Part shown: positions 1-64,000 of the stretch, one piece after another
Layout of the letters: each line of letters begins with the position of its first letter
Position numbering within the stretch: position 1 is the first letter of the stretch
Assembly (NCBI GenBank): GCA_934096535.1
Contig: CAKOMC010000001.1
Location: 1,255-65,254 of the forward strand
Direction of reading: 5' to 3'
Length of the DNA stretch: 64,000 nt
Origin: an uncultured Bacilli bacterium
Lineage (GTDB): Bacteria; Bacillota_I; Bacilli_A; RF39; UBA660
Notes under the pieces: generated by a model
Told to the model about the DNA's origin: nothing
What the model saw: the letters and a program-made list of their open reading frames with translations, nothing else
The model's database searches: none
Position numbers and translations under genes: made by a program

Positions 1-2792
1 ATTGATTGAGCTGCCATAATACCAACAGCCTCACCTGTTTCAACCATATTACCAGTTGCAAGGTTACGACCATAACAATGTTGACATACACCGTTAACGG
101 TATTACAAGTTAGAACACTTCTAATCTTAACGCTCTTAATTCCAGCATTAATTATCTTATTAGCAAGAGTCTCAGTAATATATTGGTTTTTATCAACAAT
201 AACTTCTTTAGTTTCAGGATTAATTACTTTAGTTGCAGTATAACGACCAATAATTCTTTCAATTAATGGTTCAATCATTGTATTAGATCTTTCATCGATA
301 AAGTCTGTAACTTCAACACCATTAATAGTGCCACAGTCTTCTTCTTTAACAACAATATCTTGAGCAACATCAACTAAACGACGAGTTAAGTAACCTGAAT
401 CGGCAGTTCTTAGGGCAGTATCAACAATACCTTTACGACCACCTCTGGTTCCAATAAAGAACTCGGTTACATTACAGCCTTCAATTAAGTTGGACTTAAT
501 TGGGATTTCAATAGTTTCACCAGTAGGTTTAGCAATTAAACCACGCATACCAGCAAGTTGATTGAATTGGTTAGCCGAACCACGAGCACCAGAATTCATC
601 ATCATGAATATTGGATTCATAGTATTTTTCTTAGCAATAGTTTGTAATTCGTTAGAAATATCACTAGTTGCTTTAGCCCATAAAGCACAAACATTTTTAT
701 AACGTTCATCTTCGGTAATTAAACCCCTGGTGAACTCTTTATTAATTTTGTTAACTTTCTTTTGAGTTTCATCAATGATTTGTTGTTTATTATCAGATAC
801 AATAATATCATTCATGGAAATAGAAATACCAGCCACAGTTGAATATTTGAATCCTAAATCTTTTAGTTTATCTAACATAACTGATGTTTCCGTAGTCTTA
901 TAACGCTTAAAGACTTGGGCAATCAACTTACTTAATGTCTTCTTAACAAATGGTTCCGCAAGAGGCATCTTAGCAATTTCTGTTTTTAAATCTGTTCCCA
1001 TTGGTAAGAAATATTTATCAGGCGTAATACCGGTAATATTAGCATCACTTGGTTCGTTAACATATGGATAAGAATCTGGTAAAATTTCATTAAATTTAAT
1101 CTTACCAACAGTAGTAACTAAATACTTATCTTTTTGTTCATCAGTGAATAATTTATGAGTAAAACTGGCAACTGGAATAGCAATTCTAGTATGTAGAGAA
1201 ATATCTTTTCTTTCATAAGCCATTAGGGCTTCGTTGCAGTTCTTATAAGCTTTACCTTCATTTTCTAAACCAGCCTCTTCAATAGATAGATAGTAGTTAC
1301 CTAAAATCATATCTTGTGATGGAGTAACGATTGGTTTACCATCAGAAGGTTTTAAAATGTTATTAGCACCTAACATTAAGATTCTTGCTTCGGCTTTAGC
1401 CTCTTCAGATAATGGTACATGAACAGCCATTTGGTCGCCATCGAAATCGGCGTTAAATGCTGCACATACAAGTGGGTGCAAACGCATTGCTTTACCACCA
1501 ACTAATACTGGTTCAAAGGCTTGAATACCTAAACGGTGTAGGGTTGGAGCACGGTTTAACATTACTGGATGTTCAGTAATTACATCTTCAACAACATCCC
1601 AAACACATTCATCTTTGTTATCAATTAACTTTTTAGCTCCTTTAATATTATGAGCAAGTCCTCTTTCAACTAGACCATGAATAACATGGGGTTTAAATAG
1701 CTCTAAAGCCATATCTTTAGGAAGACCACATTGATACATCTTTAATGATGGACCAACAACGATAACAGAACGACCAGAATAATCAACGCGTTTACCTAAT
1801 AAGTTTTGACGGAAACGACCTTGTTTACCTTTTAACATACTAGATAATGATTTTAATGGACGATTACCAGCAGCAGTTACACTTCTACCATGACGACCAT
1901 TATCAAATAAGGAGTCAACAGCTTCTTGTAACATACGCTTTTCATTTTGAACAATGATAGTTGGTGCTCCTAATTCTAGTAATTTCTTTAAACGATTATT
2001 ACGGTTAATAATACGACGATATAAATCATTTAAATCACTAGTAGCAAAACGGCCACCATCTAATTGAATCATTGGGCGTAAATCTGGAGGAATAACAGGA
2101 AGAGCTGTTAGAATCATCCATTCAGGACGATTACCCGAATCTTTGAAGGCTACTAAACAATCAAGACGCTTAACTAAACGAATTCTCTTTTGACCAGTAG
2201 CACCATCTAATTCTTTTCTTAAATCTTCAATTTCTTTATCTAAATTTACTTCTTTTAATAAGGTTTGGATAGCCTCAGCCCCCATACCTACTTTAAAAGC
2301 ATTGCCATATTTTTCATAATATGCACGATATTCTTTATCAGATAAGGTTTGTTTCTTCTCTAATGGAACATTCCCTGGGTCTAAAACAACATAAGAAACA
2401 TAATATAATACTTCTTCTAAGTCTCTTGGTGACATATCAAGAACAAGACCCATTTTAGAAGGAACACCTTTAAAGAACCAAATGTGAGAGCAAGGAGCAG
2501 CAAGTTCAATATGTCCCATGCGTTCACGACGCACTTTACTTGATGTTACTTCTACTCCGCAACGATCACATATTACATTTTTATATCTTAAGCGTTTATA
2601 TTTACCACAAGCACACTCATAATCCTTAATTGGTCCAAAGATTTTTTCGCAGAATAAACCATCTCTTTCTGGTTTTTGCGTACGATAGTTAATAGTTTCT
2701 GGTTTTTTTACTTCACCATAAGACCACTCGCGGATTTTTTCAGGGGAGGCAATAGATACCTTGATACCTCTAAAATTATTTACATCCATCAT
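1..2792 (-). CDS. rpoC: DNA-directed RNA polymerase subunit beta' (partial; C-terminus lies beyond the window start)
   Basis: Minus-strand translation from ATGATG at 2787-2792 reads [54 protein letters not shown]...[12 protein letters not shown], the canonical beta' N-terminus with its zinc-binding region and the NADFDGDQM catalytic motif. It is open to position 1. The start overlaps the rpoB stop in an ATGA arrangement. Confidence 0.93.
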
Positions 2793-5700
2793 ATAATTTC
2801 ATCCTCCTCTTCTTCTAGAATATTTCCGTCTTCAGGAAATTCTAAATCATCCAAATCATCATCTTCGTCTTCTTCATCTTCTAAATAATCATCATCAGGT
2901 TCTTCTTTTTTTGATTCATTATTAGCATTCTCATTAACTTCATTTGTTAATTCTTTAATTTTTAAAGCATCAACTGGTTCATCATCAGTTTCCATTTCCT
3001 TTAAATCAACTAACTTATCGTTTTGATCTAAAATTTCAACATCTAAACCTAGAGCTTGGAATTCTTTAATTAATACTCTAAATGATTCTGGAATACCAGC
3101 TTCATCAATTGGTTTACCCTTAACTAATGATTCATAAACTTTAACACGACCCATAACATCATCGGCTTTAATAGTCATCATTTCTTGTAGGACATTTGCA
3201 GCACCATAAGCATATAGAGCCCAAACTTCCATTTCTCCGAATCTTTGACCACCAAATTGTGCTTTACCACCTAATGGTTGTTGAGTAACCATTGAGTAAG
3301 GTCCTGTACTTCTAGCATGAATCTTATCATCAACCATGTGATGAAGTTTTACCATATACATAACACCAACAGATACCCTATTTTCAAAGGCATCACCAGT
3401 ACGACCATCGTATAACACAGTCTTACCATCATGGGCAAGTCCAGCTTCTTCCATTTGTTCATAAATTTCATCTTGGCTTGCTCCATCAAATACTGGTGTA
3501 GCATATTTAACTCCTAAGTTTTTACCAGCCATACCTAAGTGTAATTCTAAAATTTGACCGATATTCATACGAGAAGGAACACCTTGTGGGTTTAAGACAA
3601 TATCCACTGGCGTACCATCTGGCATGTAAGGCATATCTTCTTCTGGTAAAATTAGAGAAATAACACCTTTATTACCATGACGACCAGACATCTTATCGCC
3701 GACTTGAATCTTACGCTTTTGAATAATATAAACACGAACTATTTTTGAAACACCAGCAGGTAGTTCATCAGAGTTTTCTTTAGTATAAACTTTAATATCA
3801 TGAACAATACCACCAGCACCGTGTTCTACTTTTAAAGAAGTATCTCTTACTTCACGAGTTTTTTCACCGAAAATTGCATGTAACAATTTTTCTTCAGCTG
3901 TTAATTCTTGAACACCTTTTGGTGTAACCTTACCTACTAAGATATCACCATCTTTAACTTCGGTACCAATACGAACAATACCATTGGCATCTAAGTTCTT
4001 ACGAGCATCTTCACCAACATTTGGAATATCTCTCGTAATTTCCTCAGGTCCTAATTTAGTATCACGACATTCAATATCATAGTGTTCAATATGTAGTGAT
4101 GTATAAACATCATCTTTAACTAATCTTTCATTTAAAACAACAGCATCTTCATAGTTATAACCATTACAAGTCATAAAGGCTACTAACATATTTTTACCTA
4201 ACGCAAGCTCACCATTTTTAGTTGATGGACCATCAGCAATAACTTCACCACGATGAACATTATCACCCTTCTTAACAATGGGATGATGATTAATAGTTGT
4301 AGCGGAGTTACTTCTTTCATAGTTGGCTAAATGATAAGTATCAGTGCCTTTAGCATTCTTAACAATAATTTTTTTACCATCAGCATAATCAACAACACCA
4401 TCAGCCTTAGCAATAATTGTTGAACCAGAATCTCTAGCGGCAATGTATTCAACACCAGTACCAACGATAGGAGATTCACAAGTTAATAGAGGAACAGCTT
4501 GGCGTTGCATGTTCGCACCCATTAAGGCTCTATGGGCATCATCATGTTCTAAGAATGGAATGCAACTTGTCGTAATTGATACAATTTGACTCGGTGCAAC
4601 ATCAATAAAGTCAACATCTTCACGCTTAACCATAACGGCTTCGCCATCTAAACGAGCAATTACTTTTTCATCTAAAATTTCATCACCATTCATATTAATA
4701 GCAGCCGATGCAATATTATAGTCTGCCTCTTCATCAGCAGTTAAATAAACGATTTCATCTGTTGCATGACAATTAACAACCCTACGATATGGAGTCATTA
4801 AAAATCCATATTCATTAATCTTAGCATAACTTGCTAAAGAAGTAATTAAACCGATATTTTGACCTTCTGGAGATTCGATTGGACAAATTCTACCATAGTG
4901 ACTTGAGTTAACATCACGAACATCCATACCAGCACGATCTCTGGCAAGTCCACCTGGCCCTAAAGAAGACAAACGCCTCTTATCAGTAAGTTCAGCAATT
5001 GGGTTAATTTGTTCCATGAATTTTGACAACTGAGAAGAGCCAAAGAATTCTTTTAAAGCTGCTGTAACAGGTCTAATATTAATTAATGTTTTTGGGGTAA
5101 TTGACTCAATTTCTTGGGTAGTCATACGCTCACGAATAACGCGTTCCATACGAGCCATACCAACATTGAATTGTTTTTGAACTAACTCCCCTACTTGTCT
5201 TACACGACGATTTGATAAGTTATCAATTTCATCATCGCGACCAATACCTTCTTGTAAGTCTAAGTAATAAGATACTGATGCATAAACATCTGAAATAGTT
5301 AAACGACGACTATCGATAGTTGGATCATTACCAATAATTTCAATAACTTTAGTTTCATCTTTCTTATTATAAACTTTAACTGTTTGAACTTTGTTATATT
5401 CGTCTAATTCTTCGTTAATCATTACTTCCTTAATGTTGTAACCATTACTAAATATTGGACGAACTTTTTCTAGAACATCTTTAGTTACTAAAGTACCAGT
5501 ACTAGCAACTACATTACCATTTTCATCTTTAATATCTTCAGCTAACGTGCAACCGATTAAACGATCTAAAACATTTAGTTTGCGATTTAATTTATAACGA
5601 CCTACTTTTGCCAAGTCATATCTAAATTTATCAAAGAATCTCGTAATTAACTGATTCTTAGCACTATCAAGAGTTGCTGGTTCACCTGGTCTTAATTTCT

Positions 5701-6418
5701 CATAAATTTCGATTAAGGCTTCATCAGTATTTTTAGTGCTATCTTTTTCAATTGAATTCTTAATGTAAGGATTTTCTCCAAAAAGTCCTAAAATATCTTC
5801 ATCACTTGAAAGACCTAATGCTCTTAAGAAAGTCGTAATAGGTACTTTTCTTGTACGATCAATACGAACATATAAAATATCTCTTGCATCAAGTTCATAT
5901 TCTAACCAAGTTCCGTGATTAGGAATTAACTCTGATGTAATAACACGGCGTCCGTTTTTATCTACTTCTTTTTTAAAGTAAATAGATGGGCTGCGGACTA
6001 ATTGCGATACGATAACTCTTTCAGCGCCATTGATAATAAATGTCCCAGCATCTGTCATCATAGGAATATCGCCTAAGAATATTTCTTGTTCCTTAACTTC
6101 GCCTGTTTCATGAATGAATACTCTTGCTAATACCTTTAATGGTGCTGCATAGTTTACCATGCGTTCTTTTGCTTCTTTAATTGAATATCTTGGCTTATCA
6201 AAATAATAATCACCAAGTTCTACCGTAATATTGCCAGTGAAGCTTTCTACAGGAAATAAATCATCAATAGATTCTTTAATACCTTCGTCTAAGAACCATT
6301 GATAAGATTTCTTTTGAATTTCTAGTAGATCTGTCAATTCTAAGGTGTTTTTAATTTTGCTGAAGGTGCGTCTTTCAGCATGATCTCCAAATTTTTTTGT
6401 CTTAAATGCCACTTGCAT
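2789..6418 (-). CDS. rpoB: DNA-directed RNA polymerase subunit beta, with an unusually acidic ~60-aa C-terminal tail
   Basis: The 1209-aa ORF reads [23 protein letters not shown]...[16 protein letters not shown] and matches conserved rpoB regions throughout. It sits directly upstream of rpoC. Confidence 0.97.
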
Positions 6419-6485
6419 TCACCCCTATACCTAATATTTTTTGAGTACCTTTTAAATACGTCAACAATTTTCGATTTTATAAAAT

Positions 6486-7124
6486 TTATCTAGTCTTGTC
6501 AACATTTTTAGCCTTAATTACATAAAAACCCTTGCACTTTTCAACTAGATTTACATCATAGTCGGGTTTTAGTAGATTAATTATACTCTTGGCTCCTTGA
6601 TCTTTTCTTATAACAAACCACAATTCGCCATCATCATTTAAATGTTTTAACGAATCAAGTAGTATCTTTTCCACTACTACTTTCCCTGCCCTTATAGGAG
6701 GATTTGTTACAATCAAATCATAATTTTTATCGATACTACTTAAAGCATCGCTATAAAAGGCTTTTGCATCCACCTTATTGTTCTTAATATTCATATTGGC
6801 TAAATGAATTGCACGGTTATTAACATCAACCATATCAAATTTACTGTTAAGTAATTTAGAAAGGCTAATGCCAATAAAACCGTAACCACATCCAACATCT
6901 AAAGCGTTAATGTTTTTTTTATCATAATTTTTAAGAAGAACTTTAACTAGATTTAGACTGCCAAAATCTATTTTATCCTTAGAGAAAACGCCATTATCAG
7001 AGGTAAATAAAAAAGGAACATTATTTACTTCATAACTTATTGTGCGTAATTCACTTTTTAAGTTTTCGTTATTTGTAAAATAATGTTCCAACTTTATCAC
7101 CATTCCCGTTTCCCCATAAGGCAA
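6486..7124 (-). CDS. class I SAM-dependent rRNA methyltransferase (RsmC/YbxB-like)
   Basis: Motif I is VGCGYGFIGISL and motif IV is VTNPPI (the NPPF/I type). The 212-aa size and position immediately upstream of rpoB match the ybxB-rpoB-rpoC arrangement of Firmicutes. Confidence 0.75.
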   Translation of the reverse strand: MPYGETGMVIKLEHYFTNNENLKSELRTISYEVNNVPFLFTSDNGVFSKDKIDFGSLNLVKVLLKNYDKKNINALDVGCGYGFIGISLSKLLNSKFDMVDVNNRAIHLANMNIKNNKVDAKAFYSDALSSIDKNYDLIVTNPPIRAGKVVVEKILLDSLKHLNDDGELWFVIRKDQGAKSIINLLKPDYDVNLVEKCKGFYVIKAKNVDKTR

Positions 7125-7170
7125 ATATATCTAAATTATAGTCTATTTAGAAAAAAAATGCAAGTTCTTA

Positions 7171-7200
7171 TTGACAAAAAATGAAAAGTTTTGCTATAAT
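7171..7200 (+). promoter_or_regulatory. consensus sigma-A promoter for tRNA-Met
   Basis: TTGACA at 7171-7176, an 18-nt spacer, then TATAAT at 7195-7200. The tRNA 5' end at 7222 is about 21 nt downstream. Confidence 0.6.
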
Positions 7201-7221
7201 TAAAAAGTGTCAGGAAAAAAT

Positions 7222-7298
7222 GGCGATGTAGCTCAGTTGGCTAGAGCATCCGGTTCATACCCGGCAGGTCGAGAGTTCGAATCTCCCCGTCGCTACCA
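7222..7298 (+). tRNA. tRNA-Met (CAT), elongator type
   Basis: A cloverleaf folds by hand: acceptor GGCGATG/CGTCGCT, D-arm GCTC-AGTTGGCTA-GAGC, anticodon loop TTCATAC, T-loop TTCGAAT and an encoded CCA. The fold is close to the Bacillus elongator tRNA-Met, which has the same ...GGTTCATACCC...GCTACCA pattern. An Ile2(CAT) identity cannot be excluded without checking lysidine determinants. Confidence 0.8.
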
Positions 7299-7309
7299 TT
7301 TGATTATTA

Positions 7310-7333
7310 CTAGGTTTCAGCCTAGTTTTTTTA
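7310..7333 (+). terminator. weak rho-independent terminator after tRNA-Met
   Basis: A CTAGG-tttcag-CCTAG hairpin is followed by TTTTTTTA. Confidence 0.4.
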
Positions 7334-7658
7334 TATCTTCTTATTTTAAAAGCCTCTTGATATTCTCTGAGTTTTCTTCAATCTTCTTTTATATTTTAAA
7401 ATTTTTTACATTTATCCCCTCTTTTCTGTCTTATAAGTCTTAATATACTTTGACCTTTTTTACATTTTAATTATTTTTATTTTAATACATTTTGACATTT
7501 GTATATGTTTTTTTCTAATTTTCTAAAAATCGATATAATTATAAAAACAAAGCTTATTACCTAAAGAAAAACTAAATAAGATTATTTAGCATACTAAAAG
7601 CTATTTTCTCTTATTTAGTTTTTTTGTGTGATTAATATTATTAAAAATTATTTAAGAA

Positions 7659-9254
7659 TTACTTTTCTAACGGTTTAAATTTATTCATTATGGCTTCACT
7701 TACCTTAAGACCATCGATAGCAGCACTAGTAATACCACCAGCATACCCAGCTCCTTCACCACTTGGATAAAGCCCTTCAATATTGGACTCATAGTTTTCA
7801 TTTCTAATTATTCTAATTGGACTCGAAGTTCGAGCCTCAATTCCACAAAGGAGGGCCTCTTTATCAGCAAAGCCTTTTATTTTTCTATCAAAATTTTCTA
7901 TTCCTTCTTTTAAAGCTATGTTCAAATTATTTGGCAGCAACTCATTTAAATTGGCTATTCTGTAACCGCCTTTTATTTTGGGTTCTAATTTTCCAATATT
8001 CTTGGGCTTTTTATTATCTTTATAATCACCATAAGTCTCAGTAGGAATTAAACCGTTCCCCAACTGATAAGCTTTTTCTTCTAAATTTCTTTGAAACTTA
8101 ATGCCCGCAAACAAATTATTTCCATAATCATTTTCATTAACCGTTACAATTAAAGCACTATTAGCAATCCCACTATCTCTTTTCGAATAGCTCATACCAT
8201 TAATACACAATTTATTGGCCTCACTTGAGGCATTAACCACATAACCACCGGGGCACATGCAAAAACTATAAACGCCCTTACCATTACTGGCTTTAAAAGT
8301 TAATTTATAAGAAGCTACGGGTAATCTATCATCTAGAAGACCATACTGATTTTTATCAATTAAACTTTGTGGGTGCATAATTCTAATACCAACCGCAAAT
8401 GGTTTATTTTGCATAGCAACACCTTTAGCATTTAAGAGATAAAATGTATCCCTAGCTGAATGGCCTATCGCTAAAAGGACTGCTGAACAAGGCAAAGTTT
8501 CTTTACCATTTAAAACCACACTTTCTAATTTATTGTCTTTAATATTTAAATCGGTAAGTTTAGTTTCAAATAAAAATTTGCCACCAAGTCTTTCAATACT
8601 TTTACGCATATTAATAATAACTTCTCTTAAAACATCCGTCCCAATATGAGGTTTATTAACATAAGTTATTTCTTTATTAGCGCCAAAAGAAGCAAAAGTC
8701 TCCATCACATACTGGTATCTTCCAACTTTATCATTTACTAAGGTATTAAGTTTACCATCAGAAAAAGTCCCGGCACCACCTTCGCCAAATTGAATATTAC
8801 ATTCCGTATCTAGTTCGTTAGTTTGCCAAAACTTCTCTACTTTAGTAACTCTTTTTGCGATTTCACAACCGCGTTCAACTATAATAACCGGATAACCATT
8901 TCTAACTAAGTTTAAACTAGCAAATAAACCTGCCGGACCACTACCTACAGCAATAATAGGCTTTTTTAAAGGTATAATTCCTTGAGGTCTAAATTCATAT
9001 TTAACATCTTCGCCCATGACGATATCTTTATTATTTGCTCCTAATAATTTTTCTTCTAAATTTTTATCTAGTTCACACAAGACTTCATAAACATAATATA
9101 CATCAGGCTTTTTCCTGGCATCAATTGATTTTTTTACAATTTTATAATTTAAATTATAATTCTTTGGCAATTTTAATTTTTTTAAAATACTTAATTTTAG
9201 ATTAGCAGCACTATCTATATCATATTTTAGTTTTATCTCTCTTATTCTTAGCAT
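7659..9254 (-). CDS. FAD-dependent oxidoreductase (COG2509-type NAD(FAD)-utilizing dehydrogenase)
   Basis: A 531-aa ORF with the dinucleotide-binding motif IIAVGSGPAGLFASLNL and a long C-terminal domain typical of the family. Confidence 0.7.
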   Translation of the reverse strand: MLRIREIKLKYDIDSAANLKLSILKKLKLPKNYNLNYKIVKKSIDARKKPDVYYVYEVLCELDKNLEEKLLGANNKDIVMGEDVKYEFRPQGIIPLKKPIIAVGSGPAGLFASLNLVRNGYPVIIVERGCEIAKRVTKVEKFWQTNELDTECNIQFGEGGAGTFSDGKLNTLVNDKVGRYQYVMETFASFGANKEITYVNKPHIGTDVLREVIINMRKSIERLGGKFLFETKLTDLNIKDNKLESVVLNGKETLPCSAVLLAIGHSARDTFYLLNAKGVAMQNKPFAVGIRIMHPQSLIDKNQYGLLDDRLPVASYKLTFKASNGKGVYSFCMCPGGYVVNASSEANKLCINGMSYSKRDSGIANSALIVTVNENDYGNNLFAGIKFQRNLEEKAYQLGNGLIPTETYGDYKDNKKPKNIGKLEPKIKGGYRIANLNELLPNNLNIALKEGIENFDRKIKGFADKEALLCGIEARTSSPIRIIRNENYESNIEGLYPSGEGAGYAGGITSAAIDGLKVSEAIMNKFKPLEK

Positions 9255-10447
9255 ATATCCTCACTTACTACAATACTTGATAGCCAAGCAAAGCCTAAGT
9301 TAAAGCCCCCACAAATACCATCAACATCCAAAATCTCTCCTGTATAATAAAGTCCAGCATATTCTTTATCTTCTAAAGTAGTCTTTACTCTATTAATAGG
9401 AATACCGCCAGTAACAACTTGTCCTTTAAATATCTCTTTGGTTTCTCTAATTTCTAAAGTTAAATCACTTAAGTTATTAATTAAATCATTTTTTTCTTTC
9501 TTAGTTAAACTTTTATAATGACAATTACTCTTTATACCAGCCTTACTAACTAAAATATAAAGTAGTTTATAAGGAATAATACTTTCTAATAGTTCAATAA
9601 CGGTTCTTTGATACAGGGTATTATCTCGTAAAGTCAACCATTTATCGATATTTTCTTTTTCTATATTAGGTAAAAAATTTAGATGAATTTTAACTTTTTG
9701 CTTTTGGTATAAAGCTTTACTTACAAGCGAACTTAAGTTCATAACGCAAATACCACTGATACCATAATCAGTTAGTTGAACTTCACCTAAATCACTTTTA
9801 AGAAATTTATCATTTTCATAGATACTTACTCTTGCTTCTGCTCTTATACCGGACCATTTATTAAAGAAATCACCATTTAAAACTAGAGGACATAAAGCCG
9901 GCAAAATTGGCGTCATTTTAATTCCTAGTGAATTTAGTAATTCATAATTAGCATTTTCTTTTAAACCGGCCTTACTTCCTATTGCAATAATTATCTTATC
10001 GAAAAGCATTTTCTTACCATTTACCATAATTTGATATTTATTTTCTTTTCTTTTAATATTATTAATCTCACTATCTAAGATAGTCTTAATTTTTAGACGC
10101 TCAATTTCTGTTAAAAAAGCATTTAATACGGAAGTTGCCATATTACTCATTGGATAATAATAACCATTTTTGATTCTAGGTACTAAACCAAGGCTATTTA
10201 AAAATTCTTTAACTTTTAAAATATTTTCTTCATTGACAATCGTTTTTAAAAATTCATAATCACTTGTATAATATTTATCTACACCTATATCTTGATTAAA
10301 ATAATTACAACGACCATTACCAGTCATCAAAATTTTTTTACCCAAAGTACTATTTTTTTCTAAAATAGTTACATCAAATCCCTCTCTATTTAAAAGAATA
10401 GCACTCATCATTCCAGAGGCGCCACCACCAATAATACCAACTTTCAT
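9248..10447 (-). CDS. HI0933/YhiN-like flavoprotein (aminoacetone oxidase family FAD-binding enzyme)
   Basis: The N-terminus MKVGIIGGGASGMMSAILL is a Rossmann GxGxxG motif. Size is 399 aa. It overlaps the upstream oxidoreductase gene by 7 nt. Confidence 0.7.
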   Translation of the reverse strand: MKVGIIGGGASGMMSAILLNREGFDVTILEKNSTLGKKILMTGNGRCNYFNQDIGVDKYYTSDYEFLKTIVNEENILKVKEFLNSLGLVPRIKNGYYYPMSNMATSVLNAFLTEIERLKIKTILDSEINNIKRKENKYQIMVNGKKMLFDKIIIAIGSKAGLKENANYELLNSLGIKMTPILPALCPLVLNGDFFNKWSGIRAEARVSIYENDKFLKSDLGEVQLTDYGISGICVMNLSSLVSKALYQKQKVKIHLNFLPNIEKENIDKWLTLRDNTLYQRTVIELLESIIPYKLLYILVSKAGIKSNCHYKSLTKKEKNDLINNLSDLTLEIRETKEIFKGQVVTGGIPINRVKTTLEDKEYAGLYYTGEILDVDGICGGFNLGFAWLSSIVVSEDIC

Positions 10448-10683
10448 ATTTTAATTCCTTTCCAAGTTTTATAAGATATGTAATCTTGCATTTCTAATAA
10501 TATCTAATAACTATATCTAATTTTTTTCTTTTCTAATCTTACTTTAACGATATCACCGAAATAAAATTATTTTATGTTATTTAATTTTTACAAGTAGCAA
10601 AATATTAAATTGCACTACTTTCCTCTGTTTCGATTATATCATAGCCTTAATTATTTATATATTAAAACATTAGAATAAACAAA

Positions 10684-10710
10684 AAAAGTTCCTATTACAG
10701 AACTTTAATA
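10684..10710 (-). terminator. rho-independent terminator downstream of tRNA-Ala
   Basis: On the minus strand an AGTTCTGTAATAGGAACT hairpin is followed by a run of 7 T (plus-strand text aaaaaaagttcctattacagaact). Confidence 0.6.
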
Positions 10711-10717
10711 ATCTAAC

Positions 10718-10793
10718 TGGTGGAGGATAAGGGATTCGAACCCTTGACCCCCTGCGTGCAGGGCAGGTGCTCTAGCCAGCTGAGCTAATCCCC
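10718..10793 (-). tRNA. tRNA-Ala (TGC)
   Basis: The reverse complement reads GGGGGATTAGCTCAGCTGGCTAGAGCACCTGCCCTGCACGCAGGGGGTCAAGGGTTCGAATCCCTTATCCTCCACCA. The anticodon loop is CCTGCAC (TGC), the G3:U70 Ala identity pair is present and CCA is encoded. Confidence 0.93.
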
Positions 10794-10914
10794 CAGTCGT
10801 CAACAACAAATTAATCTTATCATAGAGATATTATTTTTGCAAGTAAAAAATAACTTTTTTTGTCAATTTTTTTACTTTTGTATAAAATTATATCTTTTTA
10901 TATGCTAGATGGTT

Positions 10915-11241
10915 TTATTGTAGTTCAATTTTTATAATCTGACGCATATCCAAAACCTTGCCATTTTCTAAATAAATCTTTTTTAAGGAATTATCTATCA
11001 TTTTTATCTTATCTATTATTTGATAAAACTTCGGATAACGGTAAAAAGTTAGAAGCACGACACTGCCTCGTGCGTATGCACATTTTAGCGTCTCTTCTAA
11101 CTCATTATATTGGTCAATTGACAATTCCGGCATTTTAGGATAATTTCTTTTATTAACCAGTTCATTTTTTACCTCTTTAGTTTTATATAAAGATTCAAAA
11201 GCTTGCCATTTAATTTGTCCACGATTACGCACTATGACCAC
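10915..11241 (-). CDS. YolD-like protein (partner of Y-family polymerase)
   Basis: A 108-aa ORF overlaps the 3' end of the polymerase gene. Its size and synteny match the YolD/YqjX family that accompanies UmuC-like polymerases in Firmicutes. Confidence 0.6.
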   Translation of the reverse strand: MVIVRNRGQIKWQAFESLYKTKEVKNELVNKRNYPKMPELSIDQYNELEETLKCAYARGSVVLLTFYRYPKFYQIIDKIKMIDNSLKKIYLENGKVLDMRQIIKIELQ

Positions 11242-12469
11242 CTATTTTACCATTTCTGTCGATGGCAGTTGAATCTGAAAGTAAGTTCGATGCTTTAATA
11301 ATACTATTATTACCATATTTTTCTTTAATTTTATCTACAGTCTCATTTAGTTTTTTATTATCTTCCACAACCTCAACATTGTTAAACAAATTGAGCTGTA
11401 AGGAAGTATCACTAGTAAGACTGCCGGCTGCAATACTTACTTTTCTAATTGGCATACCATTATAAAATTTATCAAAAATATTGGTACAAACAAAGAAAAA
11501 TTCATCTTCATCACTTGTTGGATTTACCTTTACGGTATGGTAAAATCCTCCACCGACATCTATACTATACCCAATTTCAAGGCCAATTATACCTGCATTT
11601 TTCTTATTTTTCCGTAAACGCCTACAAACGACTTCGATAGTCTCACGGATAATTATTTTAATATTATTACCATCATAATCTTTAAATAATACTTGACTAT
11701 TAGAATAACTAGAGCTTTTAGGAGGCATTTTAAAATCACTTATAACCGATTCATCAATTCCATTGGCATGTTCCCACAGCTCTTCACCAATGACACCAAA
11801 TTTTTTCTTTAAAAGTTTTTTATCATATCTAGCAATATCACCAATATAATATAATCCTATAGCATTAAGACGAGCTTCCATTCTAGAGCCAATCGACCAC
11901 ATTTTTGATAAAGGCGTTATCGGCCACAATTTTGTTGGAATATCATCATAAGTCCACTTCGCTATCCCATCTTTATATTTCTTAGCCTCAACATCCATGG
12001 CAACTTTAGCTAGTAACATATTTGGTCCTATCCCACAATTGGCTGTAAGGCCGGTCTTTTCTGTTATAGTTTCTAATATCTTTTTGGCTAAATCACGGTC
12101 TGACATCTGATACATTTTTAAATAATTTGTTACATCTAGAAAACACTCATCAATCGAATATATATGCAAATCTTCTTCACTGACAAAATCTAAATATATA
12201 TCAACAACTTCTTTACTTTTCTTAATATATAAACTCATTCGAGGTGGCACAATTTCATATTTCACCCATGGGGGAATCTCATAAAGACGCGTTCGAGATT
12301 TAATACCTTTACTTTTTAAATAGGGAGTAATAGCCAAAGTAATAGCGCCCTTCCCTTGCTTGGGGTTAGCTACTACTAATGGGGTAGTAAAAGGATTAAT
12401 ATTTCTTTCTACGCATTCACATGATGCAAAAAAGCTTTTTAAATCAATGCACATAATATGTCTTTCCAT
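11225..12469 (-). CDS. Y-family DNA polymerase (DinB/UmuC/ImpB-like translesion polymerase)
   Basis: The N-terminus (MERHI)MCIDLKSFFASCECVERN is the Y-family motif (IDxxxFFASVE). The palm, thumb and little-finger regions follow over ~410 aa. The real start is probably the internal Met at about 12454. Confidence 0.85.
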   Translation of the reverse strand: MERHIMCIDLKSFFASCECVERNINPFTTPLVVANPKQGKGAITLAITPYLKSKGIKSRTRLYEIPPWVKYEIVPPRMSLYIKKSKEVVDIYLDFVSEEDLHIYSIDECFLDVTNYLKMYQMSDRDLAKKILETITEKTGLTANCGIGPNMLLAKVAMDVEAKKYKDGIAKWTYDDIPTKLWPITPLSKMWSIGSRMEARLNAIGLYYIGDIARYDKKLLKKKFGVIGEELWEHANGIDESVISDFKMPPKSSSYSNSQVLFKDYDGNNIKIIIRETIEVVCRRLRKNKKNAGIIGLEIGYSIDVGGGFYHTVKVNPTSDEDEFFFVCTNIFDKFYNGMPIRKVSIAAGSLTSDTSLQLNLFNNVEVVEDNKKLNETVDKIKEKYGNNSIIKASNLLSDSTAIDRNGKIGGHSA

Positions 12470-12612
12470 GAATTTTACCTCCCCGCGATTTTCATTTAAT
12501 TTTTTGTTCTATTTACTAAATAATTCTATCTTTTAATTTTAAATTTAAAATTAATCTTCTGCAAACCTGCTAAAAAGCATTTATATTATACTAAATTTAA
12601 ACTCATATATGT

Positions 12613-12646
12613 AAAAATTCATAGATATTTTTGTTTTATCTATGAA
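12613..12646 (-). terminator. palindromic terminator-like element (TTCATAGATA-N9-TATCTATGAA then T-run on the minus strand)
   Basis: The 10-bp perfect inverted repeat, read on the minus strand, is followed by TTTTT. It sits at the 3' end of the P-loop gene. A degenerate direct copy lies at 13921-13951. Confidence 0.5.
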
Positions 12647-13199
12647 CTTTGTCATTGCATATTTCTGCTAAGAGCTTTTTTAAAACCAAATCTCGTTTAT
12701 CACCACAAGAAGTATCTATATATCTATAATTGTATTCTTGACATTCCTTCAAAACAATTTTATTTCTTTCATAAAATCTTTCTACACATTCATCTAGATA
12801 TTTTTCATTAACTTGAGCAATCCAATCTGTTTTCTTAGCATAGTGAATTACATTATATTTAATTTCTTCTTTTGAACAATTAGGATATATTAAGAAATAA
12901 ATATTTTCTTTAGAAAGTTCAGAAATTTTTGCTAAATCATGTGGCAAATAATCATACATATCAATAACAATATTAGTATCTTCGTTCTTTGTTTCCTCTA
13001 ATGATTTATTAACTATAGTTTTAAAAAAGTGGAATTTTAATTCATCAGATAATTCATCAAATTTTATATCTAATCCCTCTTCTAAATATGCTTGTAAATT
13101 ATCCAAGGAAATCCTGCTAAATCCTTTTTTTACCAATTTAAAGGCTAAAGTAGTCTTGCCACTTCTAGCATTGCCTCCTAATATAACTAATTTTCCCAT
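12636..13199 (-). CDS. P-loop NTPase / kinase-like protein (AAA-type ATP-binding)
   Basis: Walker A motif ILGGNARSGKTT near the N-terminus. Size is 187 aa with no other recognisable domain. Confidence 0.55.
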   Translation of the reverse strand: MGKLVILGGNARSGKTTLAFKLVKKGFSRISLDNLQAYLEEGLDIKFDELSDELKFHFFKTIVNKSLEETKNEDTNIVIDMYDYLPHDLAKISELSKENIYFLIYPNCSKEEIKYNVIHYAKKTDWIAQVNEKYLDECVERFYERNKIVLKECQEYNYRYIDTSCGDKRDLVLKKLLAEICNDKVHR

Positions 13200-13888
13200 T
13201 AATTTTTTCTCCTTTTCATATTTTCATCTAAAGTTTTAAAACAATACTTTTCTTCACCAGATTCAATGAAGTAAATAGGGATATTATAATCTTTAAAAGC
13301 TTCAATTATCATTCTTTCATGTTTCTTACTTTTTCTTGCGGCTAGCATATTGTGCATAACATCTTCTTTATTTGGAAAACTTTGAAACCATTGTTTACTT
13401 GCCATTCGCTGTTGCCAAATTTCATCATTTTCTACCATTAAAATATATACATCTATCTCTAAATCGTCTCTATTTGCAAATTTTTCTAAAAAATATTTAA
13501 CAATATCTCCACGACCAGTCCAAATATCATTGTCCTGTCCCTTTATCAAAAGAACATCAGCACTACTTTGCAGAAAATCTAAAGTATCAGTCATAATACA
13601 TGCTCTTCTATTTTTTGCATTATCTCTATTAAAATACTCGTTATCCTCCTGCATTTTACTATCATCATAAATAAAAGCATCAACTATTTTTGGCAAAACC
13701 AACTTATCATCAACTATTGTATTTTGACAAGCAACAATATGTTTATTTTGCAAGTCCAACTCTTCTAAAGCTTTAGCATTACCATTTAAAAGTTTATTTA
13801 TTAAAGTCTTTTTGCCTGTTGCTGATTGTCCGTAAATCCAAATTATCTTTTTCATAAATATAATTCCTTTCTGTTTACATTTTTTCAC
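13199..13888 (-). CDS. P-loop NTPase / kinase-like protein (distant paralog of the preceding gene)
   Basis: Walker A motif IYGQSATGKKT. Size is 229 aa. Its stop overlaps the start of the downstream gene. Confidence 0.5.
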   Translation of the reverse strand: MKKCKQKGIIFMKKIIWIYGQSATGKKTLINKLLNGNAKALEELDLQNKHIVACQNTIVDDKLVLPKIVDAFIYDDSKMQEDNEYFNRDNAKNRRACIMTDTLDFLQSSADVLLIKGQDNDIWTGRGDIVKYFLEKFANRDDLEIDVYILMVENDEIWQQRMASKQWFQSFPNKEDVMHNMLAARKSKKHERMIIEAFKDYNIPIYFIESGEEKYCFKTLDENMKRRKN

Positions 13889-13920
13889 TTAAAAATTCAT
13901 TTAATTATCTTCTGATATAG

Positions 13921-13951
13921 AAAAATTCATGGTTTTTATTTTATCTATGAA
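13921..13951 (-). repeat. degenerate copy of the 12613-12646 palindromic element
   Basis: aaaaattcatggtttttattttatctatgaa aligns with aaaaattcatagatatttttgttttatctatgaa at about 28 of 33 positions, in direct orientation. Confidence 0.45.
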
Positions 13952-14724
13952 TTCTTTTCTATTTTCTTCTGGGCCTTTTCAAAAGGTCTTCTTTGTATTT
14001 TCTTGAAAGTATCACCTATCCAAGTAAAGAATCTAACAATCATACTTATTACTACTAAAATAGCTAAGCCGATAAAGACATATAAAACCATTAAAGCTTG
14101 TTTGTTATAAAGTTCAAAGGAAAAATTAATATTATTAGTTCCTGATACAATATTATCAAACTGCCAAGTTAATGTCTTACCATCTTCACTAACATTTGTA
14201 GCATTATTGCTTAAAGACTTTTGGGGTAAATGCAAAGTAAATTCGTAACTTACCTTTGGTGGTACAACCATATCTGTTAAAGTACTGCTATTATTGGCAA
14301 TGGCATCAGTCAAATTAACATAGAAATCAGCTGTATATTGATTTTTCAATACTTTTTCAGTACGACTAAAAATATAAAGTTCATTTTGAATATCGCTGTA
14401 TAACAAATCATATAAATTAATTTTAATATTATCAGTTTGACTTATGGTATCAATATCTTTGATACTGGCACTAACTTTATAGCCAAAGTTATCTTCATCT
14501 TCATAATCTGTAACGGTATATCCATTATTACGCAAATAATTTATATTTTTACTACTAAACAATTCATTAAAAGTTTTATTGCCTAAATATTCTTTATCTA
14601 AAGTAATTAAATAAGTAATATTCATGCTTTTGTCTTTATTTACTTCCATATTTGTACTTATTGTACTACAACCACATAATATGATTACTAATAATCCTAA
14701 CAACACACTCTTTATTTTTTTCAT
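13945..14724 (-). CDS. lipoprotein with C-terminal transmembrane anchor
   Basis: Signal peptide with lipobox LLVIILCGCST, an extracytoplasmic domain, a C-terminal hydrophobic helix and a basic tail. Confidence 0.55.
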   Translation of the reverse strand: MKKIKSVLLGLLVIILCGCSTISTNMEVNKDKSMNITYLITLDKEYLGNKTFNELFSSKNINYLRNNGYTVTDYEDEDNFGYKVSASIKDIDTISQTDNIKINLYDLLYSDIQNELYIFSRTEKVLKNQYTADFYVNLTDAIANNSSTLTDMVVPPKVSYEFTLHLPQKSLSNNATNVSEDGKTLTWQFDNIVSGTNNINFSFELYNKQALMVLYVFIGLAILVVISMIVRFFTWIGDTFKKIQRRPFEKAQKKIEKNS

Positions 14725-14795
14725 AACTTTCTACTCTTTCTTAATCTTTCTAACTTTTTAGTTTAATCAATAGCTTTAATACATATTTCTTAAAC

Positions 14796-15701
14796 TTATA
14801 TTTTTTTATCTTTTAGTTTTTTTTCTTTAGATAAATCCTTAACTTTAGTTGGTTCAACTTCATTTTCTTTTACAAGCTCATCATCTATCTTTTTATCCTT
14901 TTCAACTCGCAATGTACTTACTTCTAAAGTCTTAGCTTCTAATACTTTATCTTTTACATCTATTACTTTAGTCTTAGCTAACATATCATGAAGTCCAAGA
15001 TGATTTTCATTGGAAACAACACTAACAGCCACAACAATTTGTAAAATATTCATAAATAACGATAAACCACCAGCTACTTTTACTATTAATTCATCTGGTA
15101 TAATATAAGGAATAACAATTTCAATTAAGTAAATAAAATAACCATACGCTACTAAGCTTCTTACTAAATACTTTCCAAAAGTAGCTTCTTCATTATTAAT
15201 AGATACAATCTGTAAACCGGTCATTTTCTTACCTAAAGTTATCCCTTTTGTAATCATATTAAATATAACAAAATACCCAAAATAAACTACTAAATAAACA
15301 ATATATGTATACCAGTTAGCTTTTAGGGTTTCTTTATAGATACTTGGGGCTTTCTCATTATAAATTCTTTTAGCTTCGCTAATTATATAGTTATATTCAT
15401 CTTCACTTATCAAGGAATCATTATAAGCATCAACAATTAGATAGCCAAAATATTCATTATCCTTAATTAAAGCAGCATACTCATCTTCATCTATTACTTT
15501 GTCGTTATAATAAATAGGTAAACTACTTTGAATTAAAGTATTACTCATATTTAAACTTTTTAAAGTATTACTTTTTTCTAAAGCATTATCATAAGTTGGA
15601 TTTAAATATTTAATATTTGTAATTAAAAGGGTAAGTAAAAGTACAATAGTACTATCAATTATATAAGCCAATATTCTTTTATTTAAAATCTTATCAAACA
15701 T
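14796..15701 (-). CDS. RDD-family membrane protein with Lys-rich C-terminal tail
   Basis: The N-terminal KRILAYIIDSTIVLLLT pattern is RDD-like. Multiple transmembrane helices follow. The C-terminus is KEKKLKDKKI. Confidence 0.5.
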   Translation of the reverse strand: MFDKILNKRILAYIIDSTIVLLLTLLITNIKYLNPTYDNALEKSNTLKSLNMSNTLIQSSLPIYYNDKVIDEDEYAALIKDNEYFGYLIVDAYNDSLISEDEYNYIISEAKRIYNEKAPSIYKETLKANWYTYIVYLVVYFGYFVIFNMITKGITLGKKMTGLQIVSINNEEATFGKYLVRSLVAYGYFIYLIEIVIPYIIPDELIVKVAGGLSLFMNILQIVVAVSVVSNENHLGLHDMLAKTKVIDVKDKVLEAKTLEVSTLRVEKDKKIDDELVKENEVEPTKVKDLSKEKKLKDKKI

Positions 15702-15822
15702 ATTTTTTTCTTCTTTCTATAATTTCTTTTCAAGAAATATTATATCATTGTCCATTTTTTAGAACAACTAAAAAAGAAGTCTTTTTTTAAAACTTCTCTA
15801 TAAACCCTTTTTATTCTTTAAT

Positions 15823-16230
15823 TTATTTTCTACTAGCTGTTTTACTTGTTGGAAATTCAATTACATTATCTTCTTGAAGACTTGCAACATAATCTTTAAA
15901 TTCTTTTCCTCTCAAGCTGTATTTTTCTACAATATTAACAATTTCACTTTTAGCAAAAGCTAAGGCATTAAATTGCTTAATACAACTATGTACTTCCTCT
16001 ACAGAACCTCCCTTTCCTAATAATTCAATACATTTTTCAGCAACTACAATAAAAAATTCATAGTAACTATCGCCCTCATAAGCATTTACCTTCTCTTTAT
16101 AATCATCTCGTAACTCTGGTCTTACATATTCAATTGAATTTACTAGTCCATTGTCTCTTAACTTTTTTTCATTTAAAGATTCTTCATAATTCATAATATT
16201 TTTAATTTTTGCCACATTTATATTTTTCAT
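15823..16230 (-). CDS. hypothetical protein (135 aa)
   Basis: ORF only. It may be co-transcribed with the SNF2 helicase. Confidence 0.35.
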   Translation of the reverse strand: MKNINVAKIKNIMNYEESLNEKKLRDNGLVNSIEYVRPELRDDYKEKVNAYEGDSYYEFFIVVAEKCIELLGKGGSVEEVHSCIKQFNALAFAKSEIVNIVEKYSLRGKEFKDYVASLQEDNVIEFPTSKTASRK

Positions 16231-16464
16231 TTTTATTCCCCCTCGTTAGACCAATCTCGTCTTAACGGCTAATAGGTTAACACGAAGTTTGCTTTTTGTC
16301 AAGAAAAAGTTTTCAAGATGTTAATTTTTTTAAGGTAACAAAAAAGAGCCAAATTCTTAGCCTAAAATGCTTTAAATTATGGTTCTTCTTTTTATTTTAT
16401 CCTACCTATTATTAATAGTATTTATCAAAAAATTGCTTTAACTAATTAAAAACTTCTTAATTAT

Positions 16465-19400
16465 TTAGTTACTTTCTTTATCAGTTTCATAGCCAATGCT
16501 TAAAAGATTAGTTAATTCTTCTTCAGTTAAAGTATCAAGAGTCGCTGTATTTTTACCTTCAATCAAATTATCACTTAAAATGCGTTTCTTTTCCTGTAAT
16601 TCAATGATTTTTTCTTCAACTGTTCCTTTATTAATTAATTTTAGAACTGTAACTTTTTTCATTTGACCAATACGATGAGCTCGATCGGTTGCTTGATTTT
16701 CAGCTTGAGGATTCCACCAAACATCTAAGTGAATTACTATATCAGCACTAGTTAAATTAAGTCCAGTGCCTCCTGATTTTAAAGTGATTAGAAAACAATT
16801 TGTTTTATCTTTGTTAAAAGCATCAACTAACATAACTCTATCTTTTCCAGATACGGACCCATCAATTACATAATTAGAAATGCTTTCTTTAGCAAACTCA
16901 TTTCTAACTAATTCTACGGCACTTTTAAACGAACTAAATATTAATATTTTATGATTATCTTTAATTAATTCTTTAACTATTTCTAGTAATCTTTTAATCT
17001 TAACTGATTCTTCAGTATAGTCTTTATCTAAAAGAGCGGGCGAAATACATAACTGTCTTAGTCGGGTTAACAAAGTAACAATTTTAAATCTTGCTTTTGC
17101 GAATCCCTCACTAGAAATAATATTATTTATCTCTTCTTTAGTATCTTCTACCAAACTTTGATACATGGCTTTCTCAGTTTCCGACATATCTAAATACTCA
17201 ATTTGTTCAATTTTATCTGGTAATTCTTTAGAAACTTCCTTTTTCTTTCTTCTTAAAATAAATGGTCTTATTTGGTAATTTAAGTTATCCAAGCGTTTTA
17301 AAGAATCATTATCTACATCTTTAATACCATAAGCTTCTCTAAATCTTACGATGGAATTTAAGTATCCCGGCATAATAAAGTCAAAGATACTCCATAATTC
17401 TAAAACCGAATTTTCCAGTGGAGTTCCGGTTAAGGCAATCTTCGTACGCGCCTTAATTTTTTTAATTTCTTTAGTCATGCCCGCTTGATAATTTTTAATA
17501 GCTTGTGCCTCATCAATAATACAAACTTCAAATTCTTTATTTTCATACTCATCATTATCGTTACGAACTAAACCATAAGTCGTAATAAAGATATTATAAT
17601 CCTCAAAACTTTGCATGATTTCTTGACGCTTTTTCTTATTTTCGGCAACTGCTACATATTTAAGTTCAGGGGCAAACTTTTGAAATTCTTTTTCCCAGTT
17701 ATAAACTAATGATGTTGGCGATACAATTAAAATTTTAGCCTCAGGTTTTTCTTGAAGCAATTTTCTTAAGAAAATAATGGCTTGTAAGGTTTTACCTAAC
17801 CCCATTTCATCAGCTAAAATGCCTCCTAAATCACATTTATAAATTGTATATAACCATTTAACTCCATCTTTTTGATAGTCACGAAGTAATTCTTTTTCTT
17901 CTTTAGTAAAAGTAACACTAGCTTTTTTATAAGCACTAAAATTTTTAATAAATTCATCAAATTTACTATTAGTACTTATCTCTTGATAACGATTATTCTT
18001 TAAACTTTCAATAAAGAAAGCTCTATATTTAGGAATTGTAATATTTTTTTTCTTTAAATCCTTAGAGTCAATATCTAAATCTGTAGTTAAAGCCTCAAAA
18101 TCTTCTAAATCTTGGTTATTAAATAAAGATATAATATCACCACTTTTTAGACGATAATACTTTTTCTTACTTTTAATTGCGGTAAGTAAGGAAGCTACTT
18201 CTTTATTATCAACATTATCAATAGCAAAGTCATACGATAAGATATTATTCTTACCAATGGAGAAATTAGACCTTACTTTCGTATCTTTAAATATTTTCAA
18301 TTTTTTAATTTTTTCTGTCGTAAACACAGTATAATTTTCCGTAAAGTAAGAAAGACCATTATCCAAAAAGTTATAAGTACTATCCATATCTAAAATAACA
18401 AATTTCTTTTTATCTTGAACAAAACCATAATTAATTAAATCATTAACTGCTTTCTTTTCAAATTCATTATCTCTTACAACATCTTTAACATCATCAAAAT
18501 AATTAAACTCTTCGTCCCCATATTTTAACATTACTTTAGCCGTAATACTATCTTCATTTAAATCGAAATATAAATTGATTTTTTTATCTTTAACAATTTT
18601 TATATCCTTAACATTTTCAGCTACTTCTAAAGTATTCATCGTTTTCTTTAAAAGACCATTCTTAAATAATTCTAAGTTTTCCTTGTCAAAAACAATTTCT
18701 TCAATGTCATTTTTAACCAATTTGCGAATTATTTTCATATCTTCTAATTTTAATATATATAAAATATTATTATAGATAATATAATGACATTCATCATCAA
18801 CAATATTAAATTCTGAAAAGTCTTCGACATAAAATTTATACTTATCCTTATTTTGTTCTAAACGATACTGGGTTGGAAAACCATTTGTAATTTTAGTAAT
18901 TAATTGTTCTTTTAAGATGAATGTTTTATTTTGTAGTAATCGTAATAATTCGCTAAATTCACGGCTATTTAGCTTTAATGGCTCATCAATTACTTCATAT
19001 TTATTTATATTAACTTCAGAATAATTAAATAAGTATTCAATAATTTTAGTATTTTCTTCATTAAAGAAATAGTTATCCGGATTATAGGTTAATTTTTTGC
19101 CTAAAACCATATCGTTACTATGGAGATAAGCTTCTCTAAATTCGTTAAATTTATCTCTATTTTTAATGGAATATTTAGTTTTTTGACCAATTTTCAACTT
19201 GACAACATAATTACCAAAAACCATTTGAATTTCTATATCAAGGCCAATTTCTTCTTTAGCTTTATTGGCACTTAGGCTATCTTTACTGACAAATCCGGCT
19301 AAAATGTCTTTCGATTTTTGAAAGGATATTTCTTCCTCGGTAAAAAAGTCATCACGCTTTTTTAAAATACAAGCTAGAACATGTTGACAAATATGATTGC

Positions 19401-19632
19401 ATTTATAATCATCACATGTACAGGTATTAGCGATAATTTTGCCAGTTTCATCAATTTTTATGCCTACTTTAAAACTGCCACTATAAAAAATGTCAATGGC
19501 AAAATCGACACTCTTGAGGCCATTTTTTTCTAATTTTATACTTGTTCGTTTTATGTACCACTCTGGTATTGACATTGCTCGGTAATATAAATAATCACCA
19601 TATTTAGCTCTAATGTTTTCTACAATCCCCAT
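16465..19632 (-). CDS. SNF2-family helicase with N-terminal SWIM zinc finger (YwqA-like)
   Basis: SWIM motif CTCDDYKCNHICQHVLAC. Helicase motifs include GGILADEMGLGKTLQ (motif I), CIIDEAQAIKN (DEAQ box) and helicase-C motifs (SGGTGLNLTSADIVIHLDVWWNPQAENQATDRAHRIGQ). Size is 1055 aa. Confidence 0.85.
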   Translation of the reverse strand: MGIVENIRAKYGDYLYYRAMSIPEWYIKRTSIKLEKNGLKSVDFAIDIFYSGSFKVGIKIDETGKIIANTCTCDDYKCNHICQHVLACILKKRDDFFTEEEISFQKSKDILAGFVSKDSLSANKAKEEIGLDIEIQMVFGNYVVKLKIGQKTKYSIKNRDKFNEFREAYLHSNDMVLGKKLTYNPDNYFFNEENTKIIEYLFNYSEVNINKYEVIDEPLKLNSREFSELLRLLQNKTFILKEQLITKITNGFPTQYRLEQNKDKYKFYVEDFSEFNIVDDECHYIIYNNILYILKLEDMKIIRKLVKNDIEEIVFDKENLELFKNGLLKKTMNTLEVAENVKDIKIVKDKKINLYFDLNEDSITAKVMLKYGDEEFNYFDDVKDVVRDNEFEKKAVNDLINYGFVQDKKKFVILDMDSTYNFLDNGLSYFTENYTVFTTEKIKKLKIFKDTKVRSNFSIGKNNILSYDFAIDNVDNKEVASLLTAIKSKKKYYRLKSGDIISLFNNQDLEDFEALTTDLDIDSKDLKKKNITIPKYRAFFIESLKNNRYQEISTNSKFDEFIKNFSAYKKASVTFTKEEKELLRDYQKDGVKWLYTIYKCDLGGILADEMGLGKTLQAIIFLRKLLQEKPEAKILIVSPTSLVYNWEKEFQKFAPELKYVAVAENKKKRQEIMQSFEDYNIFITTYGLVRNDNDEYENKEFEVCIIDEAQAIKNYQAGMTKEIKKIKARTKIALTGTPLENSVLELWSIFDFIMPGYLNSIVRFREAYGIKDVDNDSLKRLDNLNYQIRPFILRRKKKEVSKELPDKIEQIEYLDMSETEKAMYQSLVEDTKEEINNIISSEGFAKARFKIVTLLTRLRQLCISPALLDKDYTEESVKIKRLLEIVKELIKDNHKILIFSSFKSAVELVRNEFAKESISNYVIDGSVSGKDRVMLVDAFNKDKTNCFLITLKSGGTGLNLTSADIVIHLDVWWNPQAENQATDRAHRIGQMKKVTVLKLINKGTVEEKIIELQEKKRILSDNLIEGKNTATLDTLTEEELTNLLSIGYETDKESN

Positions 19633-19732
19633 AACTGCTCCCCTAACTATTTAAATAGCAAGTCTTTTACTTGACTATCTTTTTTATTTAATTCTCTCAT
19701 TTATATCATTTCTAAATCTAATTTACTCATTT

Positions 19733-20944
19733 TTAAACTACTTGAAACACAAAAAATTTCAAATATTTGGTTTCAGGTATTCCCATTATTTCTGGATGAT
19801 CTGGAGCTGCATAAGCCTTTTTTACTACTCTTAAAGTAACCCCAGCCATAATGCTAGCATTAAATATTGCTTGCGTAAAATCTTCTTCGCTTGCATAATG
19901 TGAACAAGAGGCGGTTGCTAAATAACCACCACGAGGTAGGGACCTCATCGCTAGGTAATTGATTTCTTGATAACCTCGCAGTGCACTTTTAATGGTGTCT
20001 TTTGACTTAGTAAAGGCAGGGGGATCAAGAATAATAAGGTTAAACTCCTTACTTTTACTATCAACTAGTTTTCGTAAGTAATCAAAAAGATCGGCACATT
20101 CAGTTTCAATTTTTAAATTATTTAAAGCAAAATTTTTTCTGGCATCTTCTAAAGCTTTTTCTGAAATATCTAAAGCCACTACTTTTTTGGCGCCACCCAA
20201 AGCGGCATTCATTGCAAATGAGCCAGTATGCGTACAACAATCTAAGACTGTCATGTCTTTAGCCAAATTTCTGATTGTCAAGCGATTATATTTTTGGTCT
20301 AAGAAGAACCCTGTTTTTTGCCCTTCTTTAAAATCAACTAAGTATTTTAAACCATTTTCTTCAATTTCGGTTGTTGTCTTATCTTCTAAAACAGGTACCC
20401 CTTCATACCAACCAACATATTCTTCTAAACCTTCTTTTTCTCTTAAAGCCACATCACATCTTAAATAAATACCTCTAATTTTAAAATACTTACTTACAAC
20501 ATCGTATAAAGCTTTTAAAATAATATCTTTTCTAACATCTATTCCTAAAGATAATATTTGGACAACTAGACAATCGTTAAACTTATCAACAGTTAAACCT
20601 GATAAAAAATCCGCTTCCCCATAAATAAGACGAAAAGCATTTAAATCATTAGGCATAACTTTCATGCGATAATTAAGAGCATACTCTATTCTTCTTTTAA
20701 AGAAATCATAGTCAAAAATATCATTAGCATTCCTACTAATTATTCTTAAAACAATCTTTGAATTATTATTATAAAAAGCACTCCCTAGAAATTTATCTTT
20801 ACTATTTCTAACAACAACAATATCCCCATTTTTTATGGTCTTATCAGCCTTCACAATATCACTAGCAAAAACCCAAGGGTGATTATTTAAAACTTTCTTT
20901 TCTGCTTTTTGATTTATATAAACATTTAATTTTTCCACTGGCAA
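19733..20944 (-). CDS. 23S rRNA m5C methyltransferase RlmI-like (PUA + class I SAM MTase)
   Basis: SAM-binding motif VLDCCTHTGSFAMNAALGGAKKVVALDIS and motif IV ILDPPAF. Size is 403 aa. Confidence 0.75.
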   Translation of the reverse strand: MPVEKLNVYINQKAEKKVLNNHPWVFASDIVKADKTIKNGDIVVVRNSKDKFLGSAFYNNNSKIVLRIISRNANDIFDYDFFKRRIEYALNYRMKVMPNDLNAFRLIYGEADFLSGLTVDKFNDCLVVQILSLGIDVRKDIILKALYDVVSKYFKIRGIYLRCDVALREKEGLEEYVGWYEGVPVLEDKTTTEIEENGLKYLVDFKEGQKTGFFLDQKYNRLTIRNLAKDMTVLDCCTHTGSFAMNAALGGAKKVVALDISEKALEDARKNFALNNLKIETECADLFDYLRKLVDSKSKEFNLIILDPPAFTKSKDTIKSALRGYQEINYLAMRSLPRGGYLATASCSHYASEEDFTQAIFNASIMAGVTLRVVKKAYAAPDHPEIMGIPETKYLKFFVFQVV

Positions 20945-21216
20945 ACACTCTTCCTAATTACTAATTTATCCTAACATAGCAATTGATTTTTCGCAACTAT
21001 ATTAAGTGATTATCTATCAATTTTTGTTAATTTTATTTTTTAGTAATATATTATTTTTTTATTAGCTAAGGTAAATAAAAAATAAAAAAAGAAGTAACTA
21101 TCAAAATCACTTCTCTAAACATATCTTTTAAAAATTCTAAATAATTTAATTACTTATATTTCAAATAATCTAATTTATATTTTTACCTAAGTTTCTTTAA
21201 GCTATTTAACATTATC

Positions 21217-22683
21217 TTAAATAGTTTTCTCTACTTTTTTAAAGATATAGCACATATCATCATGATAAACTAATTCATATTCACTACTTGCTTCTAAATA
21301 ATAATGTAGGGTATGAGAATCCGTAGTAAGTAAATAATCAAAATCATATCTATCAAGTATTTCTTGAGGATTAGTCTTTAAATCTTGTAAATTCATAGTA
21401 TCTGGTAATAAGTCCTTACTAAAGACATCTCCTAGGCCATAGCTAAATATTTTTACTTTATCTAAGGCATTTAACTCATCTAATTTATATAACAAGTAAC
21501 CACCTTGTGAATAGTCATTATATAAGCGTTTGGGTTCTAACTCTATAACCTTAGCAACAGCCTCATCACTATAAAAACCATCATTATCTATAATACCCGT
21601 ATTAGTAAATGACTTTATTTGTTTATACCCAACCAAAGCTGTCCCTAACACTAAAAGACCACAAGTTAAATAATAGATTGGTTTTACAACTTTTTTAAAA
21701 GGTTTCTTTAAATAATCGTACATATCATCAGTAACAAAGAAGTATTTACCAACATTCCAGCAAGAATAAATACCATACATCCCAATAAATCTTTGACTCT
21801 TTAAAGCCATAAATAAGAACATTAATTGAAAACCAATTTCATACATTTTCATATCTTTTTTTTGTACTATTAAATTAAATAAAGGAAAAGCTATCATTAT
21901 AAAGATATATAAACCTAGAAAATTATGAAAACTGGGACTATTCCATTCTAAAATATAACTAGTCATCGAATCATCTAACATATTTGTAAAAGGATATAAT
22001 AACATCTTGGGACCAAAGGGATTCAAACAAGAAGCCAAAATCGTTAAGATAAGTACTATTCCTAAAGTTCTCATCTGTTTTTTATCTAATTTAAAGGTAT
22101 TCCATCTATTAGGTTTAAATTTAAATATTTTAACAAAAATATCACACATGAAAACACCAATTATAAAAAGATAAATCAAACTGCTAGACCCACCATGAAA
22201 ATTAACCCAAAGTATTTGTAAAACAGGTAAAGTATAAATTAGTTTTTGCGCCCATTTTTTATTATCTAAATAACTAAATAAAACATAGACTAAATAGGCT
22301 AGAAAAACAAGACTAATAATATAAGGACGAGGTCCGGTAACTTTAAAGAAGACAGTCATTAAAAGAAAATAACATAATTTAAAATCAAATAATTTTTGCC
22401 ATTTTAATTTTAACATTTTGGCTATCAAGACATATAAGATTAGGAAAATGGCTAACATTATGATTATACAACCCATATCACCAATTTTATACATGATAAA
22501 TTCATTTAACCATTCATGGGCTACCCAAGCTTTACCGCTTGCCCACGAAAACAATTCTTTACTAGGAATAATATGATTATTATTTATCCATTTGCCCACC
22601 ACCACATGCCAAAAATAGTCATTATCCGTAATTGGCTCAAAGGCCATAAAAAGTCCTAGTAATATGCAAATAATAATTCCCAT
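21217..22683 (-). CDS. polytopic membrane protein, putative GT-C-type glycosyltransferase (GtrC-like)
   Basis: More than 10 predicted transmembrane helices over 488 aa. It lies immediately downstream of a GtrB-like GT2 gene, which is the synteny seen in GtrABC-type glycosylation loci. Confidence 0.4.
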   Translation of the reverse strand: MGIIICILLGLFMAFEPITDNDYFWHVVVGKWINNNHIIPSKELFSWASGKAWVAHEWLNEFIMYKIGDMGCIIIMLAIFLILYVLIAKMLKLKWQKLFDFKLCYFLLMTVFFKVTGPRPYIISLVFLAYLVYVLFSYLDNKKWAQKLIYTLPVLQILWVNFHGGSSSLIYLFIIGVFMCDIFVKIFKFKPNRWNTFKLDKKQMRTLGIVLILTILASCLNPFGPKMLLYPFTNMLDDSMTSYILEWNSPSFHNFLGLYIFIMIAFPLFNLIVQKKDMKMYEIGFQLMFLFMALKSQRFIGMYGIYSCWNVGKYFFVTDDMYDYLKKPFKKVVKPIYYLTCGLLVLGTALVGYKQIKSFTNTGIIDNDGFYSDEAVAKVIELEPKRLYNDYSQGGYLLYKLDELNALDKVKIFSYGLGDVFSKDLLPDTMNLQDLKTNPQEILDRYDFDYLLTTDSHTLHYYLEASSEYELVYHDDMCYIFKKVEKTI

Positions 22684-22685
22684 AG

Positions 22686-23663
22686 CTACTTATCCTTCCT
22701 AGTTTTTTCTGTTTCTTTAACAATGTAGATAGGGCGTTTTTTCGTTTCTAAGTAAGTCTTAGCTAAATATTCACCGATAATTCCTGTGCAGAATAAGTTA
22801 ATTCCTCCAACAAAGAAGATAATACAAGCTAGGCTTGGCCACCCCGCAACCGGATCAGACCAAATAATCGTTCTTACGATAATGACAATTATCATAATAA
22901 ATGCAATTAAGCAAAAAATCAAACCAATAAAAGCAGCAAATAACAAAGGTTCGGTTGAAAAACCGACAATTCCATCAACAGCATAGGAAAATAATTTCCA
23001 GAAATTCCATTTTGTCGTACCGGCACTGCGTTCTTGATTTTCGAATTCAATCCACTTAGTATCAAAACCGACAAAAGAAAATAACCCCTTCGAATAACGA
23101 TTGTATTCTTTTAAAGAAAGGATAGCATCTACCATCTGACGAGTCATCAAACGATAATCACGGGCTCCTGCCACCATTTCGGTCTTGGAAATACGACCAA
23201 TTATATCATAAAACCACTTTGTAAATAGTTTTCTTAAAGGTGAGTACCCGTTACGAGAGGTCGACTTAGTGGCAACACAATCATAGCCTTCTTCGGTAAT
23301 TCCTTTATACATTTCTTCAAGCAAGGCTGGTGGATCTTGTAAATCAACATCCATCGTTGTAACAAAATCCCCCGTTGTTGCTTCTAACCCTGCATACATT
23401 CCTGCTTCTTTACCAAAGTTACGAGAAAATGATACATAACGAACTCTTTTATCTTCCTTAGCTATTTTACGCATAATTTCTAAACTTTTATCTTTTGATC
23501 CATCATTTACAAAGACAATTTCAAAATCCACATAATCCATCTTTTGCATTTGTTTAGTCATTGCCTCATAATATAAAGGAATCGCTTCTTCTTCATTATA
23601 ACAAGGAACAACAATGGATATTAAATTTTTTTTCATAACTACTCTCTTTCTTCTAGCATTCAC
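22686..23663 (-). CDS. family 2 glycosyltransferase, bactoprenol glucosyltransferase GtrB/CsbB-like
   Basis: ISIVVPCYNEEEAI, then DGSKD and the DVDLQDPP region. Two C-terminal transmembrane helices match the GtrB topology. Size is 325 aa. Confidence 0.8.
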   Translation of the reverse strand: MNARRKRVVMKKNLISIVVPCYNEEEAIPLYYEAMTKQMQKMDYVDFEIVFVNDGSKDKSLEIMRKIAKEDKRVRYVSFSRNFGKEAGMYAGLEATTGDFVTTMDVDLQDPPALLEEMYKGITEEGYDCVATKSTSRNGYSPLRKLFTKWFYDIIGRISKTEMVAGARDYRLMTRQMVDAILSLKEYNRYSKGLFSFVGFDTKWIEFENQERSAGTTKWNFWKLFSYAVDGIVGFSTEPLLFAAFIGLIFCLIAFIMIIVIIVRTIIWSDPVAGWPSLACIIFFVGGINLFCTGIIGEYLAKTYLETKKRPIYIVKETEKTRKDK

Positions 23664-23665
23664 TC

Positions 23666-24109
23666 TTAGAATTTACTTTGAATTTTATTAACGATATCGA
23701 TAACTAAAAACATAATAATGATAGCTGAAAAAATTATTAAACCGGATGTGGCATTAATTTCATTAATAATTAAAGTAACATCCATAATACATAAACAAAT
23801 ACATATTATAATAGCGCCCACAATTCCCGCAATATCGCCTACTTTATGGAGTTTTCGCTGGCGAGCTTTATTTTCTAAATAACTTCTAAACAATAATTTA
23901 TTATTTTTAGAAAACATCAAAGCCTCGGGCGTTGTCTTTAAGTTTAAAGCTATTAACTCAGTTAACTCTAGGGAAAAATCCTTTTTTCCTCTTAAATACT
24001 CTTTTAGTTCTTTCTCGCTCATAAACAGACTTTCAGCAAAACTTTTTTGATTAAGTCCTAAAAAGTGCATTCTATCTTCTACTGCCAAACCTATTTTCTT
24101 ATTATTCAT
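23666..24109 (-). CDS. XRE-type HTH protein with C-terminal transmembrane segment
   Basis: An N-terminal helix-turn-helix-like region (LNQKSFAESLFMSEKELKEYLRG) and a C-terminal hydrophobic stretch of ~45 aa. Confidence 0.45.
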   Translation of the reverse strand: MNNKKIGLAVEDRMHFLGLNQKSFAESLFMSEKELKEYLRGKKDFSLELTELIALNLKTTPEALMFSKNNKLLFRSYLENKARQRKLHKVGDIAGIVGAIIICICLCIMDVTLIINEINATSGLIIFSAIIIMFLVIDIVNKIQSKF

Positions 24110-24132
24110 AATATTCCTCTTATTCTTTTTTA

Positions 24133-24168
24133 GATAGTGTGAATAGTTTTACACACTATCCTTTTTTT
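24133..24168 (+). promoter_or_regulatory. 9-bp inverted repeat GATAGTGTG-N10-CACACTATC followed by a T-run (operator or plus-strand terminator)
   Basis: A perfect 9-bp inverted repeat sits immediately upstream of the HTH/TM gene start at 24109. CTTTTTTT follows on the plus strand. Confidence 0.4.
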
Positions 24169-24263
24169 ATTTAACTTTTTTATTTTTAATTTAACTTTTT
24201 ATTTTTTATTTTATGTTTTATATTTTTCTATTTTTAATTTTATATCTAATTTTCTTTAAGCAA

Positions 24264-25268
24264 TTAAATATTTTTTCTTTCATAGTTCCAAGCACTACTT
24301 ACCATATCTTCTAGATTCTTTTGGCAAACAAAACCTAATTCTTCCTTGGCCTTACTTGGATCACTATAACAAGTGGCAATATCTCCTGCGCGTCTTTCGG
24401 CAATCACATAAGGCACATCAATTTTGTTAACTCGTTTGAAAGTTTCAACCATTTCTAAAACACTAACACCTTTACCCATACCTAGATTATAGATAAATAA
24501 ACCACTATGCTCTTTTTCTAACTTTTTTAAAGCTAAAACATGACCACGAGCTAAATCCATAACATGGATATAATCCCTAACCCCAGTACCATCTGGCGTA
24601 TCATAGTCATTACCATAAATACTTAAATGATCTAACTTTTTACTAGCCACACGGCAAATATAAGGCATTAAATTAGCAGGTATGCCGTTTGGATTTTCTC
24701 CTAAAAGACCAGAATCATGAGCACCAATTGGATTAAAATATCTTAAAATACAAAAATCATTCGTTTTATCAGCATTATATGTATCTTTAAGAATTTGCTC
24801 TACAAATAACTTACTAGTTCCATAAGGATTAGTTGTTCCACCAGTCTTACATTCTTCAGTAATTGGGACAACCTCAGGATCCCCATATACTGTTGCTGAG
24901 GATGAGAACACTAAATTCTTAACATCATATTCCTTCATAGCTTTAAGTAAATTTAAAACTGAAGAAACATTATTCATATAATATTCAATGGGTTTACTAA
25001 CAGACTCCCCAACAGCTTTATAAGCCGCAAAATCAATAACGCTAGTAATTTTATTTTCGCTAAAAATCCTTCTTAAAACCTCAATGTTTTGCATATCACC
25101 TTCATAAAAAGTAATTTCTTCATTAGTAATCATAAAAATTCTATCTAAAACATCTTTTTTACTATTAGAAAAATTATCTAAGCCTACTACTTCATAACCT
25201 GCTTTTATAAGCTCTACGCAAGTATGACTTCCTATATATCCACAACAACCTGTAACTAAAACTTTCAT
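24264..25268 (-). CDS. galE: UDP-glucose 4-epimerase
   Basis: The N-terminus MKVLVTGCCGYIGSHTCVELIKAGYEVVGLDNFSNS (Rossmann fold) and the YxxxK region in a 334-aa protein follow the GalE pattern. Confidence 0.88.
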   Translation of the reverse strand: MKVLVTGCCGYIGSHTCVELIKAGYEVVGLDNFSNSKKDVLDRIFMITNEEITFYEGDMQNIEVLRRIFSENKITSVIDFAAYKAVGESVSKPIEYYMNNVSSVLNLLKAMKEYDVKNLVFSSSATVYGDPEVVPITEECKTGGTTNPYGTSKLFVEQILKDTYNADKTNDFCILRYFNPIGAHDSGLLGENPNGIPANLMPYICRVASKKLDHLSIYGNDYDTPDGTGVRDYIHVMDLARGHVLALKKLEKEHSGLFIYNLGMGKGVSVLEMVETFKRVNKIDVPYVIAERRAGDIATCYSDPSKAKEELGFVCQKNLEDMVSSAWNYERKNI

Positions 25269-25705
25269 TTTTCTTCCTTCTTTCTAAAAACAAATACTTT
25301 ACTTAATATGTAGTTACCAACAATTACTAGGACTTGACTAATTAATTTCATAATCTTATCATTACCATGTAATATCGTTACGCCAATTCCCATGATAGCC
25401 ATATCTAGAAGTAATGTTGTAATTCTAGCTCCTACAAATGAAGTAAATTCTTTGATCTTATTTGTATTTTGGGATTCAAAGACAAACTTGCGATTAGTAA
25501 AATAAGCAAATAAAACGCCAGCAATCCAAGAAATAACATTGGCAACTTGTAACATTACAGCGTTATCGGGATTAATTATTGTATAAGTTAATCCATAGTA
25601 AACAATCAAACTAATTACGGTTGTCAATACTCCAAAAATCAAATAATTAATAATTTCTTTGTATTTTGTATACATTTTCTTTATCATAACAAACCTCGAT
25701 ATCAA
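25265..25705 (-). CDS. GtrA-family polysaccharide-synthesis flippase-like protein
   Basis: A 146-aa protein with four transmembrane helices in the GtrA pattern (INYLIFGVLTTVISLIVYY...). It overlaps galE. Confidence 0.7.
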   Translation of the reverse strand: MISRFVMIKKMYTKYKEIINYLIFGVLTTVISLIVYYGLTYTIINPDNAVMLQVANVISWIAGVLFAYFTNRKFVFESQNTNKIKEFTSFVGARITTLLLDMAIMGIGVTILHGNDKIMKLISQVLVIVGNYILSKVFVFRKKEEK

Positions 25706-25910
25706 TATACCATATATCTTCTGGTTTTTCCATTAGTTTAAATATTATTAAGGGTTATTTTTATAATTTTTTTAATATAAGTTTATGTTTTCTTCCCACC
25801 CTCCACTCCCAGAATAGTATGTTTTATAAAAATAGTATTAAAAATATATTTAATTTTAGATAACCAGCAATTACTTCAACTAAAAAAATTAGGTAATTAG
25901 CCTAAATTTT

Positions 25911-27113
25911 TTAGTTATCATTAAGTATCATTGTTATTCTAGCAAAACCATTACCATGATTACCCGTCATTTCAGTATTATCTATATGTGATGGCATTTT
26001 CAAATAATCATCTTTTTCGGTTGTCCAGTTATACCCATTACCATCAATCATTACGGTATTTGTAAAATAAAGTCCCGAATAATGAATACTCCCGCCAGTA
26101 TGAATTATATTATCTTCAGTACTTTCTTTTTTTATTGCATCGCAACCATTATGCCCAGAAATGAAAGATGAACCTCCGGCTCCCGAAGAAACATTTGCAA
26201 ATGTACTTAATCCGGAACCACCGCCGTAATATCCGCCACCACCAGTTCCATAGCTATCACAAGCATCAACAGCATAACCGAATTTGCTATTACAAGTAAG
26301 ATTAGAACCAACTCCATAACTAGTTTGACTACCACCAGTTGCAACTTTATGAATATGGCTATAATCTCCACTTCTAATATTACCACTATAACCAATTAAA
26401 CCACCAGCAGCACCACCAATTAAAGAAGAATTCAAATATTTTCCAGTTCCTGCGCCACCTGCCGCGACCATAATTCTTGATTTTAAGGAATTAAAATCAT
26501 TCCAATTACCATTAACTATTCTAATATCGGTGGCACCACCGCCACCCGTATATTTTCCATCGGTTCCAGAGCCTCCAGCGGCTCCACCATTATAACCACC
26601 TTTAATGGAAAAAGTGGAACCACCAACATAAATATATAATTTTTGATTTTTTTCTAAATTGATTGTTCCCGAAGTATAACCACCTAATCCACCTTGATAA
26701 GTTGTATCACTAATAGTTACATCACCACCACTTGCTCCCCAAGCTTCAATTTTATATGTCCCCTTAATTGGAGCCGTAAAGGCTTGAACATTACCAGTAT
26801 AATCAAAATTAAATACGGTATCGCCATTATAAAAATATAAATTACATTTAACCTTTTTAGTTAAATTTTTTAATAACAACCCCCAAGACTCATTATCCCA
26901 CACTGCCTCAATATTTTCATCATCACATACAGCCTCATCAAATATAGCTTCCCCTTTTTTAGGAAAATCATCTTGCCTAACATTATTCATAAAAACGCCA
27001 AGTTCAGAACTATTTAATAACTTATTATCTTTATCATTAAATTGAATATTTCTAAAAATTAAAAGAATACCAACTAATAAAAGCACCCAGAAAAATCTTT
27101 TCATTATTATCAA
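25911..27113 (-). CDS. secreted glycine-rich protein, member of the 'C..W.L..KKxKCNLYF' N-terminal-module family
   Basis: Signal anchor, then AVCDDENIEAVWDNESWGLLLKNLTKKVKCNLYF (the shared module). About 250 aa of Gly-rich repeats follow (GGAAGGSGTDGKYTGGGGATD..., AAGGAGTGKY...). Confidence 0.75.
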   Translation of the reverse strand: MIIMKRFFWVLLLVGILLIFRNIQFNDKDNKLLNSSELGVFMNNVRQDDFPKKGEAIFDEAVCDDENIEAVWDNESWGLLLKNLTKKVKCNLYFYNGDTVFNFDYTGNVQAFTAPIKGTYKIEAWGASGGDVTISDTTYQGGLGGYTSGTINLEKNQKLYIYVGGSTFSIKGGYNGGAAGGSGTDGKYTGGGGATDIRIVNGNWNDFNSLKSRIMVAAGGAGTGKYLNSSLIGGAAGGLIGYSGNIRSGDYSHIHKVATGGSQTSYGVGSNLTCNSKFGYAVDACDSYGTGGGGYYGGGSGLSTFANVSSGAGGSSFISGHNGCDAIKKESTEDNIIHTGGSIHYSGLYFTNTVMIDGNGYNWTTEKDDYLKMPSHIDNTEMTGNHGNGFARITMILNDN

Positions 27114-27166
27114 CCTACTATCTTCTTTATTTTATCATCTATTGGACCCTCTGTCCATATATTTTT

Positions 27167-27430
27167 ATGGATAATTTGTCCATACTATTCTTAGGATGTG
27201 ATAAAATGTTACATGATGATACTTACTATTTTGATATAATAAGAGCTAATATTAAAAAAGAGCGGGAAAAGAAAGGCTTAACTCAACAACAACTTGCTGA
27301 CAAAGCCGGTATTACTATGAATTATTTAGCCAAAATTGAAAGTCAAAAGATGGGTCGGGGCTTTACTATTGTAATTCTTGGCCGCATTGCTGATGCTTTA
27401 GAAATCGACATAAAAAATCTTTTTAATTGA
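27167..27430 (+). CDS. XRE-family HTH transcriptional regulator
   Basis: LTQQQLADKAGITMNYLAKIE is a helix-turn-helix. It is divergent from the Gly-rich family gene. The true start may be the Met at ~27209. Confidence 0.7.
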   Translation: MDNLSILFLGCDKMLHDDTYYFDIIRANIKKEREKKGLTQQQLADKAGITMNYLAKIESQKMGRGFTIVILGRIADALEIDIKNLFN

Positions 27431-27449
27431 CTTAAAATTAAAAAAAGAA

Positions 27450-27977
27450 TTAATCTCTTTTCAAGGTTAATTCTTTATTTTTAGGCTTACTTTCTTGAAC
27501 TACAATTTTATCATACAAAGCATTGGGAAAACTAATTAATGTTTTTAAACCCGATAGTTCATAATTTTTATCTTCTGTATAATGTTTAGGAATAACTACA
27601 TAATCATGATAATCAAAAAGTTCATTTAAACGATAAGCTAAAAAAATCCCATCTTTCTCATAAAGTGCTAAGTACATTGAATAACGGTTTGCCTTGGTAT
27701 AATTATAATCTAGACAATCATCATCATCTTTAAGAGGCATAGTTCTTTGAAATTGTCTACCAACATATTCGGAACTTTTTAAAAATTCTTCTAAGCTAAT
27801 AAAGTATTTATTTACTTCATCTAAACTAGCAAACTCTTTTCTATAATCTTCACAAGTTAAAATATAGCCATTTTCCATTTCTTGTAAATGCCAAAAGCCA
27901 TTCAACCCACCAATGTTAAGAGAATACTTTTCTTCCTTTCCGTCTTTATCTCTTTTAATATAAATATTACTCTGCAT
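27450..27977 (-). CDS. hypothetical protein (175 aa)
   Basis: ORF only. Confidence 0.4.
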   Translation of the reverse strand: MQSNIYIKRDKDGKEEKYSLNIGGLNGFWHLQEMENGYILTCEDYRKEFASLDEVNKYFISLEEFLKSSEYVGRQFQRTMPLKDDDDCLDYNYTKANRYSMYLALYEKDGIFLAYRLNELFDYHDYVVIPKHYTEDKNYELSGLKTLISFPNALYDKIVVQESKPKNKELTLKRD

Positions 27978-28153
27978 AAATAATCCCCCACTTTAACTAG
28001 TACTCATTATAACTTCAGAACACCAATATACTATATTTTAAGTTTTCTCGCAAGTAACAATCTTTAAATTTAAGCCTTTTTTTGGTTTTTTCTAAAAAGA
28101 TTTTTCATATTATTCTTATCCTCCCAAGAAAAAAAGAACCTTAAGTTCATTTT

Positions 28154-28510
28154 TTATAGTTGGACACCATATTTATTATCTTCAGTAACGCTTGGACTAC
28201 ACATAGCAACTAAAACTAAAATCCAACCAATTACAGGAATAATATCCATTAGAAGATACCAACCGGATTTATTAACATCATGCATTCTTCTAACAGCTTG
28301 GGCTAGACATGGAATTAATAATATTAAAGCATAAATTGCTGCAAAAATATCATAAATTTTTAATTTAGTAACCTTAGCAACAAAGCCAACTATTAAAGAT
28401 AATACAAAGCTTACTACTATATTCATTAAAATAGCTACCCAAAAATCTTTTCTCGTTGTTCTATCTTTAAAATTGAAATAGTTAATAAACATTTTTTTAA
28501 AAGACTCCAT
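28154..28510 (-). CDS. DUF805-family inner membrane protein (YhaH-like)
   Basis: RKDFW...RRMHDVNKSGWYLLM...IPVIGWILVL is the DUF805 signature. Confidence 0.75.
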   Translation of the reverse strand: MESFKKMFINYFNFKDRTTRKDFWVAILMNIVVSFVLSLIVGFVAKVTKLKIYDIFAAIYALILLIPCLAQAVRRMHDVNKSGWYLLMDIIPVIGWILVLVAMCSPSVTEDNKYGVQL

Positions 28511-28589
28511 ATAAACTCTATCCTTTCCTATTTTAATATAGCACTATTTTATAATTTTAATCAAGCATTAAATAAAAATTGATGCCCTT

Positions 28590-29078
28590 TTATCGTAAGT
28601 TATATACACCCTTATTTTTATAAATAATCTTGGCCACATTTCTATTATCATTTTTAATTAAGTAATCATTACCACTTTTTTCAAGATGATAATTTTTATT
28701 TTCAGCCATTATCTTTTTTACTATGCTTTCCAAACTATATATTTGTCCTTTATAAAAACAAATTGGATATTTAAAATTACTATCCATTGCTGGATAAATA
28801 TCATCTATATCTTGTAAATATTCTTTATTCATAAAATTCATATTACTTCTTAAATTAACATATTTATTTAAAACATTGTATCTCGTCTCATAATCATTTA
28901 ATTCTAAAAATAATTTACCAACTTCTGTCAAAAAATATTTACATTTATACTTCCTTTCTTGTAACTTTGAAAGTTCAATAATCATCTTTTTTTGATAAAG
29001 ATAATCAAAATCCGTATTTTGGATATCTAGATCTTTTACTAGATAACCGCTAACATTATTAATAATATATTTTTGCAT
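28590..29078 (-). CDS. hypothetical protein (162 aa)
   Basis: ORF only. Confidence 0.35.
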   Translation of the reverse strand: MQKYIINNVSGYLVKDLDIQNTDFDYLYQKKMIIELSKLQERKYKCKYFLTEVGKLFLELNDYETRYNVLNKYVNLRSNMNFMNKEYLQDIDDIYPAMDSNFKYPICFYKGQIYSLESIVKKIMAENKNYHLEKSGNDYLIKNDNRNVAKIIYKNKGVYNLR

Positions 29079-29277
29079 ATTTCATCACCTAAATATTATT
29101 TTAATAATTATCTCAGTTTTTGCAACTACTCAAATTTTAATTTTAGTGTTATTTTCCTTGCTAAATCTTAAATTTGGTCTATTAATATTTCATGTTTTGA
29201 AAAAAGGTTTTAAAAAAAAATAACTGTTAAGAAGTTTGAAAACAAATCTATAACAGTTACTTTTATTAAAATATAAA

Positions 29278-30171
29278 TTACTCCCAAAGATTAGCAGGAT
29301 ATTCGCCATTATCAACTAATTCTTTTAGGGCTTGTCTTACAGTATCAGCATCTTCTCTATAAGTTACACCATACCATACACTAGTTGTATCCATTACTTT
29401 AACGGTGATATCTTTTTTGGCAATATGTTCGCAAACAACATCAGGAATCAAAAATTCACCTTCATTTAAATTATCTTTATGTTTAGCAAAGTATTCTTTA
29501 ATATCTTTATTTAAAATATTAAAAATATCTTTAGTAAATAAAAACATATTCATTGATACTAAAGTATCATTACTTACTTTAAATGATGCCTCCCCATTTA
29601 AAGGACTAGCAGTTATAACGCCATTAATTTCTTCAACTTTCGATTCAATAAGACTAGTTAAATAGCCATCACTTGATGAACAAACACCACGCTTTACAGC
29701 ACCGTTAGCCGTTAAAGTATTGCTAGCTCGGTACCCAACCATCCCAAAATCATGACCAGTAATGCCACTTTTTAAGAATTCGGCTGCTTTAAGATAAGCA
29801 TCTCTACCATAAAAATCATCAGCATTTATAATAGCAAAGTTATCTTTTACAACATCTTGACAACAATAAATAGCATGGGCTGTTCCCCAAGGTTTAACTC
29901 TATCATTTTTTAAATATTCTTTGGGAATATTATCCATATCTTGATATACATAACTTACAGCAATCTTGCCTTCAATTCTTTTTCCAATTGTTTCCTTAAA
30001 TACTTCAGCATTTTCTCTTTTTATAATGAAAACAACTTTATCAAAACCAGCTTTAATGGCATCATATATCGAATAATCGATAATAAATTCGCCATTTGGT
30101 CCCATTGGTTCAATTTGTTTTAAGCCGCCAAATCTTGAACCCATTCCAGCAGCCATAATTACTAATTCCAT
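29278..30171 (-). CDS. sugar-phosphate nucleotidyltransferase family protein
   Basis: The N-terminal MAAGMGSRFGG resembles the G-x-G-(T/S)-R nucleotidyltransferase motif. Size is 297 aa. Confidence 0.55.
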   Translation of the reverse strand: MELVIMAAGMGSRFGGLKQIEPMGPNGEFIIDYSIYDAIKAGFDKVVFIIKRENAEVFKETIGKRIEGKIAVSYVYQDMDNIPKEYLKNDRVKPWGTAHAIYCCQDVVKDNFAIINADDFYGRDAYLKAAEFLKSGITGHDFGMVGYRASNTLTANGAVKRGVCSSSDGYLTSLIESKVEEINGVITASPLNGEASFKVSNDTLVSMNMFLFTKDIFNILNKDIKEYFAKHKDNLNEGEFLIPDVVCEHIAKKDITVKVMDTTSVWYGVTYREDADTVRQALKELVDNGEYPANLWE

Positions 30172-30172
30172 A

Positions 30173-32299
30173 TTAATCTACCTTTCTTATCCCCTTAAAA
30201 TTCTTCATAATTTTCTTTATTCCGAAGCGACTACTAAAAGCTACGGTATAAAATGTATTATCCATCGCTACAACTGTTCCCCTACCATATAATGAGTGCA
30301 TTAAATGGTCGCCCACTTTAAGTTCTTGCATCGCTGTCTCATTATTATAAAAACTGTTCTTATTAGAAAATGTAGGAATTCTACCGACATTTTTACTTCT
30401 TAATCTTTCTAAGCTTGTATTTTTAACTTTAATATCTAATAAATTTTTATCAATTTCTTTAATAAAGCGTGATGGCGGATTTACTTGTTCTCGACCATAA
30501 AGAATACGACTATGAGCATTTGTTAAATATAAAACTTTGCGGGCTCTTGTAATACCAACATAGCATAATCGGCGTTCTTCTTCGATTTCCGATTCACTTC
30601 CAAAGGCGTTTTGATGAGGAAAAATTCCTTCTTCCAAACCGCATATGAAAACACAATCAAATTCTAAGCCCTTAGCGCTATGAACGGTCATTAAAGTTAC
30701 CGCATCTTTTTCTTCTTTATGTTCACTCATATCAGCAACTAAAGATATTTCTTCTAGAAAATCGCTTAAATTTACTGACCCAGTCCTCTCTTCAAACGAA
30801 GCGGTAACAGATTTAAATTCTTCTAAGTTGTCTAATCGCAAATCATTTTCTAAAGATTTTTCTTCGGTAAGGCTAGCTCTAATACCACTCTTATCTATAA
30901 CATAATCTATAAATTCGGTTAAAGATAAATCTTCTTGGGCTTTAACCATATCTAATATTAAATCTTTAAAAGCCAATTCCTTACCCTTAGTAATGGCTTT
31001 AAACATACTACTACCATTTGTTGTTGCTTCATTACTTAGATTTTCAATGGCTTTCTCACCAATACCACGCTTTGGTTCATTAATTACTCTTCTTAAAGCA
31101 ATATCATCATCTTGATTATTAATAAGTTTCAAATAACTTAATAAATCTTTAATTTCTTTTCTTTGATAGAAGTAATAGGCCCCAACAACATTGTAAGGAA
31201 CATTCTCTTTTAAGAAAACTTCTTCTAATAAACGCGATTGCCCATTGGTACGATAAAGAATACCAATATCTTTATAGTCATAACCTTGGTTATATAACTT
31301 TTTAATTTCTTCAATAATTGTTAAAGCTTCAGCTTTCCCATTTTCACATGTAATATACTGGGTTTTAACTCCTTCACCTATCGTTCCTTTTAAATTTAGT
31401 TCTTTGCGTTCTTTATTATTTCTAATAACACAGTTAGCACATTCTAAAATGCTATTAGTACTACGATAGTTACTCTCTAATGTAACAACATACGCATCTT
31501 TATAATCTTTTTCAAAATTTAGAATATTTCTAAAATTAGCATTACGAAACCCATAAATTGACTGATTAGCATCACCAACAACAAATAGATTACGATATTT
31601 ACTAGCAAGCAACTTATTAAATTGATATTGAACTTCATTAGTATCCTGATACTCATCTACTAAGATATATTTAAAATGTTCCTGATATTTATCCAGTATT
31701 TCGGGATATTTTTTAAATAATTCGACTGGTAAAACCAATAAATCATCAAAATCGACTGAATTATTTTTATGAATTAATTCTTGATATGTTTCATATATTT
31801 CTAAAATTTGCTTTTCAGCTGGGGTATTAAAAATATTATCCATTTCTCTTTGACTTAAATTTTCATTTTTAATAAAACTAATTCGGTTCCGAACATAAGA
31901 AGGCGCTAACTGTTTAGGGTCTATCTCCTTATTTTTCATAATTCTTTTAATTAAACTTAAAACATCATCACTATCTAAAATAGTAAAATTAGGACTTAAG
32001 TTACATTCACTACAATTTTCTCGTAAAATTCTTACGCCCAAGGAATGAAAAGTTCCTACAAAAGCATAGTTATCGGGAACTAAAGCTTGTACTCTTTCTT
32101 TCATTTCTTTAGCGGCTTTATTAGTAAAAGTTATAGCTAAAATATTATAAGAAGGAATACCATTATCAATAAGGTAAGCTATTCTTGTTGTTAAAACTCT
32201 GGTTTTCCCAGAGCCAGCTCCTGCTAAGACTAAACACGGTCCATCAAGATGCATGACAGCTTTTTTTTGCTCGTCATTTAAAGTATTTAAGTAATCCAT
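30173..32299 (-). CDS. pcrA: ATP-dependent DNA helicase PcrA/UvrD
   Basis: LNDEQKKAVMHLDGPCLVLAGAGSGKTRVLTTRIAYL (motif I), then DEYQDTN and VGDANQSIYGFRNA. Size is 708 aa. Confidence 0.92.
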   Translation of the reverse strand: MDYLNTLNDEQKKAVMHLDGPCLVLAGAGSGKTRVLTTRIAYLIDNGIPSYNILAITFTNKAAKEMKERVQALVPDNYAFVGTFHSLGVRILRENCSECNLSPNFTILDSDDVLSLIKRIMKNKEIDPKQLAPSYVRNRISFIKNENLSQREMDNIFNTPAEKQILEIYETYQELIHKNNSVDFDDLLVLPVELFKKYPEILDKYQEHFKYILVDEYQDTNEVQYQFNKLLASKYRNLFVVGDANQSIYGFRNANFRNILNFEKDYKDAYVVTLESNYRSTNSILECANCVIRNNKERKELNLKGTIGEGVKTQYITCENGKAEALTIIEEIKKLYNQGYDYKDIGILYRTNGQSRLLEEVFLKENVPYNVVGAYYFYQRKEIKDLLSYLKLINNQDDDIALRRVINEPKRGIGEKAIENLSNEATTNGSSMFKAITKGKELAFKDLILDMVKAQEDLSLTEFIDYVIDKSGIRASLTEEKSLENDLRLDNLEEFKSVTASFEERTGSVNLSDFLEEISLVADMSEHKEEKDAVTLMTVHSAKGLEFDCVFICGLEEGIFPHQNAFGSESEIEEERRLCYVGITRARKVLYLTNAHSRILYGREQVNPPSRFIKEIDKNLLDIKVKNTSLERLRSKNVGRIPTFSNKNSFYNNETAMQELKVGDHLMHSLYGRGTVVAMDNTFYTVAFSSRFGIKKIMKNFKGIRKVD

Positions 32300-32363
32300 A
32301 TTATGTCCTCATTTCTTGTTCTTATTATACCAAAGGTTAACAATAAAGGAAAGAAAAAAGCAA

Positions 32364-32651
32364 CTATAGATACTCTACAATTGCAATATTTTTCTGTAAT
32401 TTATCAACTAAATCAGCTTGGTCATATTTATTAAATATTTCAGTAAAAGCACTGTTATCCATTAAGAACATACTATAGTAATTATTAAATATTTCTTTAT
32501 AATTTAATACACCTAGATTTTTTAAATATCCAATATTAGCGCCTACTAATTTTTGTTCTTCTGTTAAAGCTTTTTTTAATGTTTGACAAATATTTTCTTC
32601 TAACCATTTTATTTCAGTTTCTTTAAAACCATAATTTTCTAAATAAAGCAT
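32364..32651 (-). CDS. hypothetical protein (95 aa)
   Basis: ORF only. Its stop abuts the upstream gene. Confidence 0.35.
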   Translation of the reverse strand: MLYLENYGFKETEIKWLEENICQTLKKALTEEQKLVGANIGYLKNLGVLNYKEIFNNYYSMFLMDNSAFTEIFNKYDQADLVDKLQKNIAIVEYL

Positions 32652-32652
32652 A

Positions 32653-34968
32653 TTAACCTCTGATACTTTCTATAATGTTTTTAACATCATCTATAGTTTT
32701 CGTTGAGTTATAAAGAAGACTAGCTATTAAAATATCTTTATCACTTATATCATTTTCATTATTAATTAAAGTAATTAAATTGCGTTTTGTATTTTGATGT
32801 GAAAAATACAAACCATCAATTATATAAGCATTACCTTTGCAAACACAAATACTTTCTAATTTTTGTTCTAATCTGGTATATTCATCAAATTTTTTGGCAT
32901 CTTGTAGTTTTATGTTAAAGATATCGTCTAACTTATTATCTAAAATATCAATAACATTGCTAGAAACTACTTCTTTTAGATTATCAGTTAATACTTCGCT
33001 ATCTTTATCAAAATTAACTTCTTTTTCAACTAATTCTTCTAAAACATCTTGATTAAAAACATAACTATTAAAGGTTAAGATATTATTTTTTTCTTCTGTA
33101 TAAGGAATATTATATTCTTTACAAAATGCAATTCTCTTTAAAATAGTCTCAACATCTAGGGCAAGGGCAGCAATATCATAAGTAATTAAATCACTTTGAT
33201 TATTTTCAATAATAAGATCAATTCTTCTAATTAGTTCTTTTGGTTCTACACCTAAAACATTGAAAGCTAAATGTCCATTGGTACTCTTCAAGTCTATTTT
33301 ATAATCTTTCAAAGTTTTTAAGTTTTTATTTAATTCTTCATTACTAATTAAACTTAAAACGACACCATTTTTTTCTATTTCCATCTCATTTGGTTTATAG
33401 CCAAACTCTTTTAATGTATCGATATTTGCTAAGTAATTTTGAAGACCATTTTTATAAACAACTAAAGGAATTGTCTGTGGTTTAATATCTTTTTTTGCAA
33501 GTTCGGACTTAATTTTGTTACTATCTAACTTGCTAGTATCAAAAGGCTTAATTAAAGCAATATCTTCAGCTGATTTTCCTAAATCAATTAAAACTTGTTC
33601 ATCAAAATCTATTGGTCTTTCTTCCGTTTCCTCAGTATTTACAATATTTTCGATATCTTTAGAATCTTCACTAGTAGTTTCATGAATATCTTCAACTTTG
33701 GTATTTTCTAAGGAATTACTTTCAGTACTATCTTCTTTAATACTACTAGATTCTTCTTCATTTAAGTCTTTAAAGATATCATTCATTTTATCTTGTAACT
33801 CATCTAGGGAAATAATATCATTATTAGCTGAATCTTCGGCATTTTTAGCATTTACTTCATTAGTAGAAGTATTTTTATCTTCGGTATTTTCTTCAAAAAG
33901 ATTTTTTAACTCTTCAAAAGAAATTGGGGTTTCATCTTCTAAAATCTTTTGATAATCATCACTAGCAGGTTCTTCATTATCTTTAGTTTCATTATCCTTA
34001 GATTCTTCTTTTAAATTCTCATCTTCTAATTTAACTTCTGATGATAACTCATCTGGTTTTTGACTATCCGCATTGCTTGTATTTTCATTCTCTTTTTCAT
34101 TTTCTGAAGAACTTGGCTCTGTATTATTTTCTAATGTTTCTGTACTTGCTGGATCATGAATAGATTCAAAATCAAAAACATTAGTATCAAAACTACTTAA
34201 AAAATCATCCGTTGGTTCTATAGATACTTCTTTTTTAGTTTCTAAAGTCTTATCATCATCTAATTCAACTTCTTTTAGGGCATCAACAATATTATCTAAA
34301 TCAACATAAGTTTCATTATCATCTAATTGTTGAGTTATTTCAAATTTAAAATTTTTAAAGAATGGCATTAACTCGTCTTCTGGGAACATAATTAACTTGG
34401 CTGCTGCATAAGCTTCGTCATTATTAAATTCTAAGTTTTTTAAAAGTTCAATTACTTGATTACGCGTTTCGGTACAACTACCACCACTAGCGTCTTTAAT
34501 TAAAACATTCAAATTTTTTTGATTTTCTAAAGCTATATTTAGTTTACTTTCTAAATCAGTAATATTACTATGAGCAATATCTAACTTTTTCTCATCTTCA
34601 CTAATAGCTTGCTCTAAATCACTAATATCATTATTACGAATTTCAATTTGTAGTGGCAATTGATTAATTAGTTTATTTAAATCCTTATTAACATCAAGAT
34701 TTAATTTTAAAACATTAGTAATCAATTTTAAATCTTTATCTTTTAGAGCATTAAAAGCTTCTAAAAGTACAGCATTTTCTTCATTTAAGCCATTTATTTC
34801 CGTTTCGATGTTGGCAATCTTTTGCTTTTTATCGCTAATACTTTTTTCTTTTTTCGCTACGGTACTAGTGTTATCATCTATTTTTTTATGTAAATCAACC
34901 AAGATAGTTGACTCTGGCTTTAGTAGATTTTCTATTTTCTTTAATATACTTTGGTTATTTTTCATCAC
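32653..34968 (-). CDS. large coiled-coil / acidic low-complexity protein (771 aa)
   Basis: Long heptad-like Lys/Glu/Asn-rich stretches and an acidic Ser/Glu/Asp-rich central region. No catalytic motifs recognised. Confidence 0.45.
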   Translation of the reverse strand: MMKNNQSILKKIENLLKPESTILVDLHKKIDDNTSTVAKKEKSISDKKQKIANIETEINGLNEENAVLLEAFNALKDKDLKLITNVLKLNLDVNKDLNKLINQLPLQIEIRNNDISDLEQAISEDEKKLDIAHSNITDLESKLNIALENQKNLNVLIKDASGGSCTETRNQVIELLKNLEFNNDEAYAAAKLIMFPEDELMPFFKNFKFEITQQLDDNETYVDLDNIVDALKEVELDDDKTLETKKEVSIEPTDDFLSSFDTNVFDFESIHDPASTETLENNTEPSSSENEKENENTSNADSQKPDELSSEVKLEDENLKEESKDNETKDNEEPASDDYQKILEDETPISFEELKNLFEENTEDKNTSTNEVNAKNAEDSANNDIISLDELQDKMNDIFKDLNEEESSSIKEDSTESNSLENTKVEDIHETTSEDSKDIENIVNTEETEERPIDFDEQVLIDLGKSAEDIALIKPFDTSKLDSNKIKSELAKKDIKPQTIPLVVYKNGLQNYLANIDTLKEFGYKPNEMEIEKNGVVLSLISNEELNKNLKTLKDYKIDLKSTNGHLAFNVLGVEPKELIRRIDLIIENNQSDLITYDIAALALDVETILKRIAFCKEYNIPYTEEKNNILTFNSYVFNQDVLEELVEKEVNFDKDSEVLTDNLKEVVSSNVIDILDNKLDDIFNIKLQDAKKFDEYTRLEQKLESICVCKGNAYIIDGLYFSHQNTKRNLITLINNENDISDKDILIASLLYNSTKTIDDVKNIIESIRG

Positions 34969-35045
34969 ACTAACTCTCCTATTTTCAAATTTATTATATC
35001 AAAACTACTACTTAAAGTAAATTATTTTTCTTATAACTTCGCTTT

Positions 35046-36041
35046 TTATTTCTTTTTTACTGGTATATGTAAATGGTTGTAGGCTTTTTCGGTAGCAATT
35101 CGTCCTCTTTGACTTCTTTTTACAAAGCCTTCTTGTAAAAGGAAAGGTTCAACTACTTCTTCAACGGTTGTTACTTCTTCCCCAATCGAAGTGGCAATCG
35201 TCCCCGCTCCAACTGGTCCGCCATTAAATTTAGTGATTAAAGCATCTAAGTACTCTAAATCTAAAGAGTCTAGACCATACTCATCAATTTTTAGTCGGGA
35301 TAAAGCTTTTCTAGTAGTATCTAAGCTTATCATTTGATCACCCGCAACTAAAGTAAAATCGCGAACACGCTTAAATAAACGGTTAGCAATACGCGGCGTT
35401 TTTCGACTTCTTTTTGCTAGTTCCATTGCCGCAAGCTCATCAATTGGCATTTTTAAGACTTTAGAGGTACGCATTATTATCTGTTTTAATTCTTCATCAG
35501 TATAATAATTAAGTTTGGAAACAATTCCAAAACGATCACGAAGGGGACTAGAAATATTCCCTGCTCTAGTTGTAGCTCCTACCAAAGTAAATGGGGGCAA
35601 ATCAATCTTGATATTACGGGTATTACCATCTTGACCAACTACAATATCTAGTTCAAAATCTTCCATCGCGGGATACAATATTTCTTCAATAAATCTTGGC
35701 ATACGATGGATTTCATCAATAAATAAAACATCGCCTTCTTCTAAATTCGATAAAACGGCTGCTAAATCCCCCGGCTTTTCAATTGAAGGTCCGGAGGCGG
35801 TTTTAATGTTTACGCCCAACTCATTAGCAATAATATGAGCTAGAGTCGTTTTTCCAAGCCCCGGAGGTCCATATAATAAAACATGATCTAAAACTTCATT
35901 ACGCATTTTGCAAGCTTTAATAAATACTTTTAAATTTTCTTTTATTTCTTCTTGCCCAACATAATCATCTAAAGTCTCGGGTCTAATATTTTTATCAAAT
36001 TCGTCTTCTTTTAAATTAGCGTTGTAAATATCATCTAGCAT
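35046..36041 (-). CDS. ruvB: Holliday junction branch migration helicase RuvB
   Basis: [20 protein letters not shown] (Walker A), then DEIHR. Size is 331 aa. Confidence 0.93.
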
Positions 36042-36609
36042 TATTCCACTTCCTTATTGTATTATATATCTCTTGAAAATTTTTAGCTCTTAATCCCTTA
36101 TATTCCTTATTGTACCAAGTATCTACTAATATAGTCTTAATGCCATAGCTATTAACATCTTCGATTTGACTAACAGAATCATCAATGAATACATCTATTC
36201 CCAGCCTTTTACAAGCTTCCCCTTTTTTAGATAACCCAATTTGACAATCTTGATATTTAAAACCTTTACTAGTTAAATCATCTTTAGTAATACTTAAAAT
36301 ATCTAATTTTTCATCAGCACTTCTTCGAGTCAAAAAATATATTTCATACCCTTCGTTATATAACTTTTCTAAGTAATATAGGGCATCACCCTTTGGTCGA
36401 GCTTCTAAATATAATTTATTCTGACGGAAAAATTTAAAAAATTCTTTCTTTTCTGCTGAACTCCAGTAAAACTTTTCATGAAAGTCGTATTTACTTTTAT
36501 CTTGATATCCTTTTCCATTTACAAAATTTTTATCAAAATACAAAGCTGCCTCATCTATAATGACCTGAGTATCCATTACTGTATCATCTATATCAATCCC
36601 TATTTTCAT
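36031..36609 (-). CDS. HAD-superfamily 5'(3')-deoxyribonucleotidase-like protein (NT5C family)
   Basis: [11 protein letters not shown] carries the DxDxT HAD motif I. Size is 192 aa. It lies between ruvA and ruvB. Confidence 0.55.
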
Positions 36610-36621
36610 CTCTTACCTACT

Positions 36622-37179
36622 TTATCTACTCATTAATAGTTTTAAAGCTTCTTTAATTTGACTTTCTAATTCTTTTGTTGCATCTACTTTAGGTAAAATC
36701 GCCTTAATATCAGCTTTCTTATAACCTAAAGATTCTAAAACACTAACTAATTCATCTAAGTCATTAACAGCAAACAAGTCTTGATGGTCAGCAAGTTTGC
36801 CTTTTAAATCCAGAATAATCTGTCGTGCTAATTTATCGCCAACTTTAGGAAACTTCGTTAAATAAACTAAATTTTCTCTTTCAATTGCTTCAATTACATC
36901 ACTTGTATTACCTGTTGAAACCATTGGAATAGCCATCTTAGGTCCCAAGCCTTTAACATTTATTAGCCGTAAAAATAAGTTTTTTTCTTCTTTTTTCTTA
37001 AAGCCATAAAGAGTATACTCATCTTCCCTAATATAATTATACAAATAAATTGTATATTCTAAGTTCTCACGATAAACATAAGGATTACCAACAAATATTT
37101 GATAACCAATGCCATTATTTTCTAAAACTACATAGTTACTACCAATTTCTTTTATTATTCCAGTTATATAATTTAACAT
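36622..37179 (-). CDS. ruvA: Holliday junction DNA helicase RuvA
   Basis: MLNYITGIIKEIGSNYVVLENNGIGYQIFV is the RuvA domain I OB fold. Size is 185 aa. Confidence 0.88.
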   Translation of the reverse strand: MLNYITGIIKEIGSNYVVLENNGIGYQIFVGNPYVYRENLEYTIYLYNYIREDEYTLYGFKKKEEKNLFLRLINVKGLGPKMAIPMVSTGNTSDVIEAIERENLVYLTKFPKVGDKLARQIILDLKGKLADHQDLFAVNDLDELVSVLESLGYKKADIKAILPKVDATKELESQIKEALKLLMSR

Positions 37180-37391
37180 ACTGATACTTCCTTTTCTTTC
37201 TCATATTATCAACCACTTTCTTCTTTGTCAAGGCAATCTGCTAAATTTTTACAAGCTTTACCAAACTTCTTTTTTAGATGCATTTTTTGATTACAAACAG
37301 TGGATTTTTATCTATTTTTTAGTTCTTTTTCCGTTTTTAATTTTCTTAATTATTTAATAATAGATTATTAGTTTTAATTTAAAAGACCTTT

Positions 37392-37937
37392 CTATCTTAT
37401 ATAGTAAAGGTCTAAAAAAGCTTCAATTGTCTTGGCATCAGTACTACCACTAAAAGTATGGGTAACATTTCCATTTTCAATGATATAAGTGATAGGGGTT
37501 CCTGTAACTACTATGTATTTACCTAAACTTTCATTTTGCCCTAGATTACTCATATTAACTTCATAAGCACTTATACCTAAATTACCTAAAGCGCTCTTTA
37601 ATTCTGGCAAAAACTCTTCACAATAACTGCAACCAGTTCTGGTTACTACTAAAACACTTCTTCTACTTGTTTGAAATAATTTCGTAAAATCTTGAAATTT
37701 TAGTTCGGTTAGAACCCCATCGGTCTTTGGTAAAGTGTCTAAAGTTACTTTACTATCAATATCTTTGATAGGTACTTGATCAATTTGCTTAGCGTGCGAA
37801 GTAGCCTCCTCAAATTTAGTGGTTACTTTATTGGTATCTTTATTACTAATTAAATAGTAAACTGTAAAAACAATTAACCCCACTGCTAAAAGTGTTAATA
37901 CGACCACACTAATTATTTTTAATTTATTATTTTTCAC
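37392..37937 (-). CDS. membrane-anchored thioredoxin-like thiol-disulfide oxidoreductase
   Basis: An N-terminal transmembrane helix and a CxxC motif (RTGCSYCEEF). Confidence 0.6.
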   Translation of the reverse strand: MKNNKLKIISVVVLTLLAVGLIVFTVYYLISNKDTNKVTTKFEEATSHAKQIDQVPIKDIDSKVTLDTLPKTDGVLTELKFQDFTKLFQTSRRSVLVVTRTGCSYCEEFLPELKSALGNLGISAYEVNMSNLGQNESLGKYIVVTGTPITYIIENGNVTHTFSGSTDAKTIEAFLDLYYIR

Positions 37938-39238
37938 TACACTCCATCCTTTACTTTTAATGATTTAAAGACTTTTTTCCATAAATCTTTGCTTGAATAA
38001 TTTAAAATGCCAACTTTATATACTCTAATTCCATATTTAAATAGAAAAATACAAGCTATAAGTAAAACAACAGCTGATATTCCAAGGTCAACTATCGTTG
38101 TCTCTCCTAAAATATAAGTTATAGGGGCAACCATCGACGATAAAAAGGGAATATAACTAATTATGCGAATAAAAATTGAACCTTTAAAAGCCGCCGCCAT
38201 AATACCAATGTAATAACCTAACATTAAGACTATCATTAAAGGTGTTTGTAATTGTTGGAAATCTTCGGCCGAGGTTGTCATAGATGCTAAAACTCCTGCT
38301 AAGGTTGCATAAATAAAGAATGATAACAAGAAGATAACTATTAAGATAGGAGCTCCTTTAGCCAGTAAATCTAGGGTGCCACTAGCTTGTAAGGAAGCAA
38401 ATAAATTACCAATAATATTTGACTCTCCAAGACCAGTACCAATACCACCATGAATTAAAAAGCCAAGACCACTATATAATAGGAGTAATAAAGATTGAGC
38501 AATAACAAATATTGTCGAGCTTGCAATTTTACATAAAAAATGCACTTTGGCCGGAACATTAGAAATAATTATTTCCATCCCTCTTGTCGTTTTTTCATCA
38601 TTAATCTCCGCCCCAATCATTTGGACCAATAAAACAATTAGCATAAAAAATGGTACCAAGAATACTACTAAACTCATGTTGGTAGCATCTTCACTAGCCG
38701 TTATTTCTTTTTCATTAGTAACCACTCTATTAATACTAATAGGACTAGTAATCTTAGCCATTTCTTCACTCGATACCCCATTATAATTTAAGGCCATACT
38801 AGTTTTCATACCTGTTAAACTAGTACTTAAAAGATTATAAGTTATAGTATCTATTTTATTATAAGAAATGATATCTGCTTTTAAATACTCAGTCGTATCC
38901 AAGTTAATATTTACAACAATGTTATTTGTATCCGCAATTTTTTCTTTTAAAGTATCAATACTATCGCTAGAATATGCTATCTCATAAGTTTTTTCATCAT
39001 TTACTATTTTTTTATTGGTTAAAAAGTAAGCATTAAAACCTTCTAAATAATTATTATCCCCCGTTAAATAAATATTTATGGTATCTTTAAAATTTCCCCC
39101 AAAAACATTAATAATTTTATCAATATTAATAACCCCAATTAAAAGAAGACAAATCAAAACATTAACTATTTTAAACCATTTCGTATCCATCTTTTTCTTA
39201 AGACTTTGTTTTATCAAAAACCACGCTTTATTTTTCAT
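37937..39238 (-). CDS. ABC-2 type transporter permease
   Basis: An N-terminal transmembrane helix, a large extracytoplasmic loop and a C-terminal cluster of about five transmembrane helices. It is adjacent to the ABC ATPase. Confidence 0.65.
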   Translation of the reverse strand: MKNKAWFLIKQSLKKKMDTKWFKIVNVLICLLLIGVINIDKIINVFGGNFKDTINIYLTGDNNYLEGFNAYFLTNKKIVNDEKTYEIAYSSDSIDTLKEKIADTNNIVVNINLDTTEYLKADIISYNKIDTITYNLLSTSLTGMKTSMALNYNGVSSEEMAKITSPISINRVVTNEKEITASEDATNMSLVVFLVPFFMLIVLLVQMIGAEINDEKTTRGMEIIISNVPAKVHFLCKIASSTIFVIAQSLLLLLYSGLGFLIHGGIGTGLGESNIIGNLFASLQASGTLDLLAKGAPILIVIFLLSFFIYATLAGVLASMTTSAEDFQQLQTPLMIVLMLGYYIGIMAAAFKGSIFIRIISYIPFLSSMVAPITYILGETTIVDLGISAVVLLIACIFLFKYGIRVYKVGILNYSSKDLWKKVFKSLKVKDGV

Positions 39239-40133
39239 ATGCTTCCCCTACTTTACTGATAAATATTTCATTTAATGTTGGCTCCTCAACATTAAATTTG
39301 GTTACATTATCGAATGTTTTAACAACTTCAAAGACCTTTTTAATAACATCTTCACTTTCAATCTTAATAATGTATTCATTATTACCAATTTCTTTAGTAA
39401 TTTCTAATACTCCTGATATTTTTTCGATTTTTTTCATATCGCCATCAGCCTGCAAATGAATATTTTTCTTCCGATACTGTTTCTTTATATCTTTTAAGTT
39501 ACCTTGTAAAACACTCTTACCATGAACTAAAATAACTAATTCATCACAGAATAATTCTACATGTTCCATTCGGTGGGACGAGAAAATTATCGCTGTCCCT
39601 TTTTTCTTTAACTCATTAATAGTTTTCATGAATTCTTCTACATTAATTGGATCTAACCCACTAAATGGCTCATCTAAAATCAAAAGTTTAGGTTCATGCA
39701 AAATAGCTGTAATAAACTGTACTTTTTGCTGATTACCTTTACTCAATTCTTTAATTTTGCGATTTTTATATTCGCTAATATGAAACTTTTCTAATAGCTT
39801 ATCCAATTTTTCTTCAATAGTTTTCTTATCTAATCCTTTTAAAGTTCCATAATAAATAGCTTGTTCTAAAACTGTAAGCTTTAATAAAAGACTGCGTTCT
39901 TCGGTTAAGAAACCTATTTTATCCGTAACGCTATAATCTATGGGTTTACCATCTAATAAAATTGTTCCTTCCGTTTTATCTAGTAAGTTAATTATCATAC
40001 GAAAAGTTGTAGTCTTTCCTGCCCCATTAACTCCTAATAAACCAAAAATCTTTCCATCATCTACTTTAAATGATAAGTTATCTACGGCTTTTATTTTGCC
40101 ATAGTATTTTGTTACATTCTTTACTTCTAACAT
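39228..40133 (-). CDS. ABC transporter ATP-binding protein
   Basis: GLLGVNGAGKTT (Walker A), LSKGNQQKV (signature) and ILDEP (Walker B). Confidence 0.88.
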   Translation of the reverse strand: MLEVKNVTKYYGKIKAVDNLSFKVDDGKIFGLLGVNGAGKTTTFRMIINLLDKTEGTILLDGKPIDYSVTDKIGFLTEERSLLLKLTVLEQAIYYGTLKGLDKKTIEEKLDKLLEKFHISEYKNRKIKELSKGNQQKVQFITAILHEPKLLILDEPFSGLDPINVEEFMKTINELKKKGTAIIFSSHRMEHVELFCDELVILVHGKSVLQGNLKDIKKQYRKKNIHLQADGDMKKIEKISGVLEITKEIGNNEYIIKIESEDVIKKVFEVVKTFDNVTKFNVEEPTLNEIFISKVGEAYEK

Positions 40134-40162
40134 TTTTACTCCCTAAGTTAAGGCTAATTATC

Positions 40163-40624
40163 CTAAAAATTATTCTTTTCTAGTAAATAATATTTTACTA
40201 CTTCTAATTCCTGTTTAGATAAATTAGCATATTTCATTATCTTATCTAAAGATATCTCATCTTTCATCATCAAATAAGCCACATATATTGCACTTGATTT
40301 TTCCAAGGATTCAGTCTCATTTTCCGTAAATGATTTAGCTAAAGTCATAATGGCTTTGCCTAACTGTTCTTCGGGGGCTTCAGTTTGGACTTTCAAATCT
40401 TCTTTGCACTTCAAAAGCTTTTTTACTAAGCCTATTTTGGAAATAGACTCTTTTTCTACTAAAAAATCTTGTTCTTCTAAGACGCTAGTTAAAGTATCAA
40501 TAACTTTTTCCCTTAAAGTATCATCGCTTGCATTTTCTAAAGATAAAAGCACTTTAATATCTTTATTGTTACCTTCTTCCTTTGTTTCTTGTACTACCCA
40601 TAATTTTACCTGCTTTTTTGCCAT
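40163..40624 (-). CDS. hypothetical protein (153 aa)
   Basis: ORF only. Confidence 0.35.
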   Translation of the reverse strand: MAKKQVKLWVVQETKEEGNNKDIKVLLSLENASDDTLREKVIDTLTSVLEEQDFLVEKESISKIGLVKKLLKCKEDLKVQTEAPEEQLGKAIMTLAKSFTENETESLEKSSAIYVAYLMMKDEISLDKIMKYANLSKQELEVVKYYLLEKNNF

Positions 40625-41029
40625 AAAGGCTCCTTTCTAAAGACTGCTACTACCAATTTCTTCATAAATATTTATTTTCAAAACCTTGCTTTTCTTGTAG
40701 CCTAATCTATTTCACTGTAAAACATGACCAACAAAATAATTGGAAGTTAGCAAAGTTTTTCACTTATATAATAACACACAAATTCCCTACTAAACAATTC
40801 TAAAATGCTATTACTCTCTATTTTTTTAGCTCTCAAAAAATGCCAATTTTTCTTTAGTAAACCTTAGCACCTATTAACCCTGCAAAACCGATTTTTTTGT
40901 CTTTTCTATAATTTAAATGATTAAGTGCTACTATCTATTTTTATTTTTTCTAAAACTTACTACCGGCATTTATCTTTATACATAATTTTTTAAAAAGTTC
41001 ATAAAATTTATTAAAGAAAGAGGAATTTT

Positions 41030-41524
41030 ATGAACAAACAAAACTTATGGTTTATCACTTTATTTAGTATTATTTTAGTCTTAAGTATTTATTATATTAG
41101 TATGCCTTCCAACATTTTAGAAGAATATAATTTACCAACTACAAGTGCCAATGATACTGCTGCTAATGCTACTATTACGCCTTCTACTTCCCTAGTAGCG
41201 CTCCGTGTTGCCGCTGATGAAGAGCTTTTAAATAATATTAACAATTTGCAAAGCACCATTACCGATAAAGAAAAAACTGTTGTCGAGAAAAATAATGCTT
41301 ATGAAGAATTAATGACTTTAAATGAAAATAAAGGTCTAGAAGAAAATATTGAAGCTAAACTAAAAGAAAAATTTGAATATGACTCCTTTGTTAAAATCAA
41401 CAAAGACCAAATTAATATTGTTATTTCTAGCACTAAGCATGATAAGTTAATTGCTAATAACATTATAAAGGAAGTTCAAAGTATGTTCGATACCAAAAAA
41501 TATATCACAATCAAGTTTCAATAG
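41030..41524 (+). CDS. SpoIIIAH-like membrane protein
   Basis: The N-terminus MNKQNLWFITLFSIILVLSIYYISMP matches the SpoIIIAH signal-anchor pattern (MLKKQTVWLLTMLSLVVVLSVYYIM). The C-terminal ...INIVISSTKHDKLIANNIIKEVQSMFD region matches the YscJ/FliF-like domain of SpoIIIAH. Confidence 0.6.
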   Translation: MNKQNLWFITLFSIILVLSIYYISMPSNILEEYNLPTTSANDTAANATITPSTSLVALRVAADEELLNNINNLQSTITDKEKTVVEKNNAYEELMTLNENKGLEENIEAKLKEKFEYDSFVKINKDQINIVISSTKHDKLIANNIIKEVQSMFDTKKYITIKFQ

Positions 41525-41573
41525 TTAACTAAATAATAATAAAACATAAAATACTATAGAAAGTTGGTATATT

Positions 41574-41774
41574 ATGAGTTTATTAACAAAAAGAGAAAAA
41601 GAAATATTTAGCCTTCTACTAAAGACCAAAACAACTAAAGAAATTGCAAGTATCTTACGAATTAGTGAAAAAACCGTTCGTAATCATATTTCTAATGTCA
41701 TTCAAAAACTTGGGGTAACTAGTAGAAGCAGTGCGATTATTGAACTATTAAAGTCAAAAGATTTAACTCTTTAA
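41574..41774 (+). CDS. LuxR-family HTH regulator, GerE-like (66 aa)
   Basis: LTKREKEIFSLLLKTKTTKEIASILRISEKTVRNHISNVIQKLGV is the LuxR/GerE helix-turn-helix. Confidence 0.7.
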   Translation: MSLLTKREKEIFSLLLKTKTTKEIASILRISEKTVRNHISNVIQKLGVTSRSSAIIELLKSKDLTL

Positions 41775-41835
41775 GACCATGGGCTTTTGGTCTTTTTTCA
41801 TTTTAATAACTATATAATTTAATAGGTGGTTTTTT

Positions 41836-42747
41836 ATGTTTAATAATATTAAAAGAAAGTTACTTATTTCTTTTTTAACTCTATTCGTCCTTACTTTAGT
41901 CTATATTTTTCCAACCAACAAAAGTTACGAAGAAACCTTAAGTATTAAAAATGGAAATTATCACTCTATTTATCTTCTGAATAAAAATATATTAGTTGAA
42001 ACTAAAATTGTTAGTAATAATGACAATGATATTTTAGCCAAGATTAATGATATTCTAACTTCTCTTACCATTGACAGTCCTAAATCTAAATATATCGATG
42101 ATAACTATACTCCTCTTATTCCCAAAGGCACTAAAATTCTTAATCTTACTTTAGAAAATAATCTTTTGAAAATTAATTTTAGCAAAGAATTTTTAAATGT
42201 TACTATCGATACGGAAGAAAAAGTCATTGAATCAATTGTTTATTCTTTAACAAAATTAGATGAAATTAAAGAAATAATGATTTTTGTAGAAAACGCTAAG
42301 TTAGATAGTCTTCCTATCTCCCAAAAAAAGCTTCCTCTTACTTTAACTAAGTCTTATGGTATTAATAAAGTTTACAATGTTAATAATATCTTTACGATGG
42401 ACATCTTAAATTTATACTACTACATTAATATTAATGACGAATATCACTTAGTTCCGGTTTCTGTTTTTACTAATGATAGTAAGGATAAAGTGGAAATAAT
42501 CATTGAAGAGTTAAAATCTTCACCTATCCATCAATCTAATTTAATGAGTTTTTTATCAAGTAATGCTAAACTTTTAGATTATGAAATTAAAGAAAACACC
42601 ATCAAGTTAGAATTCAGTAGTTATCTTTTAGATAGTTTCTTAAATGATTCTTTAATCGAGGAAGTGAAATATGCAATTAGTAAATCTTTTGAGGATACTT
42701 TAGGTATAACTGATGTTGAATTAGTCGTAAACGGAGAAGAAATCTAA
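41836..42747 (+). CDS. GerM-like lipoprotein (tandem GerMN domains)
   Basis: An N-terminal signal anchor followed by two repeats with the GerMN pattern (…LNLTLENNLLKINFSKEF…, …IKENTIKLEFSSYLL…). Confidence 0.5.
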   Translation: MFNNIKRKLLISFLTLFVLTLVYIFPTNKSYEETLSIKNGNYHSIYLLNKNILVETKIVSNNDNDILAKINDILTSLTIDSPKSKYIDDNYTPLIPKGTKILNLTLENNLLKINFSKEFLNVTIDTEEKVIESIVYSLTKLDEIKEIMIFVENAKLDSLPISQKKLPLTLTKSYGINKVYNVNNIFTMDILNLYYYININDEYHLVPVSVFTNDSKDKVEIIIEELKSSPIHQSNLMSFLSSNAKLLDYEIKENTIKLEFSSYLLDSFLNDSLIEEVKYAISKSFEDTLGITDVELVVNGEEI

Positions 42748-42857
42748 GTTTTTTAAGCAAAATCCTCCTAAAAAAACAATTTTTACTTGTTTGGCTTAAT
42801 TTTTCTCTTGCAAATACCTGACTTTTAGTTTATAATTTTATTTGTGCTGATAAATAT

Positions 42858-42934
42858 GTTTCCATAGCTCAGCTGGATAGAGCATACGCCTTCTAAGCGT
42901 ACGGTCGAGTGTTCGAATCACTCTGGAAACACCA
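42858..42934 (+). tRNA. tRNA-Arg (TCT)
   Basis: GTTTCCATAGCTCAGCTGGATAGAGCATACGCCTTCTAAGCGTACGGTCGAGTGTTCGAATCACTCTGGAAACACCA. The anticodon loop is CTTCTAA (TCT) and CCA is encoded. Confidence 0.92.
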
Positions 42935-42947
42935 GTATGAATAAATT

Positions 42948-42970
42948 CCCCGTAAATACGGGGTTTTTTT
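42948..42970 (+). terminator. rho-independent terminator after tRNA-Arg
   Basis: A CCCCGTA-aa-TACGGGG hairpin followed by TTTTTTT. Confidence 0.8.
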
Positions 42971-43158
42971 AATGTCAAAATTGCTTGAAACACACTTTGA
43001 AACACACTTTTTAACAAAAGTAATTTATTTGCTTTAATGTTAAAATATTCCCAATTTTGCCAAAATAAAAACTCGTCTTAAAGTTTATCCACTCATTGTG
43101 GTTATCATCAGACTAGTTTTTTCTTTTCTAAAATAGTAAACTTTGTTTCTTACTACAC

Positions 43159-45000
43159 TTATCTTTTAATACTTACTTGAGTCTCATTATCAAAGGTATT
43201 TTCTATAATATTACTAAGGATATCTAAATTCATCGAAGTACCGTGATTTAATTCATAGCCAGTTCCATAATCGCCATCAATTTTATTTAAGTCAGTCTCT
43301 GCTACTTTATTAATAACTAAGCCGTAAAATTCGACTTTTTCTGGTTCTTTTAAGGCTGATAAATAAGACTTCAAAGTTGTTAATTGTTGTGGTGTTAATT
43401 TAGAAGGTAAATATATATTCATTACATCGCCTTCTACAACCATGACGATTTCTCCAACAGCCGCTAATTTAATACTGGCATTATTTATATCATTAATCCG
43501 ACAACCATACTTTTTTTCAATATAAGATGCTAAAATAGGAGAATGATGCATATCCTCTGCACTATAGGTTTCCAAGATGCCATCTACACCCAAAAACATA
43601 ACAGAGGCTTCATATTCATTAAAGAGTTTTTCTCTGATATGACCGTACGGACTTATTCCCAATTTATTTTTTTGAGAAGAATTTTCCTTTAATAAGCCTT
43701 CTTTTAACTTTTGCATTATCTCATCAATAGTTAATGGTCGATTTGTAACTGCTGGCATAGTAAACAAATATTTTATAATTAGGATGTCTTGCTTTGACAA
43801 CTCACTCTTTTTCAATATTTCTTTAGTTAATTCCGGATAATACACAACAAAATTTAACACATTTAGGAAATACTCATTTCCTATTTCTAGTTTTTCTATT
43901 ACTTTTAAAGCTTCTTCCTTAAAAGTAATGTATGTGCCATTGACTAACAAAGTTAATATTAATTTTCTATCTTCATAGGAAGCATAAGCAAATCTTGAAA
44001 TTGCCTCTCTTTTTAATGTTGGTTCCATTTTTTTAAAAAAATGATTAAAAAAACGGCTCGTTAACAATTCAATATCAGTAAAATGTGCAGTTTTTCCTAA
44101 CAATTTTTTGGTACCGTCATCAATATTTAAAATATTTAAAGGATTTAAAAAAATATTAAGTGAAAGATTAGCGAAATGAGCTATATATTCCGGTCGGAAT
44201 TTATCTATTAATTCAAAAACAAAAATGTGGTCGCTGAAATTTTCAACATCACCATTTGCTTTTACGGTATCAGTGGTATCTACTAACTTTTTAGAAATCC
44301 CCCATTTATGATTTAAGGCACCAGGACTAGTTAGTATGCCCACATGTTTTTCATTTTTTAAAATTTTCTTATATTTTTCAAAAGAATTTGTATTTAGATC
44401 TAAAATAAGTTCTGGCAATACCTCTAATAACTCAGCTAGTTTTTCCTCGTCTACAGAATAATCTGATACTCCATATTTTTTTGAAATTTCTAAGAAATTA
44501 TCTTTAAAATTATCATCTTTAACTAATTTTTTTAAAACAGCTGTCTTTTTATTTATAAGATTACCTATAGACACACTGTCTAGTTTTATTTCATTAAATA
44601 AAGTCGCTTTGCTAACTTTATCATCCACATCAAATAGTAATATTGCATATAAAAGTAAATTATCATTACTTACTTTGTCTCTTAACATTTTTGCTAAAAC
44701 ATTATTATCTTTGATAACATTTGCTACCTGACCGTTATTAAGTAAAATTATATTTTTTATTTCTGGACTAAAGTTACTTTTAACAATTACTGATAACTCC
44801 TCTTCGCTTAAATTATTTAAACTATCTAAATAAGAAAAGCGTTTATAAAAATCCATCATCAATAAATCAATTTTTTCTAATATATCGACATCTAAACTCA
44901 ATATTTTATTTAATATACCGTTAGTAACTCCCTCTTTTTTTATCCTAGCTCGAAAATTATTCAATTCTATTTCTTTAATTTTTTCTTTTATTAAATTCAT
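43159..45000 (-). CDS. large hypothetical protein (613 aa)
   Basis: ORF only. No recognisable catalytic motifs. It lies next to tRNA-Arg. Confidence 0.45.
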   Translation of the reverse strand: MNLIKEKIKEIELNNFRARIKKEGVTNGILNKILSLDVDILEKIDLLMMDFYKRFSYLDSLNNLSEEELSVIVKSNFSPEIKNIILLNNGQVANVIKDNNVLAKMLRDKVSNDNLLLYAILLFDVDDKVSKATLFNEIKLDSVSIGNLINKKTAVLKKLVKDDNFKDNFLEISKKYGVSDYSVDEEKLAELLEVLPELILDLNTNSFEKYKKILKNEKHVGILTSPGALNHKWGISKKLVDTTDTVKANGDVENFSDHIFVFELIDKFRPEYIAHFANLSLNIFLNPLNILNIDDGTKKLLGKTAHFTDIELLTSRFFNHFFKKMEPTLKREAISRFAYASYEDRKLILTLLVNGTYITFKEEALKVIEKLEIGNEYFLNVLNFVVYYPELTKEILKKSELSKQDILIIKYLFTMPAVTNRPLTIDEIMQKLKEGLLKENSSQKNKLGISPYGHIREKLFNEYEASVMFLGVDGILETYSAEDMHHSPILASYIEKKYGCRINDINNASIKLAAVGEIVMVVEGDVMNIYLPSKLTPQQLTTLKSYLSALKEPEKVEFYGLVINKVAETDLNKIDGDYGTGYELNHGTSMNLDILSNIIENTFDNETQVSIKR

Positions 45001-45078
45001 TTTATTACACCTACCTCTTTAGTATATCATAACTTACTGTCTAATATTTTTTTTATTTACTTAAAAGTTAAAAAAGAA

Positions 45079-45615
45079 CTATACAGTCATTAGTTCTTCT
45101 TCTTTTTCTTTTTGTTTTTCATCCACAATTTTATTATATTTATTAATTAAATTTTGAACATCATTAAGACTGCTCTTCTCTTGGTCTTCTGGAAGTTCTA
45201 ACTTTTTAATTTCGGCATTTGCATCTTGACGAATATTTCTTAAAGCTACTTTAGCATCTTCACTTAAAACTTTAGCCTGTTTAACATATTCTCTTCTTTT
45301 ATCTTCAGTTAAAGTGGGAATAGTTATAATAAGCATTTCCCCATTATTAGTTGGATTAATTCCTAGGTTAGCAGCAATAATCGCATGTTCAATATTTTTC
45401 AAAGTGCTTCTATCAAATGGTTTAACAAATAATTGGCGAGCCTCAGGAACAGTAATATTAGCAATGCTACTAATTGGTGTTGGTGTTCCATAAAAATCAA
45501 CCATCACGCCATTTAGCATGGAAGGATTAGCGCGCCCTGCTCGGATATTTATATATCTTTCTTCCAGATTTTCAATTGCTTTCATCATCTTTATTTCAAA
45601 TTCATCTAAGTTCAT
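45079..45615 (-). CDS. frr: ribosome recycling factor
   Basis: ...NIRAGRANPSMLNGVMVDFYGTPTPISSIANITVPEARQLFVKPFD is the RRF signature. Size is 178 aa. Confidence 0.92.
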   Translation of the reverse strand: MNLDEFEIKMMKAIENLEERYINIRAGRANPSMLNGVMVDFYGTPTPISSIANITVPEARQLFVKPFDRSTLKNIEHAIIAANLGINPTNNGEMLIITIPTLTEDKRREYVKQAKVLSEDAKVALRNIRQDANAEIKKLELPEDQEKSSLNDVQNLINKYNKIVDEKQKEKEEELMTV

Positions 45616-45657
45616 ATAGTTTTTCTAATCTTTTTTAAGACTAGTTCCTTTCTTTTT

Positions 45658-46362
45658 TTAATTAATCTTTACAGTATCATTATAAGTGATATCCCCACTA
45701 TTTACAAGCAAATTCATAATGGTATTACCATATTTATCAATGTATAGTTCATAAGTTTTTATAGTTGTATTTTCTTTATCTTTTAAATAATTTTCTTTTG
45801 CTTCTTCGATACTATTATTTGTTATTTTACCAGCACTTTTTATTTCGTCCAGACTCATTATATGACCATCTTTTTTACTAAAGGTATAATATTTTAAAGT
45901 GTTATTATCTTCATCACTTGTTATATTTATATGTCCTTTAATAGTTCCAACCGTTATATAATTATCACTTTCTAATATATCATATTTCAAATAGTCAGCT
46001 TCATAAATCTTATTATCATCATCTAATTCATAAACAATATCTTTTTTATCAATAACAACTTCATCTATGGTTTTAATACTTTTTTCAGCCTTAATCATTT
46101 CTTCATTTAATAAGTTTTCTAATTCCTTAGCGTCCTTACTATCAAAATTAAGATGAATAGTATTATAAACTAAGTCTAAATCTTCGGATACAGTCTTGAT
46201 ATCAGTAAAATAAACATAATCTTTCGAGTTATCCATTCTTATATCTACAATTTTAGTAGTTGGCTTTTGACCTTTATTTCTAATTAAATAGTTACCACCT
46301 AATAAAAGTACAAAAATAATTAAGACAAACATGGTAACACTAAGATAATTCTTTTCTTGCAT
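45658..46362 (-). CDS. membrane-anchored hypothetical protein (234 aa)
   Basis: An N-terminal transmembrane helix followed by a soluble domain. Confidence 0.4.
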   Translation of the reverse strand: MQEKNYLSVTMFVLIIFVLLLGGNYLIRNKGQKPTTKIVDIRMDNSKDYVYFTDIKTVSEDLDLVYNTIHLNFDSKDAKELENLLNEEMIKAEKSIKTIDEVVIDKKDIVYELDDDNKIYEADYLKYDILESDNYITVGTIKGHINITSDEDNNTLKYYTFSKKDGHIMSLDEIKSAGKITNNSIEEAKENYLKDKENTTIKTYELYIDKYGNTIMNLLVNSGDITYNDTVKIN

Positions 46363-46940
46363 TAGTTATAATCCGCCTCACTTAAATAAGTATTTATTTT
46401 GTTGTGAAAACTCGTAATTGCATCTTCATTCCAATAAGTATCGGGTCTCATATCAAAAGATACTAAAGATGTTTCGTCATCATAATTAATAATTTTACCA
46501 TCTTTAACAAATATTAAAGCCGGTGTAAATAGGTATTCTGCTCCCATATCCGTAATTTTTAAATATTTACTAAGTAAATCTTCTATTTGTCTAAAATTTT
46601 TCGTCTTTTTAGTTCTATCTTCTATAACATCATAATAATAAACTTTCGTAATATTATTTTCTTTTAAAACGGGGTATAGTTCCCGAACATATTCTTGCAT
46701 CCACGCATTACTAGAAAACCCTACTAGGATAATTCCCGTCTCATTATTTAAAATATTTAAAACTCGATTAGAATTAACATAAACAAAGGGATTATCCGTA
46801 TCAATAGTTGTATATTCTTTACTAAATCGTTCCGCATCAGTTATGGTACTACTAAAATCTTTTTTTCCTAAGTAGACAAAGCACCATATCAAAAAAGCAA
46901 ATAAAACTAAATATATAAAATTTCTTGTTATTTTTTTCAT
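46362..46940 (-). CDS. membrane-anchored hypothetical protein (192 aa)
   Basis: An N-terminal transmembrane helix followed by a soluble domain. It is translationally coupled to the upstream gene. Confidence 0.4.
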   Translation of the reverse strand: MKKITRNFIYLVLFAFLIWCFVYLGKKDFSSTITDAERFSKEYTTIDTDNPFVYVNSNRVLNILNNETGIILVGFSSNAWMQEYVRELYPVLKENNITKVYYYDVIEDRTKKTKNFRQIEDLLSKYLKITDMGAEYLFTPALIFVKDGKIINYDDETSLVSFDMRPDTYWNEDAITSFHNKINTYLSEADYN

Positions 46941-46954
46941 TAAATCATTACTTC

Positions 46955-48229
46955 CTAATCTTTGAATTTAAAAACATAACCCTCAATTTCAATGTCATCA
47001 TTTAAAGTTGCCCCAGCATTAAGCAAGGCTTCTTCAACACCCATACCTTTTAATTTTCTAGAAAATCTTGCCACGGACTCATCTTCCGTAAACTTGGTCA
47101 TCTTAAATAATTTACTAATCTCAGTTCCTTCAACACGCCACATGCCATTAACTTTTTTTACTGTAAAAGGTAGGACATTTTCATATTTGTAAACAACATG
47201 AGAAGCATAATCTTCTTCTGAATATAGCTCATCTTTAGGAGTTTTCTCGATTATATCCATTAATCTAGTCATGGCTTTATCAATTCCGTCTTGCTTAATT
47301 GCTGAAATTGGTATTACTTCAACATCAGGATATGCTTTTTTAAATTTTTCTAAATTAGCCTTGGCATCTGGCAAATCCATTTTATTAGCTAATACAATCA
47401 TTGGTTTACCCGTCATTTTCTTACTATATTTATTAATCTCGGTATTAATAATTTTGTAGTCGCAGATGGGATCGCGGCCTTCACTACTTCCCATATCCAC
47501 TACATGGGCTAAAACTTTGGTACGCTCAGCATGTCTTAAAAATTTAAGTCCTAAACCAACGCCATCGGCGGCTCCTTCGATTAACCCCGGTAAATCTGCC
47601 ATGACAAAACTACGACCGTCATTTAATTTTACCACCCCTAAATTAGGTGATAATGTTGTAAAATGATAAGCAGCAATTTTCGGTTTAGATGATGATATTA
47701 CTGATAAAAGAGTAGACTTACCAACACTTGGAAAACCAACTAACCCCACATCAGCTAATACTTTAAGTTCACATTTGATTAGTTTTTCTTCCCCTGGTTC
47801 CCCATACTCACTAGTTTTAGGTGCAGGATTTTCATGTGTTGCAAACGCTTTATTACCACGGCCCCCACGACCACCTTGGCAAATCGTAAAACGCTCTTTA
47901 TCATGAGTTAAATCAACTAAAACTAAATTGGTATTAGCATCATACACAGTTGTTCCTTCCGGAACTTTAATGATTATATCTTTAGCATCAGCCCCCGTAC
48001 GATTAGACCCTTTACCATTATCGCCCTTTTCGCCTTTAACAATTTTATTATATCTTAAATCAACTAATGTTCTTAAACCTTTATCAACTTCAAAAATAAT
48101 ATTTGCTCCATGACCGCCATTGGCCCCATCTGGTCCTAAATTAGGCATACACTTTTCATGATGAAAAGAAGTACAACCATCTCCACCTTTACCTGCTATT
48201 AATTTTATTGTTATCTCATCTACAAACAT
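46955..48229 (-). CDS. obg: GTPase Obg/CgtA
   Basis: MFVDEITIKLIAGKGGDGCTSFHHEKCMPNLGPDGANGGHGANI is the Obg fold. G1 is GFPSVGKST and G3 is DLPGLIEGA. A C-terminal OCT domain is present. Confidence 0.92.
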   Translation of the reverse strand: MFVDEITIKLIAGKGGDGCTSFHHEKCMPNLGPDGANGGHGANIIFEVDKGLRTLVDLRYNKIVKGEKGDNGKGSNRTGADAKDIIIKVPEGTTVYDANTNLVLVDLTHDKERFTICQGGRGGRGNKAFATHENPAPKTSEYGEPGEEKLIKCELKVLADVGLVGFPSVGKSTLLSVISSSKPKIAAYHFTTLSPNLGVVKLNDGRSFVMADLPGLIEGAADGVGLGLKFLRHAERTKVLAHVVDMGSSEGRDPICDYKIINTEINKYSKKMTGKPMIVLANKMDLPDAKANLEKFKKAYPDVEVIPISAIKQDGIDKAMTRLMDIIEKTPKDELYSEEDYASHVVYKYENVLPFTVKKVNGMWRVEGTEISKLFKMTKFTEDESVARFSRKLKGMGVEEALLNAGATLNDDIEIEGYVFKFKD

Positions 48230-48379
48230 TATAATGCACCTTCATTTCTTCTTTATTTTATCAAATTACTTATAGTATGTCTAACTAAATTAATTCTATT
48301 TACAAGATACTTAACATTTTCAAAGTTATTCATTTTTATTTTCAAACTCTTATCTTTAAGCTTTAAAAAAACTATGCTT

Positions 48380-48589
48380 TTACATAAATCTGTTCATTTG
48401 ACGCATAGTTTCTTTTATTTGTTTCTGTGAAGGTTTCCTTCCCATACTACTAAACATAACTTCGATCATTTTCTCATTAATTGGGGGATTTTTCTTCATT
48501 TCTTTTTGGACTAATTTTCTTGTTACTATAAATCCAATAACAAAGCCAATAATAAGTCCTAAAAGAATTAATAATATATCATGTAACAT
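48380..48589 (-). CDS. UPF0154 (YneF-like) small membrane protein
   Basis: ILLILLGLIIGFVIGFIVTRKLVQKEMKKNPPINEKMIEVMFSSMGRKPSQKQI matches the YneF family pattern. Confidence 0.7.
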   Translation of the reverse strand: MLHDILLILLGLIIGFVIGFIVTRKLVQKEMKKNPPINEKMIEVMFSSMGRKPSQKQIKETMRQMNRFM

Positions 48590-48631
48590 AATAATTCTCC
48601 TTACGAGAAGATTGTACTAAAAAAAGTATTT

Positions 48632-49054
48632 TTAAGCAATACTTTCTATCCAAAAATAATCCTGATTTTGAAAATCACAAGCAAAAAGATTACTATTTGT
48701 CTTTAGTTTACTAAAAAACTCTGGTTTAGCAGCTGTTGTTTCCATAACTAAATAAGCATTGCCAATTTTTAGTTTAGTTTCTTCATCATTATAGTAGTTA
48801 TTGTAAATATGCGTATTCATAAATTTTGTATAATGGTCATTATTACGATAACTCGTAAACAAATAATTATTTAGTTCTAATTTGTTAATCGGGCTAACCA
48901 TCTTCTCATACATATTTATCCCATATTCTTGTTCATTACTATTTAACATGTAAATATTTTGAAATGACTTAAATAAGTTATAGGGACAAACTCTTGTCAT
49001 TTTCTTAAACTCATTATTAATATTAAAAATATAAAACTTTCTCAAATTTATCAC
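48632..49054 (-). CDS. hypothetical protein (140 aa)
   Basis: ORF only. It is divergent from variable-family gene 1. Confidence 0.35.
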   Translation of the reverse strand: MINLRKFYIFNINNEFKKMTRVCPYNLFKSFQNIYMLNSNEQEYGINMYEKMVSPINKLELNNYLFTSYRNNDHYTKFMNTHIYNNYYNDEETKLKIGNAYLVMETTAAKPEFFSKLKTNSNLFACDFQNQDYFWIESIA

Positions 49055-49141
49055 CTATTAAAAGTATATATGATTACTTTGAAAAATTATGTCGAATTAT
49101 TAGACCTGTTAAAACTTTTTTCAGGTCTTAAAAGCTCAAAA

Positions 49142-49166
49142 TTCATAGAGTATAAAACTCTATGAA
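49142..49166. repeat. recombination-site-like element (9-bp palindromic arms + 7-bp core TATAAAA)
   Basis: Seen directly in the sequence. Confidence 0.7.
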
Positions 49167-49394
49167 AGCTAATTTTCGGTATCTCTATTTAACTTATAAC
49201 TTAAATATACCATAGTTTTTCTTCTTTTTAAAGGAGATTTTTTATAGTTTTATAGTCAAATTTCTAGTCAAGAGCTTTTATGTCAAAGCCAGTATTTACC
49301 TTGTTTTCAATCCATTTTTTTAGTCAAATAAAAATAAAATTTCTGGTCAAAATTATCGTCAAGCGCCTAATTTTACTAGGTTTTTCCTACTATT

Positions 49395-49419
49395 TTCATA
49401 GAGTTTTATACTCTATGAA
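49395..49419. repeat. recombination-site-like element (core TTTTATA, reverse complement of the 49142 site core)
   Basis: Seen directly in the sequence. Confidence 0.7.
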
Positions 49420-49451
49420 GCCTAAAGTTCGACAAATAAGGAGTTTTGACT

Positions 49452-50612
49452 ATGAAAAAGAAATATCTTATAACGAGGTTTATAATAATTTTAGGAACAC
49501 TTGTTCTCTCAAGAATAAATATAAGTAACAATAAAGACTTAGCAGTTTATATTGAAAACGAACTAAATTCATCAATTCCTGCTAGTAACGAGAATCTTTA
49601 TGTAAATAAAATAGATTGTGATAACAATGTAAATGCTTATTGGGATAATGATAAATGGGGTTTATTTATTAGTAACTTTTCTAAAAAAACTAAGTGTAAC
49701 TTATACTTTATCCATGATACTGAAAAGCCTTATTGGCAAATGGAAAGTGTTGAAAAAGTAAATGTTTTATCAACTGATATCTTGGAATTTAAAATTGCTG
49801 GCACCGATTCTTTAGGCAATGTCTCTTCTAATCTTGATATTAGTAATTTATCCTTCTATGTTAATGACGAATTAGAAAGTCCAATTAAAGTTGAACTTAC
49901 TAAGTTAGAAGAATTAAATAAAAAGATAACCTACTCTATAAAAGTCCACATGGTTGGAGGAGCCGGCAATCTAAAAGTTAAAATCAGTAGTGGTACTTTA
50001 ACTGATACTAGTAATAATCAAAATGCTGAAATAACTTTAGATACTGGAATTAATGTAAGTAAAAATCCGGCTAAAATTTTTAATTTTTATACCGATAAAT
50101 TTCCAGAAAATTCTGTCTGGCCGAAATACTATCGAAATCTATTAAATAATTATTACAATGATGTTACGCATAGTAATAATCCTACTCTAGATGAAATAGC
50201 TTCTGGAGATTATGATTTAATATTTTTTAATAATGATTGTTGGACTGTACCACCCGTAGCAAATTATATTTTTAGTTTGGGCATTAATGTATTTAGCGTT
50301 GGAAATGACAGCACTTCTGCTCTTGACATAATTAGCACATTTACCGAAAATAATAAAGTTGGTAACCATAAAAAAGTAATAAATAATGGCTTGACACACT
50401 ACTTACCTGATTTATTCGCTGGTAGCGAAGATAATTTAAATTTAATCAAATTTTCAGAAGAGGCTACTGTTCTTTACAAAAACGAAACTAACAACACAGA
50501 ATATGACAGTATTGGTTATATGATTAAAAACAATAAAATATGGTTGCATTCTCAATATATATCGAGTAATTATGTTATTCCTATGATACAATTTGCGCTT
50601 GGACAACTATAA
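49452..50612 (+). CDS. variable-family secreted/membrane-anchored protein 1 (conserved N-terminal module + divergent C-terminal domain)
   Basis: RBS AAGGAG lies 8 nt before the ATG at 49452 (the ORF-track start at 49446 is a TTG). MKKKYLITRFIIILGTLVLS is a signal anchor. The module is ...NKIDCDNNVNAYWDNDKWGLFISNFSKKTKCNLYF. Confidence 0.8.
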   Translation: MKKKYLITRFIIILGTLVLSRINISNNKDLAVYIENELNSSIPASNENLYVNKIDCDNNVNAYWDNDKWGLFISNFSKKTKCNLYFIHDTEKPYWQMESVEKVNVLSTDILEFKIAGTDSLGNVSSNLDISNLSFYVNDELESPIKVELTKLEELNKKITYSIKVHMVGGAGNLKVKISSGTLTDTSNNQNAEITLDTGINVSKNPAKIFNFYTDKFPENSVWPKYYRNLLNNYYNDVTHSNNPTLDEIASGDYDLIFFNNDCWTVPPVANYIFSLGINVFSVGNDSTSALDIISTFTENNKVGNHKKVINNGLTHYLPDLFAGSEDNLNLIKFSEEATVLYKNETNNTEYDSIGYMIKNNKIWLHSQYISSNYVIPMIQFALGQL

Positions 50613-50638
50613 TTAATTTATGACCAAAAAAGCAAAAT

Positions 50639-50663
50639 TTCATAGAACATATTACTCTATGAA
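50639..50663. repeat. recombination-site-like element (core CATATTA; one arm mismatch)
   Basis: Seen directly in the sequence. Confidence 0.65.
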
Positions 50664-50903
50664 AGCAGAAAATCGACATTTATTTTTAATTTATATGTTA
50701 ACTATATCACAGTTTTAAGGCTTTTAAAAGAGTCTTTTTTTATCTATTATAGTCATTTTTGTAGTCAAATAATTTTGGTATAAAGTCTGTAAATCCAAGA
50801 CTCTGTAGAAAAATTTGTAGTCAAATATTCACATTCTTTTGTGGTCAAAATTCATGGTCAAAATTTTTCAATCCTCAATAAATACGGGCTTTGCAAGCCA
50901 TTT

Positions 50904-50928
50904 TTCATAGAGTAATATGCTCTATGAA
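50904..50928. repeat. recombination-site-like element (core TAATATG)
   Basis: Seen directly in the sequence. Confidence 0.7.
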
Positions 50929-50960
50929 GCCTAAAGTTCGACAAATAAGGAGTTTTGACT

Positions 50961-52121
50961 ATGAAAAAGAAATATTTTATAACGGGGTTTATAATAATTT
51001 TAGGAATACTTGTTCTCTCAAGAATAAATTTAAATAACAATAAAGACTTAGCGGTTTATATTGAAAACGAACTAAATTCATCAATTCCCGCTAGTAATGA
51101 GAATCTTTATGTAAATAAAATAGATTGTGATAACAATGTAAATGCTTATTGGGATAATGATAACTAGGGTTTATTTATTAGTAACTTTTCTAAAAAAACT
51201 AAGTGTAACTTGTACTTTATCCATGATACTGAAAAGCCTTATTGGCAAATTGAAGAGGTTGAAAAAACAAGTGTTTTATCTACGGATATCTTTACTATAA
51301 AAATTTCTGGTAATGATTCATTAAGTAAAGTTACATCAAGTCTTGATACAAGTAGTTTATCATTTTATGTTAACGACACTTTGCAATCACCAATTAAAGT
51401 TGAACTTACTAAACTAGAAGAATCAAACAAAAAAATCATCTACTCTCTCAAAGTCCATATGATTGGTGGCGAAGGAAATCTAAAGTTAAAAATTAATAGT
51501 AACACTTTAACAGATAATGAAACCAATCAAAATGATGAAATTACATTAGACACAGGCATTACTGTAAGTAAAAATTCGGCTAAAATCTTGCATTATTATA
51601 GTACAAACGAAACTGAGGCTAGTATTCACTCCAACAAAGAAACACTAGATAAATACTATAATAATGTTACACATACAAACAACTATACACAAGAAAAAAT
51701 CATTTCCGAAAAATTTGATTTAGTATTTTTAAACTCTTCCGTTTGGGGAGTCCCTTCTACAGCAAACAATATTTTTAGTGCCAATATAAATTTGCTTAGC
51801 CTTGGCAATGATACAAATGACTATTTGGATATAATTAAAACCAGTGCTTCCAGCAAGTCGTCGGTAAATTCTTCGATGAAAGTATTGAATAACAAACTAA
51901 CATATTATATGCCTGATTATATTGCAGGCAGCACCGACAGTCAAAGACTAATTAAATTTAATAGCGATGTTAATATTTTATATAAAAATACTACAAATGA
52001 TGTCGAATATGATTCTATTGGTTACATTGAGCAAAATGGAAGAACTTGGCTACATTCTCAAATTGCTGAAAGCCAATATTACATTATTCCAATGGTGCAA
52101 TTTACGCTTGGTCAACTATAA
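50961..52121 (+). pseudogene. variable-family gene 2, interrupted by a single in-frame TAG (TGG to TAG in the conserved W of the ...WDNDN-W-GLFISNF motif)
   Basis: ORFs 50955-51167 and 51210-52121 are in the same frame. The stop codon at 51165-51167 replaces the Trp codon that genes 1 and 3 carry at the equivalent position (gataaatgggg vs gataactaggg). The downstream reading continues GLFISNFSKKTKCNLYFIHDTEKPYWQ... Confidence 0.7.
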
Positions 52122-52144
52122 TATTATTAGTTAACCTCTTATTT

Positions 52145-52169
52145 TTCATAGAGCTTATAACTCTATGAA
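52145..52169. repeat. recombination-site-like element (core CTTATAA)
   Basis: Seen directly in the sequence. Confidence 0.7.
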
Positions 52170-52409
52170 AGCAGAAAATCGACATTTATTTTTAATTTAT
52201 ATGTTAACTATATCACAGTTTGAAGGCTTTTAAAAGAGTCTTTTTTTATCTATTATAGTCATTTTTGTAGTCAAATAATTTTAACTTAAAGTCTATAAAC
52301 TCAAGGCTTTGTAGGAAAATTTGTAGTCAAATATTCACATTCTTTTGTGGTCAAAATTTATGGTCAAATTTTTATAAGCTAAGGTAAGCACCGACTTCGA
52401 AGGCCATTT

Positions 52410-52434
52410 TTCATAGAGTTATAAGCTCTATGAA
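52410..52434. repeat. recombination-site-like element (core TTATAAG)
   Basis: Seen directly in the sequence. Confidence 0.7.
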
Positions 52435-52465
52435 GCCTAAAATTCGTTAAAAAGGAGTTTTGACT

Positions 52466-53629
52466 ATGAAAAAGAAATATTTTATAACGGGATTTATAAT
52501 AATTTTAGGAATACTTGTTCTATCAAAGGTAAGCATAAATAGCAATAAAGACTTAGCAGTTTATATTGAAAACGAACTAAATTCATCAATTCCTGCTAGT
52601 AACGAGAATCTTTATGTAAATAAAATAGATTGTGATAACAATGTAAATGCTTATTGGGATAATGATAATTGGGGGTTATTCATTAGTAACTTTTCTAAAA
52701 AAACTAAGTGTAACTTGTACTTTATCCATGATACTGAAAAGCCTTATTGGCAAATTGAAGAAGTTGAAAGAACTAGTGTTTTATCTACGGATATCTTTAC
52801 TATAAAAATTTCTGGTAATGATTCTTTAAGTAAAGTTACCTCAAGTCTTGATACAAGTAGTTTATCATTTTATGTTAATGATACCTTGCAATCACCAATT
52901 AAAGTTGAACTTACTAAATCAGAAGAATTAAATCAAAAAATCACCTACTCTCTCAAAGTCCATATGGTTGGTGGCGAAGGCAATCTAAAGTTAAAAATTA
53001 ATAGTAACACTTTAACAGATAATGAAACCAATCAAAATGATGAAATCACATTAAACACAGGCATTACGGTAAATAAAAATCCTGCAAAAATCATGCACTT
53101 CTATGACTCCAGTTTTACTAGTGCATCCTATCAACTTAACTTTTATAAAAATCTCCTAGATAATTATTATAAAAATGTAACTCATAACAGTAATCCCTCA
53201 TTAGATGAACTAGCTTTAGGAAATTATGACTTGATTTTCTTTAATAATGGTTGCTGGACAGTTCCAACCGTAGCAAATTATATTTTTAGTTTGGGCATTA
53301 ATGTATTTAGCGTTGGAAATGACAGCACATCTGCCTTGGATATAATTAGCACATCTATCACAGATAGTAAAGTTGGTAACCATAAAAAAGTAATAAATAA
53401 TGGCTTGACATACTATTTATCTGATTTAATTGCAGGTGGCGAAGATAATTTAAATTTAATTAAATTCGTTGATGAAGCAACCGTACTTTATAAAAATAAT
53501 ACAAACAACATTGAATACGACTCACTCGGTTATATAAAGAAGAACGATAAAACTTGGCTCCACTCGCAATACATTTCCAACAAATATATTATTCCCATTA
53601 TCCAATTTACTCTTGGCGAACTTAAGTGA
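52466..53629 (+). CDS. variable-family secreted/membrane-anchored protein 3 (close paralog of gene 1)
   Basis: RBS AAGGAG lies before the ATG at 52466. The N-terminal module is near-identical to gene 1. The C-terminal half (…FFNNGCWTVPTVANYIFSLGINVFSVGNDSTSALDIIS…) is a paralog of gene 1. Confidence 0.8.
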   Translation: MKKKYFITGFIIILGILVLSKVSINSNKDLAVYIENELNSSIPASNENLYVNKIDCDNNVNAYWDNDNWGLFISNFSKKTKCNLYFIHDTEKPYWQIEEVERTSVLSTDIFTIKISGNDSLSKVTSSLDTSSLSFYVNDTLQSPIKVELTKSEELNQKITYSLKVHMVGGEGNLKLKINSNTLTDNETNQNDEITLNTGITVNKNPAKIMHFYDSSFTSASYQLNFYKNLLDNYYKNVTHNSNPSLDELALGNYDLIFFNNGCWTVPTVANYIFSLGINVFSVGNDSTSALDIISTSITDSKVGNHKKVINNGLTYYLSDLIAGGEDNLNLIKFVDEATVLYKNNTNNIEYDSLGYIKKNDKTWLHSQYISNKYIIPIIQFTLGELK

Positions 53630-53857
53630 TTTTAAGAAAAAATACTTGCTTACTCAATAAAACTAGCGTATTATATCCTATATCTTATAAACATAATAAG
53701 TCATAATAGTTTTTTTCCTTACTATATATAGAACTAAAACTAGTAAAAAGTATGTTAAATTAAAAAAGCATACTTTTTTTTATCATTAAATAAAACTTGC
53801 CAATTTAAAATTAACTCTTTATCTTCATAGCCAAAATCAATATAAATTAATAACTTT

Positions 53858-53873
53858 GGGGTGGGTGGGTGGG
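53858..53873 (+). other. G-quadruplex-forming motif GGGGTGGGTGGGTGGG
   Basis: Four G3+ tracts separated by single T loops, in a genome that is otherwise about 25-28 % GC. It lies in the convergent intergenic region after the tandem variable-gene cluster. Confidence 0.6.
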
Positions 53874-53929
53874 AAGTAATACTAAACAAAAAGAAAATTA
53901 AAAAAAGATTAACTAATAATCAAGCTAAC

Positions 53930-55357
53930 CTAATTTTTAATCTTAATAATCTTATGTCTATTATCCCATAACTTAAGCAACTTATTTATAACAACACTAC
54001 CTAATATAAAAACTGTAACATTAATAAAATAAGTATATCGAGGCTGAATTTCTATTAACATATACACTAAAGTATTCGTAATAAATAAAATATAAAAATA
54101 AAATAAATTACTATTTAAAATATCTTTTTTCTTTAAATACACTCCTACTACTAAACCTAGTATCATAAAACCATAAATAACTTTATTAACCCCTGATATT
54201 AAATCTTCTAAAGTTTTATAAGCTACTTCTAGTCCTAGTACTTTAATCTTCTTATCATTATAAATACCACTACTTGATTCTAAAGAACCATTTAAAACAA
54301 AATTATTAGTCTTACATAAAAGAAGTTTACCTACTTTATATGGATTATTAATTCTTTCTTTAATAACTTCTAACTCTCTAGTTTCGTCCCCTAAATAGAT
54401 TTCATCATTGGTATCATATCTACCACAAGTATCGGGATTAGTACCTAAAACAAATTTCCATAAGGGATTATTATTTTTAAGACCATCTTCATTAATATTA
54501 CTCTTAACTAAATATGTAGAAACTCCTATATTTACTAAAGAATAGAAACAAACAAAAATACTACATCTTACTACTGTAATTAACCATTTTTTACTTTTAA
54601 GAATATCTTTTTTAGTTAATTTTAAAACTCTATATAAAAGATAACTAAAAATGATAACAATACCTTCGGGTCTTAAAACATTAGAAAGTCCTAAAATGAT
54701 ACCAGCAATAATATAATTTGATAATTTATCTTCTTTATTATTTTTTAAAAGAAAATAAATACTTAAATAACTAAGCAAAGCACTTAAATGATGATTAGAA
54801 ATAACTGTTGCTGAATATATGGAAAAGGGAAATACAGCATATAAAGCGGCTGTTATTCTAGCGGGAGTTTCTCCTACTAACGCTTTAACGGTCTTATAAA
54901 TAAAATAAGTTAAACCAATTTCATAGAAAATATTTAAAAGTTTTAAAAATAGCTCGCTATTAACTATTTTTAACATTAAGGCCTCATATAAAACAAAACC
55001 GGTCTGATAAGGCCACATTGCAAAGTAACCACTCTTACTAAAACTGTAGTCTCCTAATTTAAACTTTCTTGCAGCCTCTAACAAAACCGCAAAATCACTA
55101 GTCTGGGGGACATTAAATACAATAATACCCACAATTCTAACTAAAGTTGCTATTAAAAGTAAATAAAAAACAAAGTGTTTTCCTTTATACTTTCTAATAA
55201 TAAAAATAATGCTAACTATTAGAAATAGTCCTAAAAGTAAATTATTACTAATAAGAAAGACTAAACTTAAAAATACGGGAATAACAAGACTAACATTCAT
55301 AAAAAACTTATCTAATTTAAAATTATTTTTAAATATATTTAATTTATTTTTTAACAT
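53930..55357 (-). CDS. polytopic membrane protein, putative GT-C glycosyltransferase (ArnT/PMT, GT39-like)
   Basis: About 11 transmembrane helices over 475 aa, with an N-terminal region resembling the GT39/PMT_2 fold (…YFAMWPYQTGFVLYEALMLKI…ITAALYAVFPFSIYSATVISNHH…). Confidence 0.45.
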   Translation of the reverse strand: MLKNKLNIFKNNFKLDKFFMNVSLVIPVFLSLVFLISNNLLLGLFLIVSIIFIIRKYKGKHFVFYLLLIATLVRIVGIIVFNVPQTSDFAVLLEAARKFKLGDYSFSKSGYFAMWPYQTGFVLYEALMLKIVNSELFLKLLNIFYEIGLTYFIYKTVKALVGETPARITAALYAVFPFSIYSATVISNHHLSALLSYLSIYFLLKNNKEDKLSNYIIAGIILGLSNVLRPEGIVIIFSYLLYRVLKLTKKDILKSKKWLITVVRCSIFVCFYSLVNIGVSTYLVKSNINEDGLKNNNPLWKFVLGTNPDTCGRYDTNDEIYLGDETRELEVIKERINNPYKVGKLLLCKTNNFVLNGSLESSSGIYNDKKIKVLGLEVAYKTLEDLISGVNKVIYGFMILGLVVGVYLKKKDILNSNLFYFYILFITNTLVYMLIEIQPRYTYFINVTVFILGSVVINKLLKLWDNRHKIIKIKN

Positions 55358-55456
55358 ATAAACCTACCTTTCTTATCCAGTATAAAATAATTAGCTCATT
55401 TTCGCAACATTTCTATTGGCAAGAATAAGATTTTGCGTTAAAATGTTTATAGGAAT

Positions 55457-55532
55457 TGCCTAGTAGCCAAGTGGTAAGGCATCAGATTCTGACTCTGACA
55501 TTTCGTGGGTTCGAGTCCTACCTAGGCAGCCA
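55457..55532 (+). tRNA. tRNA-Gln (CTG)
   Basis: TGCCTAGTAGCCAAGTGGTAAGGCATCAGATTCTGACTCTGACATTTCGTGGGTTCGAGTCCTACCTAGGCAGCCA. It has a 3-bp D-stem with the GCCAAG(Y)GGTAAGGC D-arm typical of tRNA-Gln, anticodon loop TTCTGAC (CUG), discriminator G and an encoded CCA. Confidence 0.85.
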
Positions 55533-55543
55533 TTATGTTTATT

Positions 55544-55567
55544 AAGACCTTGAGGGGTCTTTTTATT
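55544..55567 (+). terminator. rho-independent terminator after tRNA-Gln
   Basis: An AAGACC-ttgagg-GGTCTT hairpin followed by TTTATT. Confidence 0.55.
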
Positions 55568-55728
55568 GTAATTTTTTTGCTTTATTTTAAAATTTAATTT
55601 ATTTATAATTAAGTACTATATTATAAAGTGTTAGTAAAATTAATATAAAAAATGAATTTAGAAATATTTAAAAACTCTTTGAAAATAAAAGAAACTATAT
55701 TATAATAGACAAAGAAAAGAGGAATATT

Positions 55729-57366
55729 ATGACAAATAAAGAATTAGCAGACATTTTACTTCCTAATGTCTTACATGATTATAAATATTATGAAGAAAAA
55801 TATCCAGAAAGAAATCTAAGTGCCGGAGCTTATGTAACTCGTTTTGCTCCATCTCCTACTGGTTTCGTTCACATGGGAAGTTTATATACTTCTTTTGCGG
55901 CTTTACAGCTGGCTAAACAAACTAAAGGGATATGTTTCTTAAGAATTGAAGATACTGATGGTAAAAGAACCGTTTTAAATGGGGTTCAAGGTATTATTGA
56001 TGATTTTAAAAACTTGGGGATTACTTTTGATGAAGGCCAAGGTTTTGGTGGTGAATATGGTCCTTACTTACAATCAGAGAGAAAAGATATTTATCAAGCC
56101 TATGCTAAAAAATTAATTGCAGAAGGTCTAGCTTACCCATGTTTTTGTACCCCAGAGCATTTAGAAGAAATAAGAAGTTATCAAGAACATAAAAAGTTGC
56201 GTTTAGGTTATTATAAAAAATATGCTAAATGTCGTGACTTAACGATGGCAGAAATTAAAGAACATTTAGATAAGGGCGATAAATATATTATTCGTTTCCG
56301 TAGTCAAGGCGATTTTGAAAATAAAATTATTTTGCATGATGCCATCAAAGGCGATATTGAAATGCCGGAAAATGATATTGATGATGTTATTATTAAAAGT
56401 GATGGTCTACCTACTTATCATTTTGCCCATGTTGTTGATGATCATTTAATGCATACAACCCATGTTACTCGTGGGGATGAATGGGTAGCTAGTTATCCTA
56501 AACATCATGAATTATTTAAACTTTTAGGTTTTAAAGAACCTGTTTACGCTCATATTGCCCCAATTACTATTAAAGAAGGAACAACAGTTCGTAAATTAAG
56601 TAAAAGAAAAGATAAAGAAGCTGCTATTAGTTACTATCAAAAGTTAGGTATTCCAACGGAAGTTATTAGATTATACTTAGCTACTATTGAAAATTATGAC
56701 TTTGAAGAATGGTATAATGCTAATCCAGATAAAGGTATTGATGACTTTACTTTTGAATTTAGTAAAATGCCTATCGGTGGTACTCTATTTGATATGGAAA
56801 AACTACAAAGTATTGCTAAAATTTACTTTAGTCGTTTAAAAAACTATGAATTATATGATATGGCTTTAAAATATACTAAAGAATATGATGAAGAATTTTA
56901 TAATATTTTAGTAAATAATAAAGAATACGCTCTTAATGTCTTTAATATTGAAAGAGATATTGAAAGACCTCGTAAAGATATTGCTGCCCTAAGTGATGTA
57001 AAAACCGAATTTAGTTATATGTTTAATGATTTATTTTATAAAGATACTAATCCTTATGCAGAATGTAGGGTATGTGATAAAAATATTGTTCTAGATTATA
57101 TTAATAATGTTTATAATGAAGCTGATACTCAAGAAGAATGGTTTAATAATTTAAAAGAATTTGCGGTAGAAAATAACTACTCAGCAGATAAAAAGGCTTA
57201 TAAGGCTGAGCCCGATAAATTTAATGGTATGGTAGCCGATTTCTGTGCCTTACTTCGTATCATTATTTGTAAGAAAAATCAATCCCCAAATATTTATTAT
57301 TTAATTAAATATCTAGGTAAGATTGAATTAGTTAAGAGAATTAATAAGTTCTATGAAGAAAAATAG
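55729..57366 (+). CDS. gltX: glutamyl-tRNA synthetase-like class I aaRS
   Basis: RFAPSPTGFVHMGSLYTSF is a HIGH-region variant (HMGS), LRIEDTDGKR is GluRS-specific and VRKLSKRKD is the KMSKS variant KLSKR. Size is 545 aa. tRNA-Gln lies about 200 bp upstream. Confidence 0.85.
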   Translation: MTNKELADILLPNVLHDYKYYEEKYPERNLSAGAYVTRFAPSPTGFVHMGSLYTSFAALQLAKQTKGICFLRIEDTDGKRTVLNGVQGIIDDFKNLGITFDEGQGFGGEYGPYLQSERKDIYQAYAKKLIAEGLAYPCFCTPEHLEEIRSYQEHKKLRLGYYKKYAKCRDLTMAEIKEHLDKGDKYIIRFRSQGDFENKIILHDAIKGDIEMPENDIDDVIIKSDGLPTYHFAHVVDDHLMHTTHVTRGDEWVASYPKHHELFKLLGFKEPVYAHIAPITIKEGTTVRKLSKRKDKEAAISYYQKLGIPTEVIRLYLATIENYDFEEWYNANPDKGIDDFTFEFSKMPIGGTLFDMEKLQSIAKIYFSRLKNYELYDMALKYTKEYDEEFYNILVNNKEYALNVFNIERDIERPRKDIAALSDVKTEFSYMFNDLFYKDTNPYAECRVCDKNIVLDYINNVYNEADTQEEWFNNLKEFAVENNYSADKKAYKAEPDKFNGMVADFCALLRIIICKKNQSPNIYYLIKYLGKIELVKRINKFYEEK

Positions 57367-57393
57367 TCCCATCAAAGACTATCTTTTTTATAC

Positions 57394-58887
57394 CTAATTT
57401 TTAGTAATAACATTTCTAAACGAAACATCATCATAATCTTTTCCACTACCATTTGTTGATAAAAAAATACCAGCCCTACTTCCGGATAAATAGCTACCAC
57501 CTCTTGCCATTGCAGGTCCATTTTCCCATAAAGCGTAAGATGTATCATTATACCAAGTTGAAGAAGTTGAACTTCTAACCTCTTTAGTAGCATCGCCAAG
57601 AGAATACATCTCAAACGAAGTATGATTTAAAAATATATATTTATCAAAATACTTATCTAAAGGAATATTGTCATCATTAAAGCCAGTATCGCTATACAAA
57701 TTTTTATTTTGATTGCCATCAATCAACAAAACCATAACAGCTTCATAAGAACAACCACTTAAATCATATATTCCAAATACATTCCCAGTAGTAGAAGCAT
57801 TAACGCCATTTTCATTCCACCTAAAATTAGTTGGGCATAAATCATTTTCTGAAGCTTCGGAATCAACGCTTGTTCCAGAACACCCAGTAACATAACTTGC
57901 ATTATTATTAATCCAAACCTCACATCCACTTTCAATACAGTTATTTTTATCAATATATCGTCCATATTTAGAATTAGTAAGATAAGCAACCGCTCCCCAG
58001 TCCATATTTTTCATCATATGACTATCAATTTCAGTAGTGTTTAAACCATATAATAAATTGTTAATTAATTCTATATTTCTTGATATCATAAATTTACTAT
58101 ATAAATTTATATTTTTAATACTAACTAAATTAGGCTTTATCGTTGCCAAATCAGTCGTTCCTGTCATTTCAAACTTTCCTACCCAAATACCCGACAATTC
58201 TGTATCGCCAAAAGTAAAAGCTGGGTGAGTTAAATACTCGCCATTTTTGTTTCCATTTGCTTTTGGTCTTTCTGTACTTTCAAATATAATATTAATCATT
58301 TGTTCATCACTAACACCATTTTCGGCATTCCATAATCTATAACGATATCGTGGTATCCAAACATACATTTGTAAAATGTCATTCATATCTATAATTTGTC
58401 CGACCATATCTGGTTTTAAATTCATATTACTATCAAAATATTTATTTTTTACTGTGGTATCGCTACAATTAACCAAAACAGCATTCCCCCACTTATGATT
58501 TTCATAATCATACCAAAGAGAATTTTCATCAGCAATCAAAATATTTCCAGTATCATCATAAACAACAGGAATAAACCCTTGATAAAGTTCAGGCTTCGTA
58601 ACATCTTTTATTGTCTGAAAATACAAATTACACTTAGACTTTTTAGATAAATTACTAACAAATAGCCCCCACTCTTCATCATTCCAGGAAATATTAACAT
58701 CATTATCACAAACAGCCTTCGTAAAAACAGACTCATTCTTACTAGGAATTTTATCAGTTAATTCACCATCAAGATAATTAGCAATATATTCCTCTTTTAA
58801 TAAAGACTTACCAAATAATACATTTGCTGTATATAAAATCATTAATCCTATTATCACTATTAAAATCATCTTTTTTTTCATAATCAT
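57394..58887 (-). CDS. variable-family protein 4: conserved N-terminal module + C-terminal FGE-sulfatase (SUMF1/DUF323)-like domain
   Basis: The module is AVCDNDVNISWNDEEWGLFVSNLSKKSKCNLYF. The C-terminus carries …AMARGGSYLSGSRAGIFLS…VSFRNV, which matches the RGGSW…GFR signature of FGE-sulfatase domains. The likely start is ATG at 58881 or 58887, downstream of an AGGAG RBS. Confidence 0.75.
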   Translation of the reverse strand: MIMKKKMILIVIIGLMILYTANVLFGKSLLKEEYIANYLDGELTDKIPSKNESVFTKAVCDNDVNISWNDEEWGLFVSNLSKKSKCNLYFQTIKDVTKPELYQGFIPVVYDDTGNILIADENSLWYDYENHKWGNAVLVNCSDTTVKNKYFDSNMNLKPDMVGQIIDMNDILQMYVWIPRYRYRLWNAENGVSDEQMINIIFESTERPKANGNKNGEYLTHPAFTFGDTELSGIWVGKFEMTGTTDLATIKPNLVSIKNINLYSKFMISRNIELINNLLYGLNTTEIDSHMMKNMDWGAVAYLTNSKYGRYIDKNNCIESGCEVWINNNASYVTGCSGTSVDSEASENDLCPTNFRWNENGVNASTTGNVFGIYDLSGCSYEAVMVLLIDGNQNKNLYSDTGFNDDNIPLDKYFDKYIFLNHTSFEMYSLGDATKEVRSSTSSTWYNDTSYALWENGPAMARGGSYLSGSRAGIFLSTNGSGKDYDDVSFRNVITKN

Positions 58888-58911
58888 TCTCCTAAATAAC
58901 CATATTTCGGC

Positions 58912-58936
58912 TTCATAGAGTATACAACTCTATGAA
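58912..58936. repeat. recombination-site-like element (core TATACAA)
   Basis: Seen directly in the sequence. Confidence 0.7.
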
Positions 58937-59176
58937 AAACTGACCGTGAGACCCGTATTCACCTAGAAGTAGTAATTAATTGACCAGAAATTTTGACGAG
59001 AAAAAATTAGATTTATTGACTACAAAAGGTTCTTAGACTCAAGGTAACTAAAGACTTAGAAAGAAAATTAATTGACTATAAATTTGACTATAATAAAATT
59101 CAAAATCATCTTTAAAACATTTAAAAACTATGATATATTTAACATATAAGTTAAAAATAAACGCCGATTTTCCGCT

Positions 59177-59201
59177 TTCATAGAGTTGTATACTCTACGA
59201 A
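59177..59201. repeat. recombination-site-like element (core TTGTATA; one arm mismatch)
   Basis: Seen directly in the sequence. Confidence 0.65.
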
Positions 59202-59322
59202 AAAGTAAGTTTTATAGTCAAAAAAAAGGCCTTGTATCATCTAATCGATTTTAGGTCTTTTAATTATTATAATAAAAATACAATTCTAAATAATCTTTTT
59301 ATCCTTTTAAATAAATCTAAAA

Positions 59323-59712
59323 TTATTTGGTAAAATAAACACTACACTTAGTTTTAGCAACATCATTAGTTATAGTAAGACTCCAACTACTAGTATCAAA
59401 AGTAGCGGTTGCCCCATTCGTACAACTAACACTTTTTAAAACTAGACTAGTATCTTTACTAGGAAATCCCCCACTCACATAAGTATCATTAATAAAAGCA
59501 ATTTTCTTTATTGGTTCGTAAGTAAACTTGGCAACTGTCGTTCTTATAACCTCTTCTTCAGCGTGCGCTGTAAACTTTGAAAAAGCAAAATAAACCACCG
59601 TTGATAAACATAAACATAATGATACAGTGCCAATTCCATACTTCAAATATAAAACTCTATTTTTTTTACGCTCTATTTTTTTTAAAACTTTATTATAATC
59701 TTTACTCATCAT
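59323..59712 (-). CDS. short family member consisting of the N-terminal module only (129 aa)
   Basis: A signal anchor, then …SVSCTNGATATFDTSSWSLTITNDVAKTKCSVYFTK, which follows the same C…W.L…K.KC.(L/V)YF pattern. It ends 3 residues after the motif. It lies about 120 bp outside the distal site of switch 4, in the same orientation as gene 4. Confidence 0.5.
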   Translation of the reverse strand: MMSKDYNKVLKKIERKKNRVLYLKYGIGTVSLCLCLSTVVYFAFSKFTAHAEEEVIRTTVAKFTYEPIKKIAFINDTYVSGGFPSKDTSLVLKSVSCTNGATATFDTSSWSLTITNDVAKTKCSVYFTK

Positions 59713-59814
59713 AATAAAACCCTTTCTATCATACCTAAATTATAGCAAAAAATCCCAAAAGATAAAAGATAAACTTAAATTCTTGCAAGCAAAAAAAAGA
59801 TAAATGCTTGTGAC

Positions 59815-61215
59815 CTAGTATAAAGCACTTACCTTTTCCTTATATTCTCTTAAAATTTCTTCATTAGGAACCATAACATATAACTTACTTATCGGATAAG
59901 AGAAAGTATAATCTAAAGCAGAAGTTCCATTTAAACTAACCGACTCTATTTCATAACTAGATGGTTTACTAATCTCTTTCTTTATAAAATCCGTAATTTC
60001 TTTTTTAGTCAAATTAGTAATCATTGCATCATCTAAAACATCTAAAAATTTTGTATAACTAGTAATTATCTTCGGGCTCATAGCCTTTTTAATCAAAGCC
60101 TCTAAGACTATCATCTGATTTTCGCCTCTGGTAATATCCCCATCAGCAAAAGAATGTCTTTCTCTTACAAAGGATAAAGCCGCATCACCGTCTAAATGAT
60201 TAAGACCTTTCTTAAATTTATAAGTCTTGGTCATAGTCGAATCATAAATACCTGTTTCAAAAGCATACTTACTTTTAACATCAATACCTCCAAGTAAATT
60301 AACAATTTTAATCAAAGAAGTAAAATTAAGTCTTACATAATAATCAATTTTTACACCCGTAAAATTTTCTACTGTCTTCATGGCCGTATCAATTCCATAT
60401 AAAGAAGCATGAGTTAGTTTGTCCTTACTATTCTTACCGTATAAAGAAACATAATAATCCCTTGGAATATGAACCATAACAATTTTTTTAGTAACAGGAT
60501 TAACAGTTAAAACAATATTAACATCGCTTCTTGTCTTTGTGGCAATCTTATTATAAGTATCAACCCCACTAATATAAACGCTAAAAGTATTCTTCGTTAT
60601 ATCAATATTATTTTCTTTTACATTAGTCTTAACTGTAATTTCATAATTATAAATGCTCTTCGTACTACTTGCATAAGCCGCATCATTTTCTCTTAAAACA
60701 GTATCCGTTGCATTATCAATCAAAATAGCGGGAATTTTTTCCATTAAAAGAGCCGAAGTCAAACTAGACACATCATCAAAAGCAACAGTTTTATCGATTT
60801 TTTCCTGTATCTCCTTAACTGCCCTCGTATAACCTTCATCAGTATTTTTTAAAACCCCAATCTCTTTTAAATCGGAAACAGCTGTTTCTAAATTATTTAA
60901 AACAACAACTTTATAAGCTTCAATTTCGGTTTTCGTATGAATTTTATCTAAAAAACTATTCGTCTTATTTAAATAAACACAACCAATTATCTCAATTACA
61001 AACAAAACTATCCCTAAAAATAAAGCCCACATATGCTTATTCTTAATATTTCTGATTAAAAATAAAGCCAATCCAACTAAAACTGCACTAATCAAACCAA
61101 AATACAACAAATTTAAAACATTAGTAAAATAAAGTAATATTAAAAAAATAATATTTACTACTAATAATAAAACATTAAAATATTGATAAAACTTCTTTTT
61201 CTTTTTTTTCTTCAT
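59815..61215 (-). CDS. LCP-family (LytR-CpsA-Psr) cell-envelope phosphotransferase
   Basis: An N-terminal transmembrane anchor, then the LCP-domain pattern …NIVLTVNPVTKKIVMVHIPRDYYV…GGIDV…. Size is 466 aa. Confidence 0.7.
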   Translation of the reverse strand: MKKKKKKKFYQYFNVLLLVVNIIFLILLYFTNVLNLLYFGLISAVLVGLALFLIRNIKNKHMWALFLGIVLFVIEIIGCVYLNKTNSFLDKIHTKTEIEAYKVVVLNNLETAVSDLKEIGVLKNTDEGYTRAVKEIQEKIDKTVAFDDVSSLTSALLMEKIPAILIDNATDTVLRENDAAYASSTKSIYNYEITVKTNVKENNIDITKNTFSVYISGVDTYNKIATKTRSDVNIVLTVNPVTKKIVMVHIPRDYYVSLYGKNSKDKLTHASLYGIDTAMKTVENFTGVKIDYYVRLNFTSLIKIVNLLGGIDVKSKYAFETGIYDSTMTKTYKFKKGLNHLDGDAALSFVRERHSFADGDITRGENQMIVLEALIKKAMSPKIITSYTKFLDVLDDAMITNLTKKEITDFIKKEISKPSSYEIESVSLNGTSALDYTFSYPISKLYVMVPNEEILREYKEKVSALY

Positions 61216-61602
61216 TCATCTCACCCTTTTAAAAATCATATTTTTTCTAAAATTTTATTTATCTAAAATCATTTAACCCTAAAATATCATTTAATCTTAA
61301 AACCATATTCATTTACAATCCTAAAATATCCTAAAGAATAAATATCATTAGGTAATCTTGTATAATCTTTTAAATAATTTTATAAAGCTTTTCGCTTCGA
61401 ATAAAATTATAACACATTTATATTAAGATACCAATTTTATCATCATTACTTGACATCTTTTTTACTTTTTTTACAATTATAAATTTTTTCGTATTTTTTT
61501 CTTCTACTCTCTATTATTATAAAGCTAATTATTTACCAAAAGAAAATATTGTTAAATTAAACCAATTAGGATATAATAAAATAGAAAATAAGGAGACCTC
61601 TT

Positions 61603-63561
61603 ATGAATAAATTTATCCAAAAATTAAAAAACAGTAACAAAGTTTACTTAAGTATTTTAATAATAACTCTAATCGCATATATAATAGGTTATACAATTTT
61701 TGTAAAAAACATCGCCGTCCTGACGGGTATTGAAACCTTAGTCCGTATGATACTTATTATCCTCTTTGGAATCTGGTTTTTGGTATGGCTAATCATGGGT
61801 CTGGTCTATGTCATTAATAAAAAGTATTCTAGTTTCATTATCATGATTATATTTACTCTTTTGTTTAATGGTATTTTCTTTGTAGCTGGTTATTATATTG
61901 ATACTATTTATAAAGAAATAGATAATATTAGTAAAGATACCATAAATTATACAACCTACTTAATCAGTCTTAAAGATAAAGATTTCGATAGTGATAGTAA
62001 AATTGGTATTATTAGTGATACTTCTAATATTGAGGGAAATGTTTTAGCTAAAGAATTGATAGCTAAAGATAACTTAGCTAATAAATTATATCAATATGAA
62101 GATTTTTATGTCATGTTAGATGATTTATATAGTGGTAAGATTGATGCTTGTTTTGTTTCAAGTAACTACGCTATTCTCTTTGCTTCGGAAGAAAAATATC
62201 AAAATATTAAAGATGAAACTAAGGTAGTTTTACAATATAGCAAAGAAATGAAAAATCAAGATAATATTAGCTATACTAATAAAAAGTTGACGGAACCATT
62301 TACTATTTTAGTAATGGGAGTTGATAGTGAAGCCAATGGTCTTAATGCTAATGGAGCTTTTAATGGCGATACTTTAATGATGGTAACTTTTAATCCTAAA
62401 ACTTTATCAGCTTCCATGTTTAGTGTCCCAAGAGATCTTTATGTTCCTATAAAATGTCGTAATAATGCCTTAGCTAAGATAAATTCTTCGGCGGCTTATG
62501 GTACTAGTTGTGTTATTAATACCATGAAACAACTTACGGATATTGATATTGATTATTATGTTAAAATGAATTTTAAAGGGGTTGTCGATTTAGTTGAAGC
62601 TCTAGGGGGTGTTACGGTTAATGTTGAAGAACCTTGGAGTTGGTATAATGCCGGGGTTAACTATGGTGGCAAGGTTTGTGAACAAAACTCTAACCGAGAA
62701 TTTGGCGATAAAGTTGTTTGTATGGATCCAGGAGTTCAAACTTTAAATGGTGAGCAGGCTCTAGCCTATGCCCGTAATCGTCATCAATATATTGGTTCTG
62801 ACTTAGACCGAATTAGACACCAGCAAGATGTTGTGGAAGCTATCGTTGAAAAAGCTAAAACCCTTCGTAGTTTTGATGATTTTAAAAATGTTTTAAATGC
62901 TGTTCAAAAAAATATGGATACCAACATGACTACAGACCAAATTTTATCTTTATATGATGTTGGTAAATCTTTCCTTGTAAATACTATTAATGGTAATGAA
63001 GTAAAATTTTCTATTTACAAAACCACTTTAGAAACTTATAGTCTACCTGTTTATCTCGGTTATTCTACTACATCAGCCCTAGGTTATTATAAAGATAGTT
63101 TAGAAGATATCAAAAAAATGATGAAAACTAATTTAGAATTAATTGAAAAAGTTCCTAATAAAACATTTAGCATTGATTATAATGAAAATTATACATTAAA
63201 ATTTTATGGCAAAAAAATCTATGGCGCCAAGTCAGTTGCTACGATGCCAAATTTAATTGGTTCTTCGGCTCTTTATGCTAGTAACTGGGCTGCAAGTAAT
63301 GGGGTTAACTTAACAAAAGTAGAAGTTTATGAAGGTGATGAGCATTTCAACTATTTATATGCTGATGGAGTTGTTGCTGACCAATCAATTCATGTTAATT
63401 CGGTAATTGAGTCAGGTACTAATTTAACTCTTTATGTTAATAGAAGGTCAAGTAATATTGATAATTCTAATACTAATGATAATAACAGTAATAGTGAAAA
63501 TAATGCTAATGATACGCCTACTCGTGGTGAAAATGATACAGTAATTGATAATGAGGAGTAA
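61603..63561 (+). CDS. LCP-family protein with extra C-terminal domain and Asn/Ser-rich tail
   Basis: N-terminal transmembrane helices, then the LCP core (…GDTLMMVTFNPKTLSASMFSVPRDLYVPI…LGGVTVNV…LAYARNRH), plus an additional ~250-aa C-terminal region. Size is 652 aa. Confidence 0.7.
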   Translation: MNKFIQKLKNSNKVYLSILIITLIAYIIGYTIFVKNIAVLTGIETLVRMILIILFGIWFLVWLIMGLVYVINKKYSSFIIMIIFTLLFNGIFFVAGYYIDTIYKEIDNISKDTINYTTYLISLKDKDFDSDSKIGIISDTSNIEGNVLAKELIAKDNLANKLYQYEDFYVMLDDLYSGKIDACFVSSNYAILFASEEKYQNIKDETKVVLQYSKEMKNQDNISYTNKKLTEPFTILVMGVDSEANGLNANGAFNGDTLMMVTFNPKTLSASMFSVPRDLYVPIKCRNNALAKINSSAAYGTSCVINTMKQLTDIDIDYYVKMNFKGVVDLVEALGGVTVNVEEPWSWYNAGVNYGGKVCEQNSNREFGDKVVCMDPGVQTLNGEQALAYARNRHQYIGSDLDRIRHQQDVVEAIVEKAKTLRSFDDFKNVLNAVQKNMDTNMTTDQILSLYDVGKSFLVNTINGNEVKFSIYKTTLETYSLPVYLGYSTTSALGYYKDSLEDIKKMMKTNLELIEKVPNKTFSIDYNENYTLKFYGKKIYGAKSVATMPNLIGSSALYASNWAASNGVNLTKVEVYEGDEHFNYLYADGVVADQSIHVNSVIESGTNLTLYVNRRSSNIDNSNTNDNNSNSENNANDTPTRGENDTVIDNEE

Positions 63562-63769
63562 AATACTTCTCATTTTTTATGTCTTAAAAAGCTTTAAATA
63601 TTCTAGATACTTAATTGTTTTTATCGAAATCACTCCTATTTATAAAACTATTTACCTTTGCATAAAACTACTAATTATTATGTTAAAATAGCTTATCTTC
63701 TTAATAAAAAAATAATTTTAAAAATTAAAAAAAGACATTTAAAAAGAAAGAAATTATTAAAAATTCTTT

Positions 63770-64000
63770 CTATTTTTTAGTATTCTTGTTATCTTTATTA
63801 TTTTCAACTGGTCCATAGGCTACAACACTATATTTATTATCCTCTTTAGTTAAAATAACATCAACTTTTTTATCATAACCTAAATCACTTACATAGGTAA
63901 CATCTGCCGTTACTTCATAGGCAGAGACACTCTCTTCCCCCATTTTATAAGTAGTAGTTTTAAGTTCATTCACTACAACATCACTAACTTCTGGTAATAA
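63770..64000 (-). CDS. hypothetical protein, probably partial (reading frame stays open upstream to the window end)
   Basis: The ORF track shows 63770-63973. The 27 nt between 63974 and 64000 are in frame with no stop. Confidence 0.3.
   Translation of the reverse strand, partial: LLPEVSDVVVNELKTTTYKMGEESVSAYEVTADVTYVSDLGYDKKVDVILTKEDNKYSVVAYGPVENNKDNKNTKK

Follow-up and report, generated by a model that had tools for sequence, protein, structure and literature searches.

Six genes in the window (the whole 64-kb stretch of DNA analyzed here), which comes from an uncultured low-GC human-gut bacterium (Bacilli), share an N-terminal module and differ in their C-termini. What is this module, what does it carry, and how are the genes controlled? 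Here, we describe a protein domain family without annotation, the architectures built with it, and a cassette of ∼290 bp (278–290 bp) that lies upstream of four of the six genes, two genes being without such an inverton, and that probably switches the expression of exported proteins by inverting a promoter. The explanation as a whole (domain family, architectures and promoter switches) is given a probability of about 0.7. Coordinates of all features are shown in Table 1.

Table 1 Module genes, putative invertible cassettes and adjacent LCP gene in the window
Feature	Position	Strand	Details	Basis
Module + ALK/LTK-type glycine-rich domain protein	25911..27113	-	400 aa; module about 26832-27002	ORF, Pfam, motif scan
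Inverton 1	49142..49419		Arms 49142-49166, 49395-49419; interior 228 nt; arm TTCATAGAG-TATAAAA-CTCTATGAA, other arm core ...TTTTATA...; promoter TTTAAA-N17-(TG)TATATT, minus strand 49232->49204, directed away from paralog 1	
Paralog 1	49452..50612	+	386 aa; signal/anchor, module (about 49542-49709), Ig-like sandwich, ThuA/GATase1-like domain	
Inverton 2	50639..50928		Arms 50639-50663, 50904-50928; core CATATTA / TAATATG; one arm mismatch; orientation that of inverton 1	
Paralog 2	50961..52121	+	Pseudogene in this strain	In-frame TAG
Inverton 3	52145..52434		Arms 52145-52169, 52410-52434; core CTTATAA / TTATAAG	
Paralog 3	52466..53629	+	387 aa; architecture as paralog 1; module about 52556-52723	ORF, motif scan
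Module + ∼400-aa uncharacterised C-domain	57394..58887	-	497 aa; module about 58618-58791	ORF
Inverton 4	58912..59201		Arms 58912-58936, 59177-59201; core TATACAA / TTGTATA; upstream of minus-strand 497-aa gene, promoter directed away from it	
Stand-alone member	59323..59712	-	129 aa; module about 59332-59505	ORF, synteny
LytR-CpsA-Psr (LCP) family gene	59815..61215	-		Pfam PF03816, E 3.3e-41

A two-cysteine domain family without annotation

The module consists of an N-terminal hydrophobic segment followed by a two-Cys beta-domain of ∼55–60 aa. An earlier note on this DNA had proposed that six ORFs share it, and all six could be located; a six-frame search of the 64-kb window with the pattern C..W..W.L..K.C.[LV]YF returned exactly these six matches and none other. 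Both elements named at that time, the hydrophobic N-terminus and the two-Cys motif, were present in every copy, with the cysteines 26–27 residues apart. The five multi-domain proteins have 11–16 uncharged residues in this hydrophobic stretch, whereas the 129-aa protein has 21.

A profile search of 1.84 billion representatives with the module identified 803 clusters at E<=1e-3, of which 146 remained at E<=1e-10, a similarity far beyond chance. The module lay within the first ∼155 residues in about 143 of the best 150 of the 803 matching clusters; in the metagenome clusters it was nearly always the first domain past the hydrophobic segment, and some proteins carried tandem arrays of 2–5 copies. 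Both cysteines were invariant across 89 full-length members and probably form a disulfide. An AF2 model of the module alone (pLDDT 89.8) contained six strands. Searches of Pfam, NCBIfam, PHROGs, PADLOC and PDB sequences with the module gave no match, and no known fold was matched in a fold search, in agreement with the earlier note, which could assign it to no family. A search in relatives, also suggested there, was run as a genome scan with an alignment of the stand-alone orthologs. Because the family proved abundant in related genomes and metagenomes and matched no known domain, the proposal of a new family stands: the module is a real protein family that lacks annotation. The relatives carry the labels 'Mycoplasma sp. 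CAG:956' and 'uncultured Tenericutes'. A phage origin was considered and rejected, as the stand-alone protein had no relatives in IMG/VR and only the glycine-rich domain (GRD) part of the 400-aa protein has phage homologs.

The module had been viewed as one constant unit for export and anchoring. A signal/anchor and a domain do recur, but they are two separable parts: besides the signal/anchor segment there is an extracellular domain in its own right, found alone or in tandem. The proteins of the six genes are exported, each of them either membrane-anchored or secreted, and would be exposed at the surface, where the domain may form a membrane-proximal base carrying interchangeable C-terminal domains. 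Given how short the hydrophobic segments are in the multi-domain members, some of these proteins may be cleaved and released rather than anchored.

Six genes and their C-terminal domains

The glycine-rich C-terminus described before for the 400-aa protein matched Pfam PF12810 (ALK_LTK_GRD; E 7.8e-45, residues 117–396) with 154.2 bits against a gathering cut-off of 24.5, covering nearly the whole model (positions 7–243 of 243). In contrast to ALK/LTK, the 400-aa protein is bacterial and exported, and its N-terminus is different; its PHROG matches were confined to residues 99–396, the phage homologs sharing the glycine-rich part only. Comparison with protein P0040 suggests that the gene likely starts at an ATG three codons inside the TTG originally listed. 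No inverted-repeat pair could be found upstream of it. An XRE-type HTH gene lies divergently at 27167–27430.

The domain that had been called unknown in the three paralogs is indeed common to all three, but its fold could be assigned. It comprises an Ig-like domain followed by a ThuA/GATase1-like fold, the latter assigned by structural superposition with class I glutamine-amidotransferase-like domains (PDB 1t0b and 3rht; 7–11% sequence identity) and without a match in Pfam. Unlike the two PDB entries, the paralog domain is predicted to be extracytoplasmic and is fused to the Ig-like domain. Paralog 2, previously taken for an intact ORF, contains an in-frame TAG (51165–51167) in place of the conserved module Trp codon; its ortholog in a second sample (L130) has no stop and is an intact gene.

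For the C-domain of the 497-aa protein, the previous label of FGE-sulfatase-like appeared weak. Pfam gave nothing at E<=1, and a profile of the domain found only sub-threshold matches in the PDB, SUMF2 (1y4j, E 0.66) and PvdO (5hha, E 0.8), whose alignments fall on an N.YG.YDmsG..WE motif and weakly suggest an FGE-like domain. It has >6900 homologs, and none of the 120 listed had a precomputed Pfam match on the domain.

The 129-aa protein ends with the module, as had been noticed, and comprises a cytoplasmic Lys-rich tail, a 21-residue TM, an 'FSKF...EEEVIRTTVAKF' linker and the module. In all eight related genomes compared (L001–L008), its gene, which lacks an inverton, directly follows the LCP gene on the downstream side, and the two are probably co-transcribed. 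It is thus a conserved core gene encoding the module alone.

Among the 89 full-length members, the module was combined with GRD (PF12810; 27 of 89 proteins), Flg_new, Gp10_C, DUF6273 and many unannotated C-termini, and the 400-aa C-domain of the 497-aa protein was also found behind quite different N-terminal heads. The domain shuffling claimed earlier is therefore real, and it runs in both directions. The accompanying view of a variable surface-protein repertoire, in which surface exposure itself is presumed, was supported as well, and it is strengthened by the invertible promoter cassettes that precede four of the six genes.

Possible roles of the N-terminal unit

Alternatively, the N-terminal unit might act as an assembly signal for a fibre or pilus to which these proteins contribute as subunits or tip adhesins, the 129-aa protein serving as base or adaptor subunit. 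Such a structure could be associated with Tad/Flp, or it could resemble TasA, with SipW-type cleavage followed by donor-strand exchange. On three contigs, the gene of a distant member (P0218) sits between tadA and tadB in a Flp/TadE/TadZ/TadA/TadB/TadC locus; however, the Tad context is confined to one distant branch, and the contexts of P0174 and P0126 are unrelated. Many members, including the stand-alone gene, have a '[FY]A[YF]SKF ... E.EVvRTTVG.F' segment after the TM, the beginning of which resembles, by eye only, SipW-type 'AYFSD...' signals, but the YSKF segment is absent from the four inverton-controlled genes of the window. Models of pilin, pseudopilin, TadE and SipW signals gave no match even at E<=10, nor did the NCBIfam SipW-cognate signal models find anything at E<=10 in ten long-N members. 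The G/FTLxE and Flp G/xxxxEY motifs are absent, and the prepilin cleavage motif (G|F/M-T-L-x-E) occurs in none of the six N-termini. Proteins with TasA/camelysin-type heads (PF12389) do share both invertons and C-domains with the present family, whereas hhalign detected no relationship of the module to the 'SYAYW' head domain, and a SipW-like peptidase motif (SGSMEP) was not found in ∼1 Mb of related loci plus the window. The idea of a SipW/TasA-type signal was rejected on the lack of a model match, of a sipW motif and of an hhalign relation to the 'SYAYW' head, and we consider a fibre or pilus unlikely.

The module could also be cleaved off as a pro-domain or secretion leader (intramolecular chaperone or export tag), leaving freely secreted enzymes or toxins as mature products, but this appears rather improbable. 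The short hydrophobic segments resemble signal-peptide h-regions, the C-domain folds are enzyme-like (ThuA/GATase1-like and possibly FGE-like), and the pLDDT of the module was lower in full-length prediction (63–71) than when it was modelled alone. However, there is a conserved gene whose product has a full-length TM followed by the module only, tandem modules are what one expects of structural extracellular domains rather than of pro-peptides, and no conserved processing site follows the ...C.LYF end of the module. A membrane-proximal base remains our preferred reading of the domain.

Probable promoter cassettes upstream of four genes

Each cassette is bounded by lox-like inverted sites, TTCATAGAG-N7-CTCTATGAA, which form its 25-nt arms; within a site, 9-bp palindromic arms flank a 7-nt asymmetric core. 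This pattern occurs eight times in the window (0.1 expected), paired into cassettes upstream of the four genes, and the gene-proximal arm ends 24–33 nt before the start codon in all four cassettes. The same cassette was identified upstream of orthologs and further members in related loci (L003, L006 and L135), among them an orthologous cassette with the core of inverton 4 (in L003), and the same switch family also precedes unrelated exported-protein families. The interior carries 4–6 TAGTCAA/GGTCAA repeats, which may be accessory (arm-type) sites, and a conserved, outward-facing promoter (motif match) with the consensus TTTAAA-N17-TGnTATAAT (extended -10). Of 81 unique cassettes, 80 have its TGnTAnnnT part at a distance of 36–38 nt from one arm, compared with 12 of 81 at the other end; a weak promoter is also listed on the other strand. 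In all eight cassettes of the 'opposite' orientation, the promoter is on the coding strand just before the gene.

The cassette, a multi-copy element whose 25-nt inverted repeats enclose a conserved interior (about 290 bp in all), could also be a MITE or duplicated intergenic DNA with hairpin terminators, the module genes then being ordinary constitutive paralogs; each arm is itself a hairpin, one arm was flagged as terminator-like, and in metagenomes many contigs break off at or close to an arm, as they do at repeats. However, the core pairs are exactly reverse-complementary in 82 of 87 metagenome cassettes, in which 24 distinct cores occur, so that cores match within one cassette and vary between cassettes. 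Such exact covariation counts against a MITE, because transposition would not maintain it and recombination within the core requires it. Considering also the fixed position just upstream of exported-protein genes, the promoter at a constant distance from one end, and the inversions and tyrosine recombinase gene described below (the latter in place of a transposase), a MITE is very unlikely. An RNA element was rejected as well, since no Rfam family matches the cassette, and the evidence for inversion makes such an explanation unnecessary.

Inversion was observed in homologous cassettes of related contigs, not in the four of the window, whose orientation was unchanged in the second sample (L130). 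Between L046 and L066, the flanks are 97% and 92% identical, whereas the interior is 97% identical only as reverse complement, and an arm SNP in the inner half-site moves with the flipped segment. The same flip between identical flanks was found in L118 versus L102 and in L022 versus L060. The inversion thus occurs in place and breaks within the core. In four loci (L051, L065, L088 and L122), a gene 144–178 nt away from a cassette encodes a protein of 355 aa that contains Phage_integrase and SAM-like domains; no recombinase gene was found within the 64-kb window. On the basis of the flipped loci, the conserved promoter and the adjoining tyrosine recombinase gene, the four cassettes are probably promoter-inversion switches of phase-variable exported proteins, each of which probably turns its own protein on or off independently. 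Since all four promoters face away from their genes, the switches of the window appear to be OFF in this assembly.

In Cre/loxP and FLP/FRT, including engineered heterospecific lox spacers, a short asymmetric spacer lies between two inverted recombinase-binding half-sites, and its orientation determines the result; two sites in inverted orientation give inversion, and partner sites need matching spacers. This requirement fits both the exact covariation of the cores and the half-site SNP carried along by the flipped segment. Unlike loxP and FRT, the present sites have half-sites of 9 bp instead of 13 bp, a core of 7 nt, no sequence similarity and the above repeats in the cassette interior. As cores differ between cassettes and match within each, the switches may be private. 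It should be noted that core sharing within one contig was at the level of chance (1 of 18 pairs, 0.93 expected), with no sign that neighbouring cassettes avoid a common core.

The following picture could account for these data. A signal/anchor segment would be followed by the six-stranded two-Cys beta-domain as membrane-proximal base, on which a glycine-rich domain, an Ig-like and ThuA-like pair or a perhaps FGE-like 400-aa domain is mounted. Four of the six genes would be controlled one by one, each by its own cassette: a tyrosine recombinase, presumably encoded elsewhere in the genome, would exchange strands within the core and thereby flip the promoter toward or away from the gene, and the matching core within a cassette may keep each switch private. 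Immune or phage evasion, or adhesion switching, might be the role of the system. A bolder and quite improbable extension is that the signal/anchor and the two-Cys domain together form a dedicated N-terminal unit that sorts and assembles the proteins into a new surface fibre of Gram-positive bacteria, Tad/TasA-like in logic; the LCP-adjacent stand-alone protein would be its envelope base, the phase-variable members would exchange onto or polymerise from this base as alternative tips, and one tyrosine recombinase would pick the tips by way of dozens of lox-like private-core switches.

Comparison with known systems

The closest analogue appears to be the mpl family of Mycoplasma penetrans, in which each gene of the P35/Mpl lipoproteins has an invertible promoter of its own (Horino et al. 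2003, summarised in PMC2268961). The two systems have in common a multigene family of surface proteins over several loci, a small invertible promoter beside most genes with independent ON/OFF control, tyrosine recombinases encoded near some family members, and a host-associated, low-GC lineage, related in our case to Mollicutes. They differ in several respects. Unlike the Mpl lipoproteins, the proteins found here lack a lipobox and have a signal/anchor and a two-Cys beta-domain; the cassette is ∼290 bp long with 25-nt lox-like sites; the present organism has TGG as its Trp codon and possesses LCP genes; and its switch family also drives unrelated exported-protein families.

Global invertases of the Mpi/Tsr type in Bacteroides, which act on promoters of capsular polysaccharides and surface proteins, and the RecV switches of Clostridioides difficile (cwpV and flgB) are also similar in that short inverted repeats surround a promoter segment of 150–300 bp and many dispersed switches per recombinase act on surface targets in a gut setting (PMC2268961, PMC7446863, PMC9286219). 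In contrast with these, the cassettes described here have another arm sequence, cores that vary by switch and a host in an uncultured Bacilli lineage. Mpi is a serine recombinase, whereas our candidate is a tyrosine recombinase with a SAM-like N-domain. Literature searches returned only irrelevant papers for the arm sequence and nothing for invertons in RF39.

Implications

The module adds a new extracellular domain family (803 clusters, all unannotated), together with the proteins carrying it, and provides a first entry point to the function of 'dark' proteins in a lineage that is common in the human gut but uncultured. The 24 cores on a constant arm are candidate orthogonal recombination sites for one recombinase and possibly a tool, and the arm motif is a simple probe with which phase-variable genes and their ON/OFF states could be identified in metagenomes of this lineage. 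The lineage appears to use promoter inversion at multiple loci, as Mycoplasma penetrans and Bacteroides do, and would therefore be under strong pressure at its surface from host immunity (for example, IgA) or phages.

The module as a domain family

All six ORFs in which the earlier note had recognized a shared N-terminal module carry it as described, and a six-frame regular-expression scan of the 64 kb for the two-cysteine motif returned exactly six sites, corresponding to these ORFs. When aligned, the six have in common a hydrophobic segment at the N-terminus, a strand '(L)A(V)Y(I)xxE', an 'IPxK' motif with an invariant Pro and the block C-x(7-9)-W-x(4)-W-x-L-x(3)-N-x(3)-K-x-K-C-x-(L/V)-Y-F, with 26-27 residues between the two cysteines in every copy. 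The alignment matched 80 metagenomic proteins in a word-indexed search, none of which had a Pfam domain on the module. When 1.84 billion cluster representatives were searched exhaustively with HMMER, a trimmed profile of 63 positions, from which the hydrophobic segment was left out, matched 803 clusters at E<=1e-3, with 146 of them reaching E<=1e-10; in about 143 of the 150 best clusters the match lay within the first ~155 residues, right behind the hydrophobic segment. The two cysteines were the sole invariant columns among 89 full-length members, and the AlphaFold2 model was a confident six-stranded beta-domain (pLDDT 89.8). Searches of Pfam, NCBIfam, PHROGs, PADLOC and PDB sequences returned no match to the module, which the earlier note could assign to no family; it is not a known pilin or pseudopilin N-terminus, and none of its members was named in the sources searched. 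The module is a real, unannotated domain family that also occurs in relatives, as seen from the 803 clusters and from eight genomes bearing orthologs of the stand-alone gene. Its Cys-Cys bond could be the work of an extracytoplasmic thiol-disulfide oxidoreductase.

Features of the window in order of position
Position (strand)	Feature	Details
21217-22683 (-)	Large polytopic membrane protein	By eye
22686-23663 (-)	GT2-like gene	By eye
25265-25705 (-)	GtrA-like gene	By eye
25911-27113	GRD gene	Module + ALK/LTK-type glycine-rich domain (GRD)
27167-27430 (+)	XRE-family HTH regulator	Adjoins GRD gene, divergent
37392-37937 (-)	Membrane-anchored thioredoxin-fold protein	CxxC (GCSYC); Pfam Thioredoxin E 1.4e-5
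46362-46940 (-)	TM protein, thioredoxin-like by eye	No CxxC, no Pfam match
48632-49054 (-)	SirA-like gene	Pfam SirA E 2e-7
49452-50612	Paralog	Module
50961-52121	Paralog	Module; in-frame TAG at 51165-51167
52466-53629	Paralog	Module
53930-55357 (-)	PMT_2-type membrane glycosyltransferase	GT39/ArnT-like; between paralog array and gltX
55457-55532 (+)	tRNA-Gln (CTG)	Between PMT_2 gene and gltX
57394-58887	497-aa protein	Module + 400-aa C-domain
59323-59712	Stand-alone module gene	Lys-rich tail + 21-residue TM + conserved linker ('FSKF...EEEVIRTTVAKF') + module
61186-61215 (-)	5' end of LCP gene	ATG AAG AAA AAA AAG AAA AAG AAG (MKKKKKKK), A8 run included

Domain partners and genomic setting

The C-terminus of the GRD gene product, described as glycine-rich in the earlier note, is indeed PF12810 (E 7.8e-45), which is also the commonest partner of the module (27 of 89 family members); further partners are Flg_new, Flg_new_2, Gp10_C and DUF6273. 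The 400-aa C-domain of the 497-aa protein has more than 6900 homologs and no Pfam annotation. Its 'FGE-like' label is plausible but unproven, as its profile reached the FGE-fold structures SUMF2 and PvdO at E~0.7 only, on the motif 'N.YG.YDmsG..WE'. The N-terminal heads found on homologs of this C-domain are the module in short or long form, a TasA/camelysin-type head (PF12389) and a 'G.SYAYW' head with its own Cys pair, to which hhalign detects no relation of the module. Because both the partners of the module and the heads of the C-domain vary, heads and tails have been swapped in both directions, in line with the domain shuffling proposed before.

The three paralogs are a triplication, repeated in tandem every ~1507 bp. 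The middle one contains the module, as had been stated, but its reading frame is not intact: the TAG falls precisely at the conserved Trp codon. Its counterpart is intact in a contig from another metagenome sample (L130), and the TAG is therefore a strain-specific pseudogene mutation or a sequencing error. TGG is a Trp codon in this organism, whose AT-rich window (GC 26-35%) includes housekeeping genes (rpoB, pcrA, ruvAB, obg, frr and gltX among them) and comes from a Hadza gut metagenome (assembly ERZ4562321, contig NODE_400, 72.6 kb).

In the stand-alone gene the module is the last part of the protein, with no further C-terminal domain, as first described. Orthologs occur in eight species-level genomes, every one a human-gut MAG labelled 'uncultured Bacilli', 'Mycoplasma sp. 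CAG:956' or 'uncultured Tenericutes'. All eight have the same LCP (LytR-CpsA-Psr) gene 70-100 bp upstream of it, in the same orientation. The interval between the stand-alone gene and gltX varies in content and may be empty or hold an FGE-like member, a long-N member or a lipoprotein. The stand-alone gene seems to be the conserved core of the family, and the other members its accessory cargo. The A8 run in the LCP gene may serve as a slipped-strand site, at the 5' end of a putative operon with the stand-alone gene. The position of the PMT_2 gene is kept in relatives, and the second large polytopic membrane protein of the window has no Pfam match; together with the GT2-like and GtrA-like genes, these suggest that surface proteins or polymers may be glycosylated.

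A role of the module proteins in fibre or pilus assembly is suggested by a distant member, P0218 (492 aa), encoded between tadA (T2SSE) and tadB/tadC (T2SSF), and by 'AYSKF', which looks by eye like SipW-type signals, but it finds no support in model searches. The P0218 locus (contig L131, 1-9477, also L132 and L133) is a Flp pilus locus with Flp_Fap, TadE and a ParA-like gene. That the module is a cleaved pro-domain is unlikely, given its stand-alone form and the 2-5 tandem copies found in a few proteins (P0089, P0101, P0125, P0175 and P0188), which also argue that it folds independently and is more than part of a leader.

Invertible cassettes with a putative promoter

Repeat analysis of the paralog region revealed, ahead of every paralog, a pair of perfect 26-nt inverted repeats separated by 226-238 nt; the 497-aa gene has the same pair upstream on the opposite strand. 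The arm, TTCATAGAG-N7-CTCTATGAA, is found 8 times in the window, where 0.1 copies would be expected, and the four ~290-bp cassettes are 81% identical, share one orientation relative to their own genes and match no Rfam family. Each arm consists of two inverted 9-bp half-sites with an asymmetric 7-nt core between them, the layout of tyrosine-recombinase core sites such as loxP or FRT. The four cassettes have four cores (TATAAAA, CATATTA, CTTATAA and TATACAA), and the cores of the two arms of one cassette are exact reverse complements.

A metagenome scan for the arm found at least 120 stretches, mostly from gut samples. Among the matches listed, cores were exactly complementary in 82 of 87 paired cassettes, with 24 distinct cores. 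The remaining five cassettes (L035 1227-1503, L049 4973-5249, L111 2788-3076, L127 13-302 and L089 850-1138), several of which pair cores known from two different cassettes (such as TATCTAA and TTTGCAA), may have arisen when switches recombined with one another or may be chimeras of assembly. Contigs L003, L006 and L135, the last found independently via protein search, have the same cassette ahead of orthologs and other members. The cassette also precedes other exported-protein families (L009, L011, L012, L017, L048, L049, L065, L086, L088, L112 and others), none with a Pfam match; one comprises ~650-aa proteins with a TM followed by a 'G.SYAYW/F' and Cys-pair head ('CF...INL.NAYPIS...FTI.NTC'), and another ~420-570-aa proteins with an 'SY(A/S)YYLAN' motif.

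Natural inversion is seen between contigs L046 and L066, whose flanks are 97% and 92% identical over 200 nt and whose 238-nt interiors agree only when one is reverse-complemented (97% against 50%). One L046 arm has a G>A substitution in its inner half-site, and L066 has the complementary change in the inner half-site of its other arm, which places the exchange point inside the core. The pairs L118/L102 and L022/L060 show the same flip. As the 25-nt arms do not reach the length of an assembly k-mer, contig orientation reflects real molecules. Many metagenome contigs stop within ~130 nt of an arm (for example, L016, L044, L067, L076 and L078), which fits assembly breaks at mixed-orientation or repeated cassettes. 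Core covariation, inversion in place and a constant location ahead of genes contradict a MITE origin of the cassettes.

Across 81 unique cassettes the consensus is conserved in the arms, in four TAGTCAA/GGTCAA repeats (possible accessory sites of the recombinase) and in a ~60-nt end with TTTAAA-N17-TGnTATAAT on one strand. Among the matches listed, the extended -10 lies 36-38 nt from the arm at this end in 80 of 81 cassettes; close to the opposite arm the motif is seen in no more than 12 of 81. Of the listed cassettes next to a module gene, 33 have the orientation seen in the window, with the putative promoter facing away, and 8 the opposite one. All 8 place the promoter on the coding strand just ahead of the gene-proximal arm; hence the window's four switches read as OFF, presumably in the assembled majority. 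The SirA-like gene starts 88 nt past the distal arm of inverton 1, whose putative promoter points at it in the present (OFF) orientation, so that this inverton might toggle between two divergent genes. A divergent XRE-family HTH regulator (window 27167-27430; L134 1299-1754) adjoins two module genes without an inverton, the GRD gene and that of P0174 in L134. On four contigs, a 355-aa tyrosine recombinase (Phage_integrase E 3e-24 and a SAM-like domain) is encoded 144-178 nt from a cassette; its gene, at 3964-5049 on L065, is absent from the 64-kb window.

Relation to known systems and proposed mechanism

We found no description of this system in the literature. Its closest analogue, in the account of PMC2268961 (citing Horino 2003), is the mpl family of Mycoplasma penetrans, most genes of which are switched by their own adjacent invertible promoter; invertons of Bacteroides and C. 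difficile follow the same logic (PMC2268961, PMC7446863). New are the protein domain, without annotation in anything searched, the lox-like site family with its many natural core variants, and the uncultured gut lineage as its setting.

Gene-specific cassettes, core covariation and natural inversion favor the variable surface repertoire proposed in the earlier note, in which surface exposure is what we infer. The N-terminal segment would export the proteins, and the two-Cys domain would be a disulfide-stabilized, membrane-proximal base bearing variable C-domains. Strand exchange would need matching cores within a cassette, and core differences between cassettes might curb recombination between switches; the sharing of a core by cassettes of the same contig is no rarer than chance would predict. 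A trans-acting tyrosine recombinase would flip each promoter independently, and such flips would yield mixed populations displaying different subsets of the proteins.

Follow-up and report, generated by a model that had tools for sequence, protein, structure and literature searches.

Lox-like cassettes upstream of surface-protein genes as probable invertible promoter switches in a Bacilli bacterium

Four segments of about 280 bp in the 64,000-nt stretch of DNA analyzed here (the window), which comes from an uncultured gut bacterium, are most probably DNA flip-switches, or invertons, that each govern a single member of a surface-protein gene family (probability about 0.85). Sites of a defined architecture with matched cores, precise natural inversion at loci including that of cassette 1, and a genomic association of the sites with one clade of recombinases were observed directly. 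Invertible promoter switches as a kind are already well known. No published description was found of this lox-like site family, of the integrase-type recombinase, or of the abundance of such elements in these bacteria.

Sites, cores and genes

The window was searched for the pattern TTCATAGAG-N7-CTCTATGAA with up to two mismatches, and 100 shuffles served as the null. Eight sites forming four pairs were found, against 0.00 expected (Table 1). As the initial annotation had described, three of the cassettes precede three tandem paralogs. The fourth, which lies farther downstream, had been missed; it is reversed and serves a minus-strand gene with the same N-terminal module. The cassettes are 278, 290, 290 and 290 bp long, and the proximal site ends 31–32 nt before the ATG of each paralog. 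Paralog 1 consists of a membrane anchor, a conserved N-terminal module, an Ig-like sandwich and a C-terminal GATase1/ThuA-like domain. Paralog 2 is interrupted in the window by an in-frame TAG at 51165–51167, which is TGG in assembly L107, where the gene is intact.

As had been noted from the sequence for the first three pairs, the two 7-nt cores of a pair are each other's exact reverse complement, and all four pairs differ in their cores. The arms had also been described as perfect in every site, but mismatches occur in the site at 50639 and in that at 59177 of the fourth cassette. Cassettes were then surveyed in related genomes and metagenomes. Cores were exactly reverse-complementary in 166 of 172 cassettes and were of 46 different kinds; the six cassettes with unmatched cores could be assembly chimeras. 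The first position is T in 145 of the 172 cassettes and the seventh is A in 171. The core is thus mostly T-N5-A, which in effect extends the symmetric arms to 10 bp and leaves five free bases between them. The inter-site spacing is bimodal (252–255 or 262–267 bp), with modes about one helical turn apart.

Table 1. Features of the four cassettes and of the genes they serve. State A denotes the orientation with the promoter-like element directed away from the gene.
Feature	Position	Strand	Remark
Cassette 1 distal site	49142..49166	.	TTCATAGAG-TATAAAA-CTCTATGAA; pattern search; ortholog inverted between this and the partner site
Cassette 1 invertible interior	49167..49394	.	228 bp; state A, promoter away from paralog 1
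Cassette 1 promoter-like element	49204..49232	-	reads out through distal site
Cassette 1 extended -10	49204-49212	-	TGGTATATT
Cassette 1 -35-like hexamer	49227-49232	-	TTTAAA
Cassette 1 repeats	49251..49365	+	six same-strand (T/G)(A/G)GTCAA; candidate arm-type binding sites
Cassette 1 GTCAA starts	49255, 49267, 49282, 49323, 49346, 49358	+
Cassette 1 proximal site	49395..49419	.	TTCATAGAG-TTTTATA-CTCTATGAA; pattern search
Leader before paralog 1	49420..49451	+	32 nt; RBS AAGGAG at 49438-49443
Paralog 1	49452..50612	+	386 aa
Cassette 2 distal site	50639..50663	.	core CATATTA; arm mismatch TTCATAGAA; pattern search
Cassette 2 interior	50664..50903	.	state A
Cassette 2 extended -10	50701-50709	-	TGATATAGT
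Cassette 2 GTCAA repeats	50764, 50820, 50844, 50857
Cassette 2 proximal site	50904..50928	.	core TAATATG; pattern search
Paralog 2	50961..52121	+	pseudogene in window
Cassette 3 distal site	52145..52169	.	core CTTATAA; pattern search
Cassette 3 interior	52170..52409	.	state A
Cassette 3 extended -10	52207-52215	-	TGATATAGT
Cassette 3 GTCAA repeats	52270, 52326, 52350, 52363
Cassette 3 proximal site	52410..52434	.	core TTATAAG; pattern search
Paralog 3	52466..53629	+	387 aa
Gene served by cassette 4	57394..58887	-	497 aa
Cassette 4 (whole)	58912-59201		reversed
Cassette 4 proximal site	58912..58936	.	core TATACAA on + strand; 24 nt from minus-strand gene start
Cassette 4 interior	58937..59176	.	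state A with respect to the minus-strand gene
Cassette 4 repeats	58980, 58993, 59016, 59072, 59084		TTGAC on + strand
Cassette 4 extended -10	59131-59139	+	TGATATATT
Cassette 4 distal site	59177..59201	.	core TTGTATA; arm mismatch CTCTACGAA; pattern search

Inversion, promoter orientation and recombinase

An ortholog of cassette 1 is present in two Hadza-gut contigs (L219 and L220) that come from two samples and represent essentially one strain. Their flanks differ by one mismatch in 3028 bp on the left and one in 2792 bp on the right (two in 5.8 kb). Their 228-bp interiors show no mismatch, but only after reverse-complementing. Compared with the window, L220 shows flank identities of 97.7% and 92%, and the cassette 1 interior is 93.9% identical, again only when reverse-complemented. 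Orthologous pairs with both flanks matching comprised 26 flipped and 88 unflipped pairs, the flipped ones originating from at least 13 loci beyond the cassette 1 ortholog. When L096 was compared with L187 and L160, the flanks were 97–99% identical and the interior 98.3% identical when flipped. The assembler k-mers given in the records (K77, k141) exceed the 25-bp inverted repeat in length, so that reads spanning the junction are needed to produce a flipped contig. No flip was seen for cassettes 2 and 3, which had a single orientation in L106, L107, L207, L208 and L210–L222 where present. Cassette 4 was found in the window alone among the assemblies examined, and hence in one orientation. The comparison of orthologous loci, which had been proposed as a check, yielded flips, and these support the proposal that the members of a variable family of surface proteins are preceded by independent invertible promoter switches.

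A conserved promoter-like element lies in each interior; its direction away from the genes in the window had gone unseen. An extended -10 motif, TGnTAnnnT, occurs in 156 of the 172 cassettes at a fixed position, 36–38 nt from the distal site; 16–17 nt upstream of it lies a hexamer, TTAAAA or TTTAAA. On the outward strand, the element at this position is the best sigma-70-type match in all 172 cassettes and outscores the other strand. It is directed away from the gene in most of them, including all four of the window, which suggests that the window cassettes are in the OFF state and their genes probably silent. This assignment of ON and OFF is deduced from consensus matches. State A was counted in 123 cassettes and the inverted state B in 21, while seven had genes on both sides. 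A single MAG contained 0–2 state-B cassettes, of up to 25. The leader to the ATG measures merely 24–32 nt, and that of paralog 1, with 32 nt, is too short for a promoter of its own.

No recombinase gene was found inside the 64,000-nt window. In 11 loci, fetched by the site pattern only and including distant Clostridia, members of one tyrosine recombinase clade lie no farther than about 200 bp from a site, which supports the earlier suggestion of a tyrosine recombinase as the actor. The enzyme is likely a 355-aa Tn916/Tn1549-type integrase whose arm-binding domain is AP2-like. The candidate matches PF00589 and PF14659, and among solved structures Tn1549 Int is its best relative (E = 5e-15, about 30% identical). 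The gene of the candidate sits among housekeeping genes, and the integrase appears to have been domesticated to invert chromosomal promoter cassettes in place. In the interiors, GTCAA occurs 657 times on one strand versus 10 on the other, about four times per interior and at fixed positions. These same-strand TAGTCAAA repeats are candidate arm-type sites. Clostridia loci with these core sites have no GTCAA arrays.

Alternative readings

The sites might not serve recombination, being instead palindromic operators of a dimeric regulator, or RNA hairpins that form a terminator behind the preceding gene and a 5'-UTR structure before the RBS. Every site folds into a 9–10-bp hairpin (about -11 kcal/mol), the stop codon of the upstream paralog precedes the distal site, and a terminator scan flags 49142–49166. 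On this reading, pairing in a long-range RNA helix would account for the matched cores, whose covariation is also compatible with a 25-bp helix between sites. However, such a helix has no need of symmetric arms, Rfam families gave zero matches, and the sites co-occur with the tyrosine recombinase clade. The precise inversions of the interior, at the cassette 1 locus and elsewhere, refute operators or RNA structures as the sole explanation, and this reading is very improbable. It is also highly improbable that the cassettes are MITE-like miniature transposable elements with 25-bp terminal inverted repeats, inserted upstream of genes by chance. Their size, bounding repeats and number (at least 20–25 per genome) would fit, as would the lack of cassette 4 with its gene unit in strains L207 and L208. 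Yet target-site duplications were found in 0 of 170 cases at k ≥ 5, equal to the control, and no empty site differing by exactly one cassette plus duplication was seen. Moreover, cores differ among copies but match inside each copy, the cassettes occupy a constant position with respect to the RBS of one gene superfamily and are flipped in place, and searches of phage and plasmid collections found nothing similar. Were the cassettes invertons of the opposite polarity, the majority orientation, which is that of the window, would be ON through a gene-ward promoter, and a flip would turn the gene OFF. Cassettes 1–3 do contain a gene-ward candidate, TTTAAA-18-TATAGT, and the prevalence of state A would be expected if the genes were normally expressed. 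This polarity is nevertheless unlikely, as the gene-ward candidates are weaker than the outward match found at its fixed position in every cassette, are scattered, and have a -10 that belongs to the GTCAA repeat. In addition, one state-A gene of the window is a pseudogene, and the small number of flipped cassettes per genome fits a regime with few genes ON.

The initial annotation proposed that heterospecific spacers would forbid deletion between cassettes. Under such an address-code model, the recombinase would need core identity, and different cores would be selected, confining recombination to partner sites and preventing deletions in tandem arrays. Cre, FLP and lambda Int, in common with the majority of tyrosine recombinases, depend on homology within the overlap region. 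The near-universal matching across many kinds of core agrees with this account, and the tandem arrays of the window and of L029 all carry differing cores. Against it, the same core is found up to three times within one genome, neighboring cassettes have a common core in 2 of 25 cases versus 1.0 expected by chance, and core divergence equals interior divergence in all identity bins, so that cores drift neither faster nor slower than the interior. Tn1549 Int accepts heteroduplex (mismatched) crossover regions of 5–7 nt (PMC5871717), and the cassette recombinase may share this tolerance with its relative. The claim that recombination between cassettes is forbidden is thus unsupported, and selection for distinct cores, while possible, is doubtful.

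Related systems and proposed mechanism

Among the closest known systems is the mpl (P35) lipoprotein family of Mycoplasma penetrans, whose inverted repeats are reportedly 12 bp long around about 135 bp; the present cassettes differ in their 25-bp lox-like sites around 228–240 bp, internal repeat arrays and variable matched cores. Each mpl gene has one invertible promoter (Horino et al. 2003 via PMC2268961). As described there, mpl resembles the present system in its large family of surface proteins, arranged partly in tandem, within a small low-GC genome, in a short invertible promoter for each gene with independent ON/OFF switching, and in a recombinase acting on many loci; Xer-like recombinases were proposed for mpl (PMC2268961), in contrast to the Tn916/Tn1549-type integrase with arm-binding domain here. 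Bacteroides Mpi/Tsr and Clostridioides difficile RecV likewise comprise one recombinase and many dispersed promoter invertons for surface structures of gut bacteria, but the recombinase clades (Mpi is a serine recombinase) and the inverted-repeat families differ. We know of no report of symmetric-arm sites with cassette-specific matched cores in these systems. In Escherichia coli fimS, the tyrosine recombinases FimB and FimE, which lack an arm-binding domain, invert a segment of about 300 bp that carries a promoter; this single locus has 9-bp inverted repeats and accessory sites for IHF and Lrp. The cassettes resemble it in segment size, promoter, type of recombinase and (candidate) accessory protein sites inside the element, whereas one site family serves at least 20 loci here. 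In Cre/loxP and FLP/FRT, as here, two inverted binding arms flank an asymmetric spacer (6–8 bp), and inverted partner sites give inversion. Those systems have 13-bp arms and need spacer identity, unlike the 9–10-bp arms, additional arm-binding enzyme domain and 46 kinds of naturally varying spacers found here. The Tn916/Tn1549 integrases act on AT-rich inverted arms around a 5–7-nt crossover region of free sequence (PDB 6EMY; PMC5871717), and for Tn1549 Int it is important that a T/A pair stands at the crossover edge (PMC5871717), to be compared with the T-N5-A core. Tn1549 Int, the closest solved relative by sequence, has the same arm-binding, core-binding and catalytic three-domain layout, but these integrases excise and integrate mobile elements, in contrast to the apparent in-place inversion of chromosomal cassettes.

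The inverton would thus be a 228–240-bp segment with one outward-facing promoter, lying between two inverted 25-bp core sites for a tyrosine recombinase, each with 9–10-bp symmetric arms around a 5–7-bp crossover core. The segment would be flipped in place by a chromosomal Tn916/Tn1549-type integrase that has arm-binding, core-binding and catalytic domains and whose gene would lie elsewhere in the genome. In state A, the promoter would fire through the distal site, leaving the gene OFF. In state B, it would read through the proximal site and the 24–32-nt leader into the RBS, turning the gene ON. The roughly four same-strand TAGTCAAA repeats may, as arm-type sites, bridge to both core sites and restrict recombination to partners. 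It is presumed that inversion between mismatched cores leaves heteroduplex sites and that, the sites being inverted, each daughter emerges from replication with one and the same core at its two sites, so that cores would stay matched. With one promoter inverton per gene, each member of the large anchored surface-protein family would switch independently, and only a few members would be ON at once.

Paired inverted sites in the window and in related genomes

The window was searched for the site pattern TTCATAGAG-N7-CTCTATGAA with up to two mismatches. Eight sites were found in the 64 kb, whereas none was expected from a chance control of 100 dinucleotide-preserving shuffles. They pair into four, with a start-to-start distance of 253 or 265 bp. 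Each pair bounds a cassette made of a distal site, an interior of 228-240 bp and a proximal site on the side of the gene served (see table). Within a site, two inverted arms, TTCATAGAG and CTCTATGAA, flank an asymmetric 7-nt spacer (the core), as in lox, FRT and dif sites. The cores are exact reverse complements within each of the four pairs, which have four different cores. The inverted orientation of partner sites and their reverse-complementary cores, differing between cassettes, had been described in the initial annotation and apply to all eight sites. Its three tandem cassettes were also recovered, but a fourth pair in the opposite orientation had been overlooked, and the arms, said to be perfect at every site, carry one mismatch each at 50639 and 59177. 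The interior of cassette 4, once reverse-complemented, aligns with the other three with a mean column identity of 81%. From the proximal site to the ATG runs a leader of 24-32 nt, which contains only a ribosome-binding site and is too short to hold a promoter of its own. In many cassettes, the distal and the proximal site each have a short near-palindromic motif (consensus CGAAATTTCG) 2-3 nt to their right, so that its two copies are in direct orientation although the cores are inverted. Rfam returned nothing in the cassettes except one low-scoring match to DUF805b (E = 0.77, far under threshold), which coincides with the hairpin of a proximal site.

Features of the window and of related loci (L numbers; contigs from genomes and metagenomes)
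Feature	Position	Strand or orientation	Remark
Cassette 1	49142-49419		serves paralog 1 (start 49452, +)
Cassette 2	50639-50928		serves paralog 2 (start 50961, +)
Cassette 3	52145-52434		serves paralog 3 (start 52466, +)
Cassette 4	58912-59201	reversed relative to cassettes 1-3	24 nt from the start of the 497-aa gene
497-aa gene	57394-58887	-	served by cassette 4
Paralog 2	50961-52121	+	pseudogene in the window, TAG at 51165-51167
129-aa ORF	59323-59712	-	little beyond a membrane anchor and the family N-terminal module; adjoins cassette 4
400-aa protein	25911-27113	-	ALK/LTK-type glycine-rich domain (PF12810); family N-terminal module; no upstream cassette
SirA-like ORF	48632-49054	-	PF10747 (sporulation inhibitor of replication), E = 2e-7; start 87 nt past the distal site of cassette 1
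CGAAATTTCG-type motif, cassette 1	49167-49180 (inside the switch) and 49420-49433 (leader, outside the switch)		cassette consensus
Predicted flipped-state junction, cassette 1			...GCTCAAAATTCATAGAGTATAAAACTCTATGAAAATAGTAGGAAAAACC...
Weaker hairpins past distal sites	49101-49133 (cassette 1); 59222-59262 (cassette 4)
DUF805b match	49384-49416		below threshold
Block missing from L207 and L208	57367-59322		497-aa gene, cassette 4 and about 120 bp further
Terminator-like hairpin	L096:4190-4240	bidirectional	AAAAAGACTTGT...ACAAGTCTTTTTT
Recombinase gene inside inverted sites	L019:3906-5396		Clostridia MAG
Cassettes between divergent long genes	L033:4544; L041:2854; L076:3204; L093:6570; L140:2814
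Unmatched-core cassettes	L208:4680-4968; L125:1227; L183:13; L193:2366

The initial annotation had proposed a search for further copies of the site. Two scans, one of representative genomes and one of metagenome contigs, gave about 200 loci among the matches listed, almost all from human-gut metagenomes and from MAGs that bear the labels uncultured Bacilli, Tenericutes or 'Mycoplasma sp. CAG:956', which we take to denote the RF39 group. Bacteria of this group are common, uncultured inhabitants of the gut. Nothing similar to the cassette was found in phage and plasmid collections. The matches listed contain 172 cassettes, 166 of them with exactly reverse-complementary cores. There are 46 different cores, mostly of the form T-N5-A. 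The spacing is bimodal: 34 cassettes fall at 252-255 bp and the other 138 at 262-267 bp, a difference of about one helical turn. At least 20-25 cassettes occur per single MAG. Some cassettes lie between two divergent long genes, where a switch might alternate the two; one neighbour of an L041 cassette opens with a type-IV-pilin-like signal, KGFTIPELL.

Inversion of the cassettes and probable polarity of the switch

Contigs orthologous to the cassette 1 locus were retrieved by exact-protein look-ups; they share the context obg - SirA-like gene - cassette - paralog. Two of them from different Hadza samples, L219 and L220, have nearly the same flanks, with 1 mismatch in the 3028 bp on the left side of the cassette and 1 in the 2792 bp on its right side. 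The 228-bp interiors of the two differ by 166 mismatches when compared directly, and by none after one is reverse-complemented. Compared with the window, L220 has flanks of 97.7% and 92% identity, and its interior reaches 93.9% identity only when flipped. Among the cassettes in the matches listed, 88 orthologous pairs with both flanks matching have the same orientation and 26 are flipped. At least 13 different loci contribute flipped pairs, some of them between strains whose flanks are 97-99.6% identical. As the 25-bp repeat is shorter than the assembler k-mers named in the records, the flipped contigs require reads that span the junctions. Comparison of assembled sequences thus demonstrates precise inversion, the cassette 1 locus of the window included. 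Two features of an inverton are found: bounding inverted repeats (the four window pairs; 166 of the 172 listed cassettes) and both orientations in natural populations. The view of the initial annotation that the cassettes are invertons, for which it had suggested looking for flipped orthologous loci, is borne out by this comparison at cassette 1 and at the other flipped loci. Across the available assemblies, cassettes 2, 3 and 4 had a single orientation, and a metagenome scan for the flipped-junction pattern of the 'GCC-leader' class gave no match.

Two kinds of conserved element stand out in a consensus built on 165 distinct interiors. One is promoter-like. In 156 of the 172 listed cassettes, the outward-reading strand has an extended -10, TGnTA(T/A)nnT, at a distance of 36-38 nt from the distal site in every case, with a TTAAAA or TTTAAA hexamer 16-17 nt upstream. 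The other is a repeat with the consensus TTnT(A/G)GTCAAA, of which 657 copies lie on one strand versus 10 on the other. These TAGTCAAA repeats, candidate arm-type sites, occur about four times per interior, on the same strand and at fixed positions. They form two pairs at about 99/111 and 191/203, with 12 bp between the members of a pair, and a fifth copy is less conserved.

Among the matches listed, 123 cassettes have the promoter-like element directed away from the gene (state A) and 21 have it directed towards the gene (state B), while 7 have divergent genes on both sides. State B was found in 0-2 cassettes per MAG among these matches. The four window cassettes all belong to state A. Because of the promoter consensus and the pattern of few cassettes in the ON position, we infer that a gene is ON with its cassette in state B and OFF with it in state A. 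The weaker hairpins past the distal sites of cassettes 1 and 4 may terminate an outward transcript made in the OFF state. In its present orientation, the outward promoter-like element of cassette 1 aims at the SirA-like ORF.

The reversed polarity, with state A as ON, is the less likely alternative: in all 172 listed cassettes the outward strand has a higher simple sigma-70-type score than the other strand, and the best match stands at one fixed position outward but is scattered on the opposite strand. Operators or RNA hairpins alone cannot account for the precise inversions. A reading of the cassettes as MITEs or other small transposable elements fails, as target-site duplications do not exceed the control level, the terminal cores differ among copies, and the cassettes keep a fixed position before one gene family.

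A candidate recombinase and the drift of the cores

A motif scan of all loci disclosed one recurrent tyrosine recombinase of 355-361 residues; the only unrelated recombinase in the loci listed is one Xer-like gene. Using tblastn, the clade was located in 11 loci, which had been fetched by the site pattern alone, each copy lying within about 200 bp of a site. It is present in five CAG:956-type contigs (99% identical) and in a second lineage at 79-81% identity, with three complete genes and one fragment. Each complete gene and a surface-protein gene diverge from an inverton that lies between them. Three distant Clostridia recombinases are 33-36% identical. In the Clostridia MAG contig L019, the recombinase gene lies inside inverted sites 1466 bp apart that have the same TTCATAGAG/CTCTATGAA arms, and L060 and L105 are similarly arranged; the inverted repeat of the L019 type reaches 34 bp, and GTCAA arrays are absent from the Clostridia loci. 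P0003, a recombinase homolog at 75% identity, is found among housekeeping genes with no site nearby, so that adjacency of recombinase and inverton is frequent, not universal. Pfam and motif scans found no recombinase gene among the ORFs of the window. On the basis of its association with sites in 11 loci, this clade is the candidate invertase of the cassettes.

The recombinase contains a catalytic domain (PF00589, Phage_integrase, E = 1e-24) with the motif HALRHTFAT...LGHSNVSITLNLY, and a SAM-like core-binding domain (PF14659, E = 5e-10). Its best match in the PDB is Tn1549 Int (E = 5e-15). Single-sequence and profile searches of the PDB with the N-terminal domain gave chance matches only, after which its fold was tested with a structure model. 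The model predicts an AP2-like arm-binding domain, with a three-stranded sheet and a helix. With this domain, the protein has the arm-binding, core-binding and catalytic layout of heterobivalent integrases such as Tn1549 Int (PMC5871717). The interior repeats are obvious candidates for its arm-type sites, and the four well-conserved copies would suit the four protomers of a recombinase tetramer.

The inverton beside the recombinase gene was considered as a master toggle of that gene. This idea was dropped, as a bidirectional terminator and a separate promoter region intervene in L096, where a strong terminator-like hairpin separates the recombinase gene from the neighbouring inverton. The recombinase clusters P0001 and P0002 have 327 and 168 member sequences, yet their longest contigs are just 1.5-1.9 kb. 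This suggests that assemblies routinely break on both sides of the gene, as they would with switching or repeated DNA around it.

The initial annotation had interpreted the cores as heterospecific spacers that would allow inversion within a cassette and forbid deletion between cassettes. A spacer of its own for each cassette holds for the four of the window, but among the matches listed the same core occurs 2-3 times in single MAGs, and adjacent cassettes have equal cores in 2 of 25 cases versus 1.0 expected by chance. Selected avoidance of equal cores was tested on these 25 adjacent cases and not found. Per-site divergence in successive identity bins was 0.012, 0.016, 0.079, 0.133 and 0.180 for the core versus 0.011, 0.034, 0.079, 0.126 and 0.174 for the interior. 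A requirement for core identity should slow the evolution of the core, since single mutations would lock the switch. Recurring cores, chance-level sharing between neighbours and a core drifting like the interior do not support a selected address code.

Almost every core change is mirrored in the partner site. Integrases of the Tn916/Tn1549 type accept crossover regions of 5-7 nt that are heteroduplex (PMC5871717). A heteroduplex-tolerant relative and a concerted drift of the cores at the rate of the interior both point indirectly away from a block by mismatches. If the enzyme resembles Tn1549 Int, inversion between a mutant and a wild-type core would leave both product sites heteroduplex. Owing to the inverted arrangement of the sites, the same variant would be present at both on each parental strand, and replication would yield daughters with matched cores. 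The odds that heteroduplex tolerance followed by replication is the cause of the concerted, neutral-rate drift appear roughly even. Six of the 172 listed cassettes have unmatched cores, three of them differing at several positions. They may be hybrids from recombination between cassettes, or assembly chimeras; cassette 3 of L208 bears the proximal core of cassette 2.

A more far-reaching reading, to which we give a probability of about one in three, is that a heterobivalent integrase like those of Tn916 and Tn1549 was domesticated as a genome-wide invertase, with arm repeats that guide synapsis and mismatch-tolerant cores that homogenise themselves. A tetramer would bridge the four interior arm-type repeats to the two flanking core sites, and synapsis would be confined to partner sites spaced by about 253 or 265 bp. 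Any core mutation would pass to the partner site upon the next inversion and replication, so that sites would self-homogenise and cores would drift freely, which would yield variants such as the 46 among the matches listed.

Genes adjoining the cassettes, and significance

The window is chromosomal, comes from a bacterium with about 28% G+C, and encodes rpoB, ruvAB, pcrA/uvrD, obg, frr, gltX, LCP-family and sporulation-related genes. The identical sequence forms part of a 72.6-kb Hadza gut metagenome contig. The cassette-served paralog family is narrow, with 119 database relatives, all unnamed, and without a match in Pfam or NCBIfam. One N-terminal module is common to nearly all cassette-flanking genes of the loci among the matches listed, which form one loose superfamily. 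In the window, this module is also found in the 497-aa gene, in the 129-aa ORF by cassette 4 and in the 400-aa protein. The locus of paralog 2 was also assembled in L107, where a one-base difference (TGG) restores an intact 386-aa gene; the cassette preceding the pseudogene remains intact. A block that comprises the 497-aa gene and cassette 4 is missing from the otherwise collinear L207 and L208 (at about 9900-9935). As the whole unit is missing and the breakpoints show no evident repeat in this comparison, gene-plus-switch units apparently come and go as blocks.

Invertible promoters are well known, and large surveys of them exist. As in the cassettes described here, each gene of the mpl family of Mycoplasma penetrans has its own invertible promoter (PMC2268961). 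A literature search with the site sequence retrieved unrelated eukaryotic matches only, and no paper was found with both 'invertons' and 'RF39'. The DeepInverton survey makes no mention of these taxa. Our searches found no description of the site family or of its link to an arm-binding integrase of the conjugative-transposon type, nor of the repeat array within the switch, the concerted drift of the crossover core, or the scale of the system in these uncultured gut bacteria.

The system pairs lox-like sites with a candidate integrase that has a predicted arm-binding domain, and with concerted drift of the cores. If heterology tolerance and guidance by arm sites are true, it would be a compact portable inversion module with one enzyme and all cis elements in about 290 bp, of possible use in synthetic memory switches. 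If the integrase was domesticated as proposed, the cassettes would be a natural set of programmable switches and a new way to hold many identical-armed sites per genome without rearrangements. The many switches per genome explain the poor assembly around cassette loci. With at least 20-25 switches per genome before genes of one superfamily, our results suggest that a large share of the predicted surface proteins is under stochastic ON/OFF control, which has implications for the evasion of immunity and of phages and for the persistence of strains in the gut.

Follow-up and report, generated by a model that had tools for sequence, protein, structure and literature searches.

Invertible promoters are among the chief sources of surface variation in gut bacteria. 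In most inverton systems, the means by which a single recombinase locates its many short switches, pairs them and keeps them insulated is unsolved. RecV is the stated case, with the sequence that it recognises and any accessory factors given as open questions (PMC5914908). In phage lambda and Tn916, the integrase has arm-type sites (P1, P2 and P'1–P'3 for lambda Int; DR2 for Tn916 Int) that are short, ~10–11 bp, and distinct from the cores. Several copies face the same direction, some of them as tandem repeats with a period of about one helical turn, and they are located within the element at distances of tens to ~120 bp from either core. The same properties are found in the cassettes described here. 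In an integrated lambda prophage, as in Tn916, the arms lie inside the element near each end, and the lambda arm consensus, (C/A)AGTCACTAT, contains AGTCA. Such sites are partnered by a recombinase that carries, at its N terminus, an additional domain of three strands plus a helix, and a domain of this kind is predicted here as well (PMC8138268). Arm-binding N-terminal architecture defines the IntTn916 subgroup of the 'complex' tyrosine recombinases; it was acquired by mobile-element integrases, and arm-binding recombinases are tied to mobile elements (PMC8138268).

The fimS switch of E. coli resembles the cassettes in being an invertible promoter with a tyrosine recombinase and with accessory sites within the segment that shape the DNA. 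It is a 314-bp element at a single locus with 9-bp inverted repeats (IRs), unlike the multi-locus cassettes. Neither FimB nor FimE has an arm-binding domain, both being simple tyrosine recombinases, and the fimS accessory sites bind global nucleoid proteins; literature cited in PMC5914908 places Lrp and IHF sites within the element. The cassette sites, unlike these accessory sites, are a private motif that is absent elsewhere in the sampled flanking DNA. Mpi (Bacteroides fragilis), RecV (Clostridioides difficile) and the mpl switches (Mycoplasma penetrans) likewise involve many cassettes with a shared IR consensus that control surface structures, run in each system by one master invertase. The majority of the cassettes described here are, as in these networks, presumably OFF in the consensus assembly. 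The invertase Mpi belongs to the serine recombinases, unlike the tyrosine recombinase that is linked to the cassettes. To our knowledge, no conserved internal array of the 2+1+2 type is described for the Mpi, RecV or mpl systems. Engineered heterospecific lox and FRT spacer variants have identical binding arms around a specific central spacer, as the cassettes do; unlike those of the lox and FRT variants, the cassette spacers are natural and some are reused within a genome.

By analogy with these systems, the cassettes seem to work like lambda/Tn916 arm–core bridging on a fimS-like switch that is deployed genome-wide, like Mpi or RecV. They differ from the lambda and Tn916 systems in that their cores are full, identical palindromes, inverted and ~250 bp apart, so that recombination inverts the segment where lambda and Tn916 excise or integrate. 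The mobile unit of those systems, a phage or transposon, is replaced here by a promoter cassette of 240 bp. At least 20 copies are present per genome, and one chromosomal recombinase is proposed to serve them in trans. In the searchable literature, neither this system nor an inverton with arm-type sites was found described.

The window, which is the whole 64-kb stretch of DNA that was analysed, contains four cassettes. Cassette 1 is 278 bp long, and its interior (49167–49394) is the region to which the preliminary description refers. Its gene-distal IR (49142–49167) is of the core type and reads TTCATAGAG-TATAAAA-CTCTATGAA+A. With the gene-proximal IR (49394–49419) it forms a perfect 26-nt repeat that is 100% complementary, and neither IR is assigned a strand. 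From IR to IR, cassettes 2 and 3 occupy 50639–50928 and 52145–52434 on the plus strand, and cassette 4 occupies 58912–59201 on the minus strand. The IRs in the window are 25/26 nt long, and each arm is a 9-7-9 palindrome, TTCATAGAG-N7-CTCTATGAA. The 7-nt centres differ among cassettes 1 to 4 (TATAAAA, CATATTA, CTTATAA and TATACAA, respectively), and the two IR arms of each cassette carry the centre in exact inversion.

Cassettes 1 to 3 are located 24–32 bp 5' of three tandem plus-strand paralogs with start codons at 49452, 50961 and 52466. Gene 1 (49452–50612, plus strand) encodes a candidate membrane-anchored surface protein without a Pfam match and is presumably controlled by cassette 1. Gene 2 (50961–52121, plus strand) is a paralog of gene 1 with an in-frame TAG at 51165–51167, and gene 3 (52466–53629, plus strand) is a further paralog. 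Gene 4 (57394–58887, minus strand) encodes another surface-protein candidate, which shares an N-terminal module with gene 1 and is presumably controlled by cassette 4. The products of the cassette-flanked genes carry a membrane anchor at the N terminus and lack Pfam domains. In an Rfam scan of 48500–59800, the only matches are a tRNA at 55457–55529 and hits at chance level.

The repeated TAGTCAAA motif is real. Its consensus is TTnTRGTCAAa, ~11 bp long, and five same-direction copies are present in each of the four window cassettes. In each, two tandem pairs, the first with a spacing of 12 bp and the second of 12–13 bp, flank a weaker single site, and successive copies are spaced by 12, 56, 24 and 12–13 bp. 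In cassette 1, sites 1 and 2 form tandem pair 1 (49250–49273, plus strand; TTATAGTCAAAT TTCTAGTCAAGA), site 3 is the middle single site (49318–49329, plus strand; TTTTAGTCAAAT), with a weaker family conservation of 0.55, and sites 4 and 5 form tandem pair 2 (49341–49364, plus strand; TTCTGGTCAAAA TTATCGTCAAGC). The corresponding sites are found at 50747–50770, 50815–50826 and 50839–50863 in cassette 2, at 52253–52276, 52321–52332 and 52345–52369 in cassette 3, and on the minus strand at 59070–59093, 59014–59025 and 58978–59002 in cassette 4. A position-weight scan places the five sites on one strand only in every cassette: at 49250, 49262, 49318, 49341 and 49353 in cassette 1, at 50747, 50759, 50815, 50839 and 50852 in cassette 2, at 52253, 52265, 52321, 52345 and 52358 in cassette 3, and at 59082, 59070, 59014, 58991 and 58978 on the minus strand in cassette 4. 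GTCA is found at interior positions 88, 100, 156, 179/180 and 191–193 in 4/4 cassettes, always on the gene-sense strand. When the four cassettes are aligned, with cassette 4 reverse-complemented, the copies share columns; GTCA is invariant and the intervening sequence is variable.

The number of GTCAA occurrences on one strand is 4–6 per cassette, compared with a mean of 0.26–0.68 in 5000 dinucleotide shuffles. The observed count is attained by 0, 11, 0 and 0 of the 5000 shuffles for cassettes 1 to 4, respectively. Matches of at least 9 bits in the position-weight scan number 20 in the four cassettes and 18 in the remaining ~126 kb, counted over both strands. The preliminary description had reported direct repeats inside every cassette, and this agrees with the five copies found in each, far above the shuffle expectation; the strings that it quoted are present where it placed them. 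Two of its particulars are revised. It gave 5–7 copies, of which five are conserved, and an extra TATGTCAAAG in cassette 1 is unconserved. It also described the spacing as irregular, at ~10–40 bp. The array is not irregular, because the copies hold fixed positions in every cassette.

The cassettes in the window belong to a larger family. A scan for the IR core with one genome per species gives at least 105 loci among the matches listed. From these, 105 distinct cassettes were extracted, and the 101 that were aligned have a median pairwise identity of 0.63. Nearly all of the listed loci are from gut 'uncultured Bacilli' MAGs, Mycoplasma sp. CAG:956 and Tenericutes UMGS735, names that we take to denote RF39-type organisms. 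A single genome contains at least 20–25 cassettes. The interiors are either 227–230 or 237–241 nt long. The spacers are exactly inverted within the cassette in 103 of 105 cases, and 42 different 7-nt spacers are present among 101 cassettes, some of them more than once in one genome. The cassettes ('56–74% pairwise identity') are diverged, which argues against recent copies.

The five-site layout is common to the 101 cassettes, which come from at least 12 related gut genomes. In the 101-cassette alignment, the mean top-base frequency is 0.91 in the IRs, 0.81 in the promoter block beside one IR, 0.81–0.87 at sites 1, 2, 4 and 5, and 0.55 at site 3. The remaining interior has a mean of 0.61. The preliminary description had proposed that the cassettes be treated as one family and the motif weighed against the local AT-rich composition; in this comparison the columns of sites 1, 2, 4 and 5 stand above those of the other interior. 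Exactly two tandem pairs are present in 90 of the 101 cassettes. The spacing within a pair is 12 bp in 161 cases and 13 bp in 38, and the pairs are 91–93 bp apart. The distance from the left IR to pair 1 is 87–89 or 98 bp and that from pair 2 to the right IR is 36–38 or 47–48 bp, and length changes therefore step by about one helical turn in two defined places. Relative to the IR centres, the pairs lie ~50–70 bp away on one side and ~100–120 bp away on the other.

The array is oriented and private to the cassettes. Strong sites are divided between the strands 400 to 0. Their density is 13.7/kb in the cassettes compared with 0.11/kb in 675 kb of flanking DNA, and tandem pairs number 160 in the cassettes and 7 elsewhere in the same flanking DNA. 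These 7 pairs are at contig ends beside a solo IR and are therefore truncated cassettes. No tandem pair is found at a non-cassette promoter in the 675 kb of surrounding DNA.

In 4/4 window cassettes, a promoter-like TTTAAA-16/17-TGnTATAkT is present on the strand opposite to that of the gene and exits through the distal IR. The predicted promoter of cassette 1 (49204–49232, minus strand) consists of TTTAAA, a 17-nt spacer and a TG-extended TATATT and is directed leftward, away from gene 1. Those of cassettes 2 and 3 run from 50728 to 50701 and from 52234 to 52207 on the minus strand, and that of cassette 4 runs from 59111 to 59139 on the plus strand, away from gene 4. All four window cassettes are probably OFF, because the putative promoter points away from the gene in 4/4; the minority orientation would be ON. 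Across the family, a TGnTAnnnT extended –10 is present in 101/101 cassettes, ~37 nt from one IR and on the TTGAC strand. The motif copies, read as TTGAC, are upstream of this extended –10 on the same strand, at approximately –60, –72, –130, –153 and –165. The –10 lies 50–52 or 60–61 bp from pair 1, and pair 1 is near –60/–72 or –70/–82. Each cassette is a putative invertible promoter (inverton). A gene-ward promoter that uses the TATAGT of site 1 (TTTAAA-18-TATAGT) was considered as a family feature and rejected, as a 10-bp insertion splits its elements in 39 class-B cassettes and many copies of site 1 read TGGTCA.

The cassettes invert. Two loci from different MAGs (L022 and L057) contain one cassette that is ~94% identical from IR to IR, with the gene flank on opposite sides. 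In the family, 82 cassettes are oriented as in the window, with GTCAA on the gene-sense strand. The opposite orientation is found in 10, among them at locus L013, where tandem paralogs on a single contig have cassettes in opposite orientations. In the JGI metagenomes, the flipped junction of cassette 1 and the generic ON junction of this gene family each have 0 matches.

No recombinase gene is present in the 64-kb window. The recombinase is encoded in sister genomes. In MAG CAKOOW (locus L002) and in CAG:956 (locus L096), a gene for a 355-aa tyrosine recombinase directly adjoins a cassette and is divergent from the cassette-controlled gene. This linkage consists of adjacency in two relatives only, and in other lineages the ortholog has no neighbouring cassette. 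The recombinase matches Pfam Phage_integrase (E 7e-24) and Phage_int_SAM_3, and its family is very large, with 7436 hits at E<=1e-20. Its nearest solved relative is the Tn1549 integrase, both by sequence (E 1e-15) and by fold (6EMZ and 6EMY as top matches, E 1e-14, TM 0.63–0.72). The catalytic residues R194, K239, H303, R306 and H329 and the nucleophile Y339 are invariant in 36 homologs, which is the R-K-H-R-H pentad plus tyrosine of the IntTn916 subgroup. Extra strands are predicted at 212–248 and align to the Tn1549 integrase, in the position of the beta-stranded insertion. Inversion of the Hin/Gin type, in which a serine invertase acts at 26-bp sites with a 2-bp core and a Fis-binding enhancer, was considered and rejected; the cores here are 9-7-9 with a variable 7-nt spacer, and the linked enzyme is a tyrosine recombinase.

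Residues 1–57 of the recombinase are conserved down to ~40% overall identity, with I9, R12, D14, G15, E18, R20, Y32, Y40 and K46 invariant. Their predicted fold is three strands plus a helix (pLDDT ~86). When the domain is taken in isolation, its rank-1 PDB fold match is the N-terminal DNA-binding domain of the Tn916 integrase (1BB8, E 0.6, prob 0.75). Among 23 N-terminal fragments, the only recurrent Pfam matches, all of them sub-threshold, are PF02920 in 5 (E 0.0056–0.08) and AP2 in 4. The AP2 fold is one that we take to be the same as that of PF02920, the Tn916 Int DNA-binding domain. When PDB sequences are searched with a profile of the N-terminal domain, no integrase is matched and the Tn916 domain is absent from the results; the fold comparison is the more informative of the two. 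From the sub-threshold matches and the predicted fold, the N-terminal domain is assigned to the Tn916/AP2 fold with moderate confidence.

The orthologs of the recombinase (51–74% identity) are in conserved housekeeping synteny, either in the order BacA–recombinase–RmuC–RNase J or beside ValRS, with PBP5 and Suf as further neighbours. No mobile-element genes are found around them. An integrase carried by a phage or an integrative conjugative element was rejected on account of this housekeeping synteny, and the linked recombinase appears to be chromosomal and domesticated in its use. No motif copies that could be autoregulatory are found near the recombinase genes at L106 and L110–L113. Clostridial loci with the same core IR (L019, L053, L060 and L105) contain related recombinases, sometimes within the invertible segment, and therefore support the pairing of this enzyme clade with the core site. 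One Clostridiales recombinase is without the N-terminal domain, and the adjacent cassette with the same core IR is without GTCAA sites. This single case is suggestive of an association between the missing domain and the missing sites.

The motif is read here as the arm-type sites of an inversion intasome that is built by a domesticated integrase of the Tn916/Tn1549 family, because the recombinase that adjoins the cassettes carries the conserved N-terminal three-strand-plus-helix domain. Binding and a role in inversion are part of this reading, to which we give a probability of roughly 0.5. The motif, TTnTRGTCAAa, differs from the core, TTCATAGAG, and its five same-direction copies are ~50–120 bp from the IR centres, as arm-type sites are. 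A recombinase whose arm-binding domain is maintained by purifying selection would need arm sites, and the cassettes offer exactly one private repeat, which is oriented and fixed in its geometry. The preliminary description had suggested that the repeats could be multiple binding sites for a regulator or a recombination factor. The evidence leans towards binding sites of this general kind, given an oriented, cassette-only array and a linked recombinase with an extra N-terminal domain.

In the proposed mechanism, the two 25-nt IRs would be the core-type sites, each with two 9-bp half-sites that flank a 7-nt crossover spacer. The four strong sites, in two tandem pairs 92 bp apart, would be bound by the N-terminal (AP2/Tn916-Int-like) domain. 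The core-binding and catalytic domains would grip the IRs while the N-terminal domains occupy the pairs, and this arm–core bridging would fold the ~240-bp AT-rich segment into an intasome, with the interior wrapped. The IRs would then synapse, and exchange would take place across the 7-nt spacer, confined to the two IRs of one cassette. Such an intasome would be of the excision type, acting on inverted cores. This type is proposed because the strong sites, like the protomers of a tyrosine-recombinase synapse, number four and because the distances and positions of the sites are arm-like. Both arm clusters are inside the segment, so the same complex would form in both states and the flip would need no directionality factor. 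As the arms travel with the segment, the reaction would be identical in both directions. The 10-bp quantisation of the distances to the IRs could instead reflect a constraint on the total length of the loop and not the phasing of arms to cores. The cassette-specific spacers may insulate the loci from each other. Tn916-family integrases tolerate spacer heterology, and insulation by the spacers is for this reason unproven.

The architecture is unusually legible, with palindromic cores, specific spacers, one promoter, a 2+1+2 array and a linked integrase. If the arm-site reading is true, the intasome mechanism of phages and conjugative transposons is joined to phase variation, and a mobile-element ('complex') tyrosine recombinase has been repurposed as a housekeeping invertase. 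It would also provide a compact natural multiplex inversion system, with cassettes of ~290 bp and orthogonal spacers, that is usable in synthetic biology.

An unlikely alternative, and the one that survives best, is that the repeats are operator or activator sites of a dedicated transcription factor (response-regulator-like, for example), with pair 1 acting from about –60/–72 and pair 2 acting by looping. The sites are upstream of the promoter on the promoter strand, the position of pair 1 suits a class-I activator, and the distances of 50–52 or 60–61 bp from pair 1 to the –10 keep the helical phase. Winged-helix activators typically bind direct repeats in tandem with a spacing of about one turn. 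However, the 675 kb of surrounding DNA has no tandem pair at a non-cassette promoter, and the cassettes have no candidate regulator gene linked to them. Pair 2, ~150 bp upstream, is as well conserved as pair 1 and has a quantised distance to the far IR. A transcription factor would also leave the conserved extra DNA-binding domain of the recombinase without a target. A cassette-less paralog in the window (25911–27113) has a different control region, of the Xre type, with no such sites. The region upstream of this paralog (27114–27450) was separately considered as a locked switch and rejected, as it is an unrelated Xre-type control region.

The repeats could also bind a separate small architectural protein, in an Xis-like or Lrp/IHF role, that bends the 240-bp segment for synapsis of the IRs. 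The array geometry and the exclusivity to cassettes fit this equally well. The head-to-tail tandem sites resemble those of lambda Xis (X1/X1.5/X2), which are head-to-tail tandem, and fimS, with Lrp and IHF sites inside the element, is a precedent. Such a protein is nevertheless improbable. No small conserved ORF is found beside the recombinase gene at L002, L096, L106 or L110–L113, and the DNA-binding domain of the recombinase itself is the more parsimonious partner for the sites.

A further suggestion of the preliminary description, that each TTGAC(T/C)A copy is a –35 hexamer in a series that becomes productive in one orientation, is very improbable. TTGAC does coincide with bases 1–5 of the sigma-70 –35 consensus, and a few copies pair with weak –10 elements (TTGACC-17-AAGAAT and TTGACT-16-TAAAAT, for example). 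The series is not supported, because a –10 that scores at least 5/6 at 16–18 bp is present for only 45 of the 414 TTGAC sites (11%). Conservation spans 11 bp (TTnTRGTCAAa), which is more than a hexamer, tandem pairs at 12 bp make no sense as –35 elements, and a separate extended –10 promoter is present in 101/101 cassettes. That the motif is a functionless by-product of AT-rich composition or of an ancestral internal duplication is barely conceivable: some shared sequence is expected in paralogous cassettes, but shuffles do not reproduce the counts, the site columns are at 0.81–0.87 against 0.61 in the neighbouring interior of cassettes that are only 63% identical, and the strand bias is absolute, at 400 to 0.

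The arm-site reading can be extended to the origin of the family. The cassettes are possibly the ends of an integrated element in miniature and domesticated form, with a captured Tn916-family integrase, its arm-binding domain and its arm sites running a phase-variation network of at least 20 invertons and with the spacers separating the loci; we consider the odds of this extension to be slightly short of even. If it is true, the cassettes would be the first inverton family shown to depend on a heterobivalent integrase and private arm sites, and the capture of the integrase occurred in a reduced-genome gut lineage (RF39-like). In uncultured bacteria of the RF39 type, a common group in human guts, the cassettes point to surface variation that is programmed and extensive. 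A contig of MAG CAKOMH matches the segment 46290–49507 of the window at 96% identity.

The inverted-repeat (IR) arms that bound cassettes 1–4, the invertible-promoter segments of the window, each contain a 9-7-9 palindrome (49142–49167, 50639–50664, 52145–52170 and 58912–58937, with their partner repeats). This palindrome is present in every IR arm in the window and at the loci with the same IR core in related genomes (L001–L105), and its 7-nt centre differs from cassette to cassette. Among the matches listed, there are 42 distinct 7-nt spacers in 101 cassettes, and the partner arms carry the exactly inverted spacer in 103 of 105 cassettes. Within a single genome, the spacers are mostly different, with some reused. 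The spacers are also polar: when read in the frame of the motif strand, 82% begin with T and 99% end with A. The cassette-specific spacers look like natural heterospecific crossover sites, which could insulate the cassette loci from one another. Many MAG contigs stop inside or at a cassette (L038, L040, L052, L054, L069 and others). Such ends would fit breaks in the assembly that arise from mixed orientations or from the repeated cassette sequence.

Additional copies that match the interior motif (TTnTRGTCAAa) well occur outside the cassettes, and all of them run opposite to the interior sites. On the minus strand, the copies at 49444–49455, 50953–50964 and 52458–52469 (TTTTGACTATGA) overlap the start codons of the surface-protein candidates beside cassettes 1–3 (genes 1–3), 23–24 bp beyond the proximal IR. 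At cassette 4, the extra copy is on the plus strand (59212–59223), 11 nt beyond the distal IR. Among the matches listed, flanking copies are present in only 8 of 101 cassettes, all within two homologous groups.

Inside the cassettes, a very strongly conserved TTATTTTTAAyTTATA block lies between the extended -10 element and the IR (family consensus columns 43–58), about 20–36 nt from the distal IR (e.g., 50684–50700). The block falls in the predicted initial transcribed region, and its conservation exceeds what the predicted promoter would need. In its present orientation, the cassette 1 promoter faces a SirA-like ORF directly to the left of the cassette (48632–49054, minus strand; PF10747, E 2e-7), with a possible hairpin between them at about 49100–49135.

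In MAG CAKOOW (L002:1224–2775) and Mycoplasma sp. CAG:956 (L096:3086–4603), the cassette lies between the Tn916/Tn1549-type recombinase gene and a divergent, switched surface gene. In the state seen at both loci, the predicted cassette promoter is directed into the recombinase gene, so that one switch may influence expression of the recombinase as well. The core IR pair also occurs in Clostridia and Lachnospiraceae MAGs, where it encloses a 1.1–1.4-kb segment (L019:3906–5396, L032:4250–5394). At L019, the recombinase gene is itself inside the IR-flanked segment, which would make this a self-inverting element.

Several surface-protein candidates that are otherwise unlike have an N-terminal module in common (...C-D-N-x-V-N-x-x-W-D-N-x-x-W-G-L-F-I-S-N-x-S-K-K-T-K-C-N-L-Y-F), which follows the membrane anchor and has no match in Pfam. 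The module is carried at 25911–27113, 49452–50612, 52466–53629, 57394–58887 and 59323–59712 in the window and at L002:2850–4157; the 129-aa ORF at 59323–59712 consists of the module only. Gene 2 (50961–52121), one of three tandem paralogs, contains an in-frame TAG at 51165–51167 where gene 1 reads AAA TGG, and is a putative pseudogene or split gene behind an intact switch. The fifth module-bearing protein (25911–27113, minus strand) combines the module with a C-terminal ALK/LTK glycine-rich domain (PF12810), and its gene is without a cassette. The region upstream of it (27114–27450) contains palindromes (TATGGACAaattaTCCATA) as well as an ORF that runs divergently and encodes an Xre-like helix-turn-helix, an arrangement that suggests a different mode of control. 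A tRNA gene (55457–55529, plus strand; Rfam RF00005, 60.5 bits) lies between a glycosyltransferase-like gene and gltX.

Follow-up and report, generated by a model that had tools for sequence, protein, structure and literature searches.

Few functional G-quadruplex-type motifs have been described in bacteria, and almost none of these come from very AT-rich, uncultured gut lineages. The pilE G4 of Neisseria gonorrhoeae, with its cis-acting gar sRNA, is located upstream of the expression locus next to a conserved -10/-35 promoter, with the transcript starting inside the G4 (PMC3547852). It acts in cis and in an orientation-dependent manner, works together with promoterless silent pilS donors, and is missing from strains unable to vary (PMC3547852). 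The E. coli HPG1/HPG2 'G-quadruplex-hairpin-duplex switch' consists of conserved intergenic G4 motifs, often positioned nearer to gene 3′ ends and between convergent genes, which are present in multiple copies (16 + 7), have long loops (GGGAGAGGGTTAGGGTGAGGG) and an adjacent C-rich partner in cis, and for which a terminator-like or regulatory role was proposed (PMC5100583). Finally, the REP element REP325 limits read-through in a partly Rho-dependent manner and stabilises the upstream mRNA (bioRxiv 10.64898/2026.03.23.713779).

The motif described here, GGGGTGGGTGGGTGGG, was confirmed on the + strand at positions 53858–53873 of the window, the complete 64-kb stretch of DNA analysed. It resembles the pilE G4 in being a non-coding G3-tract motif beside a gene family diversified by conversion, HPG1/HPG2 in its position, and the REP/BIME elements in being a GC-rich extragenic element just past genes. 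Unlike pilE, the motif is located 3′ of the last paralog of the family, beyond a terminator, and has no conserved promoter beside it; the members of the family are whole genes, and the motif is conserved even where the cluster is absent. Unlike HPG1/HPG2, it is single-copy, has 1-nt loops, lacks a cis partner and does not have a conserved G4 capacity, and unlike REP/BIME it is not palindromic, not repeated and carries no GTAG/CGTC-type tag.

The motif is housed in a 300-nt gap between two convergent genes, the last tandem paralog (52460–53629, + strand) and a PMT_2 gene (53930–55357, - strand), as the earlier note on this DNA had placed it, and is bracketed by two terminator-like hairpins (53745–53781 and 53900–53932). 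[quoted passage not shown] On the - strand, which is the sense strand of the glycosyltransferase encoded by the PMT_2 gene, the same positions read CCCACCCACCCACCCC. The GC content is 28.8% in the window and 27.6% around the motif, and no other (G3+N1-7)x4 or (C3+N1-12)x4 motif is present on either strand of the 64 kb. A search with GGGGTGGGTGGGTGGG allowing ≤2 mismatches gave this single match in the window, none of 100 dinucleotide-preserving shuffles gave any match, and of the two 16-nt windows with ≥11 G or C of one kind in the 64 kb, the motif is one, all in agreement with the earlier view that it did not arise by chance. When 329 kb of sequence (the window plus related-lineage loci) was scanned for sites with ≥3 G3/C3 tracts and 1-2-nt loops, only orthologues of the motif were found, which argues against a dispersed repeat in this lineage.

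Rfam at the gathering threshold recognised four tRNAs in the window and had no match at the motif, and a structured RNA was rejected, as neither strand of the intergenic region folded better than shuffled sequences (z -0.65 and 0.01). A small ORF over the motif (MGGWEV...) was rejected because its length and stop position differ between lineages. The predicted probability of being unpaired was 0.25–0.58 for the conserved block around the motif, similar to its flanks; the block is thus not predicted to be especially single-stranded, which counts against the boundary role proposed below.

Comparison between lineages gives good support to the motif being one strand, the G-rich one, of a GC-rich island of ~25 bp, which belongs to the 3′ boundary of a surface-glycosylation gene that is itself hypervariable. 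The full island, TTACTT-CCCACCCACCCACCCC-AAAG, spans positions 53854–53879 on the - strand, and its consensus across lineages, read in the glycosyltransferase sense, is TTAYTT-(CCCN)2-3CCC-(T)TAAAG. Profile searches of the 329 kb matched the island at orthologous sites only (E 1e-10 to 3e-15), with one clear copy per locus and no other copy in the sequence scanned. The adjacent gene (53930–55357, - strand) encodes a GT39/PMT_2 (GT-C type) membrane glycosyltransferase (Pfam PF13231, 8.4e-13; named 'glycosyltransferase family 39'), with alleles diverged to about 85% versus 92–100% for its flanks, and no other neighbour shows a constant linkage to the motif. The motif was located 3′ of this gene in the window and 10 contigs of the same species as well as in lineages L011, L013, L014, L015 and L166–L171, and was kept behind two unrelated 3′ modules of the gene (U1 and U2). 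Beyond the motif there are at least two unrelated gene sets, D1 with the tandem paralogs and D2 with a 712–733-aa gene, and conservation within the region is lowest 5′ of the G-tract, where D1 and D2 differ completely. The last paralog, which adjoins the motif in the window species and L011 alone, is outside the conserved unit. Lineages L012/L165, L172/173, L174–176 and L016–L021 have a GT39 gene without the block, a point against the boundary role proposed below. The element marks the edge of a surface-glycosylation gene with alleles, 3′ modules and neighbours that are shuffled among strains, and this hypervariable locus probably plays a part in how an abundant human-gut lineage interacts with its phages and host.

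The level of constraint was estimated from four-fold-site identity between the window and D2 haplotypes, which was 0.57–0.60 overall and 0.17–0.33 at sites where the window has G or C. Approximately 12 island G/C positions have been retained versus a neutral G/C retention of 17–33%, for which the neutral expectation is roughly 1e-6, an estimate which, with the locus being mosaic and recombining, rests essentially on one deep comparison (the window clade versus the D2 haplotypes) and the U1/U2 contrast. Within 60 nt on both sides of the block the sequence is diverged or non-homologous, and the non-G flanks (TTAYTT and TAAAG) are conserved as well as the tracts. Among the 11 same-species sequences (the window and 10 contigs) the block is invariant, with a SNP 5 nt outside it, and no variation in unit number was found; unit number differs between deep haplotypes only. 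It is well supported that the island is under purifying selection, single-copy in the lineage and independent of the tandem paralog cluster, and a perfect G3T motif persists here under measurable purifying selection despite strong AT mutation pressure. The conservation of the flanks suggests sequence-specific recognition, which a generic 'GC block' model leaves unexplained and which counts against the boundary role proposed below.

The position of the island, its constraint, its linkage to the glycosyltransferase gene and the variation in tract number are observed, and our best explanation for these, which we put forward tentatively, is that the island may function as a 3′ boundary or insulator of the glycosyltransferase transcription unit. 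The gene ends in a terminator-like hairpin with a predicted stability of about -6.6 kcal/mol and a U7 run (53900–53932, - strand), which overlaps its stop codon, and in the window the island begins 20 nt past this U-run. A hairpin followed by a T5-7 run was present 8–20 nt before the block in 7/7 motif-bearing haplotypes, despite the unrelated U1 and U2 modules, although the variable distance between T-run and block disfavours tight mechanistic coupling to the terminator. We do not count these haplotypes as seven independent lineages, because the D2 set shares flanks that are 97–100% identical and is a mosaic of haplotypes. As the terminator is weak (-6.6 to -11.4 kcal/mol), some polymerases probably pass it, and these would then copy a tract rich in C and free of G, the only one of its kind in a transcriptome otherwise poor in C, while polymerases arriving from the opposite side would meet the G-tract on the non-template strand. 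Either encounter would limit boundary-crossing transcription or shield the mRNA 3′ end, in a proposed parallel with E. coli REP elements acting as partly Rho-dependent 3′UTR terminators and stabilisers. Read-through, factor binding and an effect on transcription form the conjectural part of this model. No Rho signature was found within the 64-kb window, which is uninformative for the genome.

Short C-rich, G-free RNA tracts are typical of Firmicute sRNA seed regions of the RoxS/RsaE type and of Rho rut sites, and in a C-poor transcriptome such a tract would be the preferred target of G-rich partners or C-specific RNA-binding factors. The C strand of the gut island is likewise short, C-rich and G-free. 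Unlike these, neither an independent transcript nor a conserved promoter is apparent at the island, the predicted fold does not leave the tract notably unpaired, and its only candidate partner, the leader of gtrA, is not co-conserved. The earlier note had also offered a transcription or replication barrier for the paralog cluster as an alternative; a transcription barrier is viable and close to our best guess, but for the glycosyltransferase gene instead of the cluster.

A second explanation is that the quadruplex itself is functional, with the four-tract strand folding either as DNA, while it is transcribed or replicated, or as RNA, to act as a roadblock or switch, and with the three-tract haplotypes having lost this function. 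Its appeal lies in the sequence being that of the very stable G3T parallel quadruplex, and in the inferred ancestral state having four tracts, as seen in the window, L011, L013 and L015. The single substitution in L013 is in a loop and leaves all four tracts intact, the GGGTGGGTGGGTTGG sequence of L169 could still give a weaker or vacancy-type G4, and environmental arms and phage copies keep four tracts. However, four-tract quadruplex capacity was lost or weakened in 3/7 haplotype groups, with the rest of the block kept: the variant of L166–168 (CCCACCCACCC, found in three independent assemblies) and that of L014 (CCCCCCCACCC) have three tracts, while in L169–171 the first tract is broken (CCAACCCACCCACCC), and all retain the flanks, which are conserved as strongly as the tracts. 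Furthermore, a possible second copy in the window (site 2, described below) is not G4-capable in the sister lineage L179. We consider a functional quadruplex unlikely, and the alignments give good support to four-tract ability being a property of the arm sequence retained by the window species, and not the feature preserved by selection. Structure and selected feature are separable here, with block and flanks kept while quadruplex capacity varies, which calls for caution when function is derived from a G4 pattern.

The island may alternatively be a junction or hotspot of recombination, at which crossovers resolve as alleles, 3′ modules and downstream gene sets of the glycosyltransferase locus are shuffled. 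It could do so passively, by offering the longest stretch of perfect homology, or actively via G4-promoted breaks. Upstream module (U1/U2) and downstream haplotype (D2a/D2b) occur in all four possible pairings, which places junctions within the ~25-nt block. Identity jumps at the block from about 0.85 to 0.97–1.00 between L013 and L169, and drops just after it from about 0.8 to about 0.2 between the window and L013. Across lineages, at least five different sets of genes occupy the 3′ flank of the glycosyltransferase gene, and lineages with gltX about 92% identical share a D2 segment of 98–100% identity. A conserved island amid diverged sequence will, however, automatically host homologous exchange, so that an active role is not needed to explain these patterns. 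Moreover, the junction between L013 and L014 is about 200 nt within the gene and away from the motif, the divergent zone reaches about 60 nt past the motif, motif-less lineages display the same turnover of flanks, and neutral use as a junction fails to account for the preserved sequence of the island, making this explanation improbable.

The island might also be a relic with no present function, which persists by chance and is spread by recombination within a mosaic locus. It would then be either a single decaying arm left by a REP/MITE-like element that was formerly mobile, or a short (CCCA)n microsatellite. The C-arm of a repeat from sediment metagenomes, TTAYTTCCCACCCNCCCACCC, contains an exact 21-mer in common with the gut island, and >120 exact matches to this 21-mer in sediment bacteria share flanks, a covarying hairpin and a G-arm (TTGGGCGGGTGGGTATGGGAAGAAAAACA) 50–150 nt downstream. 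The hairpin starts 3–4 nt after the C-arm and has 4 pairs, all with double compensatory changes. In 77/119 environmental copies a T-run precedes the C-arm at a constant distance of 10 nt, and a hairpin with a T-run before the C-arm was 6–20x enriched over controls, with the strict form of this arrangement found in a minority (13/119); we count the identity with this arm in favour of the boundary role proposed above. In the gut copies, T5-7 runs at 8–20 nt before the block are the terminator tail of the upstream gene. The sediment family is modular, palindromic, multi-copy and orientation-independent, which makes it REP-like and close to HPG1/HPG2; it is abundant in its hosts, which are unrelated to the gut lineage, and Rfam gave no match in 11 environmental loci. 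No partner G-arm was found 50–150 nt downstream of the gut motif, the gut sequences have no equivalent of the covarying hairpin in the register of 3–4 nt after the C-arm, and no multi-copy dispersal was detected in the gut lineage within 329 kb. The sequence GGCTATGAAGATAAAG was considered as a decayed gut version of the environmental G-arm GGGTATGGGAAGATAAAC, and was rejected with weight-matrix ranks in the window of 251 (half model) and 478 (full model).

Judged by sequence, the gut copy equals one terminal arm of a REP/MITE-like intergenic repeat of the G-tract/C-tract type, here standing alone, and a neutral origin by decay would fit with the unit number of 3 or 4 as expected from slippage, with the complete loss of the motif in several lineages, and with recombination at the locus, which makes the haplotypes not fully independent. 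On the other hand, retention of ~12 G/C positions is wildly improbable at the measured neutral rate, the block is unchanged where both flanks have diverged or been replaced, and there is no length variation within the species, and we thus see little likelihood of the island being without function. The 21-mer match to a large undescribed sediment repeat family suggests that there may be a wider class of G-tract/C-tract boundary elements. Among viral sequences, 17-mer matches were found at 23 loci, about the number expected by chance, except for a single phage in which four copies occur. Terminase, primase-like and methyltransferase genes, but no integrase gene, adjoin the phage copies, and the core of a phage or ICE attachment site was rejected as an identity for the island; a second direct copy bounding the D1 segment was not found.

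The conserved TTAYTT and TAAAG sequences extending beyond the tracts could alternatively point to a double-stranded DNA operator, which would be bound in a strand-independent manner by a sequence-specific regulator, nucleoid protein or insulator protein. In D2 strains the block is located about 35 nt upstream of the -35 box of the next gene (TTGCTA-17-TATAAT), an activator-like position, and site 2 overlaps the likely promoter/start region of gtrA. The four-base indels alter the spacing between the two conserved flanks, however, which a rigid protein site would not tolerate, the window species has no promoter on that side of the block, and no candidate regulator was identified, and hence an operator seems a rather poor prospect.

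More speculatively, the (GGGN)3GGG-AAR-TAA arm may be a cross-phylum punctuation module, which would switch between duplex, hairpin and quadruplex to set transcription or translation boundaries. It occurs as paired C-arm and G-arm in sediment bacteria, as a hairpin-G4-Shine-Dalgarno arrangement that recurs between the cistrons of one phage, and in solitary, terminator-proximal form under selection in gut Bacilli, and the gut copy would then have been exapted as an insulator of the hypervariable glycosyltransferase gene, possibly talking in trans to the gtrA leader. We regard this combination as a long shot.

The possible degenerate second copy, site 2, reads GGGAGTGGAGGGTGGGAAG on the gtrA sense strand (25792–25810, - strand), precedes the start of gtrA by about 105 nt, and directly follows a conserved, -10-like CATACTATTCT. 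Its relationship to site 1, the island at the glycosyltransferase 3′ end, is weak at the sequence level: nhmmer gave E-values of 0.27 in L179 and 8.4 in the window, the 32-mer identity with site 1 (22/32) is not above background, as a coding site scores 23/32, and the 10-mer common to both sites is matched by 19% of shuffles. With scores this near to background, site 2 was rejected as a robust second copy and is considered a weak candidate only. A large inversion between the two sites was also rejected, as the intervening 28 kb holds housekeeping genes (obg, frr and ruvA) and the gene orders of other lineages are incompatible with it.

Base-pairing in trans between the C-rich read-through 3′UTR of the glycosyltransferase mRNA and the G-rich leader of the gtrA-epimerase-gtrB transcript, thereby coordinating one lipid-linked-sugar glycosylation route, is very unlikely. 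After self-antisense, the strongest duplex predicted anywhere in the window is that with site 2, at -34.3 kcal/mol versus -24.6 kcal/mol for the next best and a background of -4.7 ± 3.3, the complementarity is retained in L179 including the non-G flank GGGAAGTAAT, and both the gtrA operon and the glycosyltransferase gene belong to Und-P-sugar-type surface glycosylation. However, complementarity is automatic if both sites are copies of one motif, the similarity between the sites is not above background, and the pairing presupposes two predicted RNAs. Site 2 was absent from three other GtrA lineages (L180–183 and L186), with site 1 being more widespread, and for this reason pairing with the gtrA leader was rejected as a general function.

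Least credible of all is the proposal of the earlier note that a pilE-type G4 starts gene conversion among the tandem paralogs, which we consider almost certainly wrong and already largely refuted by the comparative data: a G4-capable motif does adjoin a cluster with demonstrated conversion, but the motif is also conserved where no such cluster adjoins it (L013–L015 and L166–L171), it lies 229 nt 3′ of the stop codon of the last paralog and 76 nt beyond a terminator-like and potentially bidirectional A/T-stem hairpin with T-run (53745–53781, + strand), a search for promoters initiating inside the G-tract gave only weak consensus matches at chance frequency, silent donor cassettes are absent with all three paralogs being complete genes, and conversion between tandem repeats of about 85–90% identity needs no dedicated initiator. 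Nor does the motif track the variable cluster, as D2 strains have it beside the unrelated 712–733-aa gene. The conversion events in population data do not cluster near the motif, with tracts located 0.9–3.9 kb away and in all three paralogs, and no concentration at the motif was found for any form of variation in the cluster, whether conversion, the TGG/TAG allele or the invertible-promoter-like repeats. Such repeats are possibly a further source of variation in the cluster, with segments of 226–238 nt at 49142–49419, 50639–50928 and 52145–52434 as candidates for inversion, and none of 10 further proteins from the window was recognised as a recombinase for inverted-repeat switches.

That the neighbouring cluster is variable was nevertheless well founded. 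Its three tandem paralogs are full-length and have separate starts, Shine-Dalgarno sequences and upstream regions, and conversion between them is reciprocal, with the same 220-nt segment swapped one repeat period apart in the population data. Poly-G slippage was rejected as the origin of split paralogs, as the split is an in-frame TGG-to-TAG change, and this nonsense allele has itself moved between paralogs.

The stretch GGGGTGGGTGGGTGGG was located on the + strand at 53858-53873 of the window, in the gap separating two convergent genes, the last of three tandem variable paralogs (52460-53629, + strand) and a membrane glycosyltransferase gene (53930-55357, - strand; Pfam PMT_2, with homologues named 'glycosyltransferase family 39'). 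This is where an earlier note had placed it. That note described a textbook G-quadruplex (G4) sequence of a kind rare in AT-rich DNA, and this description is correct given the location, uniqueness and identity of the motif: it occurs once in the window when ≤2 mismatches are allowed, was matched in 0/100 dinucleotide-preserving shuffles, and no second (G3+N1-7)x4 or (C3+N1-12)x4 motif is present on the + or - strand of the window (64 kb, GC content 28.8%). Only one further 16-nt stretch, at 25795, had a similar excess of G alone or C alone. [quoted passage not shown]

The source organism uses the standard genetic code and belongs to a lineage of uncultured human-gut Bacilli, with relatives including 'Mycoplasma sp. 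CAG:956' and metagenome-assembled genomes from Hadza and other gut metagenomes. The window also encodes a SirA-like domain (PF10747, 48632-49054) and a Germane domain (PF10646, 41836-42747), which hints that sporulation- or germination-related genes are retained in this small-genome, Mycoplasma-like lineage. The comparison set comprised ten contigs of the same species (L001-L010), eleven loci from related genomes (L011-L021) and fourteen more found via glycosyltransferase homologues.

In the sense orientation of the glycosyltransferase gene the sequence is CCCACCCACCCACCCC, and the same block lies 3′ of the glycosyltransferase gene in 10/10 same-species contigs. Related loci carry TTACTT-CCCACCCACCCACCC-TAAAG (L011), TTACTT-CCCACCCGCCCACCC-TTAAAG (L013), TTATTT-CCCACCCACCCACCC-TTAAAG (L015), TTACTT-CCCCCCCACCC-TTAAGG (L014), TTATTT-CCCACCCACCC-TTAAAG (L166-168) and TTATTT-CCAACCCACCCACCC-TTAAAG (L169-171), while the block was absent from the glycosyltransferase lineages L012/L165, L172/173, L016-L021 and L174-178. 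In L013-L015 and L166-L171 the downstream neighbour is a co-directional gene of 712-733 aa that could be assigned to no family and does not resemble the paralogs, so the motif evidently goes with the glycosyltransferase gene and not with the variable cluster. L014 and L166-168 (the latter seen in three independent assemblies) have lost four-tract capacity, and in L169-171 it is weakened, with the flanks and remaining tracts kept. The flanking TTAYTT and (T)TAAAG, which lie outside the G/C tracts, were as conserved as the tracts themselves. On these alignments the four-tract state is established as dispensable, which dissociates conservation from G4 capacity; that the quadruplex itself is the functional unit, as the stability of its core might suggest, is therefore a reading we regard as rather unlikely.

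At four-fold degenerate sites of the glycosyltransferase gene, identity between the window and the L013, L015, L166 and L169 alleles was 0.57-0.60, and only 0.17-0.33 of the sites with G or C in the window were retained; under neutrality, the conservation of about 12 G/C positions in the block would thus be expected at roughly 1e-6. The loci with the 712-733-aa gene (D2) are not independent species, being 97-100% identical over >2 kb downstream of the motif, about 90-96% in gltX and about 85% in the glycosyltransferase gene. The locus is a mosaic, with two unrelated, swappable 3′-end/terminator modules (U1 and U2) and two downstream haplotypes of about 60 nt (D2a and D2b, about 16% apart), and all four U x D combinations were present. 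In this hypervariable, recombining region the block forms an identity island with diverged or non-homologous DNA within 60 nt on both sides, which argues for constraint on it, an argument resting essentially on the comparison of the window clade with D2 and on the U1/U2 contrast. Within the species it was invariant in 11 sequences, with one SNP 5 nt outside. Measurable selection on such a block in an AT-rich uncultured gut lineage is one source of its significance, and the dissociation of its conservation from G4 capacity is another. That the block serves the glycosyltransferase locus as a recombination junction or hotspot, as the shuffled modules might suggest, is improbable in our estimation; we give the same low weight to a double-stranded DNA operator made up of tracts and equally conserved flanks, and to a functionless relic, set beside the evidence for constraint. 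The 3′ flank of the glycosyltransferase (GT39/PMT_2) gene held at least five gene contents across lineages (L011-L021, L165-L178), and the D2 segment (the 712-733-aa gene and following genes) was 98-100% identical between otherwise diverged lineages, which suggests recent exchange; by this comparison, the gene locus is hypervariable.

The comparisons establish where the block lies, that it is constrained, that it is linked to the glycosyltransferase gene and that four tracts are dispensable, but not its function. Tentatively, and as the reading that accommodates most of the observations, we propose that the block acts as a 3′ boundary or insulator of the transcription unit to which the glycosyltransferase gene belongs. 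On one side of the motif is the gene's own terminator, a hairpin with U7 that overlaps the stop codon (53900-53932), and on the other an A/T-stem hairpin with a T-run 3′ of the last paralog (53745-53781). Every one of the seven haplotypes has a modest hairpin, of -6.6 to -11.4 kcal/mol, and a T5-T7 run 8-20 nt before the block, and these were kept although the U1 and U2 sequences are unrelated. The glycosyltransferase terminator is weak; beyond it a sense RNA would carry a C-rich, G-free tract, unique in a transcriptome in which sense strands are C-poor (GC skew), and for transcription entering from the opposite side the same tract is G-rich on the non-template strand. As an analogue we invoke E. 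coli REP325, which acts as a partly Rho-dependent 3′UTR terminator and mRNA stabiliser (bioRxiv 10.64898/2026.03.23.713779). A barrier role for the motif, also raised in the earlier note, is possible. In the spacer, folding of either strand was no better than that of shuffled sequence, Rfam gave no match, and promoter-like matches occurred at chance frequency only, while in read-through RNA the block was not unusually unpaired (predicted P(unpaired) 0.25-0.58).

A profile of the block, searched against 329 kb (the window and related loci), recovered orthologous sites only (E 1e-10 to 3e-15), as did a search for ≥3 tracts with 1-2-nt loops, so that the dispersed G-run repeat which might have explained the motif was not found. 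The best non-orthologous match was a marginally similar site upstream of gtrA (site 2, 25792-25810, G-rich on the - strand), reading GGGAGTGGAGGGTGGGAAG on the gtrA sense strand and GTGGGTGGTTGTGGGAAGTAAT in its L179 counterpart. It lies at the start of the operon leader, directly after a conserved CATACTATTCT; the operon comprises gtrA (25265-25687), an epimerase, a 147-aa protein, a GtrB-like GT2 and a 488-aa protein, and reaches about 21217. Site 2 is the best predicted duplex partner in the window for the C-strand of the motif (-34.3 kcal/mol, next best -24.6), but three further GtrA lineages (L180-183, L186) lack it. Since conservation of one site does not go with that of the other, pairing in trans with the gtrA leader was not accepted as the general function, and is very doubtful as an explanation of the block.

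Least probable of all, and hardly credible, is the pilE-type recombination initiator suggested for the paralogs in the earlier note. In Neisseria the G4 lies upstream of pilE with an adjacent conserved promoter and an sRNA starting inside it, acts in cis in an orientation-dependent manner with silent donors, and is absent from non-varying strains (PMC3547852); none of the testable features was found at our motif, and an initiator role for the variable cluster was not supported. The cluster has mechanisms of variation of its own. In the alignment of the window with L001-L009, SNPs in the paralogs (49446-53629) fell in clustered tracts, with a segment of about 220 nt exchanged between paralogs 1505 nt (one repeat period) apart (52762-52981 in L002/L004, 51257-51476 in L008, the alleles being the other paralog's sequence); additional tracts span 49943-50253 and 50976-51176. 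The 'split' paralogs reflect an in-frame TGG-to-TAG nonsense change (51166; 52671 in L002/L008), repaired or spread like the 220-nt segment. Judged from these alleles, gene conversion among the tandem paralogs does occur in natural populations; it affected all three, 0.9-3.9 kb from the motif, and did not concentrate near it. Each paralog is immediately preceded by a 26-nt inverted-repeat pair enclosing 226-238 nt (49142-49167/49394-49419, 50639-50664/50903-50928 and 52145-52170/52409-52434), with a single copy at 58912-58936. The arm is TTCATAGAG-N7-CTCTATGAA, the N7 loops being reverse complements inside a pair and different from pair to pair, and the enclosed segments carry repeated AGTCAA/GGTCAAA (TTGACT-like on the opposite strand). 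In L180/L181 the same type of pair (884 and 1149) lies ahead of a gene whose product has a glycine-rich domain. This architecture is like that of invertible promoters; none of the 3-8 assembled contigs per site showed the segment inverted, and those window proteins that were scanned include no recombinase.

The 21-mer TTAYTTCCCACCCNCCCACCC had at least 120 exact matches in JGI metagenome contigs; among the matches listed, nearly all came from samples of sediment type with about 55% GC, and many contigs had 2-3 copies. The host is bacterial, as L112 has hrcA-grpE-dnaK-dnaJ together with a CIRCE operator. In these contigs the 21-mer forms the C-arm (TTAYTTCCCACCCTCCCACCC) of a modular palindromic intergenic repeat, consisting of a T-run, the C-arm, a covarying hairpin (4 pairs, double compensatory changes in 21-32/98 sequences), a G-rich/C-rich inner stem, a second hairpin and a G-arm, TTGGGCGGGTGGGTATGGGAAGAAAAACA, 50-150 nt downstream of the C-arm. 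These elements (L022-L141; e.g. L066, L112 and L106) are 83-203 nt long (most 110-200), occur at 2-3 copies per 10 kb, lack orientation bias relative to genes and gave no Rfam match. A T-run lies 10 nt upstream of the C-arm in 77/119 copies, and a strict hairpin plus T-run precedes it in 13/119, versus 0.5-2% in controls. Both arms are G4- or i-motif-capable, with loop positions mismatched in the arm-arm duplex. The family, apparently large and undescribed, may be likened to REP/BIME-type repeats and to the E. coli HPG1/HPG2 'G-quadruplex-hairpin-duplex switch' motifs (PMC5100583), and the exact arm match to it adds to the significance of the block. The gut element shares the arm, and the partner arm, hairpin and multiple copies were not found with it; it is a solitary arm and not a member of the family, and is best termed a single-copy 'conserved intergenic G4-capable/GC-rich boundary motif'.

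In phage L146/L157 (also L043), four intercistronic modules were present (L146 1017, 1551, 3034 and 3292; source contig about 155 kb, GC 0.46), each with a small hairpin CTCCTTAAATGGAG, then GGGTGGGTGGGTGGGAA, 4-8 nt, the Shine-Dalgarno sequence AAGGAGG and ATG, so that on the sense strand a G4-capable motif immediately precedes the ribosome-binding site. Other viral matches were at about the chance-predicted number, and none of them adjoined an integrase. In L142 (an IMG/VR contig of 5 kb, GC 0.38) a 17-mer occurs at 4894-4910 and 5021-5037, within an inverted repeat of about 100 nt close to the end of a small, primase-like-protein-encoding element, and the 22-mer TTCCCACCCACCCACCCTAAAG is common to L142 and the gut locus L011.
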